Source: Actinomycetes bacterium
GTDB lineage: Bacteria > Actinomycetota > Acidimicrobiia > Acidimicrobiales > RAAP-2
Assembly: GCA_021793515.1 (NCBI GenBank)
Contig: JAJYSP010000001.1
Span: 10,533 to 74,532, forward strand
DNA length: 64,000 nucleotides
Direction of reading: 5' to 3'
Under the pieces are notes generated by a model, which saw only the letters and a list, made by a program, of their open reading frames with translations, had not been told where the DNA came from and did not search any database. The position numbers and the translations under genes were made by a program. This document shows positions 1 through 64,000 of the stretch, piece by piece. How positions within the stretch are numbered: the first letter of the stretch is position 1; each line of letters starts with the position of its first letter.

Positions 1-381
1 AAAGGCACGCCGAGTGGCGGCCTCGGCACCCAGTGTGACCTCATCGTTTTTTGCCTCGACGATTTCAGTGAGTGCCGGTATCAAGGCATCACCGCCATCG
101 CTCAACGCAACGTCGAAGGGATACTCGATCGTCTCGTCATGTTGCGTGTCGCCATCAAGGGGTTGCGCAGCCTGTTCAGACGGCACACCTTGCGCGACAC
201 TCGACGGCGGCGTGAGGCCAGCGACGTAGTACTCGTGCGCAAAAAAGCCCAGCACGCCCCCGTTTCGAACCTTCCAACACCGAATCGGTGCGTCCTCACC
301 CAGTTCTCGGCGCGCGCGGCGAACAGCGTCGACGAGCGTGCGACCTTGAAACTGATCCGAGACCGTCTTACGCGGCAGCAA
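1..381 (-). CDS. flhF: FlhF-like flagellar GTPase, N-terminal part (runs off window edge; absent from ORF track)
   Basis: Manual translation from TTG at 381 is open to base 1: MLPRKTVSDQFQGRTLVDAVRRARRELGEDAPIRCWKVRNGGVLGFFAHEYYV. This is the typical FlhF N-terminus; it overlaps the flhA stop. The GTPase domain lies outside the window. Confidence 0.75.
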   Translation of the reverse strand, partial: MLPRKTVSDQFQGRTLVDAVRRARRELGEDAPIRCWKVRNGGVLGFFAHEYYVAGLTPPSSVAQGVPSEQAAQPLDGDTQHDETIEYPFDVALSDGGDALIPALTEIVEAKNDEVTLGAEAATRRAF

Positions 382-2473
382 TGACTTCACGGCTTACGCT
401 CCCCACTGGTGAAATAGTGACTGAACCGGTAACTTCGCCCACCGCGATGACCGCGACTCGCGGCAGGCTCGCGCGAATGAGACGCCACATCGCCGGCCGT
501 AACGACGTCGCGCACAGCACCACGGGGGTCGTGCCGCTGGCCTCGGCTTCGATGGCGATTCGAGCGACGTCGCGCACAATCGCCTCGGCCTCGCCGGCCG
601 AGATTCCGAGACCGCGCCGACCACGTTCCCCCGCGCGCAGTGAGGCGAGCAACGCCTGTTCGAGTTCGGGTGAGAACACGATCACCCGTAGGGCCCCCGA
701 CTGTTCATAGAGTGACGTGATTGTCGTAGCGAGCGCCAACCGCGCCGCCTCCACGAGACTGTCGATGTCCTTTTGTTGTGTGCGGGCCTGCTCGGTGAGC
801 GCCTCAACCACTCGGACCAAATCGCGAATGGGGATTCCCTCGTCCAACAACCCGCGCAACACGCCTTGCACGTCACCCAGGGTGAGTGCCGCGGAGGCCA
901 TCTCCTCCAAGACAACGGGGTTGGACGCGCGCATGACGTCAAGCAACGACTTCACGTCCTGACGCGAGATGAGCTCCCCCGCGTGCTCGCGAACGATCTC
1001 TGCCAAGTGTGTGGTCACCACCGCCGATCGATCGACGACCGTGACCCCGGCCACCGCGGCTTGGTGACTGAGCCCAACGGCAATCCACTTCGCGCGCCCG
1101 CCAAAGGCCGGATCGCGCGTTTCAACGCCATCGAGTCCATCAAGATTCTCGCCGATGGCGAGGAGTTTGCCTCGAGGCGCCTGTCCCTGCGCCACTTTCA
1201 CCCCGTGCACTTTGATCACGTACTGCGCGTTTGCGAGGTCCAGGTTGTCTCGAGTGTGCACACGCGGCATCACGACGCCCAGTTCCATGGCGAGGTTTCG
1301 TCGCAGCACCTTGACGCGATCGAGGAGGTCACCACCCTGCCCCGGTTGAACCAGGTCAATCAGGTCGATCCCCAACTCCAAGCTCAATGCCTCCACCGCC
1401 ATCCCGGCCGCGATGACCTCGCTGCTCTCATCCACCTTGACTAGGGACGTCGGTGCGACGTGCGCCTCGGGGGTGTCACTGGCGTCGCGCGGCAATCGGG
1501 TCCCGAGGGTGAACACCAGCGCACCGACAATCAGGAACGGCAGACTTGGCAGTCCGGGCACGATCGCCAACATCGCCATGATGACCCCGGTCGAACGGAC
1601 CACACGACGAAAACGCGAGAGTTGGGTGACGACGTCGTGACCGAGATCGTGTTCCGTGGCCCCGCGCGTGACGATGATCCCGGTGGACAGCGAGAGCAAG
1701 AGCGCGGGTATTTGCGACACCAGCCCGTCGCCGACCGACAGGAGGCTATAGGTGTCGATAGCGTCTCCAGCCGACAGGTGTCGTTGAAAGATACCGATCG
1801 CCAGTCCACCAATGAGATTGACCATCGTGATCACGATCGCGGCGATCGAGTCGCCTCGTACAAACTTTGACGCCCCGTCCATGGCGCCGTAGAAATCCGC
1901 CTCATCGGCAATCTCTCGACGACGTCGGCGCGCCTCGTTTTCGTCAATTGCCCCCGACGCCCTATCGGCGTCAATAGCCATCTGTTTTCCGGGCATCCCG
2001 TCGAGCGTGAATCGAGCGGCCACCTCGGCGACACGGCCCGAACCGGCCGTTATGACGACGAATTGGATGATGATCAAGATGAAGAACACGACCAGGCCGA
2101 CCACGATGGAGCCACCGATCACGAAGTGGCCGAAGCTCGACACCACAACGCCGGCGTAGCCGCGAAGCAGGACTTGACGGGTCACGGCCACGTTGAGGGC
2201 GAGGCGGAACATGGTGGCTACGAGGATCAACGTCGGAAAGACCGAGAAATCCAGGGGTCGCTTGACTTGCATCGCAGTCAGCAAGACCAACACCGAGCCG
2301 GTGATATTGGCCGTAATCAGGATGTCGATGATGAACGTCGGCAGTGGTATGACGAGCACCACGACGACCGCGACCACGGAGAGGGGTACCGCCATGTGAA
2401 CACGTCGACGCCATCGACTCTCTTGCGTCGACGCAGAAGGGGTCAGAGTCGGTGCCACCTCACTCACCAACAC
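368..2473 (-). CDS. flhA: Flagellar export gate protein FlhA (true start may be GTG 2458)
   Basis: TM region with LFRLALNV-like FRLALNV, RVAEVAARFTLDGMPGKQMAIDAD, FYGAMDGASKFVRGD, GDGLVSQIPALL; large cytoplasmic domain. Confidence 0.98.
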   Translation of the reverse strand: MLVSEVAPTLTPSASTQESRWRRRVHMAVPLSVVAVVVVLVIPLPTFIIDILITANITGSVLVLLTAMQVKRPLDFSVFPTLILVATMFRLALNVAVTRQVLLRGYAGVVVSSFGHFVIGGSIVVGLVVFFILIIIQFVVITAGSGRVAEVAARFTLDGMPGKQMAIDADRASGAIDENEARRRRREIADEADFYGAMDGASKFVRGDSIAAIVITMVNLIGGLAIGIFQRHLSAGDAIDTYSLLSVGDGLVSQIPALLLSLSTGIIVTRGATEHDLGHDVVTQLSRFRRVVRSTGVIMAMLAIVPGLPSLPFLIVGALVFTLGTRLPRDASDTPEAHVAPTSLVKVDESSEVIAAGMAVEALSLELGIDLIDLVQPGQGGDLLDRVKVLRRNLAMELGVVMPRVHTRDNLDLANAQYVIKVHGVKVAQGQAPRGKLLAIGENLDGLDGVETRDPAFGGRAKWIAVGLSHQAAVAGVTVVDRSAVVTTHLAEIVREHAGELISRQDVKSLLDVMRASNPVVLEEMASAALTLGDVQGVLRGLLDEGIPIRDLVRVVEALTEQARTQQKDIDSLVEAARLALATTITSLYEQSGALRVIVFSPELEQALLASLRAGERGRRGLGISAGEAEAIVRDVARIAIEAEASGTTPVVLCATSLRPAMWRLIRASLPRVAVIAVGEVTGSVTISPVGSVSREVIAAA

Positions 2474-2559
2474 CGACGAACTTCACGAAATCCTCCAGGG
2501 ACGTGCTCGATCTCACTGTCCGTCCCTGGACACTGCAGCGCCGTCCTGGCCCACCGGTA

Positions 2560-3684
2560 CTACGTCCCATCCACCACCAAAGTTGAGGTGTCGAGAGTGT
2601 CGCCGCTCATCCGATAGACGTTGCCGTACGCGCGGGCCGATGGGGTAAGGGAGTAGACAAAGGCGAGTAACCGCGCAACGGCCGTATAGAGCGCTGGGGG
2701 AACGAGGTCGTCGATCTCACAAGACGAATGCAGGGTGCGCGCGAGCGGCGGGTTCTCGACGAGCACGACGCCGCAGCGCTGTGCGTGTTCGCGAATCGCC
2801 TTGGCGAGGTGGTCCGCACCCTTGGCAACGACTCGCGGGGCGTGATCGCGCTCTCGGTCGTAGGCGACGGCGACGGCGAAGTGCGTGGGGTTCGTGACGA
2901 CGACGTCCGCACGCGACACGGCCGCCATAATTTGCATGCGAGTCAAGCGACGCGCCCGGTTCCGTTGAGCCCGCCGAACTTCGGGATTGCCGTCGCTGTC
3001 GCGTCGCTCGTCCTTCACCTCCTGCTTGGTCATCCGCACATCTTGTCGATGTGATCGCCGTTGGAAGCCGTAGTCAACGCCCGCCACGATCAGGGCCAGC
3101 AGTCCGATGCTGCGAAGCATTCCCGTGATCGATGACTGGGTCACGTCGAGGGTCGTCTGCAGCGGGAGCGTTGCGCCGCCGAGTAGACCGTGTATGAGGC
3201 GATTCAAGATGACGTAACTCACCAGTGCGAGCATCACCACCTTCAACGATGTCTTGCCCAGGGACCACAGCCCTCGAGCCGACGCGATTCGCTGCACGCC
3301 GGTCTTGGGCGAGACACGTGAGAACTTCCATCGAAGGGCTTTGGGAGTGACGTGCAGTCCCACTTGGGCGGTGGCGACGGCCACCGCAATGGCGGTTGCG
3401 ACTAGCACGATGGGCAATGAGGCAATGACTGCCGTCGCCAGACCACTGCCGACGATCGTGATTGCCGTGCTGGTACTGGGGTGTGCCATTGCCGCCATGA
3501 CGTCATTAAGGAAGGAGCCGATGCGCGAGACCGCAAGTCCACCCAACCACGGCAGCAACATCGTCACACCCAGCAGACTCGCCCAGCCCCCCAATTCGGG
3601 TGAACGAGCCACCATGCCCTTTTCGCGCATCTCCTTCTTATGCTTCGCCGTAGCGGTTTCCGTGCGTTCACGCTTGTCCGCCAT
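2560..3684 (-). CDS. flhB: Flagellar export switch protein FlhB
   Basis: RTETATAKHK..REKGMVARSPE N-terminus; MTKQEVKDERRDSDGNP; autocleavage motif NPTH (VVVTNPTHFAVA). Confidence 0.98.
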   Translation of the reverse strand: MADKRERTETATAKHKKEMREKGMVARSPELGGWASLLGVTMLLPWLGGLAVSRIGSFLNDVMAAMAHPSTSTAITIVGSGLATAVIASLPIVLVATAIAVAVATAQVGLHVTPKALRWKFSRVSPKTGVQRIASARGLWSLGKTSLKVVMLALVSYVILNRLIHGLLGGATLPLQTTLDVTQSSITGMLRSIGLLALIVAGVDYGFQRRSHRQDVRMTKQEVKDERRDSDGNPEVRRAQRNRARRLTRMQIMAAVSRADVVVTNPTHFAVAVAYDRERDHAPRVVAKGADHLAKAIREHAQRCGVVLVENPPLARTLHSSCEIDDLVPPALYTAVARLLAFVYSLTPSARAYGNVYRMSGDTLDTSTLVVDGT

Positions 3685-4445
3685 TACGGTCCACCAAAGA
3701 GTTGGCTCGCCGCACGTCCCACCAGCGTGGTCACGTCGTTGGGCAATGCGACCATCGACACGCTTACTCCGACGAGCGCCATGATGATCTGCAGTGGCAT
3801 GCCGAAGACGAAGACGTTGATTTGTGGGGCGGCCTTGGCCAGGAGGGCCAACACGACTTGGGTCCCGAAGAGAACGGCGATGAGCGGCGCGGCGATCTCC
3901 GCCGCGGCGGCGAAGAACGTCACCACGTCACCCGTGATGACCTGAGACAACGTCGCGAGGGTCGTTGGTGGCAAGCTCGTGCCGACCGCCTTGAATGAAG
4001 CAACGAATCCCGCGACGATGACGAATACCGCGCCTGACGTAAAGAGCAACGCGGTGAGAACGAGGTTATAGAACTGCCCAAAGATGGACGATTGAATCAG
4101 TGACAAGGGGTCCAGCGCTTGGGGCAGGTTGATGCCCGAGAAGAGGTCGATGAGGCGTCCGGCCGCCGCCACGGCAGATACGAAGAGCGATACGACGTAA
4201 CCCAGGACCAGGCCCACCAACGCCTGGATGACTATCTGAACGATCACCTGGGCGTTGCTCTGGGGCAAGGGGTCATGTTGGAGATAGCCCGCCGCGTAGA
4301 AGGCGAGGGATCCCGCGAGGCTGATCTTCACCATTCGCGGTATGGCCGGGTTGGAGAAGGGGGGGCAAATCGAGACCCAGGCCACGGCCCGCACGAACGC
4401 CAGGGCCAGGGCCACGACAAAGTCCGGCGACAGGCTGAGGGTCAT
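3684..4445 (-). CDS. fliR: Flagellar export protein FliR
   Basis: Hydrophobic 253 aa, PPFS..IPRMVK, AG.LIDLFSG, KAAPQINVFVFGMP; between fliQ and flhB. Confidence 0.95.
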   Translation of the reverse strand: MTLSLSPDFVVALALAFVRAVAWVSICPPFSNPAIPRMVKISLAGSLAFYAAGYLQHDPLPQSNAQVIVQIVIQALVGLVLGYVVSLFVSAVAAAGRLIDLFSGINLPQALDPLSLIQSSIFGQFYNLVLTALLFTSGAVFVIVAGFVASFKAVGTSLPPTTLATLSQVITGDVVTFFAAAAEIAAPLIAVLFGTQVVLALLAKAAPQINVFVFGMPLQIIMALVGVSVSMVALPNDVTTLVGRAASQLFGGP

Positions 4446-4720
4446 CCGTGTCCCGCGAGAATCGCGGGTATCGAGTTGTACAGGTGCTCGGTGTAACCCA
4501 CGATGCTGCCCAACATCCAGTGCCCCAAGAGAAACAAGACAAGTGCAATCGCTAGGACCTTGGGCAAGAAGGTCAAGGTGAACTCTTGAATGGAGGTGAC
4601 AGCTTGAAAGAGGGAGATCACGAGTCCCACCACGAGGCTCACGACGAGGACGGGACCCGCCAATTCAGCGATCAGTATGAGCGCCTGCGAGGCGAGGTTC
4701 AACACAGTCGTCGTCGTCAT
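4442..4720 (-). CDS. fliQ: Flagellar export protein FliQ
   Basis: GLVISLFQAVTSIQEFTLTFLPK signature, 92 aa. Confidence 0.97.
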   Translation of the reverse strand: MTTTTVLNLASQALILIAELAGPVLVVSLVVGLVISLFQAVTSIQEFTLTFLPKVLAIALVLFLLGHWMLGSIVGYTEHLYNSIPAILAGHG

Positions 4721-4722
4721 TA

Positions 4723-5475
4723 TCAGTGGTTAAACGAGAGCAGGAGCGAGTGAACGACCAACGCCCAGCCGTCCACGAGAACGAAGAGCAAGATCTTGAA
4801 CGGTAACGCAATCAGCGTGGGCGGCAACATGTACATGCCCATCGACATCATGACCGCTGACACCACGAGGTCAATGATCATGAATGGGATGAAAATCATG
4901 AAGCCGATCAAGAACGCGGCGCGAATCTCTGAGAGTACGAACGCCGGAATGATGGTCGTGAGCGGTAGCGATTCGGGGTGTCGTGCGTCCTCGTGGCGGT
5001 ACGAGGTGAACAGACTCAATTCGTCGACGTTGGTCTGTTCGAGCATCCACTTCTTTACGGGAACCTCCCCTAGGGCCATTGCTTGCGTGGCCGTGATCGT
5101 TCCGTGTTCGTAGGGTTGTATCGCCACGTGGTCGACGGCCGAGACGACTGGCGCCATGATGAAGAGGGTCAGTATCAGGGCCAGCCCCGCTAAGACTTGA
5201 TTTGGCGGAACCGTTTGCGTGCCGAGCGCGTTCCTCGTGAGTGAGAGAACGATGAAGACCCGCGGAAACGCCGTCATCAGTATCAAGACCGACGGCGCTA
5301 CCGCCAACACCGTCAAGGCGATGATGATCAGCACGGACGTTGAGGGACTCTTGAGCCCGCTGATGTTGACGCTCACGTTAGAGCCTCCCGCGAGTAACAG
5401 TGCGTGGCTCACGCGCACCCCCGCACGGTGTTGGAATACTTCGATTGCATGCGCTCTCCGATGGAGAGATGGCAC
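4723..5475 (-). CDS. fliP: Flagellar export protein FliP (start uncertain)
   Basis: LMTAFPRVFIVLSLTRNALGTQTVPPNQVL; PAFVLSEIRAAF; IDLVVSAVMMSMGMYMLPP; LFVLVDGW. Confidence 0.97.
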   Translation of the reverse strand: MPSLHRRAHAIEVFQHRAGVRVSHALLLAGGSNVSVNISGLKSPSTSVLIIIALTVLAVAPSVLILMTAFPRVFIVLSLTRNALGTQTVPPNQVLAGLALILTLFIMAPVVSAVDHVAIQPYEHGTITATQAMALGEVPVKKWMLEQTNVDELSLFTSYRHEDARHPESLPLTTIIPAFVLSEIRAAFLIGFMIFIPFMIIDLVVSAVMMSMGMYMLPPTLIALPFKILLFVLVDGWALVVHSLLLSFNH

Positions 5476-5479
5476 TGCC

Positions 5480-5890
5480 CTAACGCCGGACCGTCATCTC
5501 CCGTAGATGCTCGATGAAGGCGTCCCATGCCTTGGGGGAACTGTCATTATTCACCCGCGCCGTCCTTGGCGCCGGGGCACTACCTACAGACTGATTGAGG
5601 AGCTCACCATCGAGGTCGGCGCTCCATTGGTCGTTGTCGAGTTCACTGAGCAAATTCATTTGCTGGGCACTCTGGCTGACTAAGAACGTACGGTTCCCGG
5701 CTCGCACGACGAGCAGCGCCACGTTCCGGCCGACGGAACGTCGCGAGATGATATCGACGCGTCCTACGGATCGATTGGTACCGCGCCCGCCCTGCCACTT
5801 ACGCGTGAGACGGCCGAGACCGACAACAATCCCCACCACCAGCGCCAGCACGACAATCATGCGAACGAACTCCAACAGCGCAGCACCCAC
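5480..5890 (-). CDS. fliO: Flagellar protein FliO/FliZ
   Basis: Single N-terminal TM, then SVGRNVALLVVRAGNRTFLV beta-domain; between fliN and fliP. Confidence 0.85.
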   Translation of the reverse strand: MGAALLEFVRMIVVLALVVGIVVGLGRLTRKWQGGRGTNRSVGRVDIISRRSVGRNVALLVVRAGNRTFLVSQSAQQMNLLSELDNDQWSADLDGELLNQSVGSAPAPRTARVNNDSSPKAWDAFIEHLREMTVRR

Positions 5891-5893
5891 GGC

Positions 5894-6202
5894 TCACCCG
5901 GCCCGATCAGTGACGATCTCCGTGATCCGGACGCCATACTCGTCGCCGACTTCGACCACTTCGCCTCGAGCGAGTACGACCTCGCGGTTGAGCACAATCT
6001 CAATGGGCGCCCCGACCGCCTGGTCGAGCTCGATCACGTGACCGGGACGCAGTGCGCTCAGCTCACCAAAGGAGAGCCGAGTCTTGCCTACCCACGCCGA
6101 CACTTCGACGGTGACGTTGCGGAATTGGGCCTCGCGAACTCGCTGGGCGAGTTGCTCGGACTCGGAACTCGCCGACGCACGGGCGTCATCGGTTGTCGTC
6201 AC
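5894..6202 (-). CDS. fliN: Flagellar switch protein FliN
   Basis: SpoA domain: VTVEVSAWVGKTRLSFGEL..LRPGHVIELDQ..GAPIEI..LARGEVVEVGDEYGVRITEI. Confidence 0.95.
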   Translation of the reverse strand: MTTTDDARASASSESEQLAQRVREAQFRNVTVEVSAWVGKTRLSFGELSALRPGHVIELDQAVGAPIEIVLNREVVLARGEVVEVGDEYGVRITEIVTDRAG

Positions 6203-7131
6203 TTGGTGACCTCCTCGGTAATCTGACAGGCTTTATGAATCCCGGCGCTACGCATATCCGCGCGGGCTACCAACAATCCCTCGACGCGCACCTCGAGCGG
6301 TCGGCCCTTCGAGTGCCCTAGTCCCAAGTGGTCACCGACGCGCAGCGTCATCAATTGAGCGGGCGTCGTGACGAAGCTGGGGAACTGGAAGACGACGTCG
6401 AGGGGAATCTCGGCGACGCGGTGGCGTAGCGCCTCGACCACGTCGTCCTCGTCGGTACTGCGGTCGTGGGCCGTTGTCGACTGCAAACTCGCGATCAACG
6501 TACGCACCATGGGAAAGGGCAAGCAGATCACGGCCGTTCGCGGTGCGCGCGTCGCGATGCGGATGGACACACGAATCGCCATGCACATCTCCGATGGGCT
6601 CACCACTGACACGAACTGGATATTGCTCTCTTGGGTCTCGAGTACCGCGTGTGTCGTGTGAATCCTCGCGAGTGATCGGCTGAGTTCTGTGAGTAGGTCT
6701 TCGACGATCGGGGCGAAGAACGCCTGGTCGATCTCGGTGGGAACGCGACCCGAGAAGTCGTCCTCGCCCGTTCCGGCGAGCCGGAGATCAACGAGGGCGA
6801 GCATCTCTTCGGTCGGCATAGCCAACACGGCTCGCGACGGGAGGGGGGCGAGGGAGAAGGTGAAAAAGGAGATCCCCTCGTTCAGTTCGTCGTTTAGATC
6901 ACGCCAGGTAACTTGATCGAGTCCCGTGACCTCGAAGACGCAGGGTTGACGCATCGTGGAGGAGAACTTCTGGGTTGTCGCGCGTGAAAATCCCTCAAGG
7001 AGTCCCTGCAGCGCTTGGAGGCTCACGCGCTCGAGGAGATCCGTACGACGAAAGTCGTGGTTGCGTACAGACTTCGTCGTTGGAGGCATCGCTTCGTCGC
7101 CCACGGGATCCACTTTCGACACGAGAGTCAC
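6199..7131 (-). CDS. fliM: Flagellar switch protein FliM
   Basis: HDFRR N-terminal motif, CheC-like middle domain (VDLRLAGTG..RVPTEID), C-terminal SpoA-like domain. Confidence 0.93.
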   Translation of the reverse strand: MTLVSKVDPVGDEAMPPTTKSVRNHDFRRTDLLERVSLQALQGLLEGFSRATTQKFSSTMRQPCVFEVTGLDQVTWRDLNDELNEGISFFTFSLAPLPSRAVLAMPTEEMLALVDLRLAGTGEDDFSGRVPTEIDQAFFAPIVEDLLTELSRSLARIHTTHAVLETQESNIQFVSVVSPSEMCMAIRVSIRIATRAPRTAVICLPFPMVRTLIASLQSTTAHDRSTDEDDVVEALRHRVAEIPLDVVFQFPSFVTTPAQLMTLRVGDHLGLGHSKGRPLEVRVEGLLVARADMRSAGIHKACQITEEVTK

Positions 7132-7886
7132 ATTCCAAACTTCGCGGTTGGTTTAATAACGATGTTGACCCGGCGGTTCTCTGCTCGACCAGCTGAAGTC
7201 GTGTTTGGAGCCACCGGGTGATATTGCCCGTAGCCGATCAACACGACCTGACGAGGATTCACGCCGTCGACCTGTGTCATCCTGATCACGACCGTGCTCG
7301 CCCGCGCCGCCGAGAGCGCCCAGTTGTTTGGGAAGGGACCATCCGAAATGGATCGGTTGTCCGTATACCCCGCTACTTCGATCGCATTGGGAAAGTTGCG
7401 CAGCGTCGCTGCTGACACATCCACAATGGCGGTGCCCACGGACGAGAGCTTGGCGGACGCGGACACAAAGAAGGTCGAGTCGGCTACCAAACCCTCAACG
7501 AGTCCCGCCGAAGTCATGCTGAACGTCACGTCGCTCAGTAGCCCGTGCGCTCGAAGTGCGACCGTCAACTCGTGTCGCAGTAACACCAGTCGATCCATCA
7601 TCGTCATGTTGTTAGATCGCTGGGACGGGACTGTCACGGTGCCGTGTGGTGTCCTGGCGAGAACCGCCTTCGTCATTGACTGCTTGAACTCGCGGTACTT
7701 CGCTTGGTCGACCTTGGACAACGCGAAGAGCACGATGAACAGTACGAGCAACAAGGTGATCATGTCCGAGTAGGTGAGCAGCCAGCGCTCGGCGTTCTCC
7801 TCGCCGGAGCCCGCATGGAGGTCGTTCCGGCGACGGTTGGCCCGCCGGAACGGCGGGCTCTGATTCGGCGCGCCGGCAATCGTCAT
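7128..7886 (-). CDS. motB: Stator protein MotB, probably H+-type
   Basis: RWLLTYSDMITLLLVLFIVLFA TM with essential Asp; FIVL rather than FILL suggests proton coupling; OmpA-like domain GYTDN..NWALSAARA..ENRRV. Confidence 0.96.
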   Translation of the reverse strand: MTIAGAPNQSPPFRRANRRRNDLHAGSGEENAERWLLTYSDMITLLLVLFIVLFALSKVDQAKYREFKQSMTKAVLARTPHGTVTVPSQRSNNMTMMDRLVLLRHELTVALRAHGLLSDVTFSMTSAGLVEGLVADSTFFVSASAKLSSVGTAIVDVSAATLRNFPNAIEVAGYTDNRSISDGPFPNNWALSAARASTVVIRMTQVDGVNPRQVVLIGYGQYHPVAPNTTSAGRAENRRVNIVIKPTAKFGM

Positions 7887-8668
7887 GCCGCCTTCTCCTG
7901 AGTGCCCTTCGAGGCGCTCGTGTCGCCGTCGCCGCGCTCCACCGGCGAGAGAAACGCCTCCAGCCGGTCCCGTAGCTCCGTGGTCGACGCGTTGAGCTGC
8001 ATCGCGAGCAGGCCAACGACCACCATCTCGCGATACGTGACCTCCCCCTCGCTCAGACGACGCAACTTATTGGAGAGCGGCAGCCACACGGCATTGGCCA
8101 GCATCACACCCCACAGGGTCGCGGTAAAGGCCGACGCGATGTCGGGTCCGAGCTTGCCCGGCGAGCTGAGTTGGCCGAGAACCCCAATTAAGCCGACAAC
8201 GGTTCCGATGATGCCGAACGTCGGGGAATATCCTCCCATGTCACTCATGAACTTTACGGCCGTCTGATGACGCGAACGAAGCCCGTCAATCTCGGCCGTG
8301 AGCAGTTCGTGTACTCGCACGGGATCGGACGTCGAAATGATGAGTTGGATCCCCTTCTTCAAGAATCCATCGTCGGTCTCGAGTTCCTCGAGTGCCAGGG
8401 GATTGGAACGGGCTTCGCGCGCGATTCCAATCAATGATTCGATGGTCTCGCGATTCGACGTTCGCTTTCGTGGTCTGAGCGCTATCAAGACGGCTCGAGG
8501 GACAGTGCGGACCTGCGCCCAACCGAAGCCCGCCATCGACGCCCCGAGCGATCCACCGACAACGAGCAGCAGGGAAGAGAACTTGAACAGCGAGACGACG
8601 TGGCCATGATCAAGGGTCATCGCACCCGCGACGGCCAGTAACGCTAGGAGAATCCCCGCAGGCGTCAC
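7883..8668 (-). CDS. motA: Stator protein MotA
   Basis: GGYSPTFGIIGTVVGLI, ASAFTATLWGVMLAN..WLPLSNKL; ATGA overlap with motB. Confidence 0.97.
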   Translation of the reverse strand: MTPAGILLALLAVAGAMTLDHGHVVSLFKFSSLLLVVGGSLGASMAGFGWAQVRTVPRAVLIALRPRKRTSNRETIESLIGIAREARSNPLALEELETDDGFLKKGIQLIISTSDPVRVHELLTAEIDGLRSRHQTAVKFMSDMGGYSPTFGIIGTVVGLIGVLGQLSSPGKLGPDIASAFTATLWGVMLANAVWLPLSNKLRRLSEGEVTYREMVVVGLLAMQLNASTTELRDRLEAFLSPVERGDGDTSASKGTQEKAA

Positions 8669-8955
8669 TTCGAACGCACCTCGCTCAGTCGGGTGACGCC
8701 AACCTGCGACGCATTCGCTCCACTCGGCGGGACATTGTCGGCGCCGGCGAGGACGCGACGCAGAAGCGCGACCTTCTCGGCACGAATCAGCGCGACCACA
8801 TCGTCGGGACTGTTCGCCACGATGATGTGACCACCGTCGAGGGTGTACAGCGCTGACTGACCGGCAACTGCGTATTCGACGCGACCTATGAAGTCCTCGT
8901 TGAGGTGCATCGTGGTCCCGTCCAGTTTTGTTACCTCGATCACTTCAAATCCCAT
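8665..8955 (-). CDS. flbD: FlbD/FlbE (SwrD-like) flagellar protein
   Basis: IEVTKLDG..MHLNEDFI..VE...TL..G.HIIV.NS.DDVV..I; canonical position between flgE and motA. Confidence 0.85.
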   Translation of the reverse strand: MGFEVIEVTKLDGTTMHLNEDFIGRVEYAVAGQSALYTLDGGHIIVANSPDDVVALIRAEKVALLRRVLAGADNVPPSGANASQVGVTRLSEVRSK

Positions 8956-8976
8956 CTCACGGGTGCGCCCTTGGAG

Positions 8977-9004
8977 TTACGGACCGTTTTGCCCCACAAT
9001 TGAG
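8977..9004 (-). promoter_or_regulatory. sigma28-like promoter of the flbD-motAB-fliMNOPQR-flhBA unit
   Basis: Minus strand CTCAA-TTGTGGGGCAAAACG(15)-GTCCGTAA, about 20 nt before the flbD start; same motif at three other intergenic sites. Confidence 0.75.
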
Positions 9005-9053
9005 AACGCGCACCCCGAATGACGTGAACATCACATCATTCGGGGGCGCGTTC
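9004..9053 (-). terminator. Long hairpin after flgE
   Basis: 23-bp stem GAACGCGC-CCCCGAATGA-TGTGA / TCACG-TCATTCGGGG-T-GCGCGTTC with one G.U pair and one bulge, 3-nt loop; no U-tract. Confidence 0.65.
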
Positions 9054-9106
9054 GCTGCTCTAGAACGGAGTTCCCTTCGGCACACGGTGTGGGCCAAGGG
9101 AGGCGC

Positions 9107-10381
9107 CTATGGCATTTGCATCAGTGATTGCAGGACGGTGTCGGTCGTCGTGACGACCTTCGTATTCGCCTGGTAGGCCGTTTGGGCCTGGATCAGGTTC
9201 GTCAACTCCGTCGCGAGGTCGACGTTCGAGCCCATGACGGCACCACCCTGGAGCCTCGCAAACCCACTGGAGCCGGGCTGGCCATATTGGGGGTTCCCCG
9301 ACGCCACCGAAGCCGTAAAGTACGTCTGTCCCACATCATTCAAACCCTGATTGTTCGCAAAGCGCGCCAGCGCGATGGTACCGAGCACCTTGGATCCACC
9401 GTTCGAGAACGCACCGGTGATGACGCCGTCTGCCCCGATCGAATATGAGTCCAATGTCCCCGCTGCGTTGCCGTCCTGTGACGCGACGGCAACCGACGAA
9501 CTGCCAGCAAACTGCGTGACCGCCGTTGCCGAACCGACCGCCGGAAGATCGAAGGCGGGGTTCGTGCTCCCCGACCAGGTGTAGTTCGACGGGTTATTGG
9601 TGATAGCCAAACTCGTTTGACCCGTGCTGACCGCCGTTCCATTTACGGTGGACAGTTGCCCGTTACTGCCGAACACGAGGGTCTGGGGTGACGTCCACAG
9701 TGGCGATGTCGCACCCGGCACGGTTCCCTGCATCGCCCAACTCGTCGCGTTTCCGTTGGTTCCCGTGGTGGGCGTCAAGGTGAGCGTCACGGGTACCGCA
9801 GTGCCCAGCGAGTCATAGATGGTCGTCGTCAGGGTCACCGGTCCGGAAGGTGCTGCGGGAAGATTTCCCCCCAACACCACGTTCTGGGTCTGCGTAGGAG
9901 CACCAGTCGTACCCAACTGAATGGTCAAGGGCGTAGGCGGCGTCGAGGTCGGCTGGCCGGGCGTCCACCCTTGAACCAATCCCCCGCCGCTCGTGGCGAG
10001 GTGTCCGTTCGCGTCCAGCTGGAGATCGCCGTCGAGCGTATAGAACGTCTGGCCCTGTTGGCTCACGGTCAAGAAGCCATTTCCCTCGATGGCGACATTG
10101 CTCGGTACGCCGGTCTGGATGACCGAGCCAGGCGTGAAATTCAATCGGGTCGCTGAGACCTCGACGCCGGCCCCGATCGAGGAGGGATTGGTACTCGCCA
10201 ACGTCGTACCCGACGCGCCGCCCGCGGGCAGCAATTGCTCGGTCAACATGTCGGAGAACTCAACCGATGAGGACACGAAGCCATCGGTCTGTGAGTTGGC
10301 AATGTTGTTACCAATGGTGTCGAGGTAGGTCTGCATCGTGTCGATTCCCGATGCAGCGGCCCCTAGTGAACGGTTAGACAT
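9107..10381 (-). CDS. flgE: Flagellar hook protein FlgE
   Basis: LDTIGNNIANSQTDGF N-terminus, AIEGNGF, SNVDLATELTNLIQAQTAYQANTKVVTT C-terminus. Confidence 0.97.
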   Translation of the reverse strand: MSNRSLGAAASGIDTMQTYLDTIGNNIANSQTDGFVSSSVEFSDMLTEQLLPAGGASGTTLASTNPSSIGAGVEVSATRLNFTPGSVIQTGVPSNVAIEGNGFLTVSQQGQTFYTLDGDLQLDANGHLATSGGGLVQGWTPGQPTSTPPTPLTIQLGTTGAPTQTQNVVLGGNLPAAPSGPVTLTTTIYDSLGTAVPVTLTLTPTTGTNGNATSWAMQGTVPGATSPLWTSPQTLVFGSNGQLSTVNGTAVSTGQTSLAITNNPSNYTWSGSTNPAFDLPAVGSATAVTQFAGSSSVAVASQDGNAAGTLDSYSIGADGVITGAFSNGGSKVLGTIALARFANNQGLNDVGQTYFTASVASGNPQYGQPGSSGFARLQGGAVMGSNVDLATELTNLIQAQTAYQANTKVVTTTDTVLQSLMQMP

Positions 10382-10466
10382 GATGGCTCCTTTACTACGT
10401 GTTGGTGGGATGGTGATGGTGAGAAATGGTGTTTCGCTAGCCAGAGTGCTCGAGAACGTTGCCGCA

Positions 10467-10868
10467 TCAGACGCTGCCGATCTGGGTCACCGCTGATAGA
10501 TCGACGACGTCGGTTCCCAGATCCAGCGTGACGCCAGACGAGCTGTTGGTCACCCCCGTCACCTGGCCAGTGATGACACTGCCGTTGCTGTCGGTGCCCG
10601 TCACGGTCTTACCGATGAGTGACGCAGCTGAACCAATAGTGGACGAGGACGCGAGGCTCTGGAGTTGCTCGACCTGAGACAGTTGGGCGAGCTGACTCAT
10701 GAAGCTCGCCGAGTCGGTGGGGTTCATCGGGTCTTGATAACGCAACTCGGCGACGAGCAAGCTCAAGAAGGTGTTGGGTTGCAGGAGGCTTGAACCACTA
10801 AGGGACGATGCGTTGGCACCACCGATAGGGGTATTCGAGCTGTCCAACGGGCTTATGGGCATGGTCAT
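10467..10868 (-). CDS. flgD: Hook cap protein FlgD
   Basis: FLSLLVAELRYQDPMNPTDSASFMSQLAQLSQVEQL; ASLIGKTV. Confidence 0.96.
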   Translation of the reverse strand: MTMPISPLDSSNTPIGGANASSLSGSSLLQPNTFLSLLVAELRYQDPMNPTDSASFMSQLAQLSQVEQLQSLASSSTIGSAASLIGKTVTGTDSNGSVITGQVTGVTNSSSGVTLDLGTDVVDLSAVTQIGSV

Positions 10869-10983
10869 TGGTGACGCTCCTCGTTTACTTTTTTCACAAG
10901 AGAATGTGCGTGGCGGCGTGATGCACGGCGACGGTACTCCGCCATGACGGGTGCGACGCTCACCACTCGCGAGTGCGTGGTAC

Positions 10984-12315
10984 TCATAGGATCACGTGGA
11001 TCTGGCCCTCACCGGGCTCGGTCTGATTCGCGACAAACTCGCCGTTCGCGTCATCGATGAAGTCGGAGCCACGCGGGTCGCGACGCTCGTGTTGACCACG
11101 ATGCGAACCGTGATCGTGCAACGTGACGTGCACGTTCAACCCGCCCCGACCAAGTTCCGCGCGAAGCGTTTCAAGCTCGTGACCAAGGATTTCATGAGCC
11201 TGACGCGACTCCGGGGAAATGTTCACGTGCAGGTCATTGCCGACGAGTGACACCGTCGCACGCACGGGTCCCAAGGTCTCTGGGTGAAGCGAGAGTGAGA
11301 CCCGGTAGTCCCCGTCTGCGCTCGCCATACGCGACACGTCATCGACGAAACGACGTACGTCGAGTGACCCAGCAGGCGCGACGCGTGCGTGCATGGGAAT
11401 TCCCGCAGATGGCACGACAGTCGCAACCGCACGCGTCTGGTCTGGCGCGGCGGCCCACATCAACGTCGGTGCAGCCGAGTCCGTACGTATCGCATCGCGC
11501 CCGATCGAACGCGGTGGGACCGAGTCTCGACGAGCGCTCGCGCCAGATCGGTCCACTACTCGCGATGCCGTCGGGTGGGGGGAAGACACCGCTGGTGGAG
11601 CCTGGGTCGTACGTCGCGAGTCAACGACGGACCGAGCGGGATGGGACGTGGGCACGGGACTAAGCGGGGTACGCACGCGCAACGGCGCGTCAGGCCGCGT
11701 CGACACGGCCCCCGCGTCGGTCGGGCTGATCGACGCAGGTCGACCAACTCGGCTCTCCCATCGCGCCGTCGTCGTGGCACGCTCGGACGAGACGGCTTCA
11801 CGTGCTGTCGCCTGGCGGGCGACCTCAGATTCGATTACTACCGGCTTGGAGCCACTGACCTCAGGCGTTGCGGCCGTGGAACCGGGCCGCGCCGATGAAC
11901 CAGTTTGGCTATCGCCGCGCCGAACCGCTGATGCACTGCCGCCGTTGTTGACGAGGGACTCGACCTCGGGAGCGCTAGACGATACCGAGACCTTCGGCGC
12001 GATTGGAACACGTGACTCGACCGGCAGCACTGGCGCCACGACGGGCGCCACCAGTGACCGCACCTCGCCACCTTTTAGTGCTCGGAGCTCCGTGCGCAGC
12101 CGCCCGGTCTTCCGTCCCTTCGCCGGCGACGCTGCGTCACTGGGACGATGTTCACTCGTCCCCGAGTGACTCGCGGTCACCTTGGCGGCACCTAACACCT
12201 CACCGAAGGTTCGCGTCGGAGTCGTCGCGGCATCGCGCGTTGGTGCAACCGACGGGCTCGGAACCTTCGCATTGGGCACCGACGATCGACCGGGTGGGCT
12301 AATGGCCGCGTTCAT
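10984..12315 (-). CDS. fliK: Hook-length control protein FliK (start re-called at ATG 12315 after GGAG)
   Basis: Long Pro/Ser/Ala/Arg-rich region followed by T3S4 domain LSLHPETLGPVRATVSL..LHVNI..LETLRAELGRGGLNV. Confidence 0.88.
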   Translation of the reverse strand: MNAAISPPGRSSVPNAKVPSPSVAPTRDAATTPTRTFGEVLGAAKVTASHSGTSEHRPSDAASPAKGRKTGRLRTELRALKGGEVRSLVAPVVAPVLPVESRVPIAPKVSVSSSAPEVESLVNNGGSASAVRRGDSQTGSSARPGSTAATPEVSGSKPVVIESEVARQATAREAVSSERATTTARWESRVGRPASISPTDAGAVSTRPDAPLRVRTPLSPVPTSHPARSVVDSRRTTQAPPAVSSPHPTASRVVDRSGASARRDSVPPRSIGRDAIRTDSAAPTLMWAAAPDQTRAVATVVPSAGIPMHARVAPAGSLDVRRFVDDVSRMASADGDYRVSLSLHPETLGPVRATVSLVGNDLHVNISPESRQAHEILGHELETLRAELGRGGLNVHVTLHDHGSHRGQHERRDPRGSDFIDDANGEFVANQTEPGEGQIHVIL

Positions 12316-12379
12316 CGGTGCCATCTCCAAACTCGCAGTTTCGACCTCGCTGCACGAGCCGCCAGATGGGAGCGCATTC

Positions 12380-13147
12380 TCATGAACCCGCGATTCGGCG
12401 TATTGCCACGATGGCACCGGCATTGAGAATTGGTTCAATCCGTACGACGGCACCGGTGTAGGGCGCGTCGATCATCTGATCGCCGCCAACGTAGATGGCG
12501 ACGTGCCCGGGTGAACTCGCCGTCCCATCAGAGCCCGCGAAGAAGAGGAGATCCCCGGGTCGCGCGTCCGCGAGCGACGTCACCGGCTGTCCAACCACGG
12601 CCTGCTCCTCGCTCGTACGTGGCAGTTGAACGCCCAGGCGAGCGAAGACATACTGAACGAATCCCGAGCAGTCAAAGCCCGCGGGGGTTGTCCCTCCCCA
12701 CACGTAGGGCGTCCCGAGATACTGCTCCGCCGTCTTCACGATGCTCGAGTCAGTACCGGCCAGCACCGTTGGCGACGTCGGCTGTGACGGCGACGCCGAG
12801 ACAGCGACCGACGTCGCGGGCGACGGACTGGCGTGCGGGCTCAACGATGGCCCGGAGTTGGAGGTCACCACTGTGGTGGGACTGGGCGACGCAGACGGCA
12901 CGGCTATGCCCGCAGGCACGAATCCCGATCCAATTGATGACGTCGGACCTTCGTAGCCGACGAACAGTCCTAGACCGTCGGTCGAAGCGGACGCGGTCGT
13001 CGGCGACGGGCTCGGTACGGCGAAGTTGTCAAGGAGCGTTGCGAAGGTTGTGTCAGTCGCCGGTCCCGCGGCGTAGGTCGACGCTGTTGAGACGGCAACG
13101 GCGTCGCCCGAAGTCACAGGTGCGATTCCCACCGAGGAAACGTTCAC
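12380..13147 (-). CDS. NlpC/P60 peptidoglycan hydrolase within the flagellar operon
   Basis: YLGTPYVWGG..FDCSGFVQYVF, RTSEEQ, GHVAIY; Ser/Thr/Pro-rich N-terminus; between fliJ and fliK. Confidence 0.9.
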   Translation of the reverse strand: MNVSSVGIAPVTSGDAVAVSTASTYAAGPATDTTFATLLDNFAVPSPSPTTASASTDGLGLFVGYEGPTSSIGSGFVPAGIAVPSASPSPTTVVTSNSGPSLSPHASPSPATSVAVSASPSQPTSPTVLAGTDSSIVKTAEQYLGTPYVWGGTTPAGFDCSGFVQYVFARLGVQLPRTSEEQAVVGQPVTSLADARPGDLLFFAGSDGTASSPGHVAIYVGGDQMIDAPYTGAVVRIEPILNAGAIVAIRRIAGS

Positions 13148-13581
13148 GATCGCACCCGATCTCTCGCATATCGGGCATTGGTGAGGTCATCGAGCTCCGC
13201 GGCCTCCTCGCGCTGAACGCTCGCTCGCCACCTCGCCGCTCCATCGGCGTCGAGGCGCGACAGCACTTCGAATCGTTTACGCGCCTGATGCCACGATGCG
13301 GTGACCTCATCACGGTGCGTCGCGGCGAGGAGTAGCTCTTTGGCACTCTCGTGCAACGCATCACCGAGACGCGTCGCTTGATCGTGCATCCAACGGACAC
13401 TTTCGATTGGCGTTGAGTCCTGTGGACCCGGATACGACGTTAGGGCGTCGTGCGCCGACCGATAGTTCCCTTGCGCTTGTCGCAGGGCTCGTTGCGCGAT
13501 AAAGAGTCGTTCGCGAGCGAGTCGCTCCTCGAGGTTACGAATCCGCATCACGGTCGCGAGTGAGAATTGACGGGCCCTCAC
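13144..13581 (-). CDS. fliJ: Flagellar export chaperone FliJ
   Basis: FSLATVMRIRNLEE N-terminus, coiled coil, EEAAELDD C-terminus; follows fliI. Confidence 0.88.
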   Translation of the reverse strand: MRARQFSLATVMRIRNLEERLARERLFIAQRALRQAQGNYRSAHDALTSYPGPQDSTPIESVRWMHDQATRLGDALHESAKELLLAATHRDEVTASWHQARKRFEVLSRLDADGAARWRASVQREEAAELDDLTNARYARDRVRS

Positions 13582-14894
13582 GCTGCCCCCATCGTTGGGA
13601 GGAACTTGAGGAGTTCGCGGCGCGCCGATGGAAGATCGGTGACGTCGTTGATGGCCTGTCGACAGTACGCGTCAATATCGCTCTTGAGAGCGATTGCCCG
13701 GTCGATGGTCGGATTGGTTCCGGCGACGTACGCGTCGATCTCAATGAGGTCTTTCGCGTCACGCCACGCCGCCAACAGTTCGCGAACCACACCGCCAGCG
13801 CGCAACTGTTCGGGCTCCGCCACCATCGGCGCTACTCGTGAGATCGATCCCAGCACGTCGACCGCGGGAAAGTGATTCGATTCGGCCAGGGATCGCGACA
13901 ACTGTATGTGGCCGTCGAGTATGGAGCGTGCCGTGTCGGCGATTGGTTCGTTCATATCGTCACCTTCGACGAGCACCGTGTAGAGACCGGTGATCGAACC
14001 GCGTTCGCTCCGTCCCGTTCGCTCCAGTAGTCGCGGCAGCAGGCCGAAGACGCTCGGTGGGTAACCCCTCGTCGCCGGCGGCTCGCCCGCCGCCAAGCCC
14101 ACCTCACGCTGGGCCATGGCGAATCGGGTAATCGAGTCCATCATGAGAACCACGTCGTTGCCCTCATCGCGAAACCACTCGGCGATTCGTGTCGCGGTAA
14201 ACGCTGCACGGATGCGCATCATCGCCGGCGCGTCCGAGGTTGCGACGATCACCACCGAGCGGGCCAAGCCGTCGGGCCCCAAGTCCCGTTCGATGAACTC
14301 GGCCACTTCGCGACCGCGCTCGCCGATGAGCGCCACAATCGACACGTCGGCCGACGTGCCGCGAGCGATCATGGACATCAACGAGGACTTGCCAACTCCT
14401 GATCCAGCGAAGATTCCGAGTCGCTGACCTTTGCCACACGGAATCAGTCCGTCAAGAACACGCACGCCGAGGGGAAGCTGCTCGTTCACCATGCCACGAC
14501 GAAGCGGATGCGGCGCTAGCCCTCCGATCGACACGTCGATCCCGCCGATTGGTCCTCGTCCGTCCAAGGGTTGACCAGTTCCGTCTAGTACCCGACCGAG
14601 TAACTCCTCACCGACGCGAATCGGAAGCGGCCCACCGAGTTCCAGCACAGGCGTTCCCGAACGCACGCCGTTGGTCTCGGCCAGCGCGAGACACACCACA
14701 CGGTCTTCGCGAAGCGCGACTACCTCGGCCGGGATGGCCTCGTCACCGACCATGAGAATCAAGCCGTCACCGATGGCGGCGGTAATGCCGGCCACTTCGA
14801 TCGACATGCCGACCATCGTGGTCACTCGACCGTAGCGCCGGGTTCGCGCCGCGAGCATGGCTGGGCGACGCAGTTCGTCAAGCAGCCCGGTCAT
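13578..14894 (-). CDS. fliI: Flagellar export ATPase FliI
   Basis: GIFAGSGVGKS Walker A, IGERGREV, MMDSITRFAMAQREVGLAAGEPPATRGYPPSVF, LDGHIQLSR. Confidence 0.98.
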   Translation of the reverse strand: MTGLLDELRRPAMLAARTRRYGRVTTMVGMSIEVAGITAAIGDGLILMVGDEAIPAEVVALREDRVVCLALAETNGVRSGTPVLELGGPLPIRVGEELLGRVLDGTGQPLDGRGPIGGIDVSIGGLAPHPLRRGMVNEQLPLGVRVLDGLIPCGKGQRLGIFAGSGVGKSSLMSMIARGTSADVSIVALIGERGREVAEFIERDLGPDGLARSVVIVATSDAPAMMRIRAAFTATRIAEWFRDEGNDVVLMMDSITRFAMAQREVGLAAGEPPATRGYPPSVFGLLPRLLERTGRSERGSITGLYTVLVEGDDMNEPIADTARSILDGHIQLSRSLAESNHFPAVDVLGSISRVAPMVAEPEQLRAGGVVRELLAAWRDAKDLIEIDAYVAGTNPTIDRAIALKSDIDAYCRQAINDVTDLPSARRELLKFLPTMGAA

Positions 14895-15547
14895 CGGTCA
14901 TCCTCCGTCGCCACGGCACCGATCAGGACTTCTCTGACTCTCTCGAGTGCTGTGGTGATGCGACCATCGAGGGTCGTGTGACCCGTCTCAACGAGGACGC
15001 CGCCCACCTCAATTGCCTCGTCGGCGACGAAGGTGAAGGCTCGACCCTTCGTAACATCACCCACGTCACCTAAGTTCTCGAGATCGGACGGGTTCAATCG
15101 CACCGTCGCCGATTGCACGTCGTCGCTTGACTTGAGCGCGCGCTGCAGCGCGTCGCGTCCCGGGTTGTCGTTGAGACGCAACTCATAACCGAGGATCTCG
15201 GTGACTAACGCCATGACAAGCTCCGGTACGTGACGCTCGAACTCATCGTTCAGCGCCAGACGTACATCGCGCAGTTCACTAGCCGCCTTATTCAACAGCG
15301 CAGCCGACCCACGCATTCGCTCGTCTAGTTCTCGACGGAGCTGCTCGATCGCGGCTTGACTTTCAGCGAGACCACGCTCGTACCCTTCGTCATAGCCTTC
15401 GCGCTCCGCGACCGCACGATCAGTGACGACTACCTCCGTTGGCCGCTCGTGGTTGGTGTACGTCGTGGCTACGGACATGGCGTGACTCAGACGACGCAGT
15501 TCGCGCGTCGGCTCACTGAGCGGGTGCGACGGACGATCGCGTGTCAC
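14891..15547 (-). CDS. fliH: Flagellar assembly protein FliH
   Basis: EGYDEGYERG GxxxG repeats; VRLNPSD; GGVLVET..LDGRI. Confidence 0.92.
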   Translation of the reverse strand: MTRDRPSHPLSEPTRELRRLSHAMSVATTYTNHERPTEVVVTDRAVAEREGYDEGYERGLAESQAAIEQLRRELDERMRGSAALLNKAASELRDVRLALNDEFERHVPELVMALVTEILGYELRLNDNPGRDALQRALKSSDDVQSATVRLNPSDLENLGDVGDVTKGRAFTFVADEAIEVGGVLVETGHTTLDGRITTALERVREVLIGAVATEDDR

Positions 15548-16632
15548 AACACCACCTCATCGTCGCGTGCAATGACAATGACACCGTCGGCGTCAAGTTG
15601 GCGCGCTGCCCGAACGATCGTCGTCTGAGCGGTGTTGATCTGCGTTGCGCGCACCGCTCCCATCACATCGATCTCTTCGTCGATCATGGTGTTCACTCGT
15701 TCGGAGAGGTTGGCGCGAATCCGCGCAATCGTGTCGGCGCTCAGGCGGGGGTCCTTCATCGCGAGCGCCAACGTAGGAACGTCGACTTTGCGGAAGATCT
15801 GCTGCAGGGCCTTCTCGTCAAGCTTGAGGACGTCGTCGAACGTGAACAGTTTCGCGCGAATCTGTTCGGCGAGCGCCTGATCTTCGGCCTCGAGCTCACT
15901 AAGGATTTGTTGTTCGATCGTGCGATCCGAGTGATTCAAGATCTCAGCAATTGTCGTTGTTCCGCCCGCCACGGTTGTCGAGCCACCACTTTGGACACCG
16001 CGGAGCTTCTCGGCGAACAGCGACGTCGCCTGACGGATAGCCACCGGGTCGACGCGGGTCAGTTGAGCAATCCGCTTGGCCACTTTGACCCGAAAGTCGG
16101 GTTCCAGCACGCCCAAGAGGTTCGCCGCGTCTTCGGGGGGTAAGTAGGCCAAGAGCACGGCCACGACTTGGGGCTGCTGGTCCCCCAGTATCGAGAGGGC
16201 CTGCTGAGGGTCAATGCGCAAGAGACCAGAAAGCGGACTCGCTGCGCGCTGCCCTTCGATTTGATCGAGAACCTCCTGAGCGCGCGTCTGTCCGAGCCGC
16301 TCTTGGAGAAACGCGCGAGCGAGTTCCATGCCGCCTTCGCCCATCACATCCGAGCGGTCGACTCGGTCCATGAACTCCGCTAACACCTCGCTGACTACTG
16401 CGGGCGAAAACCGTGGGAGGCCCACGATCTCTTTGGAGATGCTTATCGCCTCCGCGTCACTCATCTCCTTGAGAATCGGCGCGGCTCGCTGGGCACCGAG
16501 GTGCGCGAGCAGAATCGCAATCTTCTGACGTCCAGTCAGCTGCAGCTGTGGGCGCCCTCCGTACGGTTCAGTGGTCGTCGAGGGGTTCTCGTTCTCGCTC
16601 GTCCACGCCTTCTGCTCGGAGAGATTGGTCAC
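15544..16632 (-). CDS. fliG: Rotor protein FliG (start re-called at GTG 16632, GTGA overlap with fliF)
   Basis: LTGRQKIAILL, GGMELARAFL..LG, EHPQ-like QQPQVVAVLL, GGTTTIAEILN, LFTFDDV, NLSER. Confidence 0.96.
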   Translation of the reverse strand: MTNLSEQKAWTSENENPSTTTEPYGGRPQLQLTGRQKIAILLAHLGAQRAAPILKEMSDAEAISISKEIVGLPRFSPAVVSEVLAEFMDRVDRSDVMGEGGMELARAFLQERLGQTRAQEVLDQIEGQRAASPLSGLLRIDPQQALSILGDQQPQVVAVLLAYLPPEDAANLLGVLEPDFRVKVAKRIAQLTRVDPVAIRQATSLFAEKLRGVQSGGSTTVAGGTTTIAEILNHSDRTIEQQILSELEAEDQALAEQIRAKLFTFDDVLKLDEKALQQIFRKVDVPTLALAMKDPRLSADTIARIRANLSERVNTMIDEEIDVMGAVRATQINTAQTTIVRAARQLDADGVIVIARDDEVVL

Positions 16633-18218
16633 TGCCACTCCCCGTCGTTCTCGCTCGCCCACGCTCGCAGCAGACGCGCCACCTCGGCCGGACGCTGCTC
16701 AATGTACGTTCCCACCTGGGATAACACAATGTCTGGTGTTCGCTCTAACCCGTGCAACGGCGTGGTTGGTGACTCGATCGCCTGAAGGGGGTGTGGGTCT
16801 GCGGTGAGCGTTCCTGGGGCCGTTGTCGAGAACGTGGGCACCGCCATCTCGTCGTAGCTGGTACGTCGCGCTGCACGCAATGCGAAGAACACCAAAGCGG
16901 CGATGATAAGCGCCAATACCGCCATCTCAATGAGCCGCGCGATCGGCAACGCACTTCCCGTCGCGGGCAGGGATTGCACCGCGGATTTCGCGAATGGCAT
17001 CGCCGTGACCACGAGTTGATCACCGTTGGCCTTGCTGAGGCCGGCGGCTGCGCTCACCAACGCACTGACTTGGGATTGATTCGCCTTCGGAATCGCGCTG
17101 GAGTTCAACAGGACCGCCACCGAGGTCTTCACCACCTGACCGGGAGCCTGCTTCACGGTTTGCGTTATCTGTCCCACCGCGTTGGTGACCTGCGAACTCG
17201 ACGACGTGTACTTTCCTACGCCCGAACCGGTGGTGATCGAGGGCGTCCCCGAACCGAGCACGCCGGACGGTGGCGTGCCGGCTCCGGTGTAACTAGCACT
17301 CGAGGTGGTCTGACCGGTCGCCGCGGTGATGGGCTTACCTTGCGCGTTGGTTTGCAACCCTTGCAGCGTGGTGCTCTGTTGGTTGAAGTTCAACTGAGCG
17401 TGGACCTGGACCGCCGAGTTCCCTGGGCCCACGACTCGGCCCAATAGGGACTCGATCGCCGTAGCGAGTTGCGTGTCGTACGAGTTGGTCTGCTGCTCAT
17501 CCGACGATCCAGTGCCCGCAGTCGTCACACCATTTGATGACAGCATGTCGCCGCGGTTGTCGGCGACCGTGACGTTTGAGGGTGAGAGCCCGGGCGTGGC
17601 CGACGCTGTCAAGTGAACAATCGCCTGGACCTGCTGCGATGAGAGTGTCGTTCCTGGGGCGAGGGCCACGAGAATCGACGCAGTTGTCGGCGGTTGATTG
17701 CTGACCACGAAGGAGCTCTGCGCGGGAATGACCAGGTTGACTTGGGCCGACTGAACACCGCGAATCGACTCGATGGTCTGTTGTAACTGCCCCTCGAGGG
17801 CTTGTTGGTACTCGACCTGCTGGACGAACTGTGACGTCGTAATGCCACTCTTCTCCAAATTCGAGAAACCGACCGTACCCGAACTGGGCAAACCCTGCTC
17901 GGCGAGGGTGACGCGTTCCTGATCAACGACATTGGCGGGAACGAGAATGGTTGCACCGCCGTTACTCAATTCAAATGGAACCTTCGCCGTCGTCAGTTGC
18001 GCCGTTACCGCTCCCGCGTCAGCCGGCTGGAGGCCGGTGAAAAGTGGTTGGTAGTTGGGCTGGGACTCGACGCGCATGAACATTGATCCGCCCACCACGA
18101 CGGCGACGACCGCGAGGGCGGTCATGATCTTCTGGCCCATTGTGAAGCTCGATAACACCGTGCGCGCCCGACCAACCACGCCCGTGATGACATTGCTTGC
18201 CAGTGGGGACATGGCCAT
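16629..18218 (-). CDS. fliF: MS-ring protein FliF
   Basis: Two TMs, YQPLFTGL..DAGAV, RVTLAEQGLP, YQQALEGQLQQTI, ASILV, RLLRAW C-terminus. Confidence 0.96.
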   Translation of the reverse strand: MAMSPLASNVITGVVGRARTVLSSFTMGQKIMTALAVVAVVVGGSMFMRVESQPNYQPLFTGLQPADAGAVTAQLTTAKVPFELSNGGATILVPANVVDQERVTLAEQGLPSSGTVGFSNLEKSGITTSQFVQQVEYQQALEGQLQQTIESIRGVQSAQVNLVIPAQSSFVVSNQPPTTASILVALAPGTTLSSQQVQAIVHLTASATPGLSPSNVTVADNRGDMLSSNGVTTAGTGSSDEQQTNSYDTQLATAIESLLGRVVGPGNSAVQVHAQLNFNQQSTTLQGLQTNAQGKPITAATGQTTSSASYTGAGTPPSGVLGSGTPSITTGSGVGKYTSSSSQVTNAVGQITQTVKQAPGQVVKTSVAVLLNSSAIPKANQSQVSALVSAAAGLSKANGDQLVVTAMPFAKSAVQSLPATGSALPIARLIEMAVLALIIAALVFFALRAARRTSYDEMAVPTFSTTAPGTLTADPHPLQAIESPTTPLHGLERTPDIVLSQVGTYIEQRPAEVARLLRAWASENDGEWQ

Positions 18219-18221
18219 GGG

Positions 18222-18542
18222 TTAGAGGGGCATATTCATGATCGAGTTGAGAGAACTGACTGCGCGACTCGCCAGCGCGCTCGCGAGTTGGGTGTCGAGG
18301 TTGGCGATAGACGACGCGACCGTCGCATCGGCCACCGTCGCTTGTCCTGCTGCGGCCTCCAATGAGAGTGACGTCGCGTTGTTGGTTACGCCGTTGAGTG
18401 CGTCAACGGCCTGACCCAAGATGTTGGAAAATGGCGCCGAGGCCGCCGTTACGGACGCAGTTGAACTGAGACCCGTCGACGCGGCCGCGCTGGCGATCGA
18501 TGAGGCGATCGATGGGATGGCGGGTATGGCCGGGATCATCAC
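18222..18542 (-). CDS. fliE: Hook-basal body protein FliE
   Basis: FSNILGQAVDALN..AAAGQ..RAVSSLNSIMNMPL; between flgC and fliF. Confidence 0.9.
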   Translation of the reverse strand: MMIPAIPAIPSIASSIASAAASTGLSSTASVTAASAPFSNILGQAVDALNGVTNNATSLSLEAAAGQATVADATVASSIANLDTQLASALASRAVSSLNSIMNMPL

Positions 18543-18964
18543 TACGCCTTGATGTTGAGGATTGCGTCGTAGGCGTCTATTGCACTCGACATCGCCTTGG
18601 CGTTGGCCTGATATGACGTCTGGGCCTGGATGAGATCAGTCACCTGCGTACCCAGATTCACCACGGGGTACTCGACCACCCCCTTGGCGTTCGCCATCGG
18701 GTTCGTCGGATCGTACTGCAACTCACCGGTTGCGGGTCCAAGATCAATCGCGCTCACGCGCACGCCCGCGACCGCCCCGGGTCCGAGCGCCGACGCTGGC
18801 GACACCTGCTCGGTCGCGGCCACGTACTGGGCCTGGTACACCGGTTGACCTGGCGTCACCGCATCATTCATGTTGGCGATGTTGCCGCCGACGGTGTCGA
18901 TCCACGTCTGGTCGACGTTGACACCGGTCCCGGCGATATCAATGGCACTCCACATTGAACTCAC
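18542..18964 (-). CDS. flgC: Basal-body rod protein FlgC
   Basis: IDIAGTG..IDTVGGNIAN; YDPTNPMANAKGVVEYPVVN; DLIQAQTSYQAN. Confidence 0.95.
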   Translation of the reverse strand: MSSMWSAIDIAGTGVNVDQTWIDTVGGNIANMNDAVTPGQPVYQAQYVAATEQVSPASALGPGAVAGVRVSAIDLGPATGELQYDPTNPMANAKGVVEYPVVNLGTQVTDLIQAQTSYQANAKAMSSAIDAYDAILNIKA

Positions 18965-18972
18965 GACAACTC

Positions 18973-19311
18973 CTAGGCGGTCAGCGCGGCTGACAAGAGG
19001 GCAAACTGTGCACTGAGGGCGTTATCGATCGTCTTGTTCTCGAGATTGTTCTCCTGGAGGTACGTCATCTCCGTCGCGATCGACACGTTGTTTCCGTTGA
19101 CACCTGACGCCAGTCCCTCGGGAGTGGTCGTCACCGACGCGCTGCCACCCTGTTGCAGTGCTTGGGCGAGTGACGTCTGAAAACTGACCTGACTGGCCTG
19201 GAAGCCCGGCGTGTCTTGATTGGCGATGTTGTTTGCGATGACCTGTTGTTGTGTCACAACGGCGTCGAGCGCGAACTGCAATATCCCGATCGAATCAGTG
19301 GCGTCGGCCAT
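18973..19311 (-). CDS. flgB: Basal-body rod protein FlgB
   Basis: QQVIANNIANQDTPGFQA; NGNNVSIATEM. Confidence 0.95.
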   Translation of the reverse strand: MADATDSIGILQFALDAVVTQQQVIANNIANQDTPGFQASQVSFQTSLAQALQQGGSASVTTTPEGLASGVNGNNVSIATEMTYLQENNLENKTIDNALSAQFALLSAALTA

Positions 19312-19382
19312 GACCGAACTCCTCGCTCAGCTAAGTGCAAACCATCCTGGCCCTATAGCGAGCGATCCCTGCTCACCAGAGA

Positions 19383-19410
19383 TAACGGACCGGCACTCCT
19401 CAGAGTTGAG
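19383..19410 (-). promoter_or_regulatory. sigma28-like promoter of the flgB operon
   Basis: CTCAA-CTCTGAGGAGTGCCG(15)-GTCCGTTA, about 70 nt upstream of flgB. Confidence 0.72.
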
Positions 19411-19468
19411 AGGTCCGCACGAAGATTTCGGTGTCAGCATTCACCTGGTCACACGGCCACCGATTTCG

Positions 19469-22400
19469 TCAGACCTCGTTGAAGCTCGCGCCAATTCGTG
19501 CCATGACCTCAAGGAGGCGGTGCTGACTCGTGTGTTGACACGCCTCCACCGATATCGGGGCGACGTCGCGAACACCCTGGTTCCCCAGTCGGTTCAACAG
19601 ATCACGGTCGTTCACGGCACGCAGCATCGCACGCACCAAGTCGTCCTCGTGAACGTCGCGCCATAGCGACTCACTAAAGACACCTGATCCCGCGACCACG
19701 CGCGCGGGACTCGGTGACGTGGCAAGAAGGATTGAGTTCTGCTCCGTGCAGAAGTCACGGTGTCCCCCCACGTCGGGGCAGATGGTCGCGAGTCCGTGGG
19801 CTAGGGCCTCTAGGAACGGCAAGCCGTATCCCTCGCCTCGCGTCGCCAGGACGAACGCGTCGCTCGCTAGATAGAGCTGGGTCAATGTTTCGCGTGAGAC
19901 GTGTTCGGTGTAGACCCTCAAGCGACCCCGTACCAAAGCGAGTTGCGTCGGCGATAGCGTGGCGTGCAACCACGTCTCAAAGTCAGCGGGTGTGACACCG
20001 CTCAACTTCAACGTCAGGTCGCAGTTCGGCTCATGCGCGGCCACCGCAGCGAACGCTCGAAGCAATGCTTCAGGATTCTTACGCGGCTCAAAGTGAAAGA
20101 CCGACAGAAAGGTAAAACGTCCCCGAGGGACCCGTAGTCGAGCATCGAGCACGGCCTCGACGTCAACCACGGGGGTGCCGGGTGCCACCGTGTAGACCTT
20201 GGTCGCCGAAATCCCTGAGTCGACCAGTATTTGAGCGTCGTAACTCGAGAAACACCACACCTCATCGAACGCTCGAAGTGACATCTGAAACTCGTAAGGC
20301 AACGGTGTGGCCTCGAACGTCGTTCGGGCCACGCGATACTTGGCGCGAACGGATGTCGAGACCGTCGAGAGCCAACCCACCGGCACGTCCACTACCGCTA
20401 CGTCCAAGTTCGCATCGCGAAGCGAGCGCCACGGTAGTGCGTCGCCAGGAGTATCCAAATCGGGTGATGTCGAAACGTCCACTCGCAACACGTCGACACC
20501 GCGCTGCGCCAGGTAGTCGACATCGAAGAGGGTTCGTGAAGCGTGTGCGAAGCCGGAGGTTCCACTGAGTATTCCCAACTGGCCCACCAACGGAGCGAGT
20601 GATGTTGGCCGACGCGGTGTCGGCAATGTTCGCGGCCGCGCAATTCGTCGGCCCACGGCGATGACGTCCAAGGGGGCAATGTCGCGCACGGGACCACACG
20701 CCCCCTCAACGGGTACGAAGCCCGACTTTGACAGCATGGCCTTGAGAAGTCGGACTGGGTATGGCCGAATGTGCGTCGAATCCAGCCAGAAGTTTTCGAG
20801 GCCAACGCCTGGGGCGGAGAAATCTGGCGTCTGGATTATGACGACACCGTGATCGGCCACGTGATCGAAAATCCACTCGAGGAGTGTCTGGAACTCACTC
20901 GGATGGAGATGCTCGACAATGTGGCCGATGAACACACCGTCGAATGGCTCGGGCTCAATTGACGCCAGATCATTGGGTATGAACCCTTCATACACGGTGA
21001 ATCCGTCAGCCCGCAGCGCTTGGACCAGGGCCGGGTCCGCTTCGATCCCTTGAACTCGCTTGCCTGACGCGCGACAGACTCGCAGCATCGATCCCTGACC
21101 ACAGGCAATGTCGAGAATGGAGTCGCACGCACCCAGGTAGCCCGCGAGTCGCGTTGCGATGTCGTAGGTGGCGTGATCGCCGCCTTCAAAGTCATGGGCG
21201 TAGGCGAAGTAACCCGCACGCTCGTACTGTGCCGACGCGATCTGGGATCGATAGGGTCCCGCAGACCACACATCCGGTACTGACTCGGTGATCTGCGAGA
21301 GACGCTCTCGAACTGCTGAGAGCTCGCCGCGCTCTCGAACTCCGATTCGTGATTCGACCTGTGTCGCCAAGTCAAGGGCGCTCGCCACGTCGCCCACGGC
21401 AACCAGCCGTGACAACAACGTCGCCGTTTCACCAGGCGAATCGTGGAGCGACGACGCGAGGTCAGTGGTGAGTCGGGACAGTTCGTCCGTTGGCTCGCGA
21501 CCTGAAACGAGGGACTCAAGGGACTCGTGGGCTAGGTCGCCCACATGGTTCCAGCCGAGCGAAGACGCTCGCTCCTTCGCCGCTCGCGACAGTGCGGTCA
21601 GATCGACCTCACCATCAACCACTTCCTTCAGGATTCGACCTAACTCATCGACCGAAGGTTCATACCAGTAACTTCGATCTGCCAGGATCGATTCGCCTAC
21701 TCGAGGCGACTCACCGACGGCGAACGTAGCCGGGATGAGGAGCGATTCGTTCGCACCACAAAACTCATTGGTGGCGCCGCCGCGTGTGTGGATCACGGGC
21801 GTGCCCACCGCCATGGCTTCGAGTACACCGAGGCCGAAACCCTCGGAGCGGTAGGGGTGCACGAGGACATCTGATTCGGCAATGCGATGCAGAAGATCCG
21901 CTCGGCTCAGGTATCGGGCCTCTACCGACACGCGCGACGCCACTCGCTGGTGTTGGTCGAGCGACTGAGCGAGGAGGGACTGATTCTGATAGAAGGTGTC
22001 AGCGCCGACCTCCTTGATGGTCAACTGCGTACGTGCGAGCGTGGCGTCATCAAGTTGGTCGAGGGCGGCGATCAGGACGTCGACGCCCTTTCGCATAATC
22101 GTGCCGCCGAGGAAGAGCAGACGCGTGACATCCCTTGACTGACGTACCGTATGACGCGGCACCTCGGCGTCGACGCCATTGGGCACCACCCACACCTTTG
22201 ACGCCTCGACGCCAGCCTGGAGATACCCGCGTTTGCAGTACTGACTTGGCACCCATATCGCGTCGGCGTCGCGTACACCTGCGATCCACGACAGCGGAAT
22301 GGATCCGAACTCCCAGGGCTGGATGATGACGAGGCGCTCTCCCCCACGGTGCCCCCAGACCGGGGGCCACATCTGACGAATCCGAACGTCAACCGAGCCG

Positions 22401-22588
22401 TCGGGTTCACCCACCTCCACCCTCGAGTCCGTCCGCGCTGCCACTAACTGCGCGAGTTCTCGATCGGATAGGTCGAATCCCACCACCGAGACGTTGTGTC
22501 CTCGTTGTGCGAGCTCTTCGGCGATGTGGTGATTCACGATGCCGTAGCTTCCAGCGAGTGAGAGGTTCCCCTCGACGACTATCCTCAC
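19469..22588 (-). CDS. Trimodular GT4-methyltransferase-GT4 protein (start re-called at GTG 22588 after GGAGGAGG; 1039 aa)
   Basis: GT-B domain 1 (PWEFG..DAIWVPS..VPNGVD..RKGVD..YRSEGFGLGVLEAMA), SAM motif ILDIACGQG with HIVEHL, GT-B domain 2 (RKNPEALLRAF..TRGEGYGLPFLEA). Confidence 0.88.
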   Translation of the reverse strand: MRIVVEGNLSLAGSYGIVNHHIAEELAQRGHNVSVVGFDLSDRELAQLVAARTDSRVEVGEPDGSVDVRIRQMWPPVWGHRGGERLVIIQPWEFGSIPLSWIAGVRDADAIWVPSQYCKRGYLQAGVEASKVWVVPNGVDAEVPRHTVRQSRDVTRLLFLGGTIMRKGVDVLIAALDQLDDATLARTQLTIKEVGADTFYQNQSLLAQSLDQHQRVASRVSVEARYLSRADLLHRIAESDVLVHPYRSEGFGLGVLEAMAVGTPVIHTRGGATNEFCGANESLLIPATFAVGESPRVGESILADRSYWYEPSVDELGRILKEVVDGEVDLTALSRAAKERASSLGWNHVGDLAHESLESLVSGREPTDELSRLTTDLASSLHDSPGETATLLSRLVAVGDVASALDLATQVESRIGVRERGELSAVRERLSQITESVPDVWSAGPYRSQIASAQYERAGYFAYAHDFEGGDHATYDIATRLAGYLGACDSILDIACGQGSMLRVCRASGKRVQGIEADPALVQALRADGFTVYEGFIPNDLASIEPEPFDGVFIGHIVEHLHPSEFQTLLEWIFDHVADHGVVIIQTPDFSAPGVGLENFWLDSTHIRPYPVRLLKAMLSKSGFVPVEGACGPVRDIAPLDVIAVGRRIARPRTLPTPRRPTSLAPLVGQLGILSGTSGFAHASRTLFDVDYLAQRGVDVLRVDVSTSPDLDTPGDALPWRSLRDANLDVAVVDVPVGWLSTVSTSVRAKYRVARTTFEATPLPYEFQMSLRAFDEVWCFSSYDAQILVDSGISATKVYTVAPGTPVVDVEAVLDARLRVPRGRFTFLSVFHFEPRKNPEALLRAFAAVAAHEPNCDLTLKLSGVTPADFETWLHATLSPTQLALVRGRLRVYTEHVSRETLTQLYLASDAFVLATRGEGYGLPFLEALAHGLATICPDVGGHRDFCTEQNSILLATSPSPARVVAGSGVFSESLWRDVHEDDLVRAMLRAVNDRDLLNRLGNQGVRDVAPISVEACQHTSQHRLLEVMARIGASFNEV

Positions 22589-22695
22589 TGGTCCTCCTCC
22601 GTGGCGACCAACCCGCTCGGACGCCGACACCGCGTGATTCACCGTCGCGACGTCTAGCTCATGTGCTCGATGGACGAATCGCTCGCCGACAGTAT

Positions 22696-22723
22696 TTACG
22701 GTCCGGCACTGAGTGCAATTGAG
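22696..22723 (-). promoter_or_regulatory. sigma28-like promoter of the GT4-MT-GT4 gene
   Basis: CTCAA-TTGCACTCAGTGCCG(15)-GACCGTAA, about 105 nt upstream of the GTG start. Confidence 0.7.
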
Positions 22724-22763
22724 GTGTCGCCTTGGAGACTGTCGTGAGGAATGACTCCGCGAC

Positions 22764-23048
22764 TTACAGGTCAGTTTCGACGTACGCCGACGAGCGACGA
22801 CCGTGCGGGCTCGGTGGGTGGGCGGAGGACCGTTTGGACAGTTCGACCATATGTTCGCTGACGGCCACCATGAGCCGTTCGCACTCCTCGTGTAGTGCCG
22901 CAACACGCCCGACACAGTCTTCAGGCACCACATCAAGCGGACGGTCTGGTATTGGGGGTACCGAGGAGAACCCCACCGCCAAAGCCCGTCGAATCGCGTC
23001 GAGGTAGGCGGTGAGGCCGTCTAGGTACTCAGGCCATGAACGAGCCAT
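22764..23048 (-). CDS. Small helical protein, FliT-like by position
   Basis: 94 aa MARSWPEYLDGLTAYLDAIRRAL..; directly after fliS, predicted helical. Confidence 0.55.
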   Translation of the reverse strand: MARSWPEYLDGLTAYLDAIRRALAVGFSSVPPIPDRPLDVVPEDCVGRVAALHEECERLMVAVSEHMVELSKRSSAHPPSPHGRRSSAYVETDL

Positions 23049-23430
23049 CACCACTGCGCTCGTTTGCACCGACTGCTCCGACCCACGCCTCGTGTATCGG
23101 TGTGAAGAGGTCTATACACTCGCGCAGCACCTCGACACTCTTCTCCAGATTTGCCTTGATCAAGTGATGCTCGATGAAGACGTAGACCGACATGAGCTCG
23201 TGGCCGCCTCGGAAGCCGTCTGGATCCAGGGCGTTACGCAACATTCGAATCAATCGTTGCGCGTGCTGAAGATTGTCATTTGCCACGGCGTAATCCCGCG
23301 CCTCGATGGCGACCTCGGCCCTCGCCATATCCGCCGTGAGCCGATCACAGATCATGAGCAGGAGCCGTGGACCATCGGCGGTGCTCACCGCCTGGTCTTG
23401 GTAGGCGGATGCGGGATTGCGGATTGACAT
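23029..23430 (-). CDS. fliS: Flagellin chaperone FliS
   Basis: AYQDQAVSTADGPRLLLMICD; NLQHAQRLI..L..ALD; LMSVYVF; IHEAW. Confidence 0.93.
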   Translation of the reverse strand: MSIRNPASAYQDQAVSTADGPRLLLMICDRLTADMARAEVAIEARDYAVANDNLQHAQRLIRMLRNALDPDGFRGGHELMSVYVFIEHHLIKANLEKSVEVLRECIDLFTPIHEAWVGAVGANERSGDGSFMA

Positions 23431-23442
23431 GGTCTCGACCAC

Positions 23443-25959
23443 CTAACTCGTACTCAGCGTCGAACCGGTATTGAAGAGCGACGAACTTGAAGTCGAAGAC
23501 GAAGCCGACGACGCGAGAAATTTACTCACCGAACTCAACTGCGCGAGTTCGGTCTCCATGGCATTGAACTCCTGGGTCAGCATCGCCCGCTGGGTCGTCA
23601 CGAGCTGATTCTGCAACGCAATTTCACCGGTGACGTTGGTCAAGGTGCTGTTCAGTCCACTCGTCGCCGTGGCGATCTGCCCGCCTGGCGCGAGTGTCGA
23701 TTGAACGGCCAAGCTCGCGAGGCCCTGCGCTATTCCGGGAGAGTAATCGACGGTCCCAATGGTGGTTGCAGTGCTGATTCCTGGCGTCGTAACCAAGAGC
23801 GAGAGCCCATTGGCGGCGTTCGCGGGGTTGTTCAGCGTCAGTGTCTGACCCAAACCCGTCGCCGCCACACCATTGATGGTGCCAACGACATCGGCACCAG
23901 TGAAACTTGTCCCCGATGAAGTCAGGCCCAGTTGGTCGGTTCCCGACGCGCCCACGCTGAACGAGGCGGCCGAGCCATAGTTGGCTGAACCGAGTTGTAC
24001 CGCGTAACCCCCCGACACGGCGGTCGTTGAAGCTGAGACAGTGATACCGGCCGCCGCGAGCGAAGCGTTCAAGCCCGACACGACTGCGGCCACCGTCTCG
24101 CCCGCGTTGGCCGTGTAGCTGGCGGTTGCACCACCCGAGGTGATGGTGTAACTCTCGCTCGACGCCAGCGTCGACGTCGGTGCCGCAAACACGGCGGAAC
24201 CCGTGTCAATGGCTTGACTCGCCGACTTACTCACCGAGACGCCATAACTGCCCGTGGTCGTCGAGTCAGTTGCGCCAGTAATCGCGACCTGTCCAGTGAA
24301 CCCAGAACTTGACGGTGAAAACGTTCCACCTACGGTAAACAGCGACTGAACTGCGTGAGGATTGGCGTCGTAGGCCGTGATGAACGCATTCTGGTTGAAT
24401 GCAATGGTCCCCGTCGAGGTAATCGAGAGACCCGCCGACTCACCTGCGGTTCCATCGGACCCCGCGGCCGACGTTCCGACGGCGTACCCCACAATGGCGA
24501 GGACGCGTTGGGCCAGTGAGTTCAAGGATGACTGCCCGTTCAGTGGAGCGGCGACTCCGGTCGACGAGTTGTACGCCGTATCAGTGGAAATCTCCGACAA
24601 GACTTTGTTGGCCGCGTCGACGAGTGTCGATACCTGGCCCGCAATCGTCGAGCCGTCAGCAGCTACGTTCAGGGTCACCGGAGTCGCGCTGACTTGAGTC
24701 AGATTGGCGGTGACGCCCGGTAAGAGTCCCCCAACCGAATTGGTCGACGAAACGACTTCGGGTCCGCCCACGCCACCAACTGACACGATCGAATCCTGTG
24801 CGGCGGTGGTCAGTTGCATCGCCCCGAGCGACGATGTCGCGAATGCCTGCGTATCGATGGTTGCGGCGCCAGAGAGACCGGTCTTGTTGGACGTCACCTC
24901 CAACGCATACGTGTTCGTGCTCGTCTGCAGCGCCGTCGCGGTCACGCCCGCGTTCGCTCCGTTGATGGCGCTGACCACCGAAGCGAGAGAGCCATTGCCA
25001 ACCGACACGTTCTGAGCGGTCATCGTCCCCAACGTGAGTGGGCCCGCCAGATTCGCGGTCAACGTACCACCGCTGCCCGACGTCAACGTCACTTGCGTCG
25101 TGCCGGAAGCGGCAATGTTCGAAACTGTCGTGGCAGTTCCGTCAACAGTGATCACACCGTCGGTACCAGTGACGACACCACTCGTGGCCATGCCGAGGGC
25201 GGTGAGCGCCGTGCCTCCGGTCAACTGCATCGAAGCAGTCGAGCCCTGTTGATCGGTCGCGAGCGAGATATTCCCGCCGGCACCGATTGTCGCACTCAGC
25301 GTGCCACCCGACGCTTGGGTGATCGCCTGCACGAGTTGGGTAGGCGTATACGTCCCTGATGCGATGACGACCGTCGACGCGGTCCCACCAATCGTGACGT
25401 TCAGGGTGTCGTTGCTCGACGAGATGGTCGTACTCGCAGCCGGCGGTGTCGATGCCAGGACCGTGGCACCGGACGATGCCTGCGTGACTTGAATCGAGTG
25501 CGCACCGAGGGACAGCCCGGACTGGCCCGCGAAGGAGTCGATCCCGAGGGCTGCGCCTCCGGATCCAATGAGGTAATCACCCGACGCGACAACGTCACTG
25601 GTGGCTGAGACGGTTCCGGCCGAAATTTGCGTCGAACCTGTCGCCAATTGATCGACGGCCATCGTGATCGAGCCGGGTTCACTGCCCGATGTGATTGTTC
25701 CGGTGGCCACGCCCGAATTCGAGGACGTTACCGAATAGGCCTGATCGAACGCCATTGAGGTCGAGAGGGCATCGCCGGCTTGTTGGAGCGCGAGCAAGTC
25801 GGAGTTGATTGCTTGATAGTCGGAGATTTGCGTATTGAGTGTGGTCTGTTGAAGCTGCAATGCGGCGAGGGGCTGTTCGAATATCGCCATCTCGGCGTTG
25901 ATGATCTGATTGGTGTTGATGCCGGACTGCAGTCCACCGAAACTGACGGGGCTCGACAT
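23443..25959 (-). CDS. fliD: Filament cap FliD (838 aa; start re-called at ATG 25959)
   Basis: FGGLQSGINTNQIINAEM N-terminus, VDQLAT, AQDS..V..SSTNSV..LLPGVT, MLTQEFNAMETELAQL C-terminus. Confidence 0.93.
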   Translation of the reverse strand: MSSPVSFGGLQSGINTNQIINAEMAIFEQPLAALQLQQTTLNTQISDYQAINSDLLALQQAGDALSTSMAFDQAYSVTSSNSGVATGTITSGSEPGSITMAVDQLATGSTQISAGTVSATSDVVASGDYLIGSGGAALGIDSFAGQSGLSLGAHSIQVTQASSGATVLASTPPAASTTISSSNDTLNVTIGGTASTVVIASGTYTPTQLVQAITQASGGTLSATIGAGGNISLATDQQGSTASMQLTGGTALTALGMATSGVVTGTDGVITVDGTATTVSNIAASGTTQVTLTSGSGGTLTANLAGPLTLGTMTAQNVSVGNGSLASVVSAINGANAGVTATALQTSTNTYALEVTSNKTGLSGAATIDTQAFATSSLGAMQLTTAAQDSIVSVGGVGGPEVVSSTNSVGGLLPGVTANLTQVSATPVTLNVAADGSTIAGQVSTLVDAANKVLSEISTDTAYNSSTGVAAPLNGQSSLNSLAQRVLAIVGYAVGTSAAGSDGTAGESAGLSITSTGTIAFNQNAFITAYDANPHAVQSLFTVGGTFSPSSSGFTGQVAITGATDSTTTGSYGVSVSKSASQAIDTGSAVFAAPTSTLASSESYTITSGGATASYTANAGETVAAVVSGLNASLAAAGITVSASTTAVSGGYAVQLGSANYGSAASFSVGASGTDQLGLTSSGTSFTGADVVGTINGVAATGLGQTLTLNNPANAANGLSLLVTTPGISTATTIGTVDYSPGIAQGLASLAVQSTLAPGGQIATATSGLNSTLTNVTGEIALQNQLVTTQRAMLTQEFNAMETELAQLSSVSKFLASSASSSTSSSSLFNTGSTLSTS

Positions 25960-26056
25960 GAGAATGCTCCACTTCGAACTGGGAGTACGTCGACCAACGG
26001 CACACTCCACGTACGAGACGCACGTCGCACGCGACGCAGTCGCCTCACTCGTGAAT

Positions 26057-26095
26057 CCCGGCACTCTCCGGGGACAAACCCCGGAGAGTGCCGGG
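26057..26095 (-). terminator. Hairpin immediately after the fliC stop
   Basis: Perfect 17-bp stem CCCGGCACTCTCCGGGG / CCCCGGAGAGTGCCGGG with 5-nt loop; no U-tract. Confidence 0.8.
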
Positions 26096-26100
26096 CGGGA

Positions 26101-26937
26101 TTACTGCAACAGCTTTTGGGCCAGGCTCGGAAGGTGCTGCGCCTGGTACAAGACGGACACGCCAGACTGCTCAAGAATCTGCAGCGACGCGAACTGCGTG
26201 GTTGCCGCCGCAACGTTAACGTCGACCAAGTTGGCGTGTGCGGCCTGAATGTTCTCCTGGGCCGTCGTCAAGTTCGCCGACAGTGACGTCATCTGGTTCT
26301 GAGTCGCACCAACGTTGGCCGCCTGCAACGCCACCGTGGAGATGGCCGCCTGGACGGCGGTCATCGCGGCCTCGGCCGCACCGACGGTCCCGATGCTGAC
26401 CGCAGCGCTACCCACACCGAGGGCTGACGAGCTCGACGCTGCGATGGTGATGACAATCTGGTCGCTGGCCTGGTTGTACGGTCCGACCTGGAAGGTCTGA
26501 CCCGAGTACGAGCCGTTGAGTAGGGACGTCCCACCGAAGTTCGTACTCGCCGCGATCTGGTCGAGTTCGTTCTGGAGTGAGCTGAACTCGGACTGCGACG
26601 CTTGCAGCGTCGTTGAGGTCTGAGTTCCACCGTTCGCTACCTGCGTGGCCAGGGTGTTCATGGTCTGCAGGATCGATGCCTCTTGACCCAACGCGCCCTG
26701 CGCGGTTTGGAGCACTGAAACAGCGCTCTGCACGTTGCTGATTGCCTGGGTGTAGCCGTTGCCTTCCTCTTGCAGATACTGGCCGATGACGTACCCTGCC
26801 GGGTTGTCGGCGGCCGTTTGAATCTGGAATCCCGAAGACAGCTGGCTCACAACCGATGACAAGGCCGTATTAGTCGTGTCGAGGTTGTTATACGAGTTCA
26901 CTGCAGACGAGTTGTAATTGATATCGATTCCCGACAT
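26101..26937 (-). CDS. fliC: Flagellin (minimal, 278 aa)
   Basis: INYN..A; LSSGFQIQTAADNPAG; NAVSVLQTAQGAL-type block; TNFGGTSLLNGS; FQVG; LGA.QNR-equivalent VGATQNQ; QILEQSGVSVL; SD AGGAGG. Confidence 0.96.
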   Translation of the reverse strand: MSGIDINYNSSAVNSYNNLDTTNTALSSVVSQLSSGFQIQTAADNPAGYVIGQYLQEEGNGYTQAISNVQSAVSVLQTAQGALGQEASILQTMNTLATQVANGGTQTSTTLQASQSEFSSLQNELDQIAASTNFGGTSLLNGSYSGQTFQVGPYNQASDQIVITIAASSSSALGVGSAAVSIGTVGAAEAAMTAVQAAISTVALQAANVGATQNQMTSLSANLTTAQENIQAAHANLVDVNVAAATTQFASLQILEQSGVSVLYQAQHLPSLAQKLLQ

Positions 26938-26977
26938 GGGATCTGTCCTCCTGTTGACGTTCCCCCTCGCGAGGGCT

Positions 26978-26991
26978 GAGCATCCTTGCTC
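26978..26991 (-). promoter_or_regulatory. CsrA-type GGA hairpin in the fliC leader
   Basis: GAGCA-AGGA-TGCTC: 5-bp stem with AGGA loop, matching CARGGAUG; further GGA motifs in the SD (ACAGGAGGA). Confidence 0.65.
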
Positions 26992-27000
26992 ACCAGTGAC

Positions 27001-27028
27001 TTACGGACCTACGAACGCGAGAGTTGAG
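27001..27028 (-). promoter_or_regulatory. sigma28-like promoter of fliC
   Basis: CTCAA-CTCTCGCGTTCGTAG(15)-GTCCGTAA, about 63 nt upstream of fliC. Confidence 0.8.
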
Positions 27029-27054
27029 TAGTGAGCACGGGATTCCTGGCTCGA

Positions 27055-30000
27055 CTACCGATTCACTGATTGTGCGACGCCGTATCGCCGCTGCTCGAGG
27101 CCACGCAGTCGCTCACGTACCGACCGAGACCACAACGAGGGCGCGTACAGCTGGCTGACTCGTCGTCGAACCCGACCGGTATCGAGCCGAGCTAGTAACG
27201 GGGCCGAGACAACTCGACGCATGGCGAGTGTTGCCGCCGCGAGGTCGGGTTCGGCCCACGTACCACCCGGCGTACACCAACGTCCCTCAACCGGGATGGA
27301 CGTGGAGGTCGCGGGCACCAACATCGCATCCTGGTCGCTCAGTATCTCCATGGCGATGGAGTGACGAGTCGCAATCACGGGTACACCTAATGCGGCGGCT
27401 CGGGTGAGCCCTAAGCCGGTCCCCTCACTTCGATGCAACGCCACAAAACAGGTGGCGGTCCTCGCCCGGCCAACAAGCTCTCGGCCGCTGACCCCGTCAG
27501 CCTGTGAAATTAGCGCGATGTCGTCTCGACCCATGATCTGCGCGAGCAGCCGAGCGTGTTCGGCGGGGAACTCGTGCTCGTGCGCGGCTTCGATAATGAG
27601 TCTGGTTTGATCGCCAGATTCGAAGGCGCCGCAATACGCGCTAACGACACCGAGTGGATTCTGGCGTTCGAACCCCGTCCGGTAATCGACGCCGGCGACA
27701 AACGTGAATCGGTCGTCGTTATCCCTCGCCACCCTTTCGCCCTCGAAAATGAGCGGTACGCGCACGTTCGTCACGGTTTGATCAGTCACCCGAGAGACCG
27801 CGCGTGCGGCAAACGCCGACGGCACCCAGATTTCGTGCACCATTCGCGTAGTGATCGCCATCATCTCTGAGGGCTGCTCGAGGTCCCACGGCCACATGCC
27901 GATTGCGTAACGATTTTCGAAGGGCGTCGCGCCAAGATCGATAGCGAAGTTCGATAGATCCTCCGGTGACATGACAAAGAGCGACGTGTCAAAGGGAAAG
28001 TCGCCGGCGTCACGATGTTGCCACTCGACCACTCCCGGTCGACCCCCCGCGTGATACGACGTCGTCGACACCGGGTACTTCACCCCACGCAGAGCCGTGG
28101 CGACGGCGCGCGCCACGTGTCCGTGGCAGTCCGATGACTCGAAGGGACCCACGATATTGATGCCACCACGGGTGGGGTGAGGAGCCACGCTCAGCGTCGG
28201 CACCGCGCTAACACGTCGACCTCGCTCCGATCGCTGCGTCGGCGAACTCGAACCGGTCGGCCCCTCGACGACGACGAGCTCGTCGTCGGGTTCCTGTTCC
28301 ATCAGCGTCGGTGCCAGTCTCGCGGCGGTGGCGAGTGCGTCATCACGGACTTCGGGAGGGAGTTTTGCCCGAGCTTCCCGTGCGCCGCGAACCACTCGTC
28401 GATCCCCGAACGTGCCATACGCCGCCGCAGCGGCAAGAAGGCGAACAACGGGGTCGGCGTCGGCGTCGGCCGACATGGTCACGAGCGGACACGACGTCCC
28501 CAGTCCCCGAGTACGCAGTCGAGAGGACCACACCAACGCCCGAGCAATTCCAAAGCGCGGCGCGAGTCGCGCCGCGGCGGCCAAGGGTTCAGGGCGGTCG
28601 AGGAACTTGCTCCAGATTCCTTCCAGCACGGCGTCGGCGACTTCGGGCGTTTGATGGACCGTGCGACCGAGCACGGGCATCAAGTCGGACTCTTGCATTG
28701 CTTCGGCGATCTCGCTCGGTGATCGTCCCGAGCGCTCCAACCACTTCGTAAGCTCGCCGAGGTCCGCTTCGAGAACACCAGCCTCACGAATGGCCGCTAG
28801 GACGACATCGGCTGCCAATGAGTACTCACCTAACTTTGCCAGTGCCGTAGCTCGAAGGGCCGCGAGCGTGTGCTCCGAATACTCCATCCCGTCGTCGTCT
28901 CGTCCGCGTGGAGGAATTCTCGCGAGGATCGCCAACCCACCATCGAGGTCCCCCATCGAGATCCTTATGTTCCCCTCGGCGATATCCGCCACAATCTGAA
29001 TGACTGAGACACGTCGCAATTCCGCGACCTGCGCGAGCGCCTCATCAAATCGACCCAGCCTCTGCAGTATGTAGATCAGATTCTTGATTGCCAAACGACG
29101 CGTAATTGGGTCTTCTGTGATGGAAGCCGCCTCCATGAGCGCGTCCACCGCCTCATCGCTGCGGCCCGCCGATTCCAACGCGCGACCGTAATTCATGAGG
29201 GCGTAGGCGTGGCTCATGTCATCATCAGCCAGGGCCGCCCGCGCCAAGTCGAGATTTCGACCCGCTTTCTCGCGTGCATCGAAGACCGCAGCGACGTAGC
29301 CCGTGTGAATAATGCGACCACCGCTCAAGTAGTTGATCCGCAATCCTCGACCGAGGTCATCAACCGCCACGACTTGCTCGTGGAGGCGGTGACGCCACGT
29401 CGCGCGCGAGCGACGGAACAGGCGGACGGCCGTGTGCACCGAGCGAGCATTGCCGGCGCCGTGCAGGTTCTCGATCGGGACCAAGAACGCGTCGATGTCG
29501 ACCGGTTGCGCCCTGAGGATGCCGCGGATTGTTTGGGCGTCACCTAGGAACGTCTCGTCCGCATCGAGTGAAAGGACCCACTCACCTCGTGCCTGACCAA
29601 GCGCCACGTTGCGAGCGCGCGCGAACGAGTTGTCCCAGAATCCTTCGAACACCCGAGCGCCCGCCGCGCGGGCGATCTCAACGGTACGGTCCGTGGACCC
29701 GGTGTCATACACGACAATTTCATCGGCGAGCTTTCCGACGGACTCGAGACAGGACTCCAGCATCGCCTCTTCGTCCTTGACGATGAGACATACCGAGATG
29801 AGGCACGACGGTTCGGGACCTTCGAGCAGCCACTTGGCCTGATATCGCCGCAAGTTCTCCGCGCGATAGTAGGCATGGTCGACGTTGTTGGCGTCAAATG
29901 TCACTCGCCCGACGTGACTGACGTTTAGAGGATGACTCGTCACGAGTCGCCGGCCCGTCGCCCGTATCGTGCGACACATATCCCAGTCTTCGTATCCCCC

Positions 30001-30495
30001 CATGACGTAGTGCTCGTCGAATCCGCCAACCTCCCGGAAAACGCTGCTGCGCACCGCCAAACACGACCCGCCACAGACGTCTGTCTCGCTTACGGGCTCT
30101 GAGGCGTGAACCCGTTCGGGAATTTCGAGGTCGGTCGCGGTACCACTCGCCGCCACCGTCGGATCGTCGAAGGCGGCCAACAACTCCTCGAGCCACCCGG
30201 GCCCCACCACGGTGTCATTGTGCAAGAAGACGATGACTTCTCCGTGCGCCTGCTGCGCCCCTTGATTCCAAGCGCTGGCGGCGCCCCGATTCTGGCGATT
30301 GGTGATCACCTCGATGCGATCGAACGTCGCAAGCTCACTGGACGTCGCGTCACGCGAGCCGTTATCAATAATCACGATCTGATCGGTCGGCGCGATCGTC
30401 GAGCGCAGCGAATCCAGACACGTACGAGTGTGCGCCCAGGCATTCCACGCGGACACAACGATCGTCGCCGTGGGGCGTACTTTCTCTTGGGGCAC
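27055..30495 (-). CDS. Multidomain GT2-GT2-TPR-GT4 glycosyltransferase, candidate flagellin glycosyltransferase
   Basis: GT2 #1 (TIVVSAWN..IDNGSRD..HNDT), GT2 #2 (SVCLIVKDEE..YDTGSTDRT..FARARN..LDADE), TPR-like helices (YALMNYGRAL, ALAKLGEYSLA), GT-B domain (RQNPLG..HRSEGTGL); directly upstream of fliC. Confidence 0.88.
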   Translation of the reverse strand: MPQEKVRPTATIVVSAWNAWAHTRTCLDSLRSTIAPTDQIVIIDNGSRDATSSELATFDRIEVITNRQNRGAASAWNQGAQQAHGEVIVFLHNDTVVGPGWLEELLAAFDDPTVAASGTATDLEIPERVHASEPVSETDVCGGSCLAVRSSVFREVGGFDEHYVMGGYEDWDMCRTIRATGRRLVTSHPLNVSHVGRVTFDANNVDHAYYRAENLRRYQAKWLLEGPEPSCLISVCLIVKDEEAMLESCLESVGKLADEIVVYDTGSTDRTVEIARAAGARVFEGFWDNSFARARNVALGQARGEWVLSLDADETFLGDAQTIRGILRAQPVDIDAFLVPIENLHGAGNARSVHTAVRLFRRSRATWRHRLHEQVVAVDDLGRGLRINYLSGGRIIHTGYVAAVFDAREKAGRNLDLARAALADDDMSHAYALMNYGRALESAGRSDEAVDALMEAASITEDPITRRLAIKNLIYILQRLGRFDEALAQVAELRRVSVIQIVADIAEGNIRISMGDLDGGLAILARIPPRGRDDDGMEYSEHTLAALRATALAKLGEYSLAADVVLAAIREAGVLEADLGELTKWLERSGRSPSEIAEAMQESDLMPVLGRTVHQTPEVADAVLEGIWSKFLDRPEPLAAAARLAPRFGIARALVWSSRLRTRGLGTSCPLVTMSADADADPVVRLLAAAAAYGTFGDRRVVRGAREARAKLPPEVRDDALATAARLAPTLMEQEPDDELVVVEGPTGSSSPTQRSERGRRVSAVPTLSVAPHPTRGGINIVGPFESSDCHGHVARAVATALRGVKYPVSTTSYHAGGRPGVVEWQHRDAGDFPFDTSLFVMSPEDLSNFAIDLGATPFENRYAIGMWPWDLEQPSEMMAITTRMVHEIWVPSAFAARAVSRVTDQTVTNVRVPLIFEGERVARDNDDRFTFVAGVDYRTGFERQNPLGVVSAYCGAFESGDQTRLIIEAAHEHEFPAEHARLLAQIMGRDDIALISQADGVSGRELVGRARTATCFVALHRSEGTGLGLTRAAALGVPVIATRHSIAMEILSDQDAMLVPATSTSIPVEGRWCTPGGTWAEPDLAAATLAMRRVVSAPLLARLDTGRVRRRVSQLYAPSLWSRSVRERLRGLEQRRYGVAQSVNR

Positions 30496-30585
30496 GGTAC
30501 AGTTGACGACCCGGGCGAACGGTAAATTTACCCCCCAAAGAGTATTTGGGACCAGGTGAGAGTAGACTTTTTGTAGAACCAGATC

Positions 30586-31116
30586 ATGGAACCACTCACC
30601 GACGTCCGAGAGGTTTTAAGGCGAGTTGGGGTGGTCGACGCAACTACACCAATCGCGGTGTTGCGCGAGTGGCGTACCGAAGTCGTGCGGGCGTCGGTAC
30701 TGCTTTCGTATGCGCTGGGAATCTATTCACTCGACGCCACGATCCTCGAACGCGCACGCTCATCAGGGGCACCAGATGTGCTGACCACGCTGGTGGACGA
30801 ACTCCCCGCGTTGCTCGCCACCGGCTGGGTGAGTGGGGGCTGGTCGCTCTCGCCTGACGCGTCGGCGTCGGTGGCCGCGGCGGCCGAGTTCGACGTCGAG
30901 ACAGTCGCCAGTCGGCTCGAGCTTCACGGCGAGCTGGTGACCAGTGACCTCGACGACCCCGCGGTCGTCCTCGATTTGCTTGATCGCGTCAACGAGCAAT
31001 GCACGGTGCTCGTAGCGTTAAAAGACGAGCTCACACGTCAATTGGCACGAATCCAGGGGATGGTGCTCGAGCGCTACACGACGGGAGACGCGTCGGTCGA
31101 TGACTGGCTGTCATAA
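30586..31116 (+). CDS. RsiG/AmfC-like anti-sigma candidate with degenerate c-di-GMP motifs
   Basis: Four blocks resemble recalled Streptomyces RsiG: LREWR..LSY..IL, LVDELPALLA, SDL, and RYTTGDASVDDWL (RsiG: RYREGEAQVDDLL); similar length (176 aa). Confidence 0.65.
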   Translation: MEPLTDVREVLRRVGVVDATTPIAVLREWRTEVVRASVLLSYALGIYSLDATILERARSSGAPDVLTTLVDELPALLATGWVSGGWSLSPDASASVAAAAEFDVETVASRLELHGELVTSDLDDPAVVLDLLDRVNEQCTVLVALKDELTRQLARIQGMVLERYTTGDASVDDWLS

Positions 31117-31128
31117 CCGCCAGTCATC
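31099..31128 (+). terminator. Hairpin spanning the stop codon of the RsiG-like gene
   Basis: GATGACTGGC-N10-GCCAGTCATC; T-rich run follows at about 31158-31164. Confidence 0.35.
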
Positions 31129-31509
31129 CAGTGTCCAACGCGTCCGTTGCGACTGAATTTTTTTCAGCGACCACCTAACCATCGACGCGACCCTCGCGGT
31201 CACGAACGATGGACGCGGCGTGGTGATCGGAGCACCCAACCTCACCACTACGAGATCCGCCGTGAGGGAAACGGGACTCGAGGCGGTCCGTCGCGGGCCG
31301 CCATGGTCACGCCAAATCTGGCCCGATCCGATGAGTTCAGCCCAACATTTCGAACGAAACACAACTCGCGAATTGCCAGGATCGCCAACGCATCCAACGT
31401 CGTCCGAGCGGGGACGACCCAGTTCGGACCAGGTTCAGCCCCGTGCCTACAATGGGAAACGTTGTGGCAGGCGAGCCGTTGCTCGCGACGATGAGAGCGA
31501 GGAGAACCG

Positions 31510-32325
31510 GTGGCAGCCATTGAAAGTGCGACAAAGGTTGAGTTGGGAGGGCTCCGCGGCGGACCGGACGTCCCAACGCTGCGCGAGGACCGCTGGTGGC
31601 TCCAGCCGGTCATCACGGTATCGATTCTCACCGCCTTCGTCGTGTACTCGACCTGGGCGGCGTTCCAGAACCAGAACTACTACGTCGGCGCGGCTGCACA
31701 CCGCGACCTGATTAGTCCCTTCTACTCGCCGTGCCTCACGACGACGTGCGTGCCGGGCTCGGGGTCCGGCTTCGCTATCCACGGGTGGGGCCTCTCGCCG
31801 GCACTGATCATCCTGATCTTCCCGCTCGGTTTCCGCCTGACGTGCTACTACTACCGCCGCAGCTACTACCGCGCCTTCTGGTGGTCGCCACCGGCGTGCG
31901 CCGTCGCCGACGGACACGGCTCGTACTCCGGTGAGACGAAGTTCCCGCTGATCATGCACAACGCCCACCGGTACTTCTTCTTCGCCGGACTGGTCTTTAA
32001 CGTGCTGCTCACCTACGACGCGATTCGCGCCTTCCACCAGCCCGGACTCGGCTGGGGCGTGACCGTCGGCACGGTGGTGCTCGTCATCAACGCCGTGCTG
32101 CTGTGGTCCTACTCACTCACCTGCCACGCCTGTCGACACCTGTGCGGCGGTGGCGTGAAGAACTTCTCACAGCACAAGGCCCGTTACCGGACCTGGAAGT
32201 TCCTGTCGCGCTACAACTCCAAGCACATGAACTTCGCCTGGGCGTCGCTCATCTTCGTCGCACTCACCGACGTCTACGTGCGCCTCGTCGCATCGGGCGC
32301 CCTCACCGACTACAAACTCTTCTAA
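31510..32325 (+). CDS. sdhC: Succinate dehydrogenase membrane anchor, actinobacterial Sdh1 (Rv0249c) type
   Basis: Multi-TM, PLGFRLTCYYYRRSYYRAFW..PPACAV, HRYFF, CHACRH, HMNFAW; precedes sdhA. Confidence 0.85.
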   Translation: MAAIESATKVELGGLRGGPDVPTLREDRWWLQPVITVSILTAFVVYSTWAAFQNQNYYVGAAAHRDLISPFYSPCLTTTCVPGSGSGFAIHGWGLSPALIILIFPLGFRLTCYYYRRSYYRAFWWSPPACAVADGHGSYSGETKFPLIMHNAHRYFFFAGLVFNVLLTYDAIRAFHQPGLGWGVTVGTVVLVINAVLLWSYSLTCHACRHLCGGGVKNFSQHKARYRTWKFLSRYNSKHMNFAWASLIFVALTDVYVRLVASGALTDYKLF

Positions 32326-32335
32326 AGGACCGACC

Positions 32336-34153
32336 GTGACCACGTCTCCGTACGAACACCACGAGTACGACGTACTCATCATCGGCGCCGGTGGCGCCGG
32401 CCTGCGCGCCGCGATCGAAGCCAAGCAGCGCGGGCTCTCCGTTGGCATCGTGACCAAGTCCCTCCTCGGCAAGGCTCACACGGTCATGGCCGAGGGCGGC
32501 ATGGCCGCGGCCATGGGCAACGTCTCCTCCGAGGACAACTGGCGCGTCCACTTCCGCGACACCATGCGCGGCGGCAAGATGCTCAACAACTACCGCATGG
32601 CCGAGCTGCACGCGAAGGAATCCCCCGACCGCGTGCGCGAGCTCGAGCAGTGGGGCGCGCTCTTTGACCGCACCAAGGACGGCCGAATCCTCCAGCGTGA
32701 CTTCGGTGGCCACCGCTACGCGCGCCTCGCGCACGTGGGCGACCGCACGGGCCTCGAGTTGATCCGTACGCTCCAGCAGAAGGTCGTCTCCATGGGCACC
32801 GACGTGTACATGGAGTGCAAGGTCCTCCAGCTCGTACACGACGAGTCGGGCCGCGTCGCCGGCGCGGTCGCCTACTGGCGCCCGACCGGCGAGTTCGTCA
32901 CCTTCGCCGCCAAGACGATCATCCTCGCGAGCGGTGGCGTCGGCAAGTCCTGGAAGTTCACCTCGAACTCGTGGGAGAGCACCGGTGATGGCCACGCGAT
33001 GGCGTTGTGGGCCGGGGCCGAGCTCATTGACATGGAGTGCATCCAGTTCCACCCGACCGGCATGGTCTGGCCCCTCAGTGTCCGGGGCCTGCTCGTGACC
33101 GAGGGTGTGCGCGGCGACGGCGGGGTGCTGCGTAACTCCGAGGGCGAGCGCTTCATGTTCAACTACGTGGCCGACATGTTCCGCGCCGAGACCGCCGAGT
33201 CCGAGGAGGAGGGCGACCGCTGGTACGACGACCACAACGCTGGCCGTCGTCCGCCCGAGCTCCTGCCGCGCGACGAGGTCGCCCGCGCGATCAACGCCGA
33301 GGTGAAGGCCGGTCGCGGCAGTCCCCACGGCGGTGTCTACCTCGACATCGGCACGCGCCGCACCGCCGAGTACATCCGTCGCCGCCTGCCCTCGATGTAC
33401 CACCAGTTCATGGAGCTCGCCGGCGTCGACATCACCCGCGAGGCCATGGAGATCGGCCCGACCTGCCACTACATCATGGGTGGCGTCAAGGTCGACGCGG
33501 ACACCGCGGCCACCAAGGTCCCCGGCCTCTACGCCGCCGGCGAGGTCGCCGGTGGCATGCACGGGGCGAACCGGCTCGGTGGCAACTCGCTGTCGGACCT
33601 CGTGGTCTTCGGTCGTCGCGCGGGTATGGCGGCCTCGGACTACGTCGAAGGCGGCTCGGGTCCGAGCGGTTTCGACTGGGGCGAGGTCGAGTCGGCCGTC
33701 GCACGCGCGCTCGCACCCTTCGAGAACGAGAACGGTGAGAACCCCTACGACATCCAGCGCGACCTCCAAGAGATGATGCAGGCCAACGTCGGCATCATCC
33801 GCACTGGTGACGAGATCGAGTTCGCCATCACCGAACTCGAGACCTTCACCGAGCGGGTGAAGAACATCTCGGTCAAGGGCGGGCGGGCCTACAACCCCGG
33901 TTGGAACCTCGCCACCGACCTGCCGAGCATGCTCACCGTCTCCAAGTGCACGTCGCGCGGCGCGCGCGAGCGCAAGGAGTCGCGCGGTGGGCACACCCGC
34001 GAGGACTTCCCCAAGGCCAGCGCTGAATACGGCACCTTCAACCTGGCGCACACCATCGCGGGCGGCACCTGGGATGGCGAGATCACAACCGAGCGATCAC
34101 CGCTCCTGACCATGCCCGATGAATTGAAAGCGCTGCTCGAGGAGGGGAAGTAA
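32336..34153 (+). CDS. sdhA: Succinate dehydrogenase/fumarate reductase flavoprotein
   Basis: IIGAGGAGLRAA, KAHTVMAEGG (covalent FAD His), QFHPTG, TEGVRGDGG, HYIMGG, HGANRLGGNSL, RKESRGGH. Confidence 0.97.
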   Translation: MTTSPYEHHEYDVLIIGAGGAGLRAAIEAKQRGLSVGIVTKSLLGKAHTVMAEGGMAAAMGNVSSEDNWRVHFRDTMRGGKMLNNYRMAELHAKESPDRVRELEQWGALFDRTKDGRILQRDFGGHRYARLAHVGDRTGLELIRTLQQKVVSMGTDVYMECKVLQLVHDESGRVAGAVAYWRPTGEFVTFAAKTIILASGGVGKSWKFTSNSWESTGDGHAMALWAGAELIDMECIQFHPTGMVWPLSVRGLLVTEGVRGDGGVLRNSEGERFMFNYVADMFRAETAESEEEGDRWYDDHNAGRRPPELLPRDEVARAINAEVKAGRGSPHGGVYLDIGTRRTAEYIRRRLPSMYHQFMELAGVDITREAMEIGPTCHYIMGGVKVDADTAATKVPGLYAAGEVAGGMHGANRLGGNSLSDLVVFGRRAGMAASDYVEGGSGPSGFDWGEVESAVARALAPFENENGENPYDIQRDLQEMMQANVGIIRTGDEIEFAITELETFTERVKNISVKGGRAYNPGWNLATDLPSMLTVSKCTSRGARERKESRGGHTREDFPKASAEYGTFNLAHTIAGGTWDGEITTERSPLLTMPDELKALLEEGK

Positions 34154-34932
34154 TGGCTGAGGTAACGATGCGGGTCTGGCGCGGTGACGCCAGCGGTGGC
34201 GACTTCGAGAACTACACGGTCACCCAGAACGAGGGTGAAGTGGTCCTCGACGTGATCCACCGCATCCAGGCGACCGAGGCCCCCGATCTGGCGTGCCGGT
34301 GGAATTGCAAGGCCGGCAAGTGCGGCAGCTGCGCCGCCGAGATCAACGGCAAGCCCCGCCTGATGTGCATGACGCGCATGGACGACCTGCCCGAGGGGAC
34401 GGTGACGGTCACGCCGATGAAGACGTTCCCGATCATCCGTGACCTGGTGACTGACGTCTCGTTCAACTTCGCCATGGCCGAGCGGGTCCCCGCGCTGCTG
34501 CCGCCCCCGATGCCCGAGGACGGCTACCGCATGTTCCAAGAGGACGTCGAGCGTGGCCAGGAGTTCCGCAAGTGCATCGAGTGCTTCATGTGCCAGGACG
34601 TCTGCCACGTGATCCGCGACCACGAGGAGAACAAGCAGTACTACGCCGGCCCGCGGTTCTTCATCCGCTACGCCGAGCTCGAGATGCACCCCCTCGACCA
34701 GAACGACCGGCGTGAGTACGTGCGCGAGGAGATGGGCCTCGGCTACTGCAACATCACCAAGTGCTGCACCGAGGTCTGCCCCGAGCACATCAAGATCACC
34801 GACAACGCGATCATCCCGTTGAAGGAGCGCGTCGTGGACGCGCACTACGACCCGGTCGCGTGGCTCGGTAGAAAGATCGGCCGGCGCACGAAGCGCTCGG
34901 CAACCGAGGCGGGCGTCCAGCCCGCTCCGTAA
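34153..34932 (+). CDS. sdhB: Succinate dehydrogenase iron-sulfur subunit
   Basis: CKAGKCGSC..C; CIECFMC..C; CNITKCCTEVCP. Confidence 0.97.
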   Translation: MAEVTMRVWRGDASGGDFENYTVTQNEGEVVLDVIHRIQATEAPDLACRWNCKAGKCGSCAAEINGKPRLMCMTRMDDLPEGTVTVTPMKTFPIIRDLVTDVSFNFAMAERVPALLPPPMPEDGYRMFQEDVERGQEFRKCIECFMCQDVCHVIRDHEENKQYYAGPRFFIRYAELEMHPLDQNDRREYVREEMGLGYCNITKCCTEVCPEHIKITDNAIIPLKERVVDAHYDPVAWLGRKIGRRTKRSATEAGVQPAP

Positions 34933-34934
34933 TC

Positions 34935-35297
34935 GTGGACGAGTTCGCCGGCGACGAGTGGTTCGCGACCCTGAACGAGTCGCTCGTCGCCGCCGGACCG
35001 GTCCCGATGTTCGAGACGCCGCAGCGAATCGTCTTTCACCTACTCGACGCACCCACGAGGGCCCCCCACGCCTTCACGTTCACGCTGGGGCCCTCGGGGG
35101 CGAGTGTGGCCGCTGGTGACCACCTGGCCGCCGACGCGGTCGTACGTATCGCCTTCGCCGACGCCGCCCGGCTCTACCGCGGTGACCTCGACAGCGCCGC
35201 GGCCCTGCGCGAGGGGCGCGTCAAGGTCCGCGGTGACGTCAGCGTCGTCGTCGCCCTACTCGACTGGCTGCTCAACGCCCGGGGCTCGGCCGCGTGA
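34935..35297 (+). CDS. SCP2 sterol/lipid-binding domain protein
   Basis: ADAVVRIAFADAARLYRGDLD..AALREGRVKVRGD SCP2 pattern. Confidence 0.75.
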   Translation: MDEFAGDEWFATLNESLVAAGPVPMFETPQRIVFHLLDAPTRAPHAFTFTLGPSGASVAAGDHLAADAVVRIAFADAARLYRGDLDSAAALREGRVKVRGDVSVVVALLDWLLNARGSAA

Positions 35298-36061
35298 GCG
35301 ATCTGCCGCTGCTTGAGGACGACCTCGACGAACCGGGTGTGCTCGAGGCCGCCATGCTGCACCGGCGTCCGCGGGTCCACCCCGCCGTCGTGCTCTGCTT
35401 CTTCAACGACCTGCTCACCCGGCTCGCCGCCGAGGGCGTCCTCACCCCGCTCTACTCGCTGCGCAGTGAGATCGGCACCAACCCCGTCTACGAGTTCAAT
35501 ACCCCGAGCGGCCCGGTCGCGGTCGTGCACCCCGGCATGGGCGGCCCCCTCGCCGCCGCCATCGTCGAGGAACTCGCAGCGCTCGGGATGACTTCAGTGG
35601 TCGCCTGCGGCGGTGCCGGCGCACTCGTCGCGGAACTCGATCGTGGCGCGATCATGGTCGTCGACTCCGCCCTGCGCGACGAGGGAACGAGTTTCCACTA
35701 CGCGCCTCCGTCGCGGGTCATCGACGCCGACCCGGACGGCGTCGAGGCGCTCGTGGGGGTGCTCAGCGCCAACGAAGTCGCCCACCGCGTGGGTCGAACC
35801 TGGACGACCGACGCGATCTTCCGCGAGGCGCGTAGCCGTGTCGATCGCCGCGTCGCCGAGGGCTGTTCGATGGTCGACATGGAGTCCGCCGCGTTCATCG
35901 CGGTTGCGCGCTACCGCCGGGTGCGGTTCGCCCAACTGCTCTACGCCGGGGACTCACTCGTGGGCGAATGGGACCATCGGTCGTGGCTGCGCGCCGGTGA
36001 GGTCCGCGAGCAGCTCTTCTACCTCGCCGCCGAAGGCGCTCGCCGCCTCCTCGAGGCTTGA
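35294..36061 (+). CDS. Nucleoside phosphorylase (PNP_UDP_1 family)
   Basis: GMGGPLAA, GGAGAL, RDEGTSFHY, TWTTDAIFRE, VDMESAA. Confidence 0.88.
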   Translation: MSDLPLLEDDLDEPGVLEAAMLHRRPRVHPAVVLCFFNDLLTRLAAEGVLTPLYSLRSEIGTNPVYEFNTPSGPVAVVHPGMGGPLAAAIVEELAALGMTSVVACGGAGALVAELDRGAIMVVDSALRDEGTSFHYAPPSRVIDADPDGVEALVGVLSANEVAHRVGRTWTTDAIFREARSRVDRRVAEGCSMVDMESAAFIAVARYRRVRFAQLLYAGDSLVGEWDHRSWLRAGEVREQLFYLAAEGARRLLEA

Positions 36062-36260
36062 CTCACCACTTCAGTCCATCGGGTCCGGGGTCCCACCCCC
36101 CCAGGGTCCCGCGCGACCCACGACCGCGCACGTATCGACTCGATGCGTCAGCGATCGAAGCCGCGTCATGAATAACCCACGCTCGCCCCATGCCGGTGAC
36201 GTGCCCGATGGCCCGCCCATACGCCATGCCCACCCGTGACGCCTCGTCGCTACGGGTGGA

Positions 36261-37277
36261 TCACGCGCGACAGAACGAGAGTCCCGTCGCGATGATGTCC
36301 CCGGCGCTGTCCTGGCGTAGCTCGGGGAGCGTCTGCAGGGACTCAAGACCAGCCACGACCGCCTCCTTGGGCACGCCACGAGCCCGGAGGAGTTCGATCA
36401 ACCACGTGAGAAACTCAGTGAAGACCGCGTCGTCATTGACGTAGAGCGTCGCGGCGGCGAAGCGGACCATGTAGGCCAAGTCCTCCTCGGTCCGTTGTCG
36501 TTGGTGCGATGAGTAGCTGGCCATCGCCGGGAATCGCCTCGTCAGTTCTGATAGCGCCCGCGGGGCCAACTCGCCTGCTCGAGCGTCCAGTTCACGGGCG
36601 TGGTCATCGGGCACGAATCGTGCACGCGGGTCCGGTGGTGCCGTCTCCCACGCTTTGAGCAGCGAGAGGGCGCTCGCCACATCGCCGGCGTAGGCGTCGG
36701 CACCGATTCGTGTGGCCCACTCGGGGTGCCCCTCGAACGCGTGACCACCCGCCATGACGGGCACACCCAACTCGTGGGCGACGTCGGCCAGTTCGGTGAC
36801 GCCCGAAAAGAAGAGCGGCAGCGCACACGTGATCGCGATCGCGTTGGGCTGGTACGTGGCGAGGAATCGACCGACGTCGACCGCCGGTGTCGATGCCCCC
36901 AAGAAAGCGGTCGCGACGCCCTCAGCCTGCAGTTGCTCGGCGATCATGTGTCCGGCGATGGAGTGCCAGTTACCCGGAGCGCAGGCGACGACGACCGAGC
37001 CGGTGTATCGGGGCGTCGGTGGCGCCGAGGCGAGCGCGTACAGGGCCGACTCCGTGACGCCCGACGCGAGATGCTCGTCGGCGACGCTGAGCTCACCGCG
37101 CTGCCACCGGTCACCGACTTCGCGTTGGGCCGGGGCCATGACGTCACCGATGATGTCGACCTTCGAGACGCCGGTGTCGAGGAGCTGAATCGTGAAATCG
37201 ATCGCGGCAACCGTCTCACCGGACACCGCCTGACCGACGAATCGAGTGACGTCGCCCCGGTGATCCGTCGACGTCAT
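36261..37277 (-). CDS. B12-binding protein: CarH-type four-helix bundle + Rossmann domain + extra C-terminal helical domain, no DNA-binding domain (photocobilin-like)
   Basis: W-x9-EH (WQRGELSVADEH) AdoCbl signature; base-off His in APGNWHSIAG; FLGASTP; about 100-aa helical tail EEDLAYMVRF..FTEFLTWLIELLRARGVP. Confidence 0.8.
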   Translation of the reverse strand: MTSTDHRGDVTRFVGQAVSGETVAAIDFTIQLLDTGVSKVDIIGDVMAPAQREVGDRWQRGELSVADEHLASGVTESALYALASAPPTPRYTGSVVVACAPGNWHSIAGHMIAEQLQAEGVATAFLGASTPAVDVGRFLATYQPNAIAITCALPLFFSGVTELADVAHELGVPVMAGGHAFEGHPEWATRIGADAYAGDVASALSLLKAWETAPPDPRARFVPDDHARELDARAGELAPRALSELTRRFPAMASYSSHQRQRTEEDLAYMVRFAAATLYVNDDAVFTEFLTWLIELLRARGVPKEAVVAGLESLQTLPELRQDSAGDIIATGLSFCRA

Positions 37278-38398
37278 CTCGCGACGATACGGTAGCGGCG
37301 AAAGTGGCGGGCGCGCGGGCGGAACTCACCGGTTGGAATCCGGCGATGCGACAGTCGATGATCGTCCGAGCGCATATACGCCTTGAACGCCTCGGGCGAC
37401 GTCCACCACGAGACCATGATGTAGGTCGTCGGATCGACGACGTCGGCCCATACCTCTAACTTGATGAATCCGGGCCACCGGTCTACAGCGCCCAGCCGGT
37501 TGGCAAACGCCCGCTCGAGGTCGAGTCGGCCTTCTTCTGGGACTTCGATCTGGCTCCACGCGACGAAGGCAGCGGCCAGCTGACCACTGTGCTCGGGCGC
37601 GCGCGAATCGACGGGGACGGTGTCGAGCGCCCAGTTCCAACGGTCGCGACCGTCCTTTTTGGCCGCGTACATCGCGCCGTCGGCCGCGGCGATCGCGGCG
37701 GCGGGATCGTTCGCGACGACGGCGATTCCCGCGCTGAAACTGACGTCGTAGGGGCGCGCGGCGATCCACGCGTCGCGCAGTCGGGTGAGGAACGCGTCGG
37801 GCTCCTTCGAGTCAGACAGCACGACGACGAACTCCTCGCCGCCGTAGCGACCGACGAAGTCTCGCCCGCGGATGCACTCGTGCAAGACTCGTCCGAGCGT
37901 TCGTAACGTCTCATCCCCCGCGGCGTGGCCGTAGGTGTCGTTCACGCGTTTGAAGTGGTCGAGATCGATCATGATGACCGTGTCACCATCGCGTAGCCGG
38001 CCGAGGGCTCGCGCGACCATGCGACGATTGGCCAATCGGGTGAGGCCGTCGGTCGTCGCTTCGACGCTGAAGCGGTGCACCTCGGAGTGGACCTCGATGG
38101 CGCGTCGTGCGTCGACGACGAATGACGGGAGGAAGCGTTCGAGTAGCGACGCGGCGACGCTGCCTCGGGGGGCGCGCGGCAGCAGCGGACTGCCCACGCC
38201 GAAGGACACATCAACGGGCAGCGAATCCCCCTCGACGTCGTCGACCGGCGCCACGTCCCCGCCGAGCGCGCGGACGAGGCTCGCGGCAACGTTTTGCGCG
38301 TCCTTCGCCGAGGAGACGTACAACAACGCGCGGGTCGCCTCTAACACCGCGATTGGAATCTCAGCCCGGTCGACGCCAGCGAACGTCTCATCGTTCAT
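37274..38398 (-). CDS. Diguanylate cyclase (GGEEF) fused to a C-terminal ABM/IsdG-like domain
   Basis: DGLTRLANRR, MIDLDHFKRVNDTYGHAAGD, I-site RGRD, RYGGEEF, ADGAMYAAK; C-terminal RLGAVDRWPGFIKLEVW..MVSWWTSPEAFKAYMRSDDHRLSH. Confidence 0.9.
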   Translation of the reverse strand: MNDETFAGVDRAEIPIAVLEATRALLYVSSAKDAQNVAASLVRALGGDVAPVDDVEGDSLPVDVSFGVGSPLLPRAPRGSVAASLLERFLPSFVVDARRAIEVHSEVHRFSVEATTDGLTRLANRRMVARALGRLRDGDTVIMIDLDHFKRVNDTYGHAAGDETLRTLGRVLHECIRGRDFVGRYGGEEFVVVLSDSKEPDAFLTRLRDAWIAARPYDVSFSAGIAVVANDPAAAIAAADGAMYAAKKDGRDRWNWALDTVPVDSRAPEHSGQLAAAFVAWSQIEVPEEGRLDLERAFANRLGAVDRWPGFIKLEVWADVVDPTTYIMVSWWTSPEAFKAYMRSDDHRLSHRRIPTGEFRPRARHFRRYRIVAR

Positions 38399-38562
38399 AG
38401 TCGACCCCGAACCGTACGTTCACCTCCAGCAGTGAAACAGTTTCCACGCCTAAGGAATCATAGTGAACGCCCGTTTCAGGGCACCTGCGGCCCCAGTCGC
38501 GTTCGCGACCGCTACCCGCGAGCGCCCGTCACTTCGCCGGTTCTCCAGTCGGGCGTTGACGT

Positions 38563-40866
38563 CTAGGGCAGCAGTTGGCCCGAACGAGCGAGTCGCACAC
38601 AGTGCGCGGCGACGTCGGCGTCGTACAAGGAGCCCGCACCCGACTCGATCTCCGCGATCGCCACCTCTGGGCCCAGACTCGCGCGATAGGGGCGGTGTGA
38701 CGACATTGCCTCCATAACGTCGGCGACCGCGACGATGCGCGCTTCGAGGAGGATCTCGGACCCCTTCAGCCCCTGGGGGTAGCCGCTGCCGTCGATCCGT
38801 TCGTGGTGCTGCAGAGCCACTTCGGCGACGGGCCAGGGGAAGGGAATGTCGCACAAGATGTCGTACCCCGATTGCGGGTGCAGTTGGATCAGGCGCCGCT
38901 CCATGTCGCTCAGTCGGCCCGGACGGGTCAGGATCTCCGCGGGAATGGAGATCTTGCCGATGTCGTGGAGTTGTCCGGCCACGCGCAGACCTTCGATCTG
39001 GTCGGCGTCGAGGTCCATCGCGAGCCCGATTCGGGCCGCGATTTCGGCGACGCGGCTCTGGTGTCCCGCCGTGTAGGGATCGCGCTGCTCACTGATCGAC
39101 GTCGCCATGGAGACGGTGGCGTGCAGGAGTGAACTGATCTCACGGAAGTGGGTCGCTTCGAGGATGTCACGCTCGACGATGGCGGTGACGTCGTCGATGA
39201 TGCCAAGTTGCGCCTGACTCCCGTGCTCGGCGATCGGGATTGACAATATCCACAGGTGCGAGACGGCACCGTCTTGCCGAGCCACGGTCACGACCTTCTC
39301 GTACTCGGACTCGATGAAGTACGACGCGTCTGCACCGAGCTGTTGGTCACTGGAGACCGGAATGGTGTCTTCGCGTGCGCCGATCATCGAGGCAACGGAG
39401 TCGAAGCCCAGCATCGAGGCCGCACGGGCGTTACCCAACTCGAACCGCCCGTTGCGAGCGAGGTAGATGCCCACCACCGACTGCTCGACGACGCCGCGGA
39501 ATCGTTCCTCAGACCTCGCCAGTGCGAGCTCGGAGCGCTGGTGGAGTCGTCGGTCCTCGAAGAGGTCCAGTGCGAAACTCAAGTCCTTGACCATCTCATC
39601 GAACAGTGGCCGCAAGGACTCATTGAAGAAGTTCTCCTCGGACGAATACAGCGAGAGGGTCGCTACAACGCCACCCCGACGGCTGATCGGTAGCGCCGCG
39701 ACCACACGCCACCCGTGTGCGGCACCCACTCGACTGAGTTCGTCGTCGTCGTCACCCGCGAGATTACGGATAACGATCTCACCGCTGGTCGCCGCCTCCG
39801 ACGCCGGCCAGGCCGAGAGGTTTGCCTCGGACTGGATCGAACGTCGCTCAGCGAGGAACTCGACCGCGTCGGCGCCGGCGCTCGCGACGGGACGCGCGGG
39901 TCGCTCCGGGTGGTCAAAGACGCCGACCCAGGCCATCTGCGCCGTGCCTACTCGCACCGTCGCTTCGACGATGCGTTCGAACAGGTCCATTTCGTCGTTC
40001 GCGTATATGACGGCCTGATTGCATTCACTGAGCGCTGCGTAGAGCATGCGGAGCCGGTGATTCGCAAGCTCAGCCTCCTTCCGTCGAGTGACGACCGTGT
40101 CGATGCCGCGCACGACGGTGCCCCGACCCGCGGCGTCGCGCCTCATCACCCTTCCGTGGACCCAGAGCCAGTGAACGGTCGAATCGGGCCAGACGACCCG
40201 GAAGTCGTAGTCGTACTCGTCGGGGCCACTCGGTGCGAGCGACCGTTCGATCACCGCCGCCGCGAACACCCGGTCATCGGGGTGCGTCGCTTCGAGAAAG
40301 GTCTCGAGCCGCCAGGGGTTTTGCCAGGTGAGACCGTAGAGCGCGTCGTGGTTCCTCGATCGCCGCATCAGGTTGCGCTCGGCGTCGTACTCCCACACGG
40401 CGACTTCACCCGACGCGGTGGCGAGATCGAAGAGCGCTCGTTGGGAACGAAGTCGGTCATCGCGCAAACCAACGAGCAACGCAGTCAGGACGACGACGAG
40501 CAGAATCGTCCATTCGGCTTCAACTTCGTGACTGGTGTGTACCTCGAAGATTTCGACCGACAACAACAGCACGGAACCACCCAATGACGTCGCCAGTGAC
40601 CCCACGGAGCCGAACTCGGTGCTCGCCAGCACGGCTGGCACGACCAGCACCGCGTCGACGAAGAATCCCGAGAACGGGATGGTGCCACGGTTGTTCAGGT
40701 AATCGAAGAGGTAGTGCAGAACGACGAGCGCGGCGACCAGCCACTGGATCCGCCAGAATCGTCGACTGGCGAACGTGTCACGCGCGCTCTGGGCCAGCCC
40801 TTCGAACGAGTGGGTGACCCGTGGCACCGACTCGAGCTGGTCCTCGAATGTGGACCTCGTTCTCAC
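38563..40866 (-). CDS. Membrane-PAS-GAF-PAS-HD-GYP c-di-GMP phosphodiesterase
   Basis: RDPYTAGHQSRVA, LHDIGK, HHERIDGSGYP, IVAVADVMEAM..RPYR; PAS_3 (FRVVWPDSTVHW), GAF (LYAALSECNQAV), N-terminal TM helices. Confidence 0.93.
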   Translation of the reverse strand: MRTRSTFEDQLESVPRVTHSFEGLAQSARDTFASRRFWRIQWLVAALVVLHYLFDYLNNRGTIPFSGFFVDAVLVVPAVLASTEFGSVGSLATSLGGSVLLLSVEIFEVHTSHEVEAEWTILLVVVLTALLVGLRDDRLRSQRALFDLATASGEVAVWEYDAERNLMRRSRNHDALYGLTWQNPWRLETFLEATHPDDRVFAAAVIERSLAPSGPDEYDYDFRVVWPDSTVHWLWVHGRVMRRDAAGRGTVVRGIDTVVTRRKEAELANHRLRMLYAALSECNQAVIYANDEMDLFERIVEATVRVGTAQMAWVGVFDHPERPARPVASAGADAVEFLAERRSIQSEANLSAWPASEAATSGEIVIRNLAGDDDDELSRVGAAHGWRVVAALPISRRGGVVATLSLYSSEENFFNESLRPLFDEMVKDLSFALDLFEDRRLHQRSELALARSEERFRGVVEQSVVGIYLARNGRFELGNARAASMLGFDSVASMIGAREDTIPVSSDQQLGADASYFIESEYEKVVTVARQDGAVSHLWILSIPIAEHGSQAQLGIIDDVTAIVERDILEATHFREISSLLHATVSMATSISEQRDPYTAGHQSRVAEIAARIGLAMDLDADQIEGLRVAGQLHDIGKISIPAEILTRPGRLSDMERRLIQLHPQSGYDILCDIPFPWPVAEVALQHHERIDGSGYPQGLKGSEILLEARIVAVADVMEAMSSHRPYRASLGPEVAIAEIESGAGSLYDADVAAHCVRLARSGQLLP

Positions 40867-41203
40867 GACGATCGTCTCCCTACTGTCGCGTGCGCCGCCC
40901 CACGCGACCCGCCCTCACGAACTGCAATCCCCACACCATAGGCAAACGATCACCCTCTGGCGTGGCGGCGCCAGCCCACTTCAAACGAGTCCTCGTCGAC
41001 GTGGTCGCGTCGCGCCGTCGTCGCCGGCACGTCACAGGCGGTGCCCGCGGCGGTCTCGGCGGCCCTGTTCGAATCCGTCGCCGAGCCCCTGGACAGCATC
41101 ACCCATCGAGGTGATCGGACGTCCTCGCGGACCGGTGGTGGATCGTGCCGGTCACCCCTCGATTCGTCACCACGTGGTGGATCCTCACCAGTAGCGTCGA
41201 GAC

Positions 41204-42802
41204 GTGGACCCGTCGACGCCAATCAACCGACGATCGTTGTTGCGCCGCGGACTCCAGGTGGGCGGCGTGGTGGCTGGGGCGGCCCTGGTCGGCCTCGCGA
41301 TCGAGGAGAACCGACCGCGCACCGTCACGACCACCACGTCGACGACCTCGACGTCGACGACGCTGGGCCCCGCCACGGCGTCGTCTTGGGCGACGCTCGC
41401 GGCGTCACTGACGGGCTCCCTGGTCCTTCCCACGGACAGCGCCTACGCAGCCGACACGCTGCTCTACAACGAGAAATTCGTGGACTTGCACCCCCAGGGC
41501 ATCGCCTACTGTGCGAACGCCGATGACGTCGCGCGCTGCGTCGACTTCGCGACCACGCACGAGATGGCACTCGCCGCCCGGTCGGGTGGTCACAGTTACG
41601 GCGGCTACTCGAGTTGTCCGGGGCTCGTGATCGACGTCAGTCGGCTCTCGTCGATCGTGGTCGACAGGCGGACAAACACCGCGACCGTCGGGGCCGGTGC
41701 ACGGCTCATCGACGTCTACAACACCGTCGCGAGCCACGGCCTGCTCCTACCGAGCGGCTCGTGTCCGACCGTCGGGATCGCCGGGATCACACTCGGCGGC
41801 GGCATCGGCGTCCTCGGGCGACGGTATGGACTCACCTCGGACAATCTGCAGTCCCTCGAACTCGTGACCAGTGACGCCCACCAGGTGACAGCGAGCGCCG
41901 AGGACCACGCCGACCTCCTGTGGGCCTCACGCGGCGGGGGCGGCGGCAACTACGGCATCGCGACGTCCCTCACGTTCACGCTGCACCCGGTTCCCGAGCT
42001 GACGTTGTTCACGCTGCAGTACCCGTGGCCGGCCGCGGCCGCCATGCTCGAAGCGTGGCAACACTGGACGGCCACGGCGCCCGACGAACTCTGGTCGAAC
42101 TGCCAGCTCCTCACCCAGGGCTCCTACGGCTACCTCGCCCAGACGAGTGGCGTGTTCTGCGGGTCGCCGACGGCGCTCGCGGGACTGCTCGCCGCGCTCG
42201 AACAAAGCATCGGCTCGGCGCCGACCTACCGGTTCATCGGTCCAAAGGCGTACATCGACGCGATGGCCATCGAGGCCGGCTGCGCGGGGCTCACCATCGC
42301 CGCCTGCCACCTGGCCACCGAGAGCCCCGGCGGGACGCTCTCGCGCTTGGCGTACTCGGCGAAGTCCAGCTACGTCGACCAGCCCATGGACAGCGCACAG
42401 GTCACCGCCATCGTCGACGCCGTCGAACACTTGCACACGAGCGCGCCGACCGTCGGTGGCGGCCTCGCCTTTGACGCCTACGGGGGTGTGATCAACCGCG
42501 TCGCCCCGGGCGCGACCGCCTTCGTGCACCGCGACAAGCTCGCTTGCATCCAGGCGACGTACTCGTGGTCGAGCGCCACGCCGGCCAGCGAGATCAACGC
42601 GGGTGCGCAGTGGTTGACCTGGCTCGGCGCGAACGTCTTTGACCCACGCACCGGCGCCTACCAGAACTACATCGACCCCACGCTCGCCAACTGGGAAGCC
42701 GCGTACTACGGCGCCAATCTCGGGCGCCTCGAGCTCGTGAAGAAGGCCTACGACCCCGAGAACCGCTTCGCCTTCACCCAGTCCATCCCACCGGCGCCGT
42801 AG
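41204..42802 (+). CDS. Tat-exported FAD-linked oxidase (BBE/VAO family), probably bicovalent
   Basis: NRRSLL twin-arginine signal, Thr-rich linker, RSGGHSY, PSGSCPTVGIAG, RGGGGGNYGI, GAYQNYID BBE tail. Confidence 0.9.
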   Translation: MDPSTPINRRSLLRRGLQVGGVVAGAALVGLAIEENRPRTVTTTTSTTSTSTTLGPATASSWATLAASLTGSLVLPTDSAYAADTLLYNEKFVDLHPQGIAYCANADDVARCVDFATTHEMALAARSGGHSYGGYSSCPGLVIDVSRLSSIVVDRRTNTATVGAGARLIDVYNTVASHGLLLPSGSCPTVGIAGITLGGGIGVLGRRYGLTSDNLQSLELVTSDAHQVTASAEDHADLLWASRGGGGGNYGIATSLTFTLHPVPELTLFTLQYPWPAAAAMLEAWQHWTATAPDELWSNCQLLTQGSYGYLAQTSGVFCGSPTALAGLLAALEQSIGSAPTYRFIGPKAYIDAMAIEAGCAGLTIAACHLATESPGGTLSRLAYSAKSSYVDQPMDSAQVTAIVDAVEHLHTSAPTVGGGLAFDAYGGVINRVAPGATAFVHRDKLACIQATYSWSSATPASEINAGAQWLTWLGANVFDPRTGAYQNYIDPTLANWEAAYYGANLGRLELVKKAYDPENRFAFTQSIPPAP

Positions 42803-42967
42803 CCGAGGGTTCGACCACGCTCAACGGGCCGACTCGCGCCGTGGCGACGTCCGTGGAGACACAGGCGTCGTCAACCGCCCCGGGGACAATTGGACCAGAC
42901 GAAGACGCACCCCGCGTCTCAACGCGGCGTCCACCCCGATGATCTCACGTCCGCAGAACGCGAGCTT

Positions 42968-43957
42968 CTAGATGAGCCCCAACTGGCGCACGTCGTCACG
43001 CTCGCCGAGCAGCTCGTCGGCGGTGATCTTGAGGCGGTCCGTCGCGAACTCGTCGATGGCGAAGCCTTCCTTCACGTGCCAGTCGCCCGCGGCGTCGACC
43101 TGGATCGGCAGACCGAAGGTCAGGCCCTCGGGCGTGCCGTACTCGCCGTGGCTGGTCACCGCGACCGAGACGCAGTCGTCGGCGGGCGTGGGTGTCGTGA
43201 GGCTGACGACGGTGTCGATGGCGGCGTTGGCGGCCGAAGCGGCCGAGCTGGCGCCGCGCGCCTCGATGATCGCCGCGCCACGCTTCTGGACCGTGGTGAT
43301 GAAGTCACCGCGCAGCCAGGCGTCGTCCTTCACCGCCCCGGGCACGGCGAGGCCGCCCACCGTCGCGTTCGCGAAGTCCGGGAACTGCGTCGAGGAGTGG
43401 TTGCCCCAGATGACGAGGTTCTTCACTTCGGCGACCCCGACGCCGACCTTCTTGGCGATCTGGGTCTCGGCGCGGTTCTGGTCGAGGCGGGTCATCGCGA
43501 ACCACCGGTCGGCCGGGACCTCGGTAGCGTTGGAGCGCGCGATGAGACAGTTCGTGTTGCAGGGGTTGCCCACGACGAGCACGCGCACGTCACTCGCCGC
43601 GTTCTCGGCGATGGCGCGCCCCTGGGGCTTGAAGATGCCCCCGTTCACGTTCAGCAGGTCGCTGCGCTCCATGCCGGCCTTGCGCGGGATCGAACCCACG
43701 AGCAGGGCCCAGTTGGTGTCGGTGAAGGCGTGCTTGAGGTCACTCGTGGCCTCGATGCCCGCGAGCAGCGGGAAGGCACAGTCGTCGAGCTCCATGACGA
43801 CACCCTCGAGAGCCTTCATCGCCGGCTCGATCTCGAGCAGTCGAAGGACGATGGGGGTGTTCGGGCCGAGCATCTGTCCCGACGCGATGCGAAACAGCAA
43901 CTGGTAGCCGATCTGACCGGCGGCGCCGGTCACGGTGACATTGACGGGGGTGGTCAT
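42968..43957 (-). CDS. mdh: Malate dehydrogenase
   Basis: [49 protein letters not shown]. Confidence 0.98.
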
Positions 43958-43978
43958 GATTGTTCCTTCCGGTGGGAT

Positions 43979-45175
<1,197 letters not shown>

Positions 45176-45397
45176 GACCTCATCCTACGACTCACGCCGG
45201 ACCCCGATTTTGGGCCAAAAGTCCCAGTAATTCAACCCCGGTCGCCGCCGCGAGCACGGGTGGCGTCCCCGCCACGCGTCACCGCGACGAAGGGACGCCA
45301 CCCGTATCGTGTGGCGAGTTGCGGGCGTTGTGGGCAGCGGGTCGGGCCGTCAGAAGCGAGGCAGGTCCCCAGCGGGAGCGCGAACACCGCTTGCTGG

Positions 45398-45592
45398 TTA
45401 GTGCGCGTGGTCCGTGTCGAAGGCGACCGCGCACCCATTCGAGCAGAAGAAGTACTCGACATCACCGTCGGTGCGAATCGCGGCCGCGTTCGAACGCATC
45501 ACCGACATGCCACAGATCGGATCGACGCGCGCGTCTCCATCCGTCGACGCGCCATCACGGTGCGCGTGGTGTGTTCCCCAAAATTTATTCAT
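45398..45592 (-). CDS. Stand-alone YHS-domain protein (64 aa; start re-called)
   Basis: DPICGMSV..YFFCSNGC..F. Confidence 0.8.
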   Translation of the reverse strand: MNKFWGTHHAHRDGASTDGDARVDPICGMSVMRSNAAAIRTDGDVEYFFCSNGCAVAFDTDHAH

Positions 45593-45717
45593 ATTCTTCC
45601 TTTCCTCGGTACTCGATACGAAGTGCTGGCCGTCGCTGCACCCACGTCGTGCCCGTTCATCGCCCGCGCAGGTACGCACGATTCGGTCTGTCAACGACCT
45701 GGAGTAGCTCGGACCCG

Positions 45718-47232
45718 TCACGTTTCGTGATGGTGCGCCATCGACTCCCGATCGAAGCGCTCGACACAGCCCTGCGAGCAGAAGTAGTACTGGACATCGT
45801 CACGGCGACTCGAGTGATGGGCGGTCGCCGGGTCGACGGTCATGCCACAGATCGGGTCGATGACTTCGGTATTCGCGCCTGAAGACGACGGCGCTGCGTG
45901 AACGTGGGTGCCGTTGCTCCCGGACTTGAATCGATCCCGGCAGTGGTCCGAGCAGAAGTAGACGGCACTGCCCTCGTGCTCTAAGACCGCCGGTGCATGC
46001 GCGATCTCCACCTGCATGCCACACACCGGATCGATGGCGTACCCGTCGCCACCCCCAAAGCGCGCGCGGTGCCGATACACCCAATAGATGAAACCGAACA
46101 GGACGAGAAACACGAGGTTCAAGTACGTGGTGTAGTTCCATGAGAAGTGCGCGGCCACGACTTGGGTCGAGCGCGTCTGTGGAACCAGGTGAGCGGCGGT
46201 GAAGAGTCCCTCGGTGAGCAGGCCAGCCGCCGCCATGACGACCCAGAAGATCGCCAACATCTTGACCATCATCTTGGTGCCGTAGTAGCGGCGATAGATG
46301 AGTAGGAGCGGGAACGCGATCAGGTCAGCGAAGATGAACGACACCACGCCACCAAACGAGATCCCGCCGTGCCACAACGCCGCCGCCAACGGCACGTTGC
46401 CCACGGAGCAGACGAAGCTGATGATTGCGATGAACGGACCAACGACCACGTTCTCGACACTCGTCCAGAACCCGTGTCCGTGGAGGAAGACCACGTTCCA
46501 CCACCGAGTTGGAACGAGAGTCGCGAGGAACCCGGCGATGCCGTACCCCACGACCATCTCCTTGCGCAGCATGGTCAGATCGGCCATCGTGTAGGTGGCG
46601 GCGTTGGCCCACCCGCTCGGTGACCGTAGTGAACGCGCGCCGGTGCTCGAACGCTCCGACGACGGCTCATCGGACATGGTCGGTGACCCGTCGTGCTGGT
46701 CGAGGTGATCGTGGGTTGCGTGCGCGGACGTCGATAGCGTGGGGCTCTGACTGATCAACGTCGCTCGCGCGGCCTCGATCTCACGCCCACGAAACCACAG
46801 ACCGGCCGACGTGGCGAGCAACGCGATCATGATGGCACCGCCGATGAACTCACTCGCGGCGAACTGCCAACCCATCAAGACGACCAGGATCACACCCAGC
46901 TCGACCACCAAGTTCGTCGAGGCGAACATGAACACCAGCGTTGAAACGAAGTCGGCACCTTTGACGAATAACGACTTGGACATCGCCGACGCGGCGTAGC
47001 TGCACGACGACGAGACCATCCCATACGCCGAGGCCCGCGCCGTGGCCACGACGCCGTGATTGCCCAGCTTGCGCTGCAGCGCATCACGACTCACGAACGA
47101 CTGGACGACGCCAGAGAGTCCGAATCCGAGGATCAACGGCCAGAGGGTCTCCCAGAACATGAAGAACCCCTCGCGCAGGCTCCGTCCAATTGGATCGATC
47201 CACGCGACAGTTGCGACGAACGTTCCGGTCAT
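45718..47232 (-). CDS. DUF318/ArsP-type permease with two C-terminal YHS domains
   Basis: SSSCSYAA, FMFASTNLVVELG, FVCSVGNVPLAA, FIFADL; C-terminal DPVCGM..YFCSDHC and DPICGM..YFCSQGC; His-rich loop. Confidence 0.85.
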   Translation of the reverse strand: MTGTFVATVAWIDPIGRSLREGFFMFWETLWPLILGFGLSGVVQSFVSRDALQRKLGNHGVVATARASAYGMVSSSCSYAASAMSKSLFVKGADFVSTLVFMFASTNLVVELGVILVVLMGWQFAASEFIGGAIMIALLATSAGLWFRGREIEAARATLISQSPTLSTSAHATHDHLDQHDGSPTMSDEPSSERSSTGARSLRSPSGWANAATYTMADLTMLRKEMVVGYGIAGFLATLVPTRWWNVVFLHGHGFWTSVENVVVGPFIAIISFVCSVGNVPLAAALWHGGISFGGVVSFIFADLIAFPLLLIYRRYYGTKMMVKMLAIFWVVMAAAGLLTEGLFTAAHLVPQTRSTQVVAAHFSWNYTTYLNLVFLVLFGFIYWVYRHRARFGGGDGYAIDPVCGMQVEIAHAPAVLEHEGSAVYFCSDHCRDRFKSGSNGTHVHAAPSSSGANTEVIDPICGMTVDPATAHHSSRRDDVQYYFCSQGCVERFDRESMAHHHET

Positions 47233-47494
47233 GGTCGTGCCACGTGGTCTAGCGACAACCCGGCCTCGACGGCGAAGGTCACGCAAGCACCGTCACGCCA
47301 GGCTTCGCCCGGGCACCGCCGATAACCATCCAGCACCGTCGGCGTGGATCGAGCGTCACGTCGGATTCGCTGATGATCTCGCCCCTGCGTCTGATCCTCC
47401 TGGCCGTTCCTCGTACGCACGGTCGACGCTCGGCCACCCAGCGCCACCGTGGCTCGACGTCGACCCGTTTCGCGCAGCTGTTCGTGGGACCCCA

Positions 47495-47740
47495 TCAGTG
47501 CCCACCGTGATCGTGGTTCATCCCTCGCATCATGAACGCCATCATCACGACACAACCGACGGCGACGACCAGAGCAGAGGCGCTGACGACATGGGTCGCC
47601 ACGAGGACGGCTGCGATGAGCAGAACCGGGATGCAACAGGCGATCATCGTCATGTGGTTGGTTCGTCGTGCACCACCACGGTGGTCGTGATCGGCCGTGC
47701 CGCTCGCGACGCCGTGCTGTTCGACGTGATCGTCATTCAT
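47495..47740 (-). CDS. Small His/Met/Cys-rich two-TM protein (DUF2933-like)
   Basis: MIACCIP..GCVVMMAFMMRGMNHDHGGH. Confidence 0.7.
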   Translation of the reverse strand: MNDDHVEQHGVASGTADHDHRGGARRTNHMTMIACCIPVLLIAAVLVATHVVSASALVVAVGCVVMMAFMMRGMNHDHGGH

Positions 47741-47942
47741 TGCGCTCCCTTGAACACGTGGTGAAGTGGTCGTCGGTCACAAAAGGCATCGCGCTCGAAG
47801 CAACGGGGTAACGGCGTGGCAACGGTCGAGCCACGTTGAATCCGACCAGTCGGTACCGCCCGCAACGGCGACCGGTGTGGTTCTGTTCTGATCGGGCCAC
47901 CGGACATCGACGTCTTCACCGCGCACCTTTCACGACTCTCTC

Positions 47943-47957
47943 TACCCCTTGGGGGTA
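47943..47957. promoter_or_regulatory. CsoR-type operator
   Basis: TACCCCTTGGGGGTA (TAC-C tract-G tract-GTA) between divergent genes; weaker copy TACCCCCTACCCGTA at 47996-48010; csoR 1.3 kb away. Confidence 0.7.
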
Positions 47958-48064
47958 TCCGTATCATACCGGAGTTGGACAGGGACTTATGACCCTACCC
48001 CCTACCCGTATTTGTGAATTATTTTCTGGGCAGGGGCCGAACGGGAAAGGTGAGTTACCGACGT

Positions 48065-48652
48065 ATGAGTACTGCTACTGGGCCTCAAAACTGCCAGACG
48101 GCGTGGCCGAAAGATGCCCTTCGAATCAGTTTTGGTGTCATATGGGCCATCGATGCCGCGCTGAAGTGGCTGCCGGGATTCCGGTCGATGTTCATGGGGA
48201 CGATCATGGGCGAGGCAGACGGTCAACCCCGTTGGCTGCACCCGTGGTTCACGTTCTGGATCCACATCCAGCATCCTCGGGTCAATTTCTTCGTGGATCT
48301 GGTCGCCGTCGTTGAGACCTTGATCGCCATTGCCCTCATCCTGGGTTTCGCGAGAAAGGTCACCTACATATCCGCCGCGCTCTTCAGTCTGGTGGTCTGG
48401 GCGACCGCGGAGGGCTTCGGTGGCCCGTACACGATGGGAGCGTCGGACATCGGCACTGCCATCATCTACGCAGTCGTGTTCTTGAACCTCCTCGCGATCA
48501 GTTACTACGCTGGGCCAGCTCGCTACAGCGTCGACTACTACCTCGAGCGGCGGTTCTCGTGGTGGTGGAAGGTGGCTGAGTTGCGCCGTCCCGAGACGTC
48601 ACAGCTTGTAGACGACCGTGCCAGCGAGAAGAAGGTGCCACAACCCGCTTGA
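48065..48652 (+). CDS. DoxX/DoxD-like membrane protein (start re-called at ATG 48065)
   Basis: ALRISFGVIWAIDAALKW, VAVVETLIAIALILGF, WATAEGFGGPY, YSVD. Confidence 0.7.
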   Translation: MSTATGPQNCQTAWPKDALRISFGVIWAIDAALKWLPGFRSMFMGTIMGEADGQPRWLHPWFTFWIHIQHPRVNFFVDLVAVVETLIAIALILGFARKVTYISAALFSLVVWATAEGFGGPYTMGASDIGTAIIYAVVFLNLLAISYYAGPARYSVDYYLERRFSWWWKVAELRRPETSQLVDDRASEKKVPQPA

Positions 48653-49251
48653 GTGCGCTTCGAAGTCGCGACGCGTCCGGCGTACCCACCAACCCCCTCC
48701 ATTGCCGATGTGGTGGGTACGCCGGGCGTGTCGTACGTTCCCCGTGGCGCGCGGTCTGCGTTGACCGCGCAGGACTCTGACCCCTGCGCCCGTGGCGCTA
48801 GATCTGGGCCCTCGGCCCGGTCTACAACGTGTCCGACGGTCCCCCGACGGTCACAGCGGGGCACGTCAGGCCCACCTCGACGCGCGGGCCAAGGGCGTCG
48901 GCCCGCGCGTCGATGAACCCGTGGCGACCACGGGCGCTAGGGCCGACTACACCGGCGAGAACCGGGGAATCCGCCGGTTACAATGAGGCACCAACAGCAC
49001 GTGCAAAGGACGCGACGAACGAAACGAGGGGTGCCACGAAGACCTGAGGACCGTCGTCACCTGACAAGACGCGAGGTCTCAAAGGCGTTCGAACAGACCC
49101 GCGGCGATCGTTGCGTGTGGACGACGACCAACCGGGGACCCTGGTTCCACGTCCATGGACAGCGACGTGGAGTTGGCGAAGTGACGAACTGGTTGTCGCG
49201 GGTTGTCCCAGCTCGTCGCTCGGCGTAACAGCGTAGGAAAGGTGGATCGTG

Positions 49252-49602
49252 ATGGCAGACGAATCGCAGGTACCCGAGGTCAGTGCCTCGCGGCCAACGA
49301 AGAGCGCGTCGAGCCGTCAGCGTCGGGGGTACGCCTCGGGCAAAGATGACTACCTCGCCCGACTGAAGAAGATCGAGGGGCAGGTTCGGGGCATCCAGAA
49401 GATGGTCGACGACGACCGGTGGTGCCCCGACATCGTGACCCAGATCGCCTCCGTGAGTGCCGCGCTTCAAGAGGTCACCGTCGGGCTGCTGAACGACCAC
49501 CTGCAACACTGCGTGGTGCACGCAGTCCAGAGCTCCGAATCCGACGGTGGCGAGGCGTTGCGAGAGGTCGCGAGCACCATCCGACAAATCCTGCGGATGT
49601 AG
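49252..49602 (+). CDS. csoR: CsoR-family copper-sensing repressor
   Basis: RLKKIEGQVRGIQKMV..WCPDIVTQI..HLQHCV: Cys-His-Cys Cu(I) fingerprint. Confidence 0.92.
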   Translation: MADESQVPEVSASRPTKSASSRQRRGYASGKDDYLARLKKIEGQVRGIQKMVDDDRWCPDIVTQIASVSAALQEVTVGLLNDHLQHCVVHAVQSSESDGGEALREVASTIRQILRM

Positions 49603-49653
49603 CGGACAAGTCCGTCGCTCGCGGTTGGCGACCGCATGGCGCGAGAAGCGAGT

Positions 49654-50436
49654 TCAACTCTTCGTCGCGCTCGCGGGAATCGCCTTCAACAGAGCCGACG
49701 GCGCGACGTACATCGATTGATTGGTGATCCAGTAGTCGCGATACCAGAGCACTTTGCCGTGATAGACGAGGACGAAAGCGTGACCCGGAGTGTTCGCGTG
49801 CATGCCGAGTCCCAACGTGTTGAACGCTGACGAGATCACGCCGTTCGGGTCAGAGATCAGCGGCGTCGTGATCTTGTAGTCGGCGGCGGCCTGTTTAAGG
49901 ACCGTCGGCGGGTCGGGGGTGAACGACATCAGGTGGATACCCCGTTTGGTGAGCTCGGATCCAACTTGTTGGAGTCCCTGGATCTGTTCGAGACACGCCT
50001 GACACGAGACACCCTCTGAGAAGAACAGCAGCGTCCGCTGGTCATAGATCTGCGCCGACGAGACCGGCTGGCCAGTGATCAGGTTGATCCCCGTAAAGCT
50101 CGGCACCGCCGAGCCGACGGGGAGACCGGCCCCGAGCGCGACACCGGCGGGTACGTTCGGCGAACGGAACGTCGACGGACCCTTGACCAACCCCGGCACG
50201 ATGAAGCTCGCCACGAGCAACACGATGATCCCCAGCGCCGTCCACCCGCTCGCCGACGATCGCCAGAAGCTTCGCCGGCGCACCTTGTAGCGCTTGACGG
50301 GTGCCGTCGACGCGGCCCGCGCTCGACCTGGACTAGTGGCCGGTCTGGTCGACGGCGTCGTCGTGCGTTCCCGCTTCGTTGAGTTCGGCTTCGCAGCAGC
50401 TACTGCGCGCTTCGACTTCGTTGGACGTTGCTTCAT
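49654..50436 (-). CDS. Membrane-anchored thioredoxin-fold redoxin
   Basis: One TM, then FFSEGVSCQAC CxxC, PLISDP; SD AGGA upstream. Confidence 0.8.
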   Translation of the reverse strand: MKQRPTKSKRAVAAAKPNSTKRERTTTPSTRPATSPGRARAASTAPVKRYKVRRRSFWRSSASGWTALGIIVLLVASFIVPGLVKGPSTFRSPNVPAGVALGAGLPVGSAVPSFTGINLITGQPVSSAQIYDQRTLLFFSEGVSCQACLEQIQGLQQVGSELTKRGIHLMSFTPDPPTVLKQAAADYKITTPLISDPNGVISSAFNTLGLGMHANTPGHAFVLVYHGKVLWYRDYWITNQSMYVAPSALLKAIPASATKS

Positions 50437-51262
50437 CGTCTGCTTTCCTTTTCTTTACGACCGCGAGCACGAAGGCGCCCACCACCACGGCCAAGACCGG
50501 CAACGACACGACGTTGGGGATCCGTGCGACGTAGACCCCGACGCCACGCATCCAACCGCCGAGCGCTTTCTGGAATCCGGGCGCGGTATTCGAGTTACCC
50601 GTCATCGCGAGCGCGATGAACAACGCGCCAAAGCCCGCGAAGATGACCACACCCGCGAATCGCACGACGCCGATTCGCTTGGCGTGAGAGCCGAACCGCA
50701 GGGTGATCATCGGGTCCGAGACTCGCCGCTTGAGCCGACCGTAGAACAGCGCAATTGGAATCAGTGGCGCCATCATCCCCGTCACGTAGGCGACACCGAG
50801 CAACAGGCCACCGGCGATCGTGCCGCTCGTAGCCGACAGCGCGATCGCGCCGGCGAGCACGGGTGCACAGCAGGCCGTTGACGCACCAGAGAACACCCCG
50901 AGCCCGAAGACTGACCACAACGACCCGGTGAGTCGCGGCTGGGGCACGTGCATCGGCAACATGGAGCTGCGCCACAGCGCCACCGCGACGCCGATCATCA
51001 TCAGCCCGCCGAGCGTGAAGAGTTGTGGGTGCCATCGCGACACGTAGGACGCGACGAACGCCGCCCCGAGCGTGATTGGCAGGACCACGAGCGAGACGCC
51101 CGCCACGTAGATCGCGCTCAGACGAGCGACGCGGAGGCGACGGCCCCCGCCAATGGCGGCCAGGTACGCCGGCAGCATGACACCAGCACAACAGGGTGCG
51201 AAGAACGCCACCATTCCCGCGGCGAAGGCTGCCGCGAGGGAACCGCCGAGCAGGATGCTCAT
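50333..51262 (-). CDS. CcdA/DsbD-type transmembrane electron transporter
   Basis: AFFAPCCAGVMLPAY and ACCAPVLAG Cys-Pro motifs, multiple TMs. Confidence 0.85.
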   Translation of the reverse strand: MSILLGGSLAAAFAAGMVAFFAPCCAGVMLPAYLAAIGGGRRLRVARLSAIYVAGVSLVVLPITLGAAFVASYVSRWHPQLFTLGGLMMIGVAVALWRSSMLPMHVPQPRLTGSLWSVFGLGVFSGASTACCAPVLAGAIALSATSGTIAGGLLLGVAYVTGMMAPLIPIALFYGRLKRRVSDPMITLRFGSHAKRIGVVRFAGVVIFAGFGALFIALAMTGNSNTAPGFQKALGGWMRGVGVYVARIPNVVSLPVLAVVVGAFVLAVVKKRKADDEATSNEVEARSSCCEAELNEAGTHDDAVDQTGH

Positions 51263-51501
51263 AGTCCGAGGTCCTGACGCAGTCGCCGCTCGGAGAATCG
51301 TCCGTAGGCGAGCACCCGGTCGCCCTGCACGAGGACCGGCAGCATCGCGAGCGGCACGCCACGCGTCGCGAGCGCCTGGGCCACGTCACTGGTCACGTCG
51401 TACTCTCGAATGGGAATGGCGATGCTCGCCACGACCGTACGCGCGTAGTCACAGAGGTGACAGTCGTGCGTGGTGATCAGCAGGTAGTCCGTGTCGGTCA
51501 T
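51259..51501 (-). CDS. Glutaredoxin-like (DUF836) protein, probably leaderless
   Basis: HDCHLC CxxC, LPVL..G..GRFSERRL; TATCGT -10 lies 7 nt before the ATG. Confidence 0.75.
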   Translation of the reverse strand: MTDTDYLLITTHDCHLCDYARTVVASIAIPIREYDVTSDVAQALATRGVPLAMLPVLVQGDRVLAYGRFSERRLRQDLGL

Positions 51502-51523
51502 AGCGATGACGATAGAAACCACT

Positions 51524-51541
51524 TATGAAGCACGTATGAAG
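51524..51541 (-). promoter_or_regulatory. OmpR-type tandem box
   Basis: CTTCATA-N4-CTTCATA (11-bp period) at the -35 position of the glutaredoxin promoter. Confidence 0.6.
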
Positions 51542-51699
51542 TTCCACACGGACGTGAAGGGCCGGGCGCCGCGACGAGACGGGCGTCCTCGTCATGGTCC
51601 AGTGAGGGCTTCCACGGCCAGGAATCCGTCGCACCCGTCGGGTCAAACCCCGTAATTGTGACTTTGGGCCACAGTCGATCGCGATGGTTCTCGACGAAA

Positions 51700-51717
51700 C
51701 TTCACATCGACTTCACA
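51700..51717 (+). promoter_or_regulatory. OmpR-type tandem box (autoregulatory)
   Basis: CTTCACA-N4-CTTCACA, 24 nt before the response regulator ATG. Confidence 0.6.
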
Positions 51718-51741
51718 CGGCGCAAAGAAACTGTGCGGTAT

Positions 51742-52458
51742 ATGTCCCAGAGCCAGTTCAATAGTTCGATTGTCATCATTGATGATGACGTGGCAGTCCA
51801 GGAAGTCACGCGCGCGTACTTGGAACGAGACGGGTACACCGTCTTCGTGGCGGGAACCGGTGCCGACGGACTCGCCATGGCCCAACGCGTGCACGCGGGC
51901 CTGATCGTGCTCGACCTCATGCTCCCCGACACGTCGGGCGAACAGGTCGCCCGGGACATCCGCGCACGTTCCGATGTCCCACTGCTGATGCTGACCGCCA
52001 AGGCGTCCGAGGAAGAACGTCTCAACGGCCTCGCGCTCGGAGCCGATGACTATTTGACCAAGCCGTTCAGCCCCCGCGAGTTCGTCGCTCGAGTCCGGGC
52101 GATCTTGCGGCGCACCCAGGCGACGGATCTGCCCCTGGTTGACCAGCTCTCGTTCCACGGTGGCGCGCTGCAGATCGACACCACTGCGCGCGAGGTGCGC
52201 GTCGACGGAGCGCTCGTGAACCTGACCAGAAACGAATATCGGCTACTCGTGACGCTCGCGCAGTACCCCGGCCGCGTCTACAGCCGCTTCGAATTGATCA
52301 ATCGCGTCCAGGGCTACGACTACGAAGGGTACGAGCGCACCATCGACGCGCACGTGAAGAACCTCCGCAAGAAGATTGAAGTCGACTCTCGCCGGCCGCG
52401 GTTCGTCCAGACCGTCTTCGGATCCGGCTATCGCTTTGCGCGATCGAAATCTGATTGA
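51742..52458 (+). CDS. OmpR-family response regulator
   Basis: IIDDD, LDLMLPD, MLTAK, GADDYLTKPFSPRE, winged helix RTIDAHVKNLRKK..GSGYRF. Confidence 0.95.
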   Translation: MSQSQFNSSIVIIDDDVAVQEVTRAYLERDGYTVFVAGTGADGLAMAQRVHAGLIVLDLMLPDTSGEQVARDIRARSDVPLLMLTAKASEEERLNGLALGADDYLTKPFSPREFVARVRAILRRTQATDLPLVDQLSFHGGALQIDTTAREVRVDGALVNLTRNEYRLLVTLAQYPGRVYSRFELINRVQGYDYEGYERTIDAHVKNLRKKIEVDSRRPRFVQTVFGSGYRFARSKSD

Positions 52459-53774
52459 TGGTGACGCTCGGCATCCGGACGCGACTCACGGTGGCGCTGG
52501 TCGCCGTCGCGCTCTTCGCCGTCGCGTTGGCCGCGCTGATCGGCAACCTGGGGCTCACACCGCGCCTCAACCAAGCGGCGCGCGAACGACTCGCCGCGTC
52601 GAGCGTCCACCTGTCGCACATCGCCGCGGACGCGTACCTGAACGCCGGGGGTTGGACCACCGACGTACGAAATGAACTCGGTCACGCGGGTGACCTCGTC
52701 GATCTACGGGTCATGGTGAAGCTCCGAGACGGGCGCGTCCTACCAATCGGTCCGCGACCCTTTGGCGCGACCGCCAACACGCCCGTCGTCGTCAACGGCG
52801 TGGACATCGCCACGATCATCGTCTCCGCGCCCACGGGAAAACTCCTCAGTGCGGCCGACGTTCGACTCGCCGGTTCACTCAACGGGCTGCATCTTCTGGC
52901 TGCAGCGATCGCCACGTTGACCGCCCTCGCAACGGCACTCCTGCTCTCCCAGACACTGTCGCGACCGCTGCGACGGATTCGAGCGGTCGCGGAACGGCTG
53001 AGCCACGGCGAGCTCGACGCCCGAGTCGTCGAGGGCGCGGAACCCGAGATCCGCGACGTTGGCCACGCCCTCAACCAATTGGCCGAGACCCTCCAGCAAG
53101 AGGAGCGACTTCGACGAGAGGGGGTCGCGGACCTCGCCCACGAACTACGAACACCGGTGAATGGACTCTTGAGCCGGGTCGAAGCCGCCCAAGACGACGT
53201 CTTGCCGCTCGAGCAGAATCTCTCGGCCATGCACCGTGAGGTCATGCGCCTGACGCAACTCCTCAATGACCTCTCACGACTCGCCGACGCACAACAGCCC
53301 GGCATCATCGTGAATAAATCACTGCTCGACCTGGCCACGCTCGTCACGTCCGCGATTCCCTCGGTGCAGCCTCGCATCGACGAGCGACACATCGAGCTCA
53401 ACGTACGCACCGAGCCAACGTGGGTGTACGGCGACACTGCACGCCTCGAGCAGGTCATCGTGAATCTCTTAACGAACGCCGTGAACTACACCGCCGAGCG
53501 TGGACGCATCGACGTGACCGTCTCGCACACGAACGCCGAGGCCGTCCTGGAGGTGCGCGACAACGGCATCGGGATGGCCGCTGAGGATCTGCCCTTCATC
53601 TTCACCCGATTCTGGCGCGCCGACCGGTCGCGCTCGCGCGCTACGGGTGGTACCGGCATCGGGCTGACGATCGTGAACGAGTTGGTCCACGCACACGACG
53701 GACGAATCGACGTTGACAGCGCACTCGGCGTGGGGTCTCGATTCCGCGTCTTCTTGCCCAACGTTGACGCGTGA
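52458..53774 (+). CDS. HAMP-HisKA-HATPase sensor kinase
   Basis: ADLAHELRTP, NLLTNAV, DNGIG, FWRAD, GTGIGL. Confidence 0.95.
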   Translation: MVTLGIRTRLTVALVAVALFAVALAALIGNLGLTPRLNQAARERLAASSVHLSHIAADAYLNAGGWTTDVRNELGHAGDLVDLRVMVKLRDGRVLPIGPRPFGATANTPVVVNGVDIATIIVSAPTGKLLSAADVRLAGSLNGLHLLAAAIATLTALATALLLSQTLSRPLRRIRAVAERLSHGELDARVVEGAEPEIRDVGHALNQLAETLQQEERLRREGVADLAHELRTPVNGLLSRVEAAQDDVLPLEQNLSAMHREVMRLTQLLNDLSRLADAQQPGIIVNKSLLDLATLVTSAIPSVQPRIDERHIELNVRTEPTWVYGDTARLEQVIVNLLTNAVNYTAERGRIDVTVSHTNAEAVLEVRDNGIGMAAEDLPFIFTRFWRADRSRSRATGGTGIGLTIVNELVHAHDGRIDVDSALGVGSRFRVFLPNVDA

Positions 53775-53930
53775 TCACCCGACGCCGTCTACCACCGTCG
53801 ACCCCGAGACGGCCGCACGTGGTTCGTGCGACGGGTTAACGGGGCCATGTCGACACCACCGCACGCACCACGTCGAAGGGGCCGACACGAGCCACGCCAC
53901 GACCGACGTGGACGTGGCGTGGCTCAGGGC

Positions 53931-54443
53931 TTACCAACCCATCATGCCGCCACCGTAGCGAATGGTCCCGTTCGAAAAGGCTGAGCCACCCATCATGTCG
54001 CCGTAGCCGGAGCCGTTCGCCCCAAAGCCGCTCATCATGCCGTGATGCACCATCGCGTCGACGATCGCGTCGGCCTGGGTCTGAGTGATCGTCCCGTTGC
54101 TGACGAGCGTACTCAGCACGGTGCGCATGACGCCCGCCGCATTGCCGATCGGCATCGGGAACGTCGAGCCGTCACCCTTGATGACCGACTCCATGTACGT
54201 GATCATCGCGACTCGTACGGCGTTCGCCTGAGCCTGGGAGATAGTGCCGTCGTTCACGAGCCCGGACAACTCGAAACAGTAGGGGCGGCTCGCGTCACGA
54301 GCGATCTGCGTGGTCCCGTGCGCACTACGGCCCGCGGCCATCGCGATGCCGCCACTGGATAGGACGGCCCCGACGGCGGAGCCACCAAGGACACCGACGG
54401 CCACGACGGTCGATACGAACTTGCGTTTCACGTTCATCTTCAT
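53931..54443 (-). CDS. Secreted protein with two DGTI.QAQA repeats and a Met/Gly/His-rich tail
   Basis: Signal peptide KRKFVSTVVAVGVLGG..AMA; LVNDGTISQAQANAV / LVSNGTITQTQADAI; MVHHGMM..DMMGG..GMMGW. Confidence 0.7.
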   Translation of the reverse strand: MKMNVKRKFVSTVVAVGVLGGSAVGAVLSSGGIAMAAGRSAHGTTQIARDASRPYCFELSGLVNDGTISQAQANAVRVAMITYMESVIKGDGSTFPMPIGNAAGVMRTVLSTLVSNGTITQTQADAIVDAMVHHGMMSGFGANGSGYGDMMGGSAFSNGTIRYGGGMMGW

Positions 54444-54539
54444 CTCCTCTTCGAGGCGACCGGATAGTCGATGCCTCGCCATTCATGCAATCAGGGCGCC
54501 GTGTATGGCCCCTGGACGTGATGTGGAGATTGCGTGTTG

Positions 54540-55916
54540 TTAGCGCAGAGGGATGAGAACCGCGAAGCGGGCACCACGCCCCGGTTCGCTCGAAACCTCA
54601 ATACGCCCACCGTGAGCCTCCACGAGACCGGCCACCACGGCGAGCCCGATGCCACTGCCGCTCGTTCGGCGTCCGGCGGTTCCGCGCCAGAACCGGTCAA
54701 AGAGGCGTGGCATCTCCGCCGCGCTGATCCCCGGCCCCTCGTCAGCGACCTCCAACCGGGCCAAGCCATCGCTCGCCTCTACGCTCAAGGTCACGTGCGA
54801 GTGCTCGGGGCTGAACTTGAGCGCGTTGGTGAGAAGATTGGTCACGATCTGACCGATACGAGCGTCGTCGCCGTAGACCGTGGCGTCGTGCAGTCGAAGT
54901 TGCAACGCTACCTCGGCCGCGTCGAAGGCGGGCGCCAGCAGGTCGGCGATGTCCGCCGCGACTGAGGCGACGTTGACGGGTGCCTTCACCAAGTTGAGCC
55001 CCGCCGCCTCGGCGGCGGCCAAGGTCTCGAGGTCGTGAACCAGACGACCTAGTCGGAGCACCTCGTCGCCGAGTGACGCGAGTCGGTCGGTGGTGACCGG
55101 TTCGACGCCATCGACCATCTGTTCCAGCGACGCTTGCACGATGGTGATCGGGGTTCGTAGTTCGTGCGCTACGTCGGCCAGCAGTTGTCGGCGCAAGACG
55201 TCTTCACGATCCAGCGCGTCAGCCATCCGGTCAAAGGACGCCGCGAGCTCACCGACTTCGCCGGGCGCCGACGACTGACCGACCCGTGCGTCGCGGTGGC
55301 CGGACTCGATGGAATGAACCGTGTCGGTGAGACGCGCGAGGGGGCGCGTGATCCGCCTCGACACGAGCCACGCGACGATCAGCGCGAGCAGCGAGGCCAG
55401 TCCCGCGCCTAAGAAGACCGTGCTCTCAAGAGCGCTGCGGACACGTTGCTGGGCGGACGTGAGCCCGTCGATCGGGAACCGGACGATGGCCTCGCCCACC
55501 GTCGCACCGTGCACGGTGATCGCGGTGCGCACTGGTGGGCCCAGCGGCGGCGCGCTATAGGTACCGCCGTGCATCGCCCCCATGATGGTGGACATCATCG
55601 CGGTCGAGCCGCTCTCACTCGCGACGACGTGGCCGGCCGCGTCTCGCACCACGAGTTGCGCGTTCCCCGAGGCGGCGAGGGAGTACGCCGACGTCAGGTC
55701 GGCGTAGGTCCAGTTCCCGCTCTCGCGATAGGCCTGGGCCAGTGCCGCGTCGACCGTACGCACGGTGCTTCGCTGTTCGGTCGCCACCAAGCTCGACACC
55801 TGTGAGTTCGTCGCGAACAGCGTCAGGGTGGCGAGCAACGCCACGGCGGCCACCGCAACGGCGACGAACGCGAGGGCGAGTCGAGAACTGAGCCTGGTCG
55901 AACGACGCTCAGGCAT
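54540..55916 (-). CDS. Sensor kinase with Met-rich extracytoplasmic loop (start re-called at ATG 55916)
   Basis: AMMSTIMGAMHGG loop; ADVAHELRTP, NLLTNALKFS, DEGPG, GSGIGL. Confidence 0.93.
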   Translation of the reverse strand: MPERRSTRLSSRLALAFVAVAVAAVALLATLTLFATNSQVSSLVATEQRSTVRTVDAALAQAYRESGNWTYADLTSAYSLAASGNAQLVVRDAAGHVVASESGSTAMMSTIMGAMHGGTYSAPPLGPPVRTAITVHGATVGEAIVRFPIDGLTSAQQRVRSALESTVFLGAGLASLLALIVAWLVSRRITRPLARLTDTVHSIESGHRDARVGQSSAPGEVGELAASFDRMADALDREDVLRRQLLADVAHELRTPITIVQASLEQMVDGVEPVTTDRLASLGDEVLRLGRLVHDLETLAAAEAAGLNLVKAPVNVASVAADIADLLAPAFDAAEVALQLRLHDATVYGDDARIGQIVTNLLTNALKFSPEHSHVTLSVEASDGLARLEVADEGPGISAAEMPRLFDRFWRGTAGRRTSGSGIGLAVVAGLVEAHGGRIEVSSEPGRGARFAVLIPLR

Positions 55917-56613
55917 CGCGAGCGAGACCGAGTCGATAGCCGACACCTAAGACCGTCTCGACGATGACGGGGTCGCCCGGTTCACGTTCAATCTTGTGTC
56001 GCAGGTTCTTCACGTGGGAGTCGATGGTTCGCTCGTACCCCTCGAACTCGTAGCCACGGACCCGATTGATCAGTTCATAGCGCGAGTACACGCGCCCCGG
56101 CGTGGTGCCGAGGGCGACCAGGAGTCCCCACTCGGTGGGCGTGAGTTCGACGGTTTCGCCGCGGACCCGGACCTCGTGTCGGTCCTCGTCGATCACCACC
56201 TCGTGATGACCGAAGGACATCGGACCGTCGTCGGACACCTGGACCCGGGTTCGACGAAGCACGGCTTGGACCCGAAGCACGAACTCACGGGGACTAAAAG
56301 GTTTGGTCATGTAATCGTCCGCGCCCAGTTCGAGGCCGCGAATTCGGTCCTCCTCGGCGACTTTGGCGGTCAGCATCAGGATCGGGGTCTCGGTCCGTCG
56401 CCGAATCTCGCGCGCGACATCTTCGCCCGCGATGTCGGGCAGGCCCAGGTCGAGCACGACGAGGTCAGGCGCAATCCGACTGGCGACGTCGATGGCCTCG
56501 GCGCCGGACCCCGTCGTCACGACGGCCAGACCCTCGCGCTCGAGCATGTCGCGCAGGAGTTGGCGAAGCTTCGCCTCATCTTCGACTACCAACACTGTGG
56601 CGACCAAGGTCAC
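55909..56613 (-). CDS. OmpR-family response regulator
   Basis: VVEDE, LDLGLPD, MLTAK, GADDYMTKPFSPRE, RTIDSHVKNLRHK..GVGYRL. Confidence 0.95.
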   Translation of the reverse strand: MTLVATVLVVEDEAKLRQLLRDMLEREGLAVVTTGSGAEAIDVASRIAPDLVVLDLGLPDIAGEDVAREIRRRTETPILMLTAKVAEEDRIRGLELGADDYMTKPFSPREFVLRVQAVLRRTRVQVSDDGPMSFGHHEVVIDEDRHEVRVRGETVELTPTEWGLLVALGTTPGRVYSRYELINRVRGYEFEGYERTIDSHVKNLRHKIEREPGDPVIVETVLGVGYRLGLARDA

Positions 56614-56671
56614 CCTTCCGATTCGTCACGGGCGGACTGCGTACACACCAACATTGCCACGAGAACGCGAC

Positions 56672-56890
56672 CTACTGGAGAACGCGTCGACGTGCCTCGT
56701 AGTCCTCGACCGAGATGTCACCGGCCGCGAACCGCTCATCGAGCACCTGGCGTGCACTGTCGTGTCGCCGAGCTGGGGAGTCGCCGAGCCCGCGTACGAG
56801 CCACACGACGCCCGCGATCATCGCGAACCACACCAATCCCATGGACAGCACACCGACCCACGAGTATCCCCATCCGTAACCCCACATCAT
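56672..56890 (-). CDS. SHOCT-domain membrane protein
   Basis: TM followed by ARQVLDERFAAGDISVEDYEARRRVL; SD GAGGAG. Confidence 0.85.
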   Translation of the reverse strand: MMWGYGWGYSWVGVLSMGLVWFAMIAGVVWLVRGLGDSPARRHDSARQVLDERFAAGDISVEDYEARRRVLQ

Positions 56891-56946
56891 TCGTACTCCT
56901 CACCTCGGCCTCGTCACGTTGGACTAAGACCACTCTGAAGGCGACC

Positions 56947-56986
56947 ATCGAAGGAGTCGTGAAGGCGAGATGGAGACACTGTGGAG
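56947..56986 (-). promoter_or_regulatory. Four 11-bp-period OmpR-type half sites
   Basis: Minus strand CTCCACA, CTCCATC, CTTCACG, CTTCGAT at exact 11-bp spacing upstream of the SHOCT-RR-HK unit. Confidence 0.55.
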
Positions 56987-57146
56987 ATACCAGAACCTCA
57001 ACGAATCTCCAGTGAGCGGCTGCGTGACGAGCCACACCATCGGGGTCAATCGGGCAGGACGAGCCGTCACAACATCTTCAGACCACGAACACGAGTTCTT
57101 CGCAACGTCGCGTGAAACTGACGCCATGCGATTGAAGGGACGAGAC

Positions 57147-57389
57147 GTGGTGCGCAGCGAGACGACGATTTACGTGCTGGTGATCGCGGCGTCGCTCGGT
57201 GCCATGATCGCGATGCATCGTGGCCGCCAGACCCACGCCGGTTGCACGGGCTGCTGTCACGGCGCTGGACCAGCGGATCGATCAGCCACCGACGACCCGC
57301 CGCCGAACGGGGCACCCACCGACGAGCCGACCTCACTCGAGCGACACCACGCGGACCGGCGCGGCGTGGGCCGCTTCCGGGACCGTTGA
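57147..57389 (+). CDS. Small one-TM protein with HAGCTGCCHG motif
   Basis: GAAGGGA SD, hydrophobic IYVLVIAASLGAMIAM, Cys/His cluster. Confidence 0.5.
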   Translation: MVRSETTIYVLVIAASLGAMIAMHRGRQTHAGCTGCCHGAGPADRSATDDPPPNGAPTDEPTSLERHHADRRGVGRFRDR

Positions 57390-57493
57390 GGCTCACCGCG
57401 TCGCGCGGGCTCTACGAGCGCGACCTGAGAAGTCGACGGTTCGCCGAGACGTCACGGTCGTGGGCCACACCGTTCACGACGCAAGCGCACCGG

Positions 57494-58531
57494 GTGCTCC
57501 GCATCGTCGCGATCGCCACACTCAGCCTCGCGTCGACGCTCAGTGCCGGCTCGGGCGCCGGGGGCGCGTCGATCACGGGTGATCGCGCGGCCGCTGCACG
57601 CTTGTACGCGCAGATTCAGTCGATCAGTGACCGGATGGATGCGGCGAGTCAGCACTACGACCTCGCCCAGATCAATCTGCGCCGAGTCGAACACGCGATC
57701 ACGACGACGAGGGTTATCGCTTCTTCCATCAATCGCCAGCTGACGAGTGACCGCGAGACACTGCGGACCGATGTCGTCTACGCCTACGTCACCGGCGACA
57801 ATCTCGGCACCAACACACCCCAGTTCCTCTCGAGTCCGGCCGACGACGGATCGCGCGGGGTCTATCTGCACTACGTCGAAAGTCGGATCTCGACTGCGAT
57901 GGTGACGCTGCGCGACACTCGTGCGCGTCTGAGCACGCAGCACCACATCCTCGCCACCGAGGTTCGTCGTGCGGCCGCGGCGACGGCCGCCGCTCGGCGT
58001 GCCGTTGCGGACGCTCGCGGGCTACTCGGCACGCTGCACGAGGCGTTGAGCCAGGTGACGAGCGACATCGCCACCTACATTCGCGAGCAGCAGGCTGCGG
58101 CGGCCGCGGCGGCGACGCGCACCCTCCAGTCGGCCAAGCCCATCGCTGGCTCTCGCGCCGTTCCCGTCGACGATCGAGCGAGCGTCGCCATCCGCGCCGC
58201 GTTCAGCCTGCTCGGTGTCCCCTACGTGTGGGGTGGCGCGTCGCGTCGAGGCGTCGACTGCTCAGGTCTCATACTGCTCGCCTACGCGGCCGCGGGTATA
58301 TTCCTGCCGCACTACTCGGGTTTCCAGTTCGCCGCGACCCAGCGGGTGCCACTCTTTGACCTTCGCCCCGGCGACATCCTCTTCTACGGCAAGAACGGCG
58401 ATGACCACGAGACGCTCTACATCGGCAACGGCAAGGTGATCCAGGCCGAGCGGACGGGAACGGTCGTCCAGATCACGCCAATCTGGTTCGGGCCTGACTT
58501 CGCGGGCATCGGCCGACCGATCGCACGATGA
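57494..58531 (+). CDS. Secreted coiled-coil + NlpC/P60 endopeptidase (start approximate)
   Basis: Signal-like N-terminus, long coiled coil, LLGVPYVWGGASRRGVDCSGL, HETLYIGNG. Confidence 0.85.
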   Translation: MLRIVAIATLSLASTLSAGSGAGGASITGDRAAAARLYAQIQSISDRMDAASQHYDLAQINLRRVEHAITTTRVIASSINRQLTSDRETLRTDVVYAYVTGDNLGTNTPQFLSSPADDGSRGVYLHYVESRISTAMVTLRDTRARLSTQHHILATEVRRAAAATAAARRAVADARGLLGTLHEALSQVTSDIATYIREQQAAAAAAATRTLQSAKPIAGSRAVPVDDRASVAIRAAFSLLGVPYVWGGASRRGVDCSGLILLAYAAAGIFLPHYSGFQFAATQRVPLFDLRPGDILFYGKNGDDHETLYIGNGKVIQAERTGTVVQITPIWFGPDFAGIGRPIAR

Positions 58532-58627
58532 CCTCAATCGTGCGACGGGACCGGGTCACGGGTCACTGCTGACCAACGGCGATCGCTCCCACGAACGCCG
58601 GTGACCAGCACGCATCGGTCGGATCCC

Positions 58628-59056
58628 TCACGACGCGACCAGCCTGAAGCGTTCCAGGACGACCGGCGTCGCGTCGTCAAGGGCTCCGAGGCGCTCGCCC
58701 AGTTCGGCGCGCACGTCCTCAGCGCGCCAGAAGGCCTCGTGCGCCTCGCGCCACGCCGCCACGGACGTGTAGCCCTCGCCCTCGTCGATGCAGTGCGCGA
58801 GGTCAACCGCCCCGAGCGCCACGACGGCGACGTCGGTCACCTCGATCACCGCAACGCGCCGGCCAGCCGAGTCCACGACGGCGAAGCGTTGCCCCGGCTC
58901 GGGCATCGGCTCGCCGAGTTCGTACTCCGCGGCGAGACTCGTCGTTGACACCTTGTCACTGCGCAGGATCGCGTCGACCAGCCGGTCGCGCAGCGGCCCG
59001 GGGAAGGCGAACTCCGCAACGGGGAGCCGTGCCGCATCAGCCGAGTCTTCCTCCAC
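58628..59056 (-). CDS. ASCH-domain protein (start re-called at GTG 59056)
   Basis: FAFPGPLRDRLVDAIL..KVSTTS, EGEGYTSVAAWREAH..FW. Confidence 0.85.
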   Translation of the reverse strand: MEEDSADAARLPVAEFAFPGPLRDRLVDAILRSDKVSTTSLAAEYELGEPMPEPGQRFAVVDSAGRRVAVIEVTDVAVVALGAVDLAHCIDEGEGYTSVAAWREAHEAFWRAEDVRAELGERLGALDDATPVVLERFRLVAS

Positions 59057-59087
59057 CCGCGTAGCGTACGGCACCGAGGTCGGCCCC

Positions 59088-59942
59088 TCAGACTTCGAAG
59101 AGCGCCCGGTGGATCTCGCGCGTGGCCGTCGAGCGATTGAGCGTGTAGAAGTGCAGTCCCGGTGCGCCGCGCGTGAGCAGCTCCCTGGACAACGCGGTGG
59201 CGGCCTCGATCCCGGCCGCGCGCACGGCGGTCGACCCCCCGGCCTCGTGCGCGGCGTTGAGACGGTCAACCAACTCGTCGGGCACGGCCGCGCCCATCAG
59301 GGACATCCGCTTGACGCTGCTGAGCGTCGTCACGGGCATGATGCCCGGCAGGACCGGTTTGTGCACACCGAGATCGGCCAGCTCCTCGACAAGTCGGCTC
59401 CACTCGTCGGCTCGAAAGAAGAACTGCGTCACGGCGAAGTCCGCGAGGGCGAGCTTCTCGGCGAGGTGGCGCCGGTCGTCGGTGCGGTTCGCCGACCGGG
59501 GATGGCCCAGGGGGTGGGCCGCCACACCGACCGCGAAGTCACCGACCTCGCGCGCGAGCTCGACGAGGTCGATCGCGTGGGCGAAGTCACTCGACACGTT
59601 CGAGCCATCGTCGGGCACGTCACCGCCGAGGGCCATCACGTTCTCTACTCCGGCCGCGGCGTAACGGGCGAGCACGTCGGCCATCGCGGCGCGTGTGTGG
59701 CCGACACAGATCAGGTGGGCCATCGCGGTCATGGCCCCGTCGTGCTGGATCCGCGTGACGAGGTCGAAGGTGCGCTGGCGAGACTCGGTCCCGCCCCGGT
59801 AGGTCACCGAGACGAACGACGGCGACAGGGGCACCAGGTCGGCCAGCGTCGTGTCGAGCACGCGGGCCTCATCGTCGGACTTGGGCGGGAAGAACTCGAA
59901 CGACCGGGTGAGCCCGGCCGCCAACAGCGTGTCGATGCGCAC
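59088..59942 (-). CDS. metF: 5,10-methylenetetrahydrofolate reductase
   Basis: SFEFFPPK, FVSVTY, AHLIC, ALGGD, TQFFF, PGIMP, GLHFYTLN. Confidence 0.95.
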   Translation of the reverse strand: MRIDTLLAAGLTRSFEFFPPKSDDEARVLDTTLADLVPLSPSFVSVTYRGGTESRQRTFDLVTRIQHDGAMTAMAHLICVGHTRAAMADVLARYAAAGVENVMALGGDVPDDGSNVSSDFAHAIDLVELAREVGDFAVGVAAHPLGHPRSANRTDDRRHLAEKLALADFAVTQFFFRADEWSRLVEELADLGVHKPVLPGIMPVTTLSSVKRMSLMGAAVPDELVDRLNAAHEAGGSTAVRAAGIEAATALSRELLTRGAPGLHFYTLNRSTATREIHRALFEV

Positions 59943-59945
59943 GGA

Positions 59946-60311
59946 CTAGGCGCGACCGAAATCGTCTTGGAGCCGCACGATGTCGTCCTCACCGAAGTAC
60001 GTGCCGCGCTGGATCTCGATGAAGATGACCGGTGAGTCGCCGCGGTTCTCGCAGCGGTGCGCCTGTCCGAGCGCCACGTCCACCGAGTCGCCGAGAGCGA
60101 CCTCGCGCTCGACGCCGTCGAGCACCACCGTCGCGTGTCCGGCGAGGAAGTACCAGTGCTCGGCCCGACGCGCGTGGGTCTGGTAGCTGAGGCGCTTACC
60201 GGGCATGACCACGATGCGCTTCACCTTGTAATCGAAAGAGGAGTCGTCGAGCACCGTGTAGTTGCCCCACGGCCGCTCGTCGTATTCACGACCGAGTTCG
60301 TCCATTGTCAT
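59946..60311 (-). CDS. Stand-alone cupin, mannose-6-phosphate isomerase type II C-terminal domain
   Basis: RPWGNY, KVKRIVVMPGKRLSYQTH..RAEHW, EIQRGTYFGEDDIVRLQDDFGR. Confidence 0.88.
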   Translation of the reverse strand: MTMDELGREYDERPWGNYTVLDDSSFDYKVKRIVVMPGKRLSYQTHARRAEHWYFLAGHATVVLDGVEREVALGDSVDVALGQAHRCENRGDSPVIFIEIQRGTYFGEDDIVRLQDDFGRA

Positions 60312-61162
60312 CGCACTTTCTGCGCCGCGAGTACGGCGTTGCGAACCAGCATGGCACGAGTCATCGGTCCAACGCCACCGATGCGCGGTGTGATCCATCC
60401 GGCCACGTCCGCGACACTTTCCTCAACGTCACTCAGGAGCTTCGTACCCGACCAACTCGTGCCCGCCCCGACCACCGCCGCACCGGGCTTGACCATGTCA
60501 GGCGTGACCAGTCCGGCCCGTCCGGCGGCGGCCACGATGACGTCGCCGGTGCGCGTGATCGCCCCGAGGTCGGCCACCCCGGTGTGCACGACCGTCACGG
60601 CGGCGTTGCAGCCCGGGCGCTTGAGCGCGAGTAGCAGCGCGAGGGGGCGCCCGATGGTGAGGCCCCGTCCGATCACCACGACGTGTTTGCCCTCGACGGG
60701 CACGTGGTAGTCCGCGAGCAGTTCGACGATGCCCGCAGGCGTGCAGGGTAGCGGACCCGGCGCGCCCATCACGAGGCGCCCGAGGTTGGTGGGGTGCAAG
60801 CCGTCGACGTCCTTCGCGGGGTCGACGCGCAAGAGCACCTCTTCCTCGTTGATGCCCTCGGGCAGGGGTAGCTGGACGAGGATCGAGTGGATCCGCTCGT
60901 CGGCGTTCATCCGGTCCACGACGGCCTCGATCTCGCCCTGAGTGGCGCTCGCGGGCAGGTGTTCGTGGAACGAGACGATGCCCACTTCCTCGCAGTCGGC
61001 GTGCTTCATCGCGACGTACTTCGCGCTCGGTCCGTCGTCACCGACGAGAATCGTGCCGAGTCCGACCGGCCGGCCCTCGGCGGCGAGCCGCCCGGCGCGG
61101 TCGGCCAGCTCCATCTTGATGCGGTTGGCGACCCGTTGTCCGTCGAGCAGGGTGGCAGTCAT
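60308..61162 (-). CDS. folD: Bifunctional methylene-THF dehydrogenase/cyclohydrolase
   Basis: YVAMK..C, VQLPLP, KDVDGLHP, PCTPAG, PRIGGVGPMT. Confidence 0.97.
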   Translation of the reverse strand: MTATLLDGQRVANRIKMELADRAGRLAAEGRPVGLGTILVGDDGPSAKYVAMKHADCEEVGIVSFHEHLPASATQGEIEAVVDRMNADERIHSILVQLPLPEGINEEEVLLRVDPAKDVDGLHPTNLGRLVMGAPGPLPCTPAGIVELLADYHVPVEGKHVVVIGRGLTIGRPLALLLALKRPGCNAAVTVVHTGVADLGAITRTGDVIVAAAGRAGLVTPDMVKPGAAVVGAGTSWSGTKLLSDVEESVADVAGWITPRIGGVGPMTRAMLVRNAVLAAQKVR

Positions 61163-61169
61163 GGCTCTC

Positions 61170-62711
61170 CTAGTGTCGGAAGTGTCGTTCGCCGGTCATG
61201 AGCATCACGATCCCGGCCCGATTGGCGGCCTCGATGACTTCGCCGTCACGCACCGAACCACCGGGCTGGACGATCGCGGTCACGCCGGCGTTTGTCAGGG
61301 ACTCGAGGCCGTCGGCGAAGGGGAAGAAGGCGTCCGAAGCGGCCGCCGCGCCCACCGCGAGGGGGCCCGCCTTGGTCGTGGCGACCCCGGCCGCGACGAC
61401 GCGGGACTGCTGACCCGCGCCCACGCCGACCGCGACCCCGTCTCGCGCGATGACGATGGCGTTCGAGGTCGTGCGCGCACAGACCCGCCACGCCACCGCG
61501 AGGTCGACGAGCTGGGCGGGCGTCGGTTGGGCCTCGGTCACACAGCGCCACGTCGAGGGAGCCGCGAGCAGCTCGTCGGCGTCCTGGACGAGCGCGGTGT
61601 TCCCAAAGGTCCGTATCGAGCGCGAGAGCGGCTCGGGCGAGGGGCCGCTCAGCAGACGGGTCGCCTTTCGACGCGCGCGCAACCGTTCGACGGCCGCGTC
61701 ACTGAAGGACCGCGCGATGATGACATCGGCCTGGGGGCCCGCGGCAATCACCTCAGCGAGCTGCTCGTCGAGCTCACCGCCGACGGCCACCACCCCACCG
61801 AAGGCGCTCTGGGGGTCGGCCGCCAACGCGGCGCTGAAGGCCTCGACGAGGGTGGCCCCGAGTGCGGCGCCCGAGGCGTTCGCGTGCTTGATGATCGCCA
61901 CGGCGGCCCGTCCGGGCGCGTCGGCGGCGAGTTCGTGCACGAGGCGCCACGCGGCGTCGGCGTCAAAGAGGTTGAGGTACGACAGGGGCGAGCCGGCGTG
62001 CTGGTGCACGTGGTCCCACCACGGGTCGCCCCCGGCGATCCGGTAGCGGGCCCCGACCTGGTGGGGGTTCTCGCCGTAGCGCAGGGTCTCGACGCGCTCG
62101 AGGCTGAGGTGGATCGACTCGGGCAACGCGGCGTCGAGCGCGCTCGGCGCCTCGCCGATCGACCCGCCGGCGTCGAACCACGCGACGATGGCCGCGTCGT
62201 AGGCCGCGGTGTGCGCGAAGGCGGCGCGCGCCAGGCGGTGGCGCGTCTCGTCACAGAGAGTCCCGGCCGCGCTGAGCTCGGCCAGCACGGCCTCGTACTG
62301 CGCAGGGTTGGTCACCACACCCACGTGGGCGTGGTTCTTCGCCGCGGCGCGCACCATCGTCGGGCCGCCCACGTCGATCAGCTCGACCGACGGGTTTGAC
62401 GAGAAGGGGTAGAGGTTGCACACCACGAGGTCGATCGGGGTGATCTGGTGGGTGGCGAGCGCCTCGAGGTGCTCGGGCACGTCGCGGTCGGCGAGGATGC
62501 CCCCGTGGATCATCGGGTGCAGGGTCTTCACACGGCCACCGAGCATCTCGGGGAAGTCCGTGACCGCCTCGACGTCCACGTGGGCGACGTTCGCCTCCTC
62601 CAGGGCCGTCGCGGTGCCGCCCGAGGCGACCAGCTCGAAGCCGAGCCCGACGAGCCCTTGGGCGAACTCGACCAGACCGGTCTTGTCCCACACGCTCAGT
62701 AATGCCCGCAT
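61170..62711 (-). CDS. purH: AICAR transformylase/IMP cyclohydrolase
   Basis: ALLSVWDKTG, GRVKTLHP, IDVGGPTMVRAAAKN, LRYGENPHQ, ASDAFFPF, QPGGS, TGERHFRH. Confidence 0.98.
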   Translation of the reverse strand: MRALLSVWDKTGLVEFAQGLVGLGFELVASGGTATALEEANVAHVDVEAVTDFPEMLGGRVKTLHPMIHGGILADRDVPEHLEALATHQITPIDLVVCNLYPFSSNPSVELIDVGGPTMVRAAAKNHAHVGVVTNPAQYEAVLAELSAAGTLCDETRHRLARAAFAHTAAYDAAIVAWFDAGGSIGEAPSALDAALPESIHLSLERVETLRYGENPHQVGARYRIAGGDPWWDHVHQHAGSPLSYLNLFDADAAWRLVHELAADAPGRAAVAIIKHANASGAALGATLVEAFSAALAADPQSAFGGVVAVGGELDEQLAEVIAAGPQADVIIARSFSDAAVERLRARRKATRLLSGPSPEPLSRSIRTFGNTALVQDADELLAAPSTWRCVTEAQPTPAQLVDLAVAWRVCARTTSNAIVIARDGVAVGVGAGQQSRVVAAGVATTKAGPLAVGAAAASDAFFPFADGLESLTNAGVTAIVQPGGSVRDGEVIEAANRAGIVMLMTGERHFRH

Positions 62712-63332
62712 CTACTCATCTCCCATCTCGGTAACGATCGACGCCGGCTCGCGGCCCTCGGCGAGCGCGCGCATCACGCGCGCCACGACGTCGGGGTAGA
62801 GCACGCGCTCGACGGTCTTGATCCGTTCGTGCAGATCGTGTTCAGTGTCCCCGTCGAGCACCGGCACACGGCGCTGGGCGAGGATCGGCCCGTCATCGAG
62901 CGCCTCGGTGGCCACGTGGACGGTGCAGCCCGATTCAGGCACCCCGGCGGCGAGCGCCGCCGCGACGGCGTGCCAGCCCTTGAAGTCGGGCAGCAAGCTC
63001 GGGTGGGTGTTGAGCACCCGCCCCGGCAGCGCCTCGTGGAATGCCCGCGTCGTCACGGTGCCGAACCCGGCCATCGCGACGAGGTCGATGCGGTGCGACG
63101 CGAGCAGGGTCGCCAGGTCCCGGCTGTAGGCGTCGCGGTCGAAGGCCGGCGTGAAGCCGCCGTAGAGGGCGCGGTCGAGCAGCAGGGCGTCGATCCCGTG
63201 GTCGTCGGCGACCTCGAGGGCCCGGCACGGTCGGTCCGCGACCACGAGGGCGACCTCGAGTCCCGCGGCGAACATCGCCTCGAGGATCGTGCCCGAACCG
63301 GACACCAGGACGCAGAGTCGGACGTCGGCCAA
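62712..63332 (-). CDS. purN: Phosphoribosylglycinamide formyltransferase
   Basis: VLVSGSGT, LNTHPSLLP, GCTVHV..LDDGPIL. Confidence 0.97.
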   Translation of the reverse strand: MADVRLCVLVSGSGTILEAMFAAGLEVALVVADRPCRALEVADDHGIDALLLDRALYGGFTPAFDRDAYSRDLATLLASHRIDLVAMAGFGTVTTRAFHEALPGRVLNTHPSLLPDFKGWHAVAAALAAGVPESGCTVHVATEALDDGPILAQRRVPVLDGDTEHDLHERIKTVERVLYPDVVARVMRALAEGREPASIVTEMGDE

Positions 63333-63335
63333 CGT

Positions 63336-64000
63336 CTAGAGCGCCCGGACGATCTCGACCATCTTCTCTCCGGCCTCGGTCGGATTCAGACAGACGTGGA
63401 CGCCGGCTTCGCTCAGTGCCGCCATCTTGGCCTGGGCCGTGCCCTTGGAGCCCGAGATGATGGCGCCCGCGTGGCCCATCTTGCGACCGGCCGGTGCGGT
63501 GACCCCGGCGACGTAGGCGACGACCGGCTTGGTCATGTGCGCCTTGATCCACTCGGCGGCGCGCTCCTCCTCGGAGCCACCGATCTCACCGATCATCATG
63601 ACGGCCTTGGTTTCGGGGTCGGCCTCGAAGGCGGCCAGGCAGTCGATGAAGTTCGTGCCCGGCACCGGGTCCCCGCCGATGCCCACGCAGGTCGTCTGAC
63701 CGATCCCCTGCTGACTGAGCTCGTGGAGCGCCTGGTAGGTGAGGGTGCCCGAACGCGAGACGATGCCCACGGGCCCACCGGCGAGGGCGATGTCGCCCGA
63801 AGTGATGCCGATGTTGCACTTGCCGGGGCTGATGATGCCCGGGCAGTTCGGCCCGAGCAGGCGCACACCGGGGAACTCCTCGACCAACCGGTTGTACACG
63901 CGGGCCTCGTCGTGGGCGGGAATGCCCTCGGTGATGCTCACGATGAACGTGATGCCGCCCTGGGCGGCCTCGATGATGGCGTCGGCCGCGAACTTCGGCG
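63336..64000 (-). CDS. sucD: Succinyl-CoA ligase alpha subunit (5' part outside window)
   Basis: [35 protein letters not shown]; frame open to the window edge ([12 protein letters not shown]). Confidence 0.97.

Follow-up and report, generated by a model that had tools for sequence, protein, structure and literature searches.

Sigma-28 promoters are treated as being among the most conserved classes of bacterial promoters, with a canonical -10 box of G-15 C-14 C-13 G-12 A-11 T A A in which A-11 is normally flipped out. A recent phylum-wide study of the Actinomycetota, which searched for GCCGA, gave a WhiG consensus of xT(C/A)Ax for the -35 and GCCGA for the -10 box, and concluded that both clades, WhiG1 and WhiG2, read similar promoters and have conserved DNA-contact residues; its main text makes no mention of the Acidimicrobiia (PMC13595943, PMC13689560). 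In Actinoplanes missouriensis the same sigma-28-type promoter, read by the WhiG1-clade factors FliA1, FliA2 and FliA3, precedes early and late operons alike in a one-tier arrangement (PMC13595943, PMC13689560). The flagellar island described here, from an uncultured Acidimicrobiales bacterium, resembles that system in its predicted one-tier organisation, in its TCAA-type -35 box and in the linkage of a sigma gene to the flagellar cluster, but has CGTA(A/G) in place of GCCGA(TAA) as its -10, and a sigma factor whose scores stay under the FliA/WhiG cut-offs and in which RIRGA and DWxPRSVR are missing.

With the sigma-28 systems of E. coli and P. aeruginosa (PDB 6PMI/6PMJ, 9WSM; PMC12784957; bioRxiv 10.1101/2020.01.02.893370) the island shares a group-3 factor alignable over its full length, equivalents of residues Y76, R80, D87, S224 and Q228, a bipartite promoter with a similar spacer, and the CG of the -10 box. 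In those species, however, sigma-28 serves late genes only, whereas all operons are predicted to depend on it here; the GCCGATAA recognised there has a flipped A-11, for which T stands here; the arginine that reads the extended -10 is lysine; and FlgM, which holds sigma-28 there, had no Pfam match in the present genome at E ≤ 0.1. Streptomyces venezuelae WhiG (PDB 6PFJ/6PFV), of the actinobacterial sigma-28 lineage, gave the top score among solved structures (137 bits), but WhiG acts on sporulation genes from canonical promoters, and RsiG together with c-di-GMP sequesters it.

Promoter-like sites of the flagellar island

The window, i.e. the whole 64,000-nt stretch of contig JAJYSP010000001.1 that was analysed, had been reported in a first-pass annotation to hold four intergenic copies of CTCAA-N15-GWCCGTWA. 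All four were found at their reported coordinates when checked against the sequence and the ORF positions, each in an intergenic region and on the coding strand, which is the (-) strand throughout. No copies were expected in the window from 100 dinucleotide-preserving shuffles, and the strict pattern, far from being equally common genome-wide, had a total of four matches in the 2.38 Mb assembly, all inside the window. A loose mismatch scan returned 150 matches and was uninformative; a weight matrix made from 28 sites of other genomes only, with own-genome sites left aside, was used instead. Scanned over 4.76 million positions, this matrix placed six flagellar-island sites at ranks 1–6 with scores of 34.5 to 18.4 bits, followed after a clear gap by the seventh position at 12.7 bits. 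The motif is thus exclusive to the flagellar island, and the reported sites make up four of a total of six. The 8-mer GWCCGTWA proved over-specified, the conserved core being CGTA(A/G) with a near-invariant G four bases upstream. With its -35 box of CTCAAYT, the full core reads CTCAAYT-N11-kGnnm-CGTA(A/G), and two boxes with a 15–16 nt spacer stand 5' of flagellar genes on the coding strand at the six sites here and the 28 elsewhere. The canonical pattern TAAA-N14-16-GCCGATAA had no match in the genome.

Judged by sequence and gene order, the six sites together very probably serve all flagellar operons present in the island (fliC, GT4, flgB, flbD, flhA and flgN-flgK). The predicted P_fliC (27001..27028, (-) strand; CTCAACT-N-GGTCCGTAA, an exact match scoring 20.7 bits) lies upstream of fliC-fliD-fliS, in the gap from the GT2 stop (27055) to the fliC start (26937), with orthologous sites 5' of fliC in L006, L007, L009, L010, L011 and L074. 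Predicted P_GT4 (22696..22723, (-) strand; CTCAATT-N-GGACCGTAA, 18.4 bits) precedes a GT4-methyltransferase-GT4 gene, the order being fliS stop (23029), motif and likely GT4 start: the mechanical ORF extends to 22936, and past the motif a GTG near 22642 offers the first in-frame start. In L006 and L009, too, fliS is followed by a comparable site. Predicted P_flgB (19383..19410, (-) strand; CTCAACT-N-GGTCCGTTA, 26.9 bits), located past the GT4-MT-GT4 stop (19469) and ahead of the flgB start (19311), heads flgB-flgC-fliE-fliF-fliG-fliH-fliI-fliJ-NlpC/P60-fliK-flgD-flgE and is kept 5' of flgB in L006-L014 and L074.

The flbD-motA-motB-fliM-fliN-fliO-fliP-fliQ-fliR-flhB operon is preceded by predicted P_flbD (8977..9004, (-) strand; CTCAATT-N-GGTCCGTAA, 19.3 bits), which is flanked by the flgE stop (9107) and the flbD start (8955) and is kept 5' of flbD in L006, L007, L009 and L011. 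A perfect 10-bp inverted repeat, CCCCGAATGA...TCATTCGGGG (9013..9045, (-) strand), read from the sequence in the interval from the flgE stop to P_flbD, is possibly a terminator dividing the two operons; it has no T-run and is absent from the list of a simple terminator scan. Simple consensus scans showed no enrichment of sigma-70-type promoters or intrinsic terminators, and none at the intergenic motif regions.

Two further predicted promoters were absent from the original set of four. The fifth (CTCAACTTT-N-GGGACGTAG; 2560..2587, (-) strand) lies 5' of flhA, its last three bases being the flhB stop codon; as CTCAACTTT...GGACGTAG it has the best matrix score of the genome, 34.5 bits, and an orthologue stands 5' of flhA in L075. 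The sixth, found by matrix at C27:9531-9558, some 1 kb outside the window, is 5' of flgN-flgK-flgL-fliW-csrA.

Downstream of P_fliC, the fliC 5' leader (26938..27000, (-) strand) holds a hairpin, GAGCA-AGGA-UGCUC, present in both MFE and centroid folds, and a GGA-containing Shine-Dalgarno region; the two form a predicted CsrA-type site pair, and its elements are kept in L006-L012 and L074. The flgB 5' leader (19312..19382, (-) strand) has conserved GAGCA-GGGA-UCGCUC and GGCCAGGAUGG motifs, which occur in every Acidimicrobiales locus examined, loci with canonical promoters included. Since Rfam gave no match at E ≤ 1 in region 1–32000, these conserved leaders fall outside described RNA families. 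csrA and fliW are at C27:5881-6135 and C27:6138-6602, respectively.

Conservation and replacement of the motif in relatives

Ten related Acidimicrobiales genomes keep the motif upstream of orthologous operons, and the fliC, flgB, flbD, flhA and flgN upstream regions of L006-L014, L074 and L075 show conserved boxes and a freely varying spacer. Most of the relatives' sites were gathered with the pattern CT[CA]A[AC]-N18-CGT, and four L074 sites with CTGAA-N18-CGTA(A/G), a pattern in which the A and the purine that follow CGT are fixed as well. At pattern-fixed positions invariance is partly by construction, because the collection patterns required them, and with this proviso CG of the -10 box is followed by T in 34/34 sites, then by A in 23/28 and A/G in 27/28 of those in other genomes. 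Conserved positions outside the search pattern are T at +6 (28/28), G at +19 (27/28) and A at +26 (23/28). Among the same 28 sites the -35 box is CTCAA in 23, CTGAA in four and CTAAA in one, and AA is followed by C in 16 sites, by T in 11 and by G in one.

The sigma-28-type geometry that had been proposed fits these data, together with the position of the sites before every flagellar operon and their conservation in relatives. The boxes had also been described as non-canonical, which is borne out for the -10, a novel form with the A after CG lost (CGATAA to CGTAR), but not for the -35, TCAA being unexceptional for Actinomycetota (PMC13595943); the CTGAA subgroup lies outside the actinobacterial xT(C/A)Ax range and the other -35 boxes inside it.

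In more distant Acidimicrobiales (L016, L018, L023-L025), CT(A/C)AAG-N16-(G/C)CCGATA stands 5' of the same conserved flgB and fliC leaders, and in L019-L022 the corresponding places hold ...GGTCGAA(A)G, with CGA still kept. Canonical CGA was found only in relatives with canonical sigma. The fliC promoter of L012 is a hybrid, CTAAAG ... GGCCGTAA.

The sites could be seen as ordinary sigma-28 promoters, weak or relaxed, served by a drifted sigma that still prefers GCCGATAA, with its specificity unshifted. In agreement with this, they keep the C and G on which E. coli sigma-28 promoters critically depend (bioRxiv 10.1101/2020.01.02.893370) and their -35 box is within the known actinobacterial range; however, A follows CG in 0/34 sites (a position covered by the collection patterns), and pattern-free inspection of the 140-nt fliC, flgB and flbD upstream regions of L006-L014 revealed no CCGATA box at the promoter position. 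We consider this explanation unlikely, also in view of the sigma factor itself.

A divergent FliA/WhiG-like sigma factor

A divergent FliA/WhiG-like sigma of 261 aa is encoded at C27:5048-5833, 5 kb past the window start, adjoining csrA-fliW-flgL-flgK. It has group-3 architecture and a full-length alignment to known FliA/WhiG proteins; in phmmer searches residues 19–258 align with WhiG (6PFJ, E 5.7e-39) and residues 28–257 with P. aeruginosa FliA, and its homologues show Sigma70_r2, r4 and a faint r3. FliA_WhiG is its best NCBIfam family, and yet with 167.2 bits for TIGR02479 (cut-off 189.6) and 164.5 bits for the WhiG equivalog NF004935 (cut-off 343) it stays below both thresholds. Variant sigmas as a group scored 158–172 bits for TIGR02479 versus 265–272 for canonical Acidimicrobiales sigmas; for NF004935 the canonical sigmas passed with 352–362 bits and the variants failed with 157–172. 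Variant and canonical sigmas form separate clades on long branches, and in this small tree the variant is not clearly nested in the canonical clade; its placement is insecure because the branches are long and the tree is midpoint-rooted.

Regions 2.3/2.4, 3.0 and 4.2 were inspected, and each carries clade-specific substitutions. The RIRGA and DWxPRSVR of FliA/WhiG are RIQGA and D(I/F)LPKR(M/L)R in the variant, which also shows G(F/Y)QF(A/S)TY versus x(V/I)KFETY in the -11 pocket loop, and DRSRVTQLI versus TESRVCQIH in region 4.2. Of the 120 90%-identity clusters listed, over 110 have this signature. So far this subfamily has been seen in Acidimicrobiales-type genomes. Contact residues were assigned by mapping a PDB alignment onto the P. 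aeruginosa open-complex description (PMC12784957). By sequence alignment only, FliA R97, which reads the extended -10 (PMC12784957), corresponds to K115, R82 to Q100, Trp to Ile/Phe and E74 to Ser/Ala, while Y76, R80, D87, S224 and Q228 are kept as Y94, R98, D105, S239 and Q243. At or next to DNA-contact positions, the clade-specific changes would match the change in the -10 box. For an unshifted sigma-28, the retention of the R80, D87 and Y76 equivalents is favourable, but the pocket loop and the extended -10 arginine are changed consistently across the >110 of 120 clusters listed.

The sigma and the motif were found together. All genomes with CGTA sites encode a variant sigma 58–75% identical to that of our genome, counting G046, in which the variant copy is split over two reading frames; in genomes with CGA sites the sigmas are only 27–38% identical to the variant and carry DWVPRSVR and RI(R/K)GA. 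In L075 and L074 the sigma gene is in the same position as here or adjacent to fliC. In this genus, intact close copies are confined to genomes with the flagellar ATPase FliI (own genome, G063 and G064). G001-G024 are without FlgC, 22 of them also without the sigma; in G012 the copy is broken and flagellar genes are absent. As the variant genomes all fall into one clade, the sigma-motif association amounts to a correlation and essentially to one evolutionary event. Most species of the genus are without flagella; the idea that the whole genus lacks them was ruled out by G063 (the genome of L010) and G064, which have both sigma and FliI. A divergent sub-branch of the variant sigma (P0094 in G006) is not flagellar.

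Three genomes, G046-G048, combine the two sigma types with the two promoter types. Their flagellar clusters carry CGTA sites, and CTCAAG-N16-18-CCGATA, enriched outside these clusters with 10, 5 and 6 matches versus 1, 1 and 0 for a control pattern, occurs 5' of EAL, PilM, response-regulator and PAS genes. This division, with CGTA at flagellar genes and canonical sites at other genes, again argues against an ordinary, relaxed sigma-28.

No second FliA-like sigma was found in the genome and no other sigma gene in the flagellar island, albeit three short sigma-like genes are present elsewhere in the genome. That another sigma reads the sites seems very unlikely, an ECF factor being the likeliest candidate because T(C/G)AAC-N17-CGTA resembles ECF promoters (AAC-N16-17-CGT). 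CGT(A) is typical of ECF -10 cores, and the B. subtilis SigW promoter is TGAAAC-N16-CGTA; AAC appears in the -35 of 16/28 relatives' sites, at ~17 nt, the L074 subgroup having CTGAAC/CTGAAT. On the other hand, AAT is found in 11/28 sites, in the CTCAAYT -35 here the variable base is followed by an invariant T (+6), not an ECF feature, no locus examined has an ECF gene in or beside the flagellar island, relatives have canonical sigma-28 promoters at the same positions, and the gene that travels with the flagellar cluster encodes a FliA-like, three-domain group-3 sigma rather than a two-domain ECF factor. It is highly improbable that a DNA-binding activator or repressor uses the bipartite motif as its operator, with the true promoters at other places of the intergenic regions: in principle this could be said of any conserved upstream motif, with nothing direct in favour, but the boxes are neither palindromic nor repeated, their spacing is fixed as in promoters and the spacer unconserved, these short regions offer no alternative sigma-70-like promoter, and in two genomes the flgN box lies 9 nt upstream of a GTG without a Shine-Dalgarno sequence, fitting a leaderless transcript start.

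The proposed regulon and its significance

We therefore favour the reading of the motif as the promoter of a one-tier flagellar regulon recognised by the divergent FliA/WhiG-like sigma, which we regard as likely. The first-pass annotation had postulated a FliA/WhiG-family factor of shifted specificity, and comparison supports it, since the variant sigma with changes in the named regions, the conservation of the motif, its canonical replacement and the dual-regulon genomes all fit. The sigma gene has a conserved housekeeping-type promoter, TTGa-N17-TGTGTAG(A/T)AT, from which it would be transcribed, and the matrix found no CGTA-type site upstream of it that could indicate autoregulation. ORF 30586-31116 showed no RsiG likeness by phmmer versus PDB or by Pfam; its homologues accompany the flagellar cluster in L011, L012 and L074. 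The variant sigma is predicted to direct RNA polymerase to the six CTCAAYT-N11-kGnnm-CGTA(A/G) promoters, with transcription starting 6–8 nt downstream of the -10 box. The CG pair would keep its distance to the -35, with flipped A-11 replaced by T or, equivalently, the A moved one base downstream, and the changes in the pocket loop, RIQGA, D(I/F)LPKR(M/L)R and region 4.2 may cause the shift in specificity.

More broadly, and tentatively, a sigma subfamily of at least 110 clusters could have re-specified its -10 recognition, either by accepting a pyrimidine for the flipped A-11 or by a one-base shift of the melting register, so that a three-domain sigma reads an ECF-like CGT core; the result would be a naturally orthogonal pair, able to share a cell with canonical WhiG free of cross-talk, that moves or is lost with the island as a self-contained unit, a scenario we find possible rather than probable.

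A clade with a different -10 core and altered contact residues would go unseen in GCCGA searches, so that its flagellar regulons are overlooked. Genomes with two sigma-28 types and two promoter types represent a natural experiment with a short list of candidate residues, and an orthogonal sigma/promoter pair, if true, would be useful for synthetic circuits in high-GC hosts. A self-contained one-tier regulon, running from a housekeeping promoter through the sigma to six operons with CsrA/FliW acting on the leaders, may help to explain the gain and loss of the island as a unit.

Promoter sites in the flagellar island

The strict pattern CTCAA-N15-GWCCGTWA matched the window at 8977, 19383, 22696 and 27001, each time on the minus strand, and had no match in 100 dinucleotide-preserving shuffles of the window. 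The commonness of the motif genome-wide, raised as a check in the first-pass annotation, was assessed in the whole assembly (2.38 Mb, 43 contigs, 97.7% complete; the window is C27:10533-74532, C27 being the contig in full), where the same four places were the only matches, none of them outside the flagellar island. The downstream genes were identified by Pfam as FlbD, FlgB, a GT4-methyltransferase-GT4 fusion and flagellin. All four copies had been described as intergenic and on the coding strand; coordinates and strand held, as did the intergenic position for three, and the site at 22696 lies between genes only if the GTG near 22642 is the GT4 gene start, the mechanical ORF extending back across the motif to 22936.

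The total of four was not borne out, since a relaxed scan added a fifth site before flhA (window 2587-2560, minus strand, CTCAACTTTGGTGGTGGATGGGACGTAG) and a sixth before the flgN-like gene (C27:9558-9531, CTCAACTTTGCTCGCTCGCGAGTCGTTA), both with orthologous counterparts in the related locus L075. The flhA promoter (window 2560-2587) overlaps coding sequence, as the last three bases of its -10 box (GGGACGTAG) are the flhB stop codon TAG; the L075 counterpart is intergenic, without this overlap.

The island genes lie on the minus strand in the order GT2 (window 30495-27055), fliC-fliD-fliS (26937-23029), GT4-MT-GT4 (about 22642-19469), flgB through flgE (19311-9107), flbD through flhB (8955-2560) and flhA (2473-368), followed beyond the window start by one further gene, the flgN-like gene, flgK, flgL, fliW (C27:6138-6602) and csrA (C27:5881-6135). 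A FliA/WhiG-like sigma gene (C27:5048-5833) is on the opposite strand. Only the GT2 and sigma gene operons are without a CGTA site. The closest flagellar clusters were found in uncultured Acidimicrobiales genomes, and the G+C content of the flagellar part (window 1-32000) was 60-63%, compared with 66-70% in 32001-64000. A 255-aa NlpC/P60 peptidoglycan hydrolase gene (window 12380-13147, minus strand), flanked by fliJ and fliK in the flgB operon, is kept in all related clusters, its product probably substituting for the FlgJ-type rod-assembly hydrolase. A 176-aa ORF (30586-31116, plus strand) is divergently oriented to GT2, and its homologues adjoin the flagellar cluster in loci L011, L012 and L074; searches with phmmer and Pfam returned nothing significant for it.

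Inspection of 140 nt upstream of fliC, flgB and flbD in 20 related loci revealed that the nine closest (L006-L014; FlgC 57-76% identical) keep both boxes with a variable spacer. The consensus of 28 sites from other genomes was cc-CT(C>G)AA(C/T)T-N11-(T/G)G(G/A)(G/T)(C/A)-CGTA(G/A). Positions left free in the search pattern were conserved as T at +6 (28/28), G at +19 (27/28) and A at +26 (23/28), with the qualification that sites were partly pattern-gathered and that the four from L074 were collected with CTGAA-N18-CGTA(A/G), which itself fixes A at +26 and a purine at +27. The L074 subgroup has CTGAA in place of CTCAA as its -35 box. In L074 itself, the flgB promoter and its leader with a GGA hairpin are almost exactly duplicated (5371-5520 and 4152-4300, minus strand), the duplicate preceding an unannotated 216-aa ORF upstream of flgB.

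The genome-wide matrix scan that had been proposed was conducted with a weight matrix of these 28 sites, our own genome being left out, and the six island sites took ranks 1-6 among 4.76 million positions scored (34.5, 26.9, 20.7, 20.5, 19.3 and 18.4 bits; next best 12.7). Because only these six top the ranking, with a gap down to 12.7 bits, the regulon in this genome seems to be the flagellar island alone.

The -10 box and the divergent sigma factor

In more distant Acidimicrobiales, a canonical box occupies the same place ahead of the same conserved leaders: CTCAAG-N16-GCCGATAG in L016, CTAAAG-N16-GCCGATAC in L018 and L025, and CTAAAG-N16-CCCGATAA in L023 and L024, with CGA still present in L019-L022 as GGTCGAA(A)GAT. 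In the CGTA and canonical classes alike, T(A/C)AA and the CG pair are spaced 18 nt apart; the CG has therefore not moved, and T has replaced A as the base following it. Compared with sigma-28 promoters of E. coli and P. aeruginosa, the CG of the -10 box is thus kept, whereas the A after it is replaced. In the sigma-28 complexes of these two species, C-13 and G-12 provide the critical contacts within the duplex, and a conserved Tyr receives the flipped-out A-11 (PMC12784957; bioRxiv 10.1101/2020.01.02.893370); the variant box would either present a T at -11 or shift the flipped A one base downstream. Both boxes had been called non-canonical, which applies to the -10 box; the TCAA -35 box is not unusual, since the published actinobacterial WhiG consensus permits TCA (PMC13595943). 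In our genome and in L075, a GTG lacking a Shine-Dalgarno sequence is found at flgN exactly 9 nt past the box, a position compatible with, and only a hint of, a leaderless transcript that begins 11 nt beyond the A of CGTA.

The variant sigma (261 aa) best matched FliA_WhiG at 167.2 bits, under the 189.6 cut-off, and its best solved relatives were WhiG and FliA. Sigma orthologues taken from the genomes of related loci fell into two groups, variant (58-75% identical to our own) and canonical (27-38%), scoring 158-172 and 265-272 bits, respectively, against TIGR02479 (cut-off 189.6), and 157-172 and 352-362 bits against the WhiG equivalog NF004935 (cut-off 343). Inspection of the sigma regions, as had been recommended, revealed clade-specific substitutions in regions 2.3-3.0 (variant F(A/S)TYAT-RIQGA--DE-R(R/K)DD(I/F)LPKR(M/L)R, canonical FETYA--RI(R/K)GAIIDELRAIDWVPRSVR) and in region 4.2 (variant DRSRVTQL(I/V), canonical TESRVCQIH). 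In P. aeruginosa FliA, R97 reads the extended -10 guanines, R80 contacts -12G and a loop forms a shallow -11 pocket (PMC12784957). With contact residues placed by ungapped sequence alignment to this protein and the contact list of PMC12784957, R97 is changed to Lys, R82 to Gln and the -11 pocket loop is altered, while Y76, R80, D87, S224 and Q228 are kept.

Among these orthologues, sigma group agreed fully with the flagellar -10 core (CGTA for the variant group, CGA for the canonical) with no exceptions, although the association is one clade and effectively one event. The comparison supports the earlier proposal that a FliA/WhiG-family factor with shifted specificity may read these sites. A database search at E<=1e-20 returned 175 relatives, and more than 110 of 120 listed clusters had the variant signature. 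Variant and canonical sigmas resolved into separate clades on long branches in a maximum-likelihood tree, which does not reliably place the variant clade against the outgroups.

Distribution in the genus and genomes with both sigma types

An intact variant sigma accompanies flagellar genes in our genome (FlgC/FliI present), in G063 (= G044, the genome of L010; FliI present, sigma 75% identical) and in G064 (FliI present, 71%). Among G001-G024 of the same genus, FlgC was absent from 24/24 and the variant sigma from 22/24. As most species of the genus lack the island, it has been repeatedly lost or is mobile, and, to judge from gene content, the variant sigma is passed on or lost along with it. 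G012, without flagellar ATPase or other flagellar genes, has a copy split over two reading frames (G012:C2:129375-130108), which is either left over from a lost island or the product of misassembly. G006, also without a flagellar ATPase, has a copy that is 55% identical and belongs to a separate sub-branch (RIRGA...LPKRSR); it is located in L073 on a complete 2.97 Mb contig (gene 10001-10792) and adjoins AAA-ATPase genes and large unannotated ORFs. Sub-branch members P0084, P0090 and P0094 share the signature RIRGA...VLPKRSR, and G006, host of the P0094 type, has no flagellar genes; one variant-sigma sub-branch has been recruited to another role.

Genomes G045-G048 each carry both sigmas, the variant copy of G046 being split across two reading frames. 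Matches to CT(C/A)AA-N16-18-CCGATA exceeded the reversed control in G046 (6 vs 0), G047 (10 vs 1) and G048 (5 vs 1), but were not enriched in G045 (11 vs 14); G047 and G048 had some canonical sites in common. The first frames after canonical sites, read by eye from translations, included EAL-domain, PilM-like, OmpR-type response regulator and PAS plus membrane sensor proteins, a kind of regulon predicted for WhiG phylum-wide (PMC13595943), and the flagellar clusters of G046-G048 had CGTA sites. Thus, one genome seems to house two sigma-28-type regulons that differ in their -10 core, which suggests that the -10 shift may insulate one from the other.

If specificity were only relaxed and not shifted, this use of the two boxes at separate genes would be hard to explain, as would the missing A after CG in 34/34 sites. 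Reading of the sites by an ECF sigma would account for the CGT core and a partial AAC, but does not fit, as the -35 box is mismatched and no ECF gene accompanies the island in the loci examined. Nor does an operator of some regulator fit, given the mismatched geometry and the lack of any other promoter, of sigma-70 type, in these intergenic regions.

Control of the sigma gene and flagellar leaders

Upstream of the sigma gene, five genomes (our own, C27:4800-5047, and those of L043-L046) have TTG(A/C)-N17-TGTGTAG(A/T)AT, which by its sequence is a promoter of the housekeeping type with an extended -10 element and not a CGTA box; such a promoter would mean that the variant sigma is not autoregulated. 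The cascade would then run from housekeeping sigma to variant sigma to six flagellar operons. No FlgM was found by Pfam search of the genome.

Ahead of fliC, flgB and flhA, the 5' leaders (window 26938-27000, 19312-19382 and 2474-2559, minus strand) contain hairpins with GGA loops (e.g. GAGCA-AGGA-UGCUC, GGCCAGGAYGG and GUCC-AGGGAC-GGAC), and that of fliC also a GGA-rich Shine-Dalgarno region. The flgB leader motifs are conserved in all Acidimicrobiales loci examined, and no Rfam family matched the three leaders. Given GGA hairpins and the presence of fliW and csrA, it looks as though CsrA control may reach beyond flagellin to early operons.

Collectively, the comparisons confirm and extend the original observation and support a putative sigma-28-type system whose -10 box has been re-specified, of moderate relevance to sigma specificity, flagellar regulation in Actinomycetota and regulon prediction.

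Follow-up and report, generated by a model that had tools for sequence, protein, structure and literature searches.

Flagellins made only of the D0 and D1 domains are known from solved filaments of Kurthia (6T17), Shewanella oneidensis FlaA/FlaB (9OXJ/9OXK/9LAH), the Leptospira core (9LRZ) and Bacillus subtilis Hag (5WJT). Ordinary flagellins of this solved type contain about 6-10% Lys plus Arg (K+R) and a near-invariant Arg at at least 8 positions. Near-invariant basic D0/D1 residues are typical of the flagellin family, not defining for it, and the conserved arginines have been treated as structural and immunological constants. Dissociation in acid is a standard way of preparing flagellin monomers.

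Resistance to acid outside the cell has been described for enzymes and for one sheathed flagellum. The acid-stable alpha-amylases of Alicyclobacillus and Bacillus acidicola have reduced K+R(+H) and carry little positive charge once their carboxylates are protonated. Pepsin is likewise an acid-stable secreted protein with few basic residues. In the literature, the lower K+R+H content of acid-stable secreted enzymes is attributed to the repulsion of positive charges at low pH. Helicobacter pylori, which faces the same problem with its flagella, encloses a filament of the ordinary type in a membrane sheath, described as shielding flagellin from acid depolymerisation.

The locus considered here lies in a window of 64,000 nucleotides, the whole stretch of DNA that was analysed, from a 2.38-Mb Acidimicrobiales genome (contig JAJYSP010000001.1, positions 10,533 to 74,532). 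Its flagellin belongs to the same family and length class as the solved proteins, has a matching predicted fold and, like them, has an operon context with FliD, FliS and probable CsrA and FliW, but its K+R content is 0.4%. The acid-stable enzymes are monomeric and often have an excess of acidic residues, whereas here the low K+R content extends to an entire machine that assembles itself and has lost nearly all Arg, though not to the organism's own monomeric secreted proteins. In contrast to H. pylori, the subunits themselves are altered; a monoderm lacks an outer membrane and, thus, a source for a flagellar sheath. No earlier description of K/R-free flagellins was found in the literature, the coverage of which was incomplete, so that novelty is unproven.

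The fliC gene and its product

The fliC gene (26101..26937, minus strand) encodes a 278-residue flagellin consisting of D0/D1 domains only, with no Arg and a single Lys, K275, in the C-terminal ...AQKLLQ. A recount (K 1, R 0, H 2, D 6, E 8) gave the same values as the first-pass annotation, which had reported 0 Arg, 1 Lys in QKLLQ and about 14 Asp/Glu; among the neutral residues are Q 34, N 21, S 36, T 26 and A 43. Both Pfam flagellin domains were recognized well above their cut-offs, Flagellin_N (PF00669) with E 1.5e-28 and 100 bits (cut-off 26.6) and Flagellin_C (PF00700) with E 1.6e-13 and 51.2 bits (cut-off 23), and the protein matched solved flagellar filaments over its full length (E about 1e-40, 32-36% identity). 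An AF2 model (pLDDT 78) contains the canonical helices (10-34, 46-102, 108-131 and 185-276) and the beta-hairpin, and Foldseek comparison of this model with solved filament subunits gave TM scores of 0.77-0.81, those to the Kurthia, Shewanella and Leptospira cores being about 0.78-0.80. FliC is, thus, a member of the bacterial flagellin family (FliC/Hag), and neutral residues at conserved positions do not remove this membership. From its gene context, it is predicted to polymerise into the flagellar filament of this monoderm member of the Acidimicrobiales.

The sequence around fliC contains elements that may govern its expression, all on the minus strand and read directly from the DNA: a promoter-like motif, CTCAA-N15-GTCCGTAA (27001..27028), a 5' leader, AGCAAGGATGCT, with an AGGAGGA ribosome-binding site (26947..26990), and, just past the stop codon, a perfect inverted repeat with 17-bp arms, CCCGGCACTCTCCGGGG...CCCCGGAGAGTGCCGGG (26057..26095). 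This repeat is a probable terminator, although the T-run that might follow it is absent. A GGA in a putative short hairpin of the leader AGCAAGGATGCT resembles a CsrA site, and open reading frames for a CsrA-like (84 aa) and a FliW-like (154 aa) protein, assigned by size and N-terminal sequence only, lie on the same contig just upstream of the window.

The K+R content of FliC was the lowest of about 2,000 genes in the genome, as ranked with crude gene calls; the 94 ordinary flagellins used for comparison have a median near 7.5%. At the Arg frequency of the genome itself, 278 residues without Arg would arise with P = 1e-10, and at the typical flagellin frequency of 7.5%, one or no K+R with P = 9e-9; chance is excluded as the origin of this scarcity. 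GC or mutational bias was rejected as a cause because the genome is Arg-rich, its proteome containing 7.9% Arg at an R:K ratio of 4:1.

Alignment with the 94 ordinary flagellins confirmed the proposal of the first-pass annotation that neutral residues replace conserved basic ones. K or R occupies positions 32, 38, 41, 92, 94, 215, 236 and 238 in 98%, 99%, 78%, 100%, 83%, 99%, 91% and 99% of the ordinary proteins, respectively, where FliC has Q, Q, T, T, N, Q, N and V. The near-invariant basic D0/D1 positions 17, 32, 38, 92, 206, 215, 238 and 251 are neutral both in FliC and in its clade, and FliC has a neutral residue in each of the 18 columns that are usually basic. Conserved acidic positions were affected as well: 13 of 20 usually acidic columns are neutral, mostly by E-to-Q or D-to-N replacement and also by Thr or Ser. 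Because the conserved basic and most of the conserved acidic positions have been neutralised together, the usual conserved charges, and any ion pairs that they form, are gone, in agreement with the earlier suggestion of a filament without the usual salt bridges. With standard pKa values, the net charge per subunit at pH 2.5 was computed as about +3.5 for FliC and about +24 for ordinary flagellins.

External axial proteins and the secretome

The first-pass annotation described the scarcity of Arg and Lys in flagellin, which is correct for FliC but too narrow in scope, as K/R depletion spans all external axial parts, from rod, hook and junction to filament and cap. Among the exported structural proteins, K+R was 0.4% in FliC, 0.7% in FliD, 0.8% in FlgK, 0.9% in FlgB and FliE, 1.4% in FlgE, 1.5% in FlgD, 2.3% in FlgL and 2.9% in FlgC, versus 9.5-17% in the cytoplasmic FliG/H/I/J/M/N/S. 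In those Acidimicrobiales that have ordinary flagellins, the orthologues of these axial proteins contain 4.3-10% K+R (FlgE 4.8-5.4%, FlgD 4.3-6.6%).

The genes concerned were assigned by Pfam and lie on the minus strand. Next to fliC are fliD for the filament cap (23443..25959; 838 aa if started at the ATG that relatives use, with 4 K and 2 R; FliD_N and FliD_C) and fliS for a cytoplasmic chaperone, which served as a control (23029..23442; 9.5% K+R). The rod genes flgB (112 aa), flgC (140 aa) and fliE (106 aa) are at 18222..19311, and those for the hook, flgE (424 aa), and the hook cap, flgD (133 aa), at 9107..10868. An extracellular NlpC/P60 peptidoglycan hydrolase encoded inside the flagellar operon (12380..13147) has 2.7% K+R. 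The hook-length ruler gene fliK (10984..12453) is the exception, with 7 K and 47 R (11%): FliK uses the same export apparatus as the depleted proteins and yet carries 54 K/R and a net charge of +4. What is constrained is, therefore, the structure that assembles outside the cell and not its export.

The flagellar gene cluster, in and beside the window, is intact and conserved; fliC, fliD and fliS lie within the complete cluster, the gene order of which is kept in relatives, and comparison of more than 200 clusters indicates that fliC is under strong purifying selection. A 1146-aa GT2+GT2+TPR+GT1 glycosyltransferase (27055..30495, minus strand; Pfam, 10.9% K+R, cytoplasmic in type) adjoins fliC in all close relatives and likely glycosylates flagellin. 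A 1155-aa GT4-methyltransferase-GT protein (19469..22936, minus strand; Pfam) is a second putative glycosylation enzyme; heavy O-glycosylation of the flagellin is predicted.

Secreted proteins outside the flagellum have changed in the opposite direction. As estimated with a crude gene caller, a signal-peptide heuristic and 250-400 kb samples of the comparator genomes, secreted Asp plus Glu (D+E) was 7.2-9.7% in genomes with depleted flagellins, the present one having 7.2%, and 11.1-15.9% in four relatives with normal flagellins. A fourth depleted-flagellin genome, a MAG from acid mine drainage (AMD), gave 11.1%, from only 8 predicted secreted proteins, too few to be informative. The per-protein medians for the two sets were 7.1 and 14.6 (p 3e-21). 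The difference in Glu between secreted and cytoplasmic proteins was -3.4 points in this genome versus -0.2 to -1.8; according to a preprint, optimum pH correlates with this secreted-minus-cytoplasmic difference (rho 0.56). K+R was not reduced in the ordinary secreted proteins of genomes with depleted flagellins, remaining at about 7% in the present one. The argument of the first-pass annotation, that basic residues would repel at low pH, does not hold for these proteins, which keep K/R and lose D/E, and is, therefore, limited to self-assembling structures, a post-hoc refinement. The other K/R-poor proteins of the genome include very large surface proteins that are repetitive and rich in Thr and Ser, as well as a protein with collagen-like repeats; the predicted signal peptides of the K/R-poor surface proteins imply that these presumably use a secretion route other than the flagellar one.

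Carriers, habitats and origin

The K/R-poor trait is common to more than 200 related flagellin clusters. The 120 homologue clusters at 65-100% identity contain 0 Arg, rarely 1-2, and 1-4 Lys, with one outlier of 5 Arg in a 300-aa flagellin. In 116 homologues with 210 variable columns, Arg accounted for 6 and Lys for 17 of 631 minority states, the genomes having about 8% Arg; this rarity of Arg suggests continuing selection that includes surface positions. Flagellins of other Acidimicrobiia and of other phyla have 5-10% K+R, and ordinary flagellins are also present in relatives within the Acidimicrobiales. This comparison of composition centred on relatives. Within the genus of this organism, flagella have been lost completely from most species.

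A cultured member of the order links the trait to acid. Acidiferrimicrobium australe USS-CC1, an acidophilic isolate of the Acidimicrobiales, has a flagellin (MST32741.1) with 2 K and 2 R in 281 aa, as well as K/R-depleted FlgK, FliD and FlgL. As in the present locus, its K/R-poor flagellin gene lies beside a GT2 glycosyltransferase gene, although the protein is only 45% identical to FliC. The 120 clusters around A. australe have a median of 1.1% K+R and include 480-aa flagellins with 3 K/R; unlike the FliC clade, most members of this group keep the equivalent of R92.

The trait was also found in four AMD sediment MAGs, FK2.bin13, LSA3.bin6, MAS3.bin133 and ZJ4.bin53; the samples named FK2, LSA3, MAS3 and ZJ4 had pH values of 2.49, 2.51, 2.58 and 1.5, the first three MAGs being found in the supplements of a study of 90 AMD sediments, PRJNA666025, and ZJ4.bin53 being assigned by its sample name. 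FK2.bin13 was detected in samples of pH 1.9-3.1. Relatives with K/R-depleted flagellins, thus, include a cultured acidophile and AMD MAGs; a counter-case is a Chloroflexi MAG from AMD sediment of pH 2.42, the flagellin of which is normal (6.5% K+R). Loss of K/R is, therefore, not obligatory in such samples, although bulk pH does not equal the pH of a micro-habitat. The closest named relative of the present genome by RpoB (92%) is a MAG from a soil catalogue, and further members of the clade were recovered in MAG collections from soil and from Danish environments.

A FastTree phylogeny placed the A. australe group among ordinary actinobacterial flagellins, with five changes of state, which would suggest convergent loss of K/R. 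This reading was dropped, as it was unsupported by a mixture-model tree, in which the P0001 group (this clade) and the A. australe group lie on one side of a branch with a support of 93, and by an AU test on the origin of depletion (p 0.24). The trait may, thus, have had a single origin, which leaves phylogenetic replication of the link to acid weak. A Syntrophobacteraceae MAG found among the 'LABR...'/'CR...' MAGs also has a K/R-poor flagellin (K7, R1).

Explanations for the loss of charge

The composition probably reflects an acid-stable axial polymer that assembles independently of charge, as a consequence of life in acidic water, sediment or soil. The flagellar parts that assemble outside the membrane have been purged of Arg and Lys, and most conserved Asp/Glu positions have been neutralised, typically to isosteric amides (E to Q, D to N) or to Thr/Ser. 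Because the conserved charges are removed, D0/D1 subunit contacts cannot rely on ion pairs; they would have to rest instead on hydrophobic packing and on hydrogen bonds among Gln, Asn, Ser and Thr. With only about +3.5 charges per subunit at pH 2.5, the mutual repulsion of positive charges by which acid takes ordinary filaments apart would not build up, leaving assembly nearly independent of external pH. The proposal of the first-pass annotation that FliC is adapted to low pH is partly supported, by the strongly selected composition of the whole clade, by its acidophilic and AMD relatives and by the low-Asp/Glu secretome, while the soil origin of the closest named relative and the normal flagellin of the pH 2.42 Chloroflexi MAG speak against it. 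A broader proposal can be offered only tentatively, at slightly less than even chances: the whole flagellum would assemble and rotate essentially without ion pairs by means of Gln/Asn/Thr hydrogen-bond networks, its filament would be stable at pH 3 or below, and soluble proteins secreted by the same cells would have adapted the other way round, by retaining K/R and giving up D/E.

One alternative is an inherited architecture. A single origin in an acidophilic Acidimicrobiales ancestor, followed by epistatic lock-in, would leave an organism that may now live under mildly acidic or neutral conditions with a trait of no present benefit, consistent with the mixture-model branch and the AU test, the soil MAG as closest named relative and the loss of flagella in most species of the genus. 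This explanation is nevertheless unlikely: the secretome of this genome matches those of the other carriers in its scarcity of Asp/Glu, or exceeds them, and, being a separate, genome-wide trait, would not be locked in by flagellar interfaces, while the 6 Arg among 631 minority states indicate that selection continues. It is distinctly improbable that surface chemistry is responsible, with a long, exposed, cation-free filament avoiding negatively charged clays, humic acids and silica, or the binding of sulfate or metal oxyanions, which abound in mine waters, independently of stability. The replaced positions belong to the conserved D0/D1 core and not mainly to surface loops, K/R depletion extends to the rod proteins within the wall, and neutralisation of conserved acidic residues lowers the negative surface charge. 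Carriers do come from sediments and soils, the giant Thr/Ser-rich and collagen-like surface proteins are also K/R-poor, and charge alone does not account for the stronger avoidance of Arg than of Lys (6 versus 17 minority states, against a 4:1 R:K proteome).

Two further explanations concern encounters with other molecules and passage through the export channel. A filament with no Arg and one Lys would be uncuttable by trypsin-like enzymes, and the site equivalent to the conserved Arg of the TLR5/FLS2 type is changed, as expected if the flagellin had escaped proteases, or receptors or phages that recognize conserved Arg epitopes. Such escape is highly improbable, since it leaves the parallel loss of Asp/Glu unexplained, the ordinary secreted proteins keep about 7% K+R, rod, hook and cap are all affected, and the carriers are free-living in sediment and soil and not host-associated. 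That flagellar type III substrates must be cation-free, owing to the membrane potential or to channel chemistry, would fit the one export route that all the depleted flagellar proteins share. This is scarcely credible and was rejected on the composition of FliK, a substrate of the same route; in addition, low K/R content extends to the NlpC/P60 hydrolase and to the large surface proteins, the latter presumably using another route.

This lineage is a natural, ready-made experiment on the contacts needed for assembly, supercoiling and export, and suggests a route to motility at pH 2-3 without a sheath, as well as a template for acid-proof protein nanotubes. Axial K+R together with secreted Asp/Glu might serve as a simple sequence marker for acid-adapted uncultured bacteria. 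The broader proposal would further imply that monomeric and polymeric extracellular proteins each follow their own rule of acid adaptation, and that the single, unusually conserved Lys, K275, has been left for some function. With one cleavage site and a 275-aa peptide, FliC would largely be missed by trypsin-based proteomics, as the first-pass annotation had foreseen, and flagellins of this kind will go undetected when metaproteomes of acidic soils or acid mine drainage are prepared with trypsin. The exact fliC gene is carried by the runs SRR24975953/55, SRR13221998 and ERZ272371xx/369xx.

Composition of the flagellin and of the external flagellum

The fliC gene, at window positions 26101-26937 on the minus strand, encodes a flagellin of 278 aa, and counts from the translated ORF bear out the first-pass annotation's statement that the protein contains no Arg and one Lys. 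Its acidic residues comprise 8 Glu and 6 Asp, His occurs twice, and Ala, Ser, Gln, Thr and Asn are abundant. FliC is a genuine flagellin and an ordinary member of its family by domains and fold. Its Pfam Flagellin_N and Flagellin_C scores are well over the cut-offs, solved filament subunits match it across the full length (E about 1e-40), and its AlphaFold model (pLDDT 78) contains the canonical D0/D1 helices and beta-hairpin and superposes on the filament cores of Kurthia, Shewanella, Leptospira and Roseburia with TM values of 0.77-0.80. The genome that carries the window (G000; 2.38 Mb, 65.7% GC, 43 contigs) has a proteome with 7.9% Arg and 1.9% Lys, and at this Arg frequency a protein of 278 residues would lack Arg with a probability of 1e-10. 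By crude gene calling, FliC has the lowest Lys+Arg content (K+R) among about 2,000 genes of the genome, and nearly all of the next-lowest genes lie in the same flagellar cluster.

FliC was aligned with 94 flagellins of ordinary composition, and columns were scored when at least 50% of residues were K/R or at least 50% were D/E. Eighteen columns are usually basic, eight of them in at least 95% of the ordinary flagellins, and at each one FliC and its clade carry N, Q, T, S, A, V, L, D or Y. The alignment upheld all four motif comparisons by which conserved basic positions had initially been read as replaced. Furthermore, 13 of the 20 usually acidic columns are neutral in FliC, mostly through E to Q and D to N exchanges and otherwise through T, S, H or A, while D44, E117, E124, D159, E228 and D239 are acidic residues that were kept. 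The sole Lys, K275, is encoded within window positions 26101-26115 together with the C-terminal LLQ. Because 57 of 60 K/R-poor flagellins have Lys or Arg at this position, while the column is variable (S/Q/K/R) in the 94 ordinary ones, a single positive charge close to the C terminus has been specifically retained; there seems to be a specific need for it, perhaps in channel lining or in recognition by FliS, FliW or the export gate.

Among 116 homologues, 210 variable columns contain 631 minority residue states, of which only 6 are Arg and 17 Lys; when ordinary flagellins are analysed in a comparable set, the K+R share of such states is 6.8%. Selection against basic residues thus appears, from these substitutions, to be continuing. 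The rare basic substitutions favor Lys over Arg although Arg is four times as frequent as Lys in the proteome; avoidance of Arg is selective and exceeds what charge alone explains.

Depletion extends to the whole external flagellum. The proteins that are exported and stay outside have K+R of 0.4% (FliC), 0.7% (FliD), 0.8% (FlgK), 0.9% (FlgB and FliE), 1.4% (FlgE), 1.5% (FlgD), 2.3% (FlgL) and 2.9% (FlgC), and an extracellular NlpC/P60 hydrolase encoded in the flagellar operon has 2.7%. Values for the cytoplasmic FliG, FliH, FliI, FliJ, FliM, FliN and FliS and for two glycosyltransferases are 9.5-17%, and the FliK ruler, which is exported but released, contains 7 Lys and 47 Arg (11%). In two Acidimicrobiales genomes whose flagellins are ordinary, the orthologues have K+R of 10.0% (FlgL), 8.8% (FlgC), 6.8% (FliD), 4.3-6.6% (FlgD) and 4.8-5.4% (FlgE).

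Distribution and ancestry

The composition of FliC is striking and mechanistically informative, and it is shared across the clade. Each of the 120 homologue clusters that are 65-100% identical to FliC has no Arg (sometimes 1-2) and 1-4 Lys, apart from 5 Arg in one 300-aa outlier. In a library of representatives clustered at 50% identity, typical flagellins have 6-10% K+R, and a K/R-poor minority at 35-50% identity to FliC includes the flagellin of Acidiferrimicrobium australe, a cultured acidophile. The 120 clusters nearest the latter have a median K+R of 1.1%, some being 460-490 aa long with about 3 K/R, and FlgK, FliD and FlgL of A. australe are also depleted. Among named genomes, the K/R-poor type was found in Acidimicrobiales-type MAGs only, with flagellins 55-79% identical to FliC; K+R is 6-10% in Planomonospora, Dactylosporangium, Geodermatophilus, Nocardioides, Blastococcus, Paenibacillus, Planctomycetota and others. 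Across 401 genomes of the class, flagellin K+R is bimodal, with the depleted type in three families of the order and 4.8-8.4% in the remaining families and orders. No earlier description of K/R-free flagellins was found in the searchable literature, the coverage of which is incomplete.

A FastTree phylogeny of 163 flagellins implied five state changes and placed the A. australe group among ordinary actinobacterial flagellins, which was read as convergent K/R loss within Acidimicrobiales. This reading was dropped, and such convergence is not claimed, because a mixture-model tree of 55 sequences joined the A. australe group to FliC's own K/R-poor group (P0001) with support of 93, and an AU test did not reject monophyly of the two (p 0.24). 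K/R-poor flagellins elsewhere in the tree, namely P0156 (grouped with Bacillota-type sequences), P0145 (next to an ordinary flagellin) and that of a Syntrophobacteraceae-labelled MAG, hint at independent cases of loss. A deltaproteobacterial-labelled flagellin with 7 Lys and 1 Arg (L045, from Syntrophobacteraceae MAG CRr2D2E2F bin_5, with P0131) groups with the Acidimicrobiales K/R-poor clade, a placement that could be due to horizontal transfer, mis-binning or compositional attraction.

A flagellin gene is present in 30 of 201 genomes of the organism's own family. Nearly all sampled species of its genus (1.3-2.2 Mb) are without flagellin, the cluster being kept by G000 and one other; this streamlined lineage thus shows ongoing, patchy loss of flagella.

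Relation to external acidity

Several relatives come from acid mine drainage (AMD). FK2.bin13, LSA3.bin6 and MAS3.bin133 are listed in the supplementary data of a survey covering 90 AMD sediments (Gao et al., 2022; PMC9061769), and ZJ4.bin53 was assigned to it by sample name. Their flagellins contain no Arg and are 55-80% identical to FliC, and the name-giving samples had pH values of 2.49, 2.51, 2.58 and 1.5, respectively (PMC9061769). With column order inferred from the sample list, FK2.bin13 was detected in samples of pH 1.87 to 3.1, with peaks in FK2 (pH 2.49), MAS3 (2.58) and FK3 (5.45) (PMC9061769). A flagellin 87% identical to FliC occurs in an assembly of the same accession block. By RpoB, the AMD-sediment MAGs are 76-77% identical to G000, roughly family level, and a soil-catalogue MAG, whose flagellin is likewise Arg-free, is the nearest among named genomes (92%). 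The comparison of acid-living with other relatives, proposed at the outset as a check, held in that the AMD MAGs and A. australe are depleted and many others ordinary, but any strict rule that flagella must be K/R-free in acid failed, because a Chloroflexi MAG named after AMD sediment of pH 2.42 (DBS2-1.bin66, L055) has an ordinary flagellin with 5 Lys and 13 Arg (6.5% K+R).

Predicted secreted proteins were compared after all genomes had gone through one crude gene caller and one signal-peptide heuristic, with 250-400 kb samples of the comparators. Their D+E content is 7.2% in G000, 8.1 and 9.7% in two other genomes with depleted flagellin (G577, G047), and 11.1, 14.0, 15.6 and 15.9% in four with ordinary flagellin (G313, G364, G023, G227). 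Per-protein medians in depleted genomes are about half those in ordinary ones (7.1 vs 14.6, p 3e-21; 8.7 vs 14.6 without G000, p 8e-11). Glu content is 3.4 points lower in secreted than in cytoplasmic proteins of G000, vs 0.2 to 1.8 points lower in the four ordinary-flagellin relatives. According to a preprint on growth-condition prediction, optimum pH correlates with just this Glu difference (rho 0.56), and pH prediction depends critically on localisation. G000 thus carries an independent, proteome-wide mark of low external pH. The K+R of ordinary secreted proteins is not lower in the carriers (median 7.75 vs 6.43 in ordinary-flagellin genomes): soluble, monomeric secreted proteins drop D/E and keep K/R, while self-assembling structures drop K/R, which are opposite strategies. 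The most K/R-poor proteins of G000 after those of the flagellum are giant repetitive Thr/Ser/Gly-rich secreted proteins of 973-1791 aa, together with a collagen-like protein of GPQ repeats, with K+R of 0.8-2.3% in the mature parts (contig positions C13:247-5622, C42:5439-8360, C42:10095-14231, C9:44476-49425 and C17:391-1218).

With standard pKa values, the net charge of FliC is +3.5 at pH 2.5 and -13 at pH 7; medians for 88 ordinary short flagellins are +23.7 and -4. Flagella dissociate in acid. A charge of +24 per subunit across thousands of tightly packed subunits is a plausible cause, and the flagellar sheath of H. pylori has been described as protection against acid dissociation. K/R removal would abolish like-charge repulsion in the filament, and conversion of the former partners to amides would leave no unpaired buried carboxylates and render contacts pH-insensitive. 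The same logic, fewer K+R+H, has been proposed for acid-stable secreted enzymes. Heavy O-glycosylation, suggested by 22% Ser+Thr in FliC and by conserved adjacent glycosyltransferases, may add protection.

Acid adaptation is the best-supported reading of the K/R-free flagellum and a reasonably probable one. A constraint of export on charge is contradicted by FliK, which uses the same apparatus and is absent from the final structure yet is K/R-rich; export therefore does not require K/R loss; what demands it is a lasting place in the assembled structure beyond the membrane. Evasion of proteases or receptors does not explain the pattern, as it leaves the loss of acidic partners and the depletion of rod proteins unaccounted for, and other secreted proteins have normal K+R. 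Avoidance of sticking to minerals or humics is a possible contributing factor. The main alternative is that the organism occupies a mildly acidic habitat and retains an inherited design that has become locked in, an idea against which the G000 secretome signal argues. As to acid adaptation, relatives and secretome composition point to, but do not prove, a low-pH life for this particular organism, and the "very low pH" first proposed is as such only a candidate.

Gene context

Within the complete flagellar cluster, fliC has a gene for a 1146-aa multi-domain glycosyltransferase on one side and fliD-fliS on the other. The NlpC/P60 peptidoglycan hydrolase gene (window 12380-13147, minus strand) lies between fliJ and fliK, and its product is probably the wall-opening enzyme for this monoderm flagellum. 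Because its ORF and the longest fliK ORF (10984-12453, minus strand) overlap by 74 bases, the actual fliK start is probably further downstream.

Sequence inspection identified a promoter-like motif of its own upstream of fliC and a 5' leader with AGGAGGA and a GGA hairpin; a perfect inverted repeat lies 3' of the stop codon. The leader segment at window 26976-26990 on the minus strand, AGCAAGGATGCT, is a small hairpin containing GGA, and CsrA-like and FliW-like genes adjoin flgK and flgL on contig C27, upstream of the window. A FliW-CsrA-flagellin feedback is known from B. subtilis, and the analogy suggests that such a feedback may act here on an Arg-free flagellin.

Follow-up and report, generated by a model that had tools for sequence, protein, structure and literature searches.

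Photocobilins, photoreceptors that combine a B12 module with a photoglobin domain, were characterised only in 2024, with biliverdin added in vitro (PMC10979010). The closest described system is AbDPcob, a cyclase-photocobilin fusion from an Acidimicrobiaceae bacterium, whose cyclase is inhibited in the dark and activated more than 10-fold by light, and whose photoreceptor part, AbPcob, is represented by PDB 8J2Y (Zhang et al. 2024, PMC10979010); the initial annotation had already pointed to a cyclase fusion from this family. SasPcob of Saccharothrix syringae (PDB 8J2W/8J2X) is a stand-alone protein of B12 and photoglobin modules, and STAS/SpoIIE-type partners were proposed for it in the paper that described it; its biliverdin-bound form has a band at ~700 nm. 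Photoglobin/B12 modules have also been associated with GGDEF, HD-GYP and canonical heme oxygenase, including photoglobin-heme oxygenase fusions, and an "ABM monooxygenase" has been mentioned, in general terms only, among photoglobin operon genes (Schneider et al. 2022, PMC8717448).

We analysed a 64,000-nucleotide stretch of DNA from an actinomycete (hereafter the window) that carries a related gene pair on its minus strand. Gene 1 (37274..38398; ORF, Pfam and AF2 model) encodes a cyclase-ABM protein of 374 aa, and gene 2 (36261..37277; ORF, Pfam and PDB 8J2Y/8J2W) encodes a stand-alone photocobilin of 338 aa. The sequence shows the stop of gene 1 overlapping the start of gene 2 in an ATGA (37274..37277, minus strand), as had been reported initially. 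The two ORFs lie in different frames and do not form one polypeptide, and the overlap is, as read from the sequence, a translational coupling that joins the end of the ABM domain to the start of the photocobilin. A promoter/terminator scan of 35900-41300 returned no promoter-like site and one terminator-like site, which lay inside gene 1 on the wrong strand. Among the closest cyclase relatives, after cyclase-ABM proteins and ABM-less proteins of ~285 aa, were fusions of ~600 aa in which the N-terminal domain and GGDEF domain precede a photocobilin; their cyclase part was 53-57% identical to that of the window over residues ~12-262. Because the domain order is shared, the window operon runs colinear with these fusions, apart from an inserted ABM domain and a split of the gene. 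Compared with AbDPcob, the window thus encodes the two halves in separate, coupled genes and extends the cyclase at its C-terminus by an IsdG-like ABM domain. The initial annotation knew of no description of this arrangement. That holds for the cassette itself, which had not been analysed, and the text of PMC8717448 contains no cyclase-ABM/photocobilin cassette, no translational coupling and no Ser-type IsdG-like clade; it does not hold for the components, since the fused form has been characterised (PMC10979010) and ABM genes have been listed (PMC8717448).

The product of gene 2 aligned with AbPcob (8J2Y) across residues 10-316 and all three domains (E = 5.9e-73), and with SasPcob (8J2W) at E = 1.9e-46. 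Its B12 module (36666..37229, minus strand; placed by Pfam and motif positions) consists of a four-helix bundle (B12-binding_2, PF02607, residues 17-82, E = 1.6e-13) and a Rossmann domain (B12-binding, PF02310, residues 94-204, E = 4.5e-15). The photoglobin domain with its bilin pocket (~residues 225-320; 36318..36605, minus strand) was located by alignment to 8J2W and 8J2Y, which extends to residue 316 and into the five-helix photoglobin domain; a weak Pfam Phycobilisome (globin) match covered residues 227-316 (E = 0.0024). Pfam detected no DNA-binding domain in the protein. The CarH-type B12 protein with an extra helical domain and no DNA-binding domain, as first described, corresponds to a photocobilin. 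The CarH-type W-x9-EH motif, defined as a light-sensor motif in PMC10979010, is intact (W58, E68-H69) and was kept in all relatives tabulated. Asp266 and Trp292 align with the biliverdin-binding Asp270 and Trp296 of SasPcob, and the role of Asp270 in biliverdin binding has been described (PMC10979010); AbPcob, in contrast, has His at the Asp position and binds biliverdin weakly (PMC10979010). SasPcob thus has the key residues of the window protein, both in the B12 module (W-x9-EH and axial His) and in the bilin pocket (Asp and Trp), but the two are only ~34-40% identical, and the partner in the window is a cyclase. In the E/DxH motif the axial His105 is present and, differently from AbDPcob, Asn103 replaces Asp/Glu. 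Each of 69 relatives compared had Asp/Glu at this position, and in a comparison with more than 170 relatives Asn103 occurred in the window's clade alone (P0121-P0124; 86-98% identity), where it is fixed. Judged by homology and motifs, the gene 2 product is a genuine photocobilin.

Pfam and the AF2 model of protein 1 (mean pLDDT 85.8) gave the order N-terminal domain, stalk, GGDEF, linker and ABM, an architecture common to more than 70 clusters at 90% identity. The GGDEF diguanylate cyclase domain (residues 114-253; 37640..38059, minus strand; Pfam E = 1.6e-33) carries GGEEF at residues 186-190 and a canonical I-site RGRD (RxxD) at 177-180, with five residues between them, in line with the initial annotation, which had described an intact cyclase of GGEEF type that has an I-site and ends in an ABM domain; Pfam places the ABM domain at residues 283-351 (E = 3.8e-12). 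The catalytic columns were invariant, D145, N153, D162, K247 and R251 fell in conserved columns, and the domain is predicted to be an active cyclase. Foldseek matched the GGDEF part to PadC, PleD, WspR and SiaD (E down to 2e-13), and the full protein 1 model returned only GGDEF structures. The NCBIfam model for SiaD also matches the GGDEF part, and the SiaD structure lies close to the window model (TMq 0.43). SiaD carries its GGDEF domain on a stalk helix and is activated in trans by a separate protein, SiaC (Pseudomonas aeruginosa, PDB 7E6G); unlike in the window, SiaC is no photoreceptor, and there is no homology between the regulatory domains. The N-terminal domain (residues 10-115; 38054..38371, minus strand; AF2 pLDDT 91.4) was modelled with a small sheet, two helices and, at residues 81-115, a long stalk helix. 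It had no Pfam match and no PDB sequence match, and its best Foldseek match, the KdpD GAF domain (E = 0.09, TM 0.49), was not convincing. This domain was conserved in the cyclase-photocobilin fusions and in the 285-aa cyclases, and it adjoined a photocobilin gene even where GGDEF was missing (L112, L116, L132, L157 and L158). We propose that it acts as the receiver or docking site for the photocobilin signal.

The ABM domain (residues 276-374; 37277..37573, minus strand; profile against PDB and residue table) follows a disordered linker (residues 260-273), by which it is flexibly tethered in the AF2 model. In the profile search against PDB the heme-degrading IsdG clade came out on top, with TT1380 (4.6e-12), HmoB (6.6e-12), MhuD (3e-8), IsdI (7e-7) and IsdG (1e-4), and the AF2 secondary structure over residues 278-370 fitted the IsdG-family topology described in PMC6018153. 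IsdG/IsdI, MhuD, B. subtilis HmoB and HmuQ share the ABM ferredoxin-like fold and are the nearest solved relatives; like the window domain, the IsdG family has the heme-ligating His and the ruffling Trp; in the window domain, Trp332 corresponds to Trp67 and His351 to the axial His77. The catalytic Asn (IsdG Asn7, HmoB Asn70) is replaced in the window domain by Ser282, opposite which HmoB and TT1380 have their Asn in the alignment. IsdG catalysis depends critically on Asn7, and MhuD is less active when it carries Asn7Ala (reviewed in PMC6018153). Ser occupied this position in 29 of the 35 top family representatives and in 89 of 113 further ones, and Asn was rare. The Trp and axial His were almost invariant in cassette relatives and present in ~90% of wider representatives; the Phe, Arg, Trp and His columns were nearly invariant in cassette ABM domains, with strong conservation also in the Ser-type family at large, and the pocket residues Ser, Phe, Arg, Trp and two His were conserved over more than 100 clusters. 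NCBIfam HmuQ and heme oxygenase models matched at E ~9e-6 and ~26 bits, far under their curated cut-offs of 119-130. On this sequence evidence the domain belongs to the IsdG/HmoB/MhuD clade of heme-degrading proteins. The heme-degrading-type label given at first was thus right as to clade, and the exchange of the catalytic Asn for Ser and the scores under cut-off qualify it as to enzymatic type. Window-type ABM domains occur in signalling contexts, whereas the IsdG family occurs in iron-acquisition contexts: the Ser-type ABM headed PAS-HisKA-HATPase kinases in 10 of 47 long relatives and was also found in ABM-PAS proteins, in one EAL-ABM protein and in a B12-binding-ABM fusion (P0368), where it takes the place of the globin in photocobilins. 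ABM-PAS proteins were also sought in 400 genomes of the phylum, which yielded no usable context, and a literature search returned nothing relevant on MhuD N7S, IsdG-like sensor kinases or ABM-domain cyclases.

The neighbourhood check called for by the initial annotation was run and showed that the two genes are conserved neighbours. In seven distant relatives of protein 1 (47-57% identity) the flanking genes differed from locus to locus, and in six of them a B12 gene with a 4-nt overlap lay downstream. Gene context could be judged in 40 non-redundant ABM loci that had sufficient sequence. In 36 of these the module adjoined a photocobilin gene, directly upstream in 32 and within the locus in 4, and NTGA overlaps marked the ABM/photocobilin junction in nearly all related loci. 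The gene pairing is far beyond chance. The ABM module stayed with the photocobilin whether it was cyclase-fused, free-standing, fused to the N-terminal domain alone or upstream of a fusion: cyclase, ABM and photocobilin also occurred as three separate genes with GTGA or ATGA overlaps, three of the four cyclase-photocobilin fusions examined had a free ABM gene directly upstream, and L110, L138, L139 and L159 were ABM/photocobilin pairs with no cyclase nearby. In a GGDQF subgroup the photocobilin, the GGDEF motif and the ABM His were all lost, and it was only in this photocobilin-less subgroup that the axial His was lost. The bilin-ligating Asp was replaced only where the ABM pocket was degenerate (25/0/3/2; Fisher p = 0.023, uncorrected for phylogeny), and cassettes without ABM (L084, L085, L087, L151 and L156) retained it. 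We had expected Asp in ABM-linked photocobilins and His in fusions, and this was ruled out: nearly all fusions had Asp, and P0100 was the only one with His. A contig profile search with the full cyclase-ABM alignment was likewise rejected, as L001-L080 were irrelevant cyclases found through the generic GGDEF motif only.

Upstream of gene 1, on the same strand and after a gap of 164 nt, lies a gene for a 767-aa PAS-GAF-PAS-HD-GYP protein (38563..40866, minus strand; Pfam HD_5 E = 1.5e-40, GAF_2, PAS_3 and PAS_8), which by its domains is likely a c-di-GMP phosphodiesterase. In none of the related loci examined was the cassette directly preceded by an HD_5 gene, and the sole HD_5 gene among them (L094) lay ~3 kb downstream on the opposite strand; the HD-GYP gene is local context only and no conserved cassette member. 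A flagellar cluster lies ~5 kb from the window cassette. Together, the HD-GYP neighbour and this cluster suggest that light might control motility via c-di-GMP.

The genome of the window (97.65% completeness) contained no canonical heme oxygenase (PF01126), and the three further ABM proteins encoded there do not look IsdG-like; a PduO-type adenosyltransferase for making AdoCbl is encoded. Among 15 genomes carrying the cassette family, which we profiled for heme oxygenase and ABM, heme oxygenase was present in none of the five with ABM and in two of the ten without, a difference that was not significant and whose direction fits bilin supply by the ABM domain. Most ABM-less hosts were also without heme oxygenase. 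As ABM-less cassettes keep the bilin Asp, mostly in such hosts, the ABM domain is no universal requirement.

We tentatively favour the reading, at somewhat less than an even chance, that the pair is a split, three-module photocobilin-regulated cyclase whose ABM domain would bind heme and make or hand over a bilin. In its favour are the photocobilin alignment, the colinear fusions, the conserved gene coupling, the IsdG-clade pocket, the joint losses in the GGDQF subgroup, the Asp replacements confined to degenerate ABM pockets, the missing heme oxygenase alongside a PduO-type adenosyltransferase, and the B12-binding-ABM fusion. Weighing against it are the Ser at the catalytic position and the low heme oxygenase scores, the ABM-less cassettes that keep the bilin Asp, the sensor-like placement of the Ser-type ABM in PAS kinases and an EAL protein, and Asn103 in the photocobilin. 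By homology, the photocobilin would sense green light through adenosylcobalamin and red light through a linear tetrapyrrole bound in its globin pocket. In the dark the AdoCbl-bound photocobilin would keep the cyclase at low activity; in light its quaternary state would shift and release c-di-GMP synthesis. The signal would be received by the N-terminal domain of the cyclase through a non-covalent contact instead of a peptide link, as the photocobilin is separately encoded. Homology, motifs, colinearity and conserved coupling are established by the sequences, and we infer such a complex, its light response, heme binding and bilin supply. Homology gives good support to control of the cyclase by light in trans, and production of the bilin by the ABM domain is plausible; the initial annotation, which had proposed both, is thus supported in part. 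Placed between cyclase and photocobilin, the ABM domain would offer the photocobilin a dedicated tetrapyrrole pocket with IsdG fold and a ligating His, binding heme and making a bilin-type chromophore, or handing it to the photoglobin pocket, in a host without canonical heme oxygenase; the published photoglobin-heme oxygenase fusions are a functional analogue of this role. A narrower and rather doubtful proposal is that the Ser-Trp-His ABM clade is an unrecognised IsdG-like lineage that makes a linear tetrapyrrole and passes it directly to the photoglobin pocket. Its product might be other than biliverdin IX-alpha, comparable to mycobilin or staphylobilin. If this delivery is real, the cassette would be a self-sufficient light sensor in bacteria without heme oxygenase, and the poor biliverdin binding of the published fusion, which was tested without its neighbouring ABM protein, would be explained.

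The ABM domain may instead, with a probability well short of even, be a non-enzymatic heme or tetrapyrrole sensor, or a second chromophore site, that adds a second input such as heme availability, O2/NO/CO or redox to an otherwise identical split light-regulated cyclase. The near-invariant Ser in place of an Asn that matters for catalysis in IsdG and MhuD, together with the retained axial His, Trp, Phe and Arg, is consistent with such a sensor, as are the usual sensor-domain position of the Ser-type ABM in PAS kinases, ABM-PAS and EAL-ABM proteins and its place in the B12-binding-ABM fusion. However, the module tracks the photocobilin gene and not the output enzyme, as in the four pairs without a cyclase, the translational coupling runs to the photocobilin, and the heme-ruffling Trp of IsdG catalysis is invariant, although a passive sensor has no obvious use for it. 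It is improbable that the domain is a ligand-free structural adaptor that dimerises the cyclase and/or docks the photocobilin in place of the covalent link. IsdG-family ABM domains are indeed dimeric barrels (PMC6018153), and the flexibly tethered domain sits exactly at the junction where the ~600-aa proteins have the photocobilin fused; yet an adaptor would hardly account for pocket residues conserved in more than 100 clusters or for an axial His lost only together with the photocobilin, and a free ABM gene lies upstream of three of four fusions, in which an adaptor would be superfluous.

Two further explanations concern gene 2 and the pairing. That the B12 protein is no photoreceptor and informs the cyclase of cobalamin availability or redox state would suit the clade-specific Asn103, but it is decidedly improbable given the intact W-x9-EH signature and axial His, the alignment of the whole protein with AbPcob (E = 6e-73) and a genome that makes AdoCbl. 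Unrelated functions in chance neighbours are extremely unlikely, since the 4-nt overlap was kept down to 32-47% identity with unrelated flanks, and cyclase-photocobilin fusion proteins exist.

These results indicate two conserved, testable partners of photocobilins, an IsdG-like module, which accompanies the photoreceptor in ~90% of the loci having that module, and the small N-terminal domain of the cyclase, which stays with the photocobilin even where the catalytic domain is absent. If the ABM domain makes or delivers the chromophore, the parts list for photocobilin-cyclase pairs as broad-spectrum optogenetic tools would be complete, and a signalling role would be added to a family known mainly from iron acquisition.

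Gene 1 (37274-38398, minus strand) encodes a 374-aa protein (protein 1), and gene 2 (36261-37277, minus strand) encodes a 338-aa protein (protein 2). The 3' end of gene 1 reads ...GCG AGA TGA, and its TGA shares bases with the ATG of gene 2, forming an ATGA stop/start overlap at 37274-37277 (minus strand). Pfam placed a GGDEF domain at residues 114-253 (E = 1.6e-33) and an ABM domain at residues 283-351 (E = 3.8e-12) of protein 1, in which the GGEEF active-site motif (residues 186-190) is preceded at canonical spacing by an RGRD I-site (residues 177-180). Protein 2 matched B12-binding_2, B12-binding and, weakly, Phycobilisome/globin, and no DNA-binding domain was found in it by Pfam. The initial annotation, which described an intact cyclase with I-site and C-terminal ABM domain, overlapping a CarH-type B12 protein with an extra helical domain and no DNA-binding domain, was right in all details for both genes.

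Searches of PDB sequences aligned residues 10-316 of protein 2 with 8J2Y, the crystallised photoreceptor part (AbPcob) of the published cyclase-photocobilin fusion AbDPcob (E = 5.9e-73). The stand-alone photocobilin SasPcob (8J2W/8J2X) matched at E = 1.9e-46 and CarH more weakly, at about 1e-14. By sequence, protein 2 is thus identified as a photocobilin. Zhang et al. 2024 (PMC10979010) characterise this family by its W-x9-EH and E/DxH motifs, by His as the lower ligand and by a five-helix globin at the C-terminus, whose Asp270 and Trp296 (SasPcob numbering) bind biliverdin. Protein 2 keeps W58-x9-E68-H69, His105, and Asp266 and Trp292 at the two biliverdin positions, whereas AbPcob, which binds biliverdin weakly, carries His at the Asp270 position (PMC10979010). 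The alignment also revealed an Asn103 variant of E/DxH (ACAPGNWHS; residues 103-105, 36963-36971, minus strand), a position that is Asp or Glu in all 69 relatives from the fetched loci and fusions. Asn103 is fixed across the window's clade (four clusters, P0121-P0124, 86-98% identity), which rules out an assembly error and marks a lineage trait; at 71% identity the position is Asp again.

The pairing of the two genes, which form a cassette, was assessed in related loci. Among seven distant homologues of protein 1 (47-57% identity) inspected in their own contigs, six had a B12-binding_2/B12-binding gene (330-351 aa) directly downstream with a 4-nt overlap, and the flanking genes differed in each of these six pairs. 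An ABM-only profile scan of metagenomes added 54 loci, which, with the other ABM-bearing loci fetched, gave 42 clusters at 90% ABM identity, 40 of them with enough flank. The photocobilin lay directly 3' of the ABM in 32 of the 40, elsewhere in the locus in four, and was absent from four; the junction was NTGA (ATGA, GTGA or TTGA) in almost all loci. The two genes are therefore conserved and mostly overlapping neighbours.

The position of the ABM varied among loci. It was fused to the cyclase, as in the window; encoded separately in three-gene cyclase-ABM-photocobilin operons, where each junction has a Shine-Dalgarno sequence and a GTGA or ATGA overlap; fused to the cyclase's N-terminal domain without GGDEF (L112, L116, L132); placed on the opposite strand past the photocobilin (L086); or paired with a photocobilin with no nearby cyclase (L110, L138, L139, L159). 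In three of four cyclase-photocobilin fusions examined, a 113-aa ABM gene (44-46% identity to the window ABM) lay just 5' of the fusion. On these arrangements, the ABM tracks the photocobilin and not the cyclase. At the apparently ABM-less locus L151, the 199 nt that separate a 287-aa cyclase from the photocobilin contain an ABM gene decayed by internal deletion (L151:5865-6062), which retains '...MISWWDSPE...HRRSH...FRRFGVVAR*' together with the GTGA overlap; secondary loss of the ABM can therefore occur. Separately, an in-frame TAA within the ABM of a cyclase-ABM gene (L120:4019-4021, 'AEFVA*SRLEIPEG') was identical in three metagenome assemblies of one study (L120, L121, L122), and may reflect a natural split, recoding or a pseudogene.

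A profile built from 23 ABM domains of the family, compared with all PDB sequences, matched best TT1380 (4.6e-12) and Bacillus subtilis HmoB (6.6e-12), followed by MhuD (3e-8), IsdI (7e-7) and IsdG (1e-4), and matched polyketide-type ABMs (SnoaB) only at E above 1e-3. In the IsdG triad Asn7/Trp67/His77, the His serves as axial ligand, the Trp ruffles the heme, and catalysis depends critically on the Asn (PMC6018153). Compared with IsdG, HmoB and TT1380, the window ABM keeps Trp332 and the axial His351 but has Ser282 where HmoB (Asn70) and TT1380 carry Asn; this Ser is nearly invariant among cassette ABMs. The window ABM scored about 26 bits against the NCBIfam heme oxygenase and HmuQ models (cut-offs 119-130), and the genome's other three ABM proteins had no match to them. 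By the Asn position and the curated thresholds, the domain falls short of a bona fide IsdG-type heme oxygenase; it behaves as a putative IsdG-fold tetrapyrrole pocket. The wider Ser-type family (127 clusters at 50% identity, E ≤ 1e-10) keeps Ser, Phe, Arg, Trp and two His, and includes ABM-PAS-HisKA-HATPase kinases, ABM-PAS proteins, one EAL-ABM protein, and a direct fusion to a CarH-type B12-binding_2/B12-binding module (P0368); P0309, P0334 and P0250 are further representatives of these fusions.

The initial annotation had proposed that the ABM supplies or relays bilin to the photoreceptor. The tight coupling of the ABM to a bilin-pocket protein favors this, as does the lack of a canonical heme oxygenase (PF01126) in the window's genome (97.65% complete). 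Photoglobin-heme oxygenase fusions occur in other organisms (PMC8717448), and by analogy the ABM would be a non-orthologous substitute for that enzyme. Correlated loss points the same way: a cyclase-ABM subgroup with degenerate GGDQF (L094, L141, L142, L144; P0070, P0072, P0089) has Gln or Cys for the ABM axial His and no downstream photocobilin gene, so that motif, His and photocobilin appear to have been lost together. In addition, the photocobilin Asp was replaced by Asn only beside a degenerate ABM pocket (25/0/3/2 in 30 non-redundant pairs; Fisher P = 0.023, uncorrected for phylogeny); in a third photocobilin with this replacement, the ABM N-terminus is out of frame. Against bilin supply stand the Ser at the catalytic Asn position, the bilin Asp retained in ABM-less cassettes, and the sensor-like position of the ABM in kinases. 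Among 15 genomes carrying the cassette family, heme oxygenase occurred in only two, both with no ABM in the cassette, and eight other ABM-less hosts had no heme oxygenase either. Weighing these points together, we consider bilin supply plausible but less likely than not; that the ABM is a non-catalytic heme/tetrapyrrole sensor or co-chromophore is about equally probable, whereas it is unlikely to serve structure alone.

The claim that this arrangement is undescribed held in part. The photoreceptor family and a fused light-activated cyclase are already published (PMC10979010), and photoglobin operons have been noted in general terms to include GGDEF, HD-GYP and 'ABM monooxygenase' genes (PMC8717448). 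In the searchable literature, we found no account of the split cassette, of the translational coupling seen in almost all its loci, of the Ser-type IsdG-like clade that constantly accompanies photocobilins (including upstream of fusions), or of the conserved N-terminal domain of the cyclase.

AdoCbl is available in this organism, since the window's genome has genes for a PduO-type adenosyltransferase and for several B12 enzymes. It also holds two more small B12-binding-domain proteins (C27:76009-76341 and C26:68418-68684, in open reading frames of 212 and 309 aa), one encoded just past the window end. A 767-aa PAS-GAF-PAS-HD-GYP protein with a hydrophobic N-terminus (38563-40866, minus strand; Pfam) lies 164 nt upstream of the cassette and would form a local c-di-GMP make-and-break pair with the cyclase; its position beside the cassette was not conserved elsewhere. 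Window G+C changes from about 0.61-0.63 at 1-32 kb (flagellar region) to 0.65-0.68 at 32-44 kb. None of 13 genomes from the same genus carried the cassette, and in the class full-length cyclase-ABM occurred in only 2 of 401 sampled genomes; the cassette is therefore an accessory module of patchy distribution.

In a search with protein 1, more than 70 clusters at 90% identity shared its GGDEF+ABM architecture; their members belong to Acidimicrobiales, other Actinomycetota and Nitriliruptoraceae. The next-closest groups were cyclases of about 285 aa without ABM and proteins of about 600 aa with GGDEF and both B12 domains. Domain-level BLAST resolved the latter as N-terminal domain plus GGDEF followed by photocobilin, their cyclase part sharing 53-57% identity with protein 1 across residues about 12-262. 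This makes the window operon colinear with the fusion; it differs from the published one in the ABM inserted between the two halves and in the gene break directly after that ABM. The N-terminal domain (residues 10-115, about 105 aa; 38054-38371, minus strand) was modelled by AF2 (pLDDT 91.4) as two helices, a small sheet and a long stalk helix running into GGDEF. It had no Pfam or PDB-sequence relative and no convincing structural neighbour (best, the KdpD GAF domain, E = 0.09, TM 0.49). It was present in all cassette forms, including those without GGDEF or without ABM (L157, L158), and adjoined photocobilins even where GGDEF was missing (L112, L116, L132, L157, L158). The structural neighbours of protein 1 were the stalk-helix cyclases PadC, WspR and SiaD, and SiaD-SiaC provides a precedent for cyclase activation in trans. 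In AbDPcob, AdoCbl inhibits the cyclase in the dark and light activates it more than 10-fold (PMC10979010). The most economical reading of the sequences, as the initial annotation proposed, is that the window cyclase is regulated in trans by its photocobilin, which may act through the N-terminal domain as receiver on the stalk and hence on cyclase dimer geometry.
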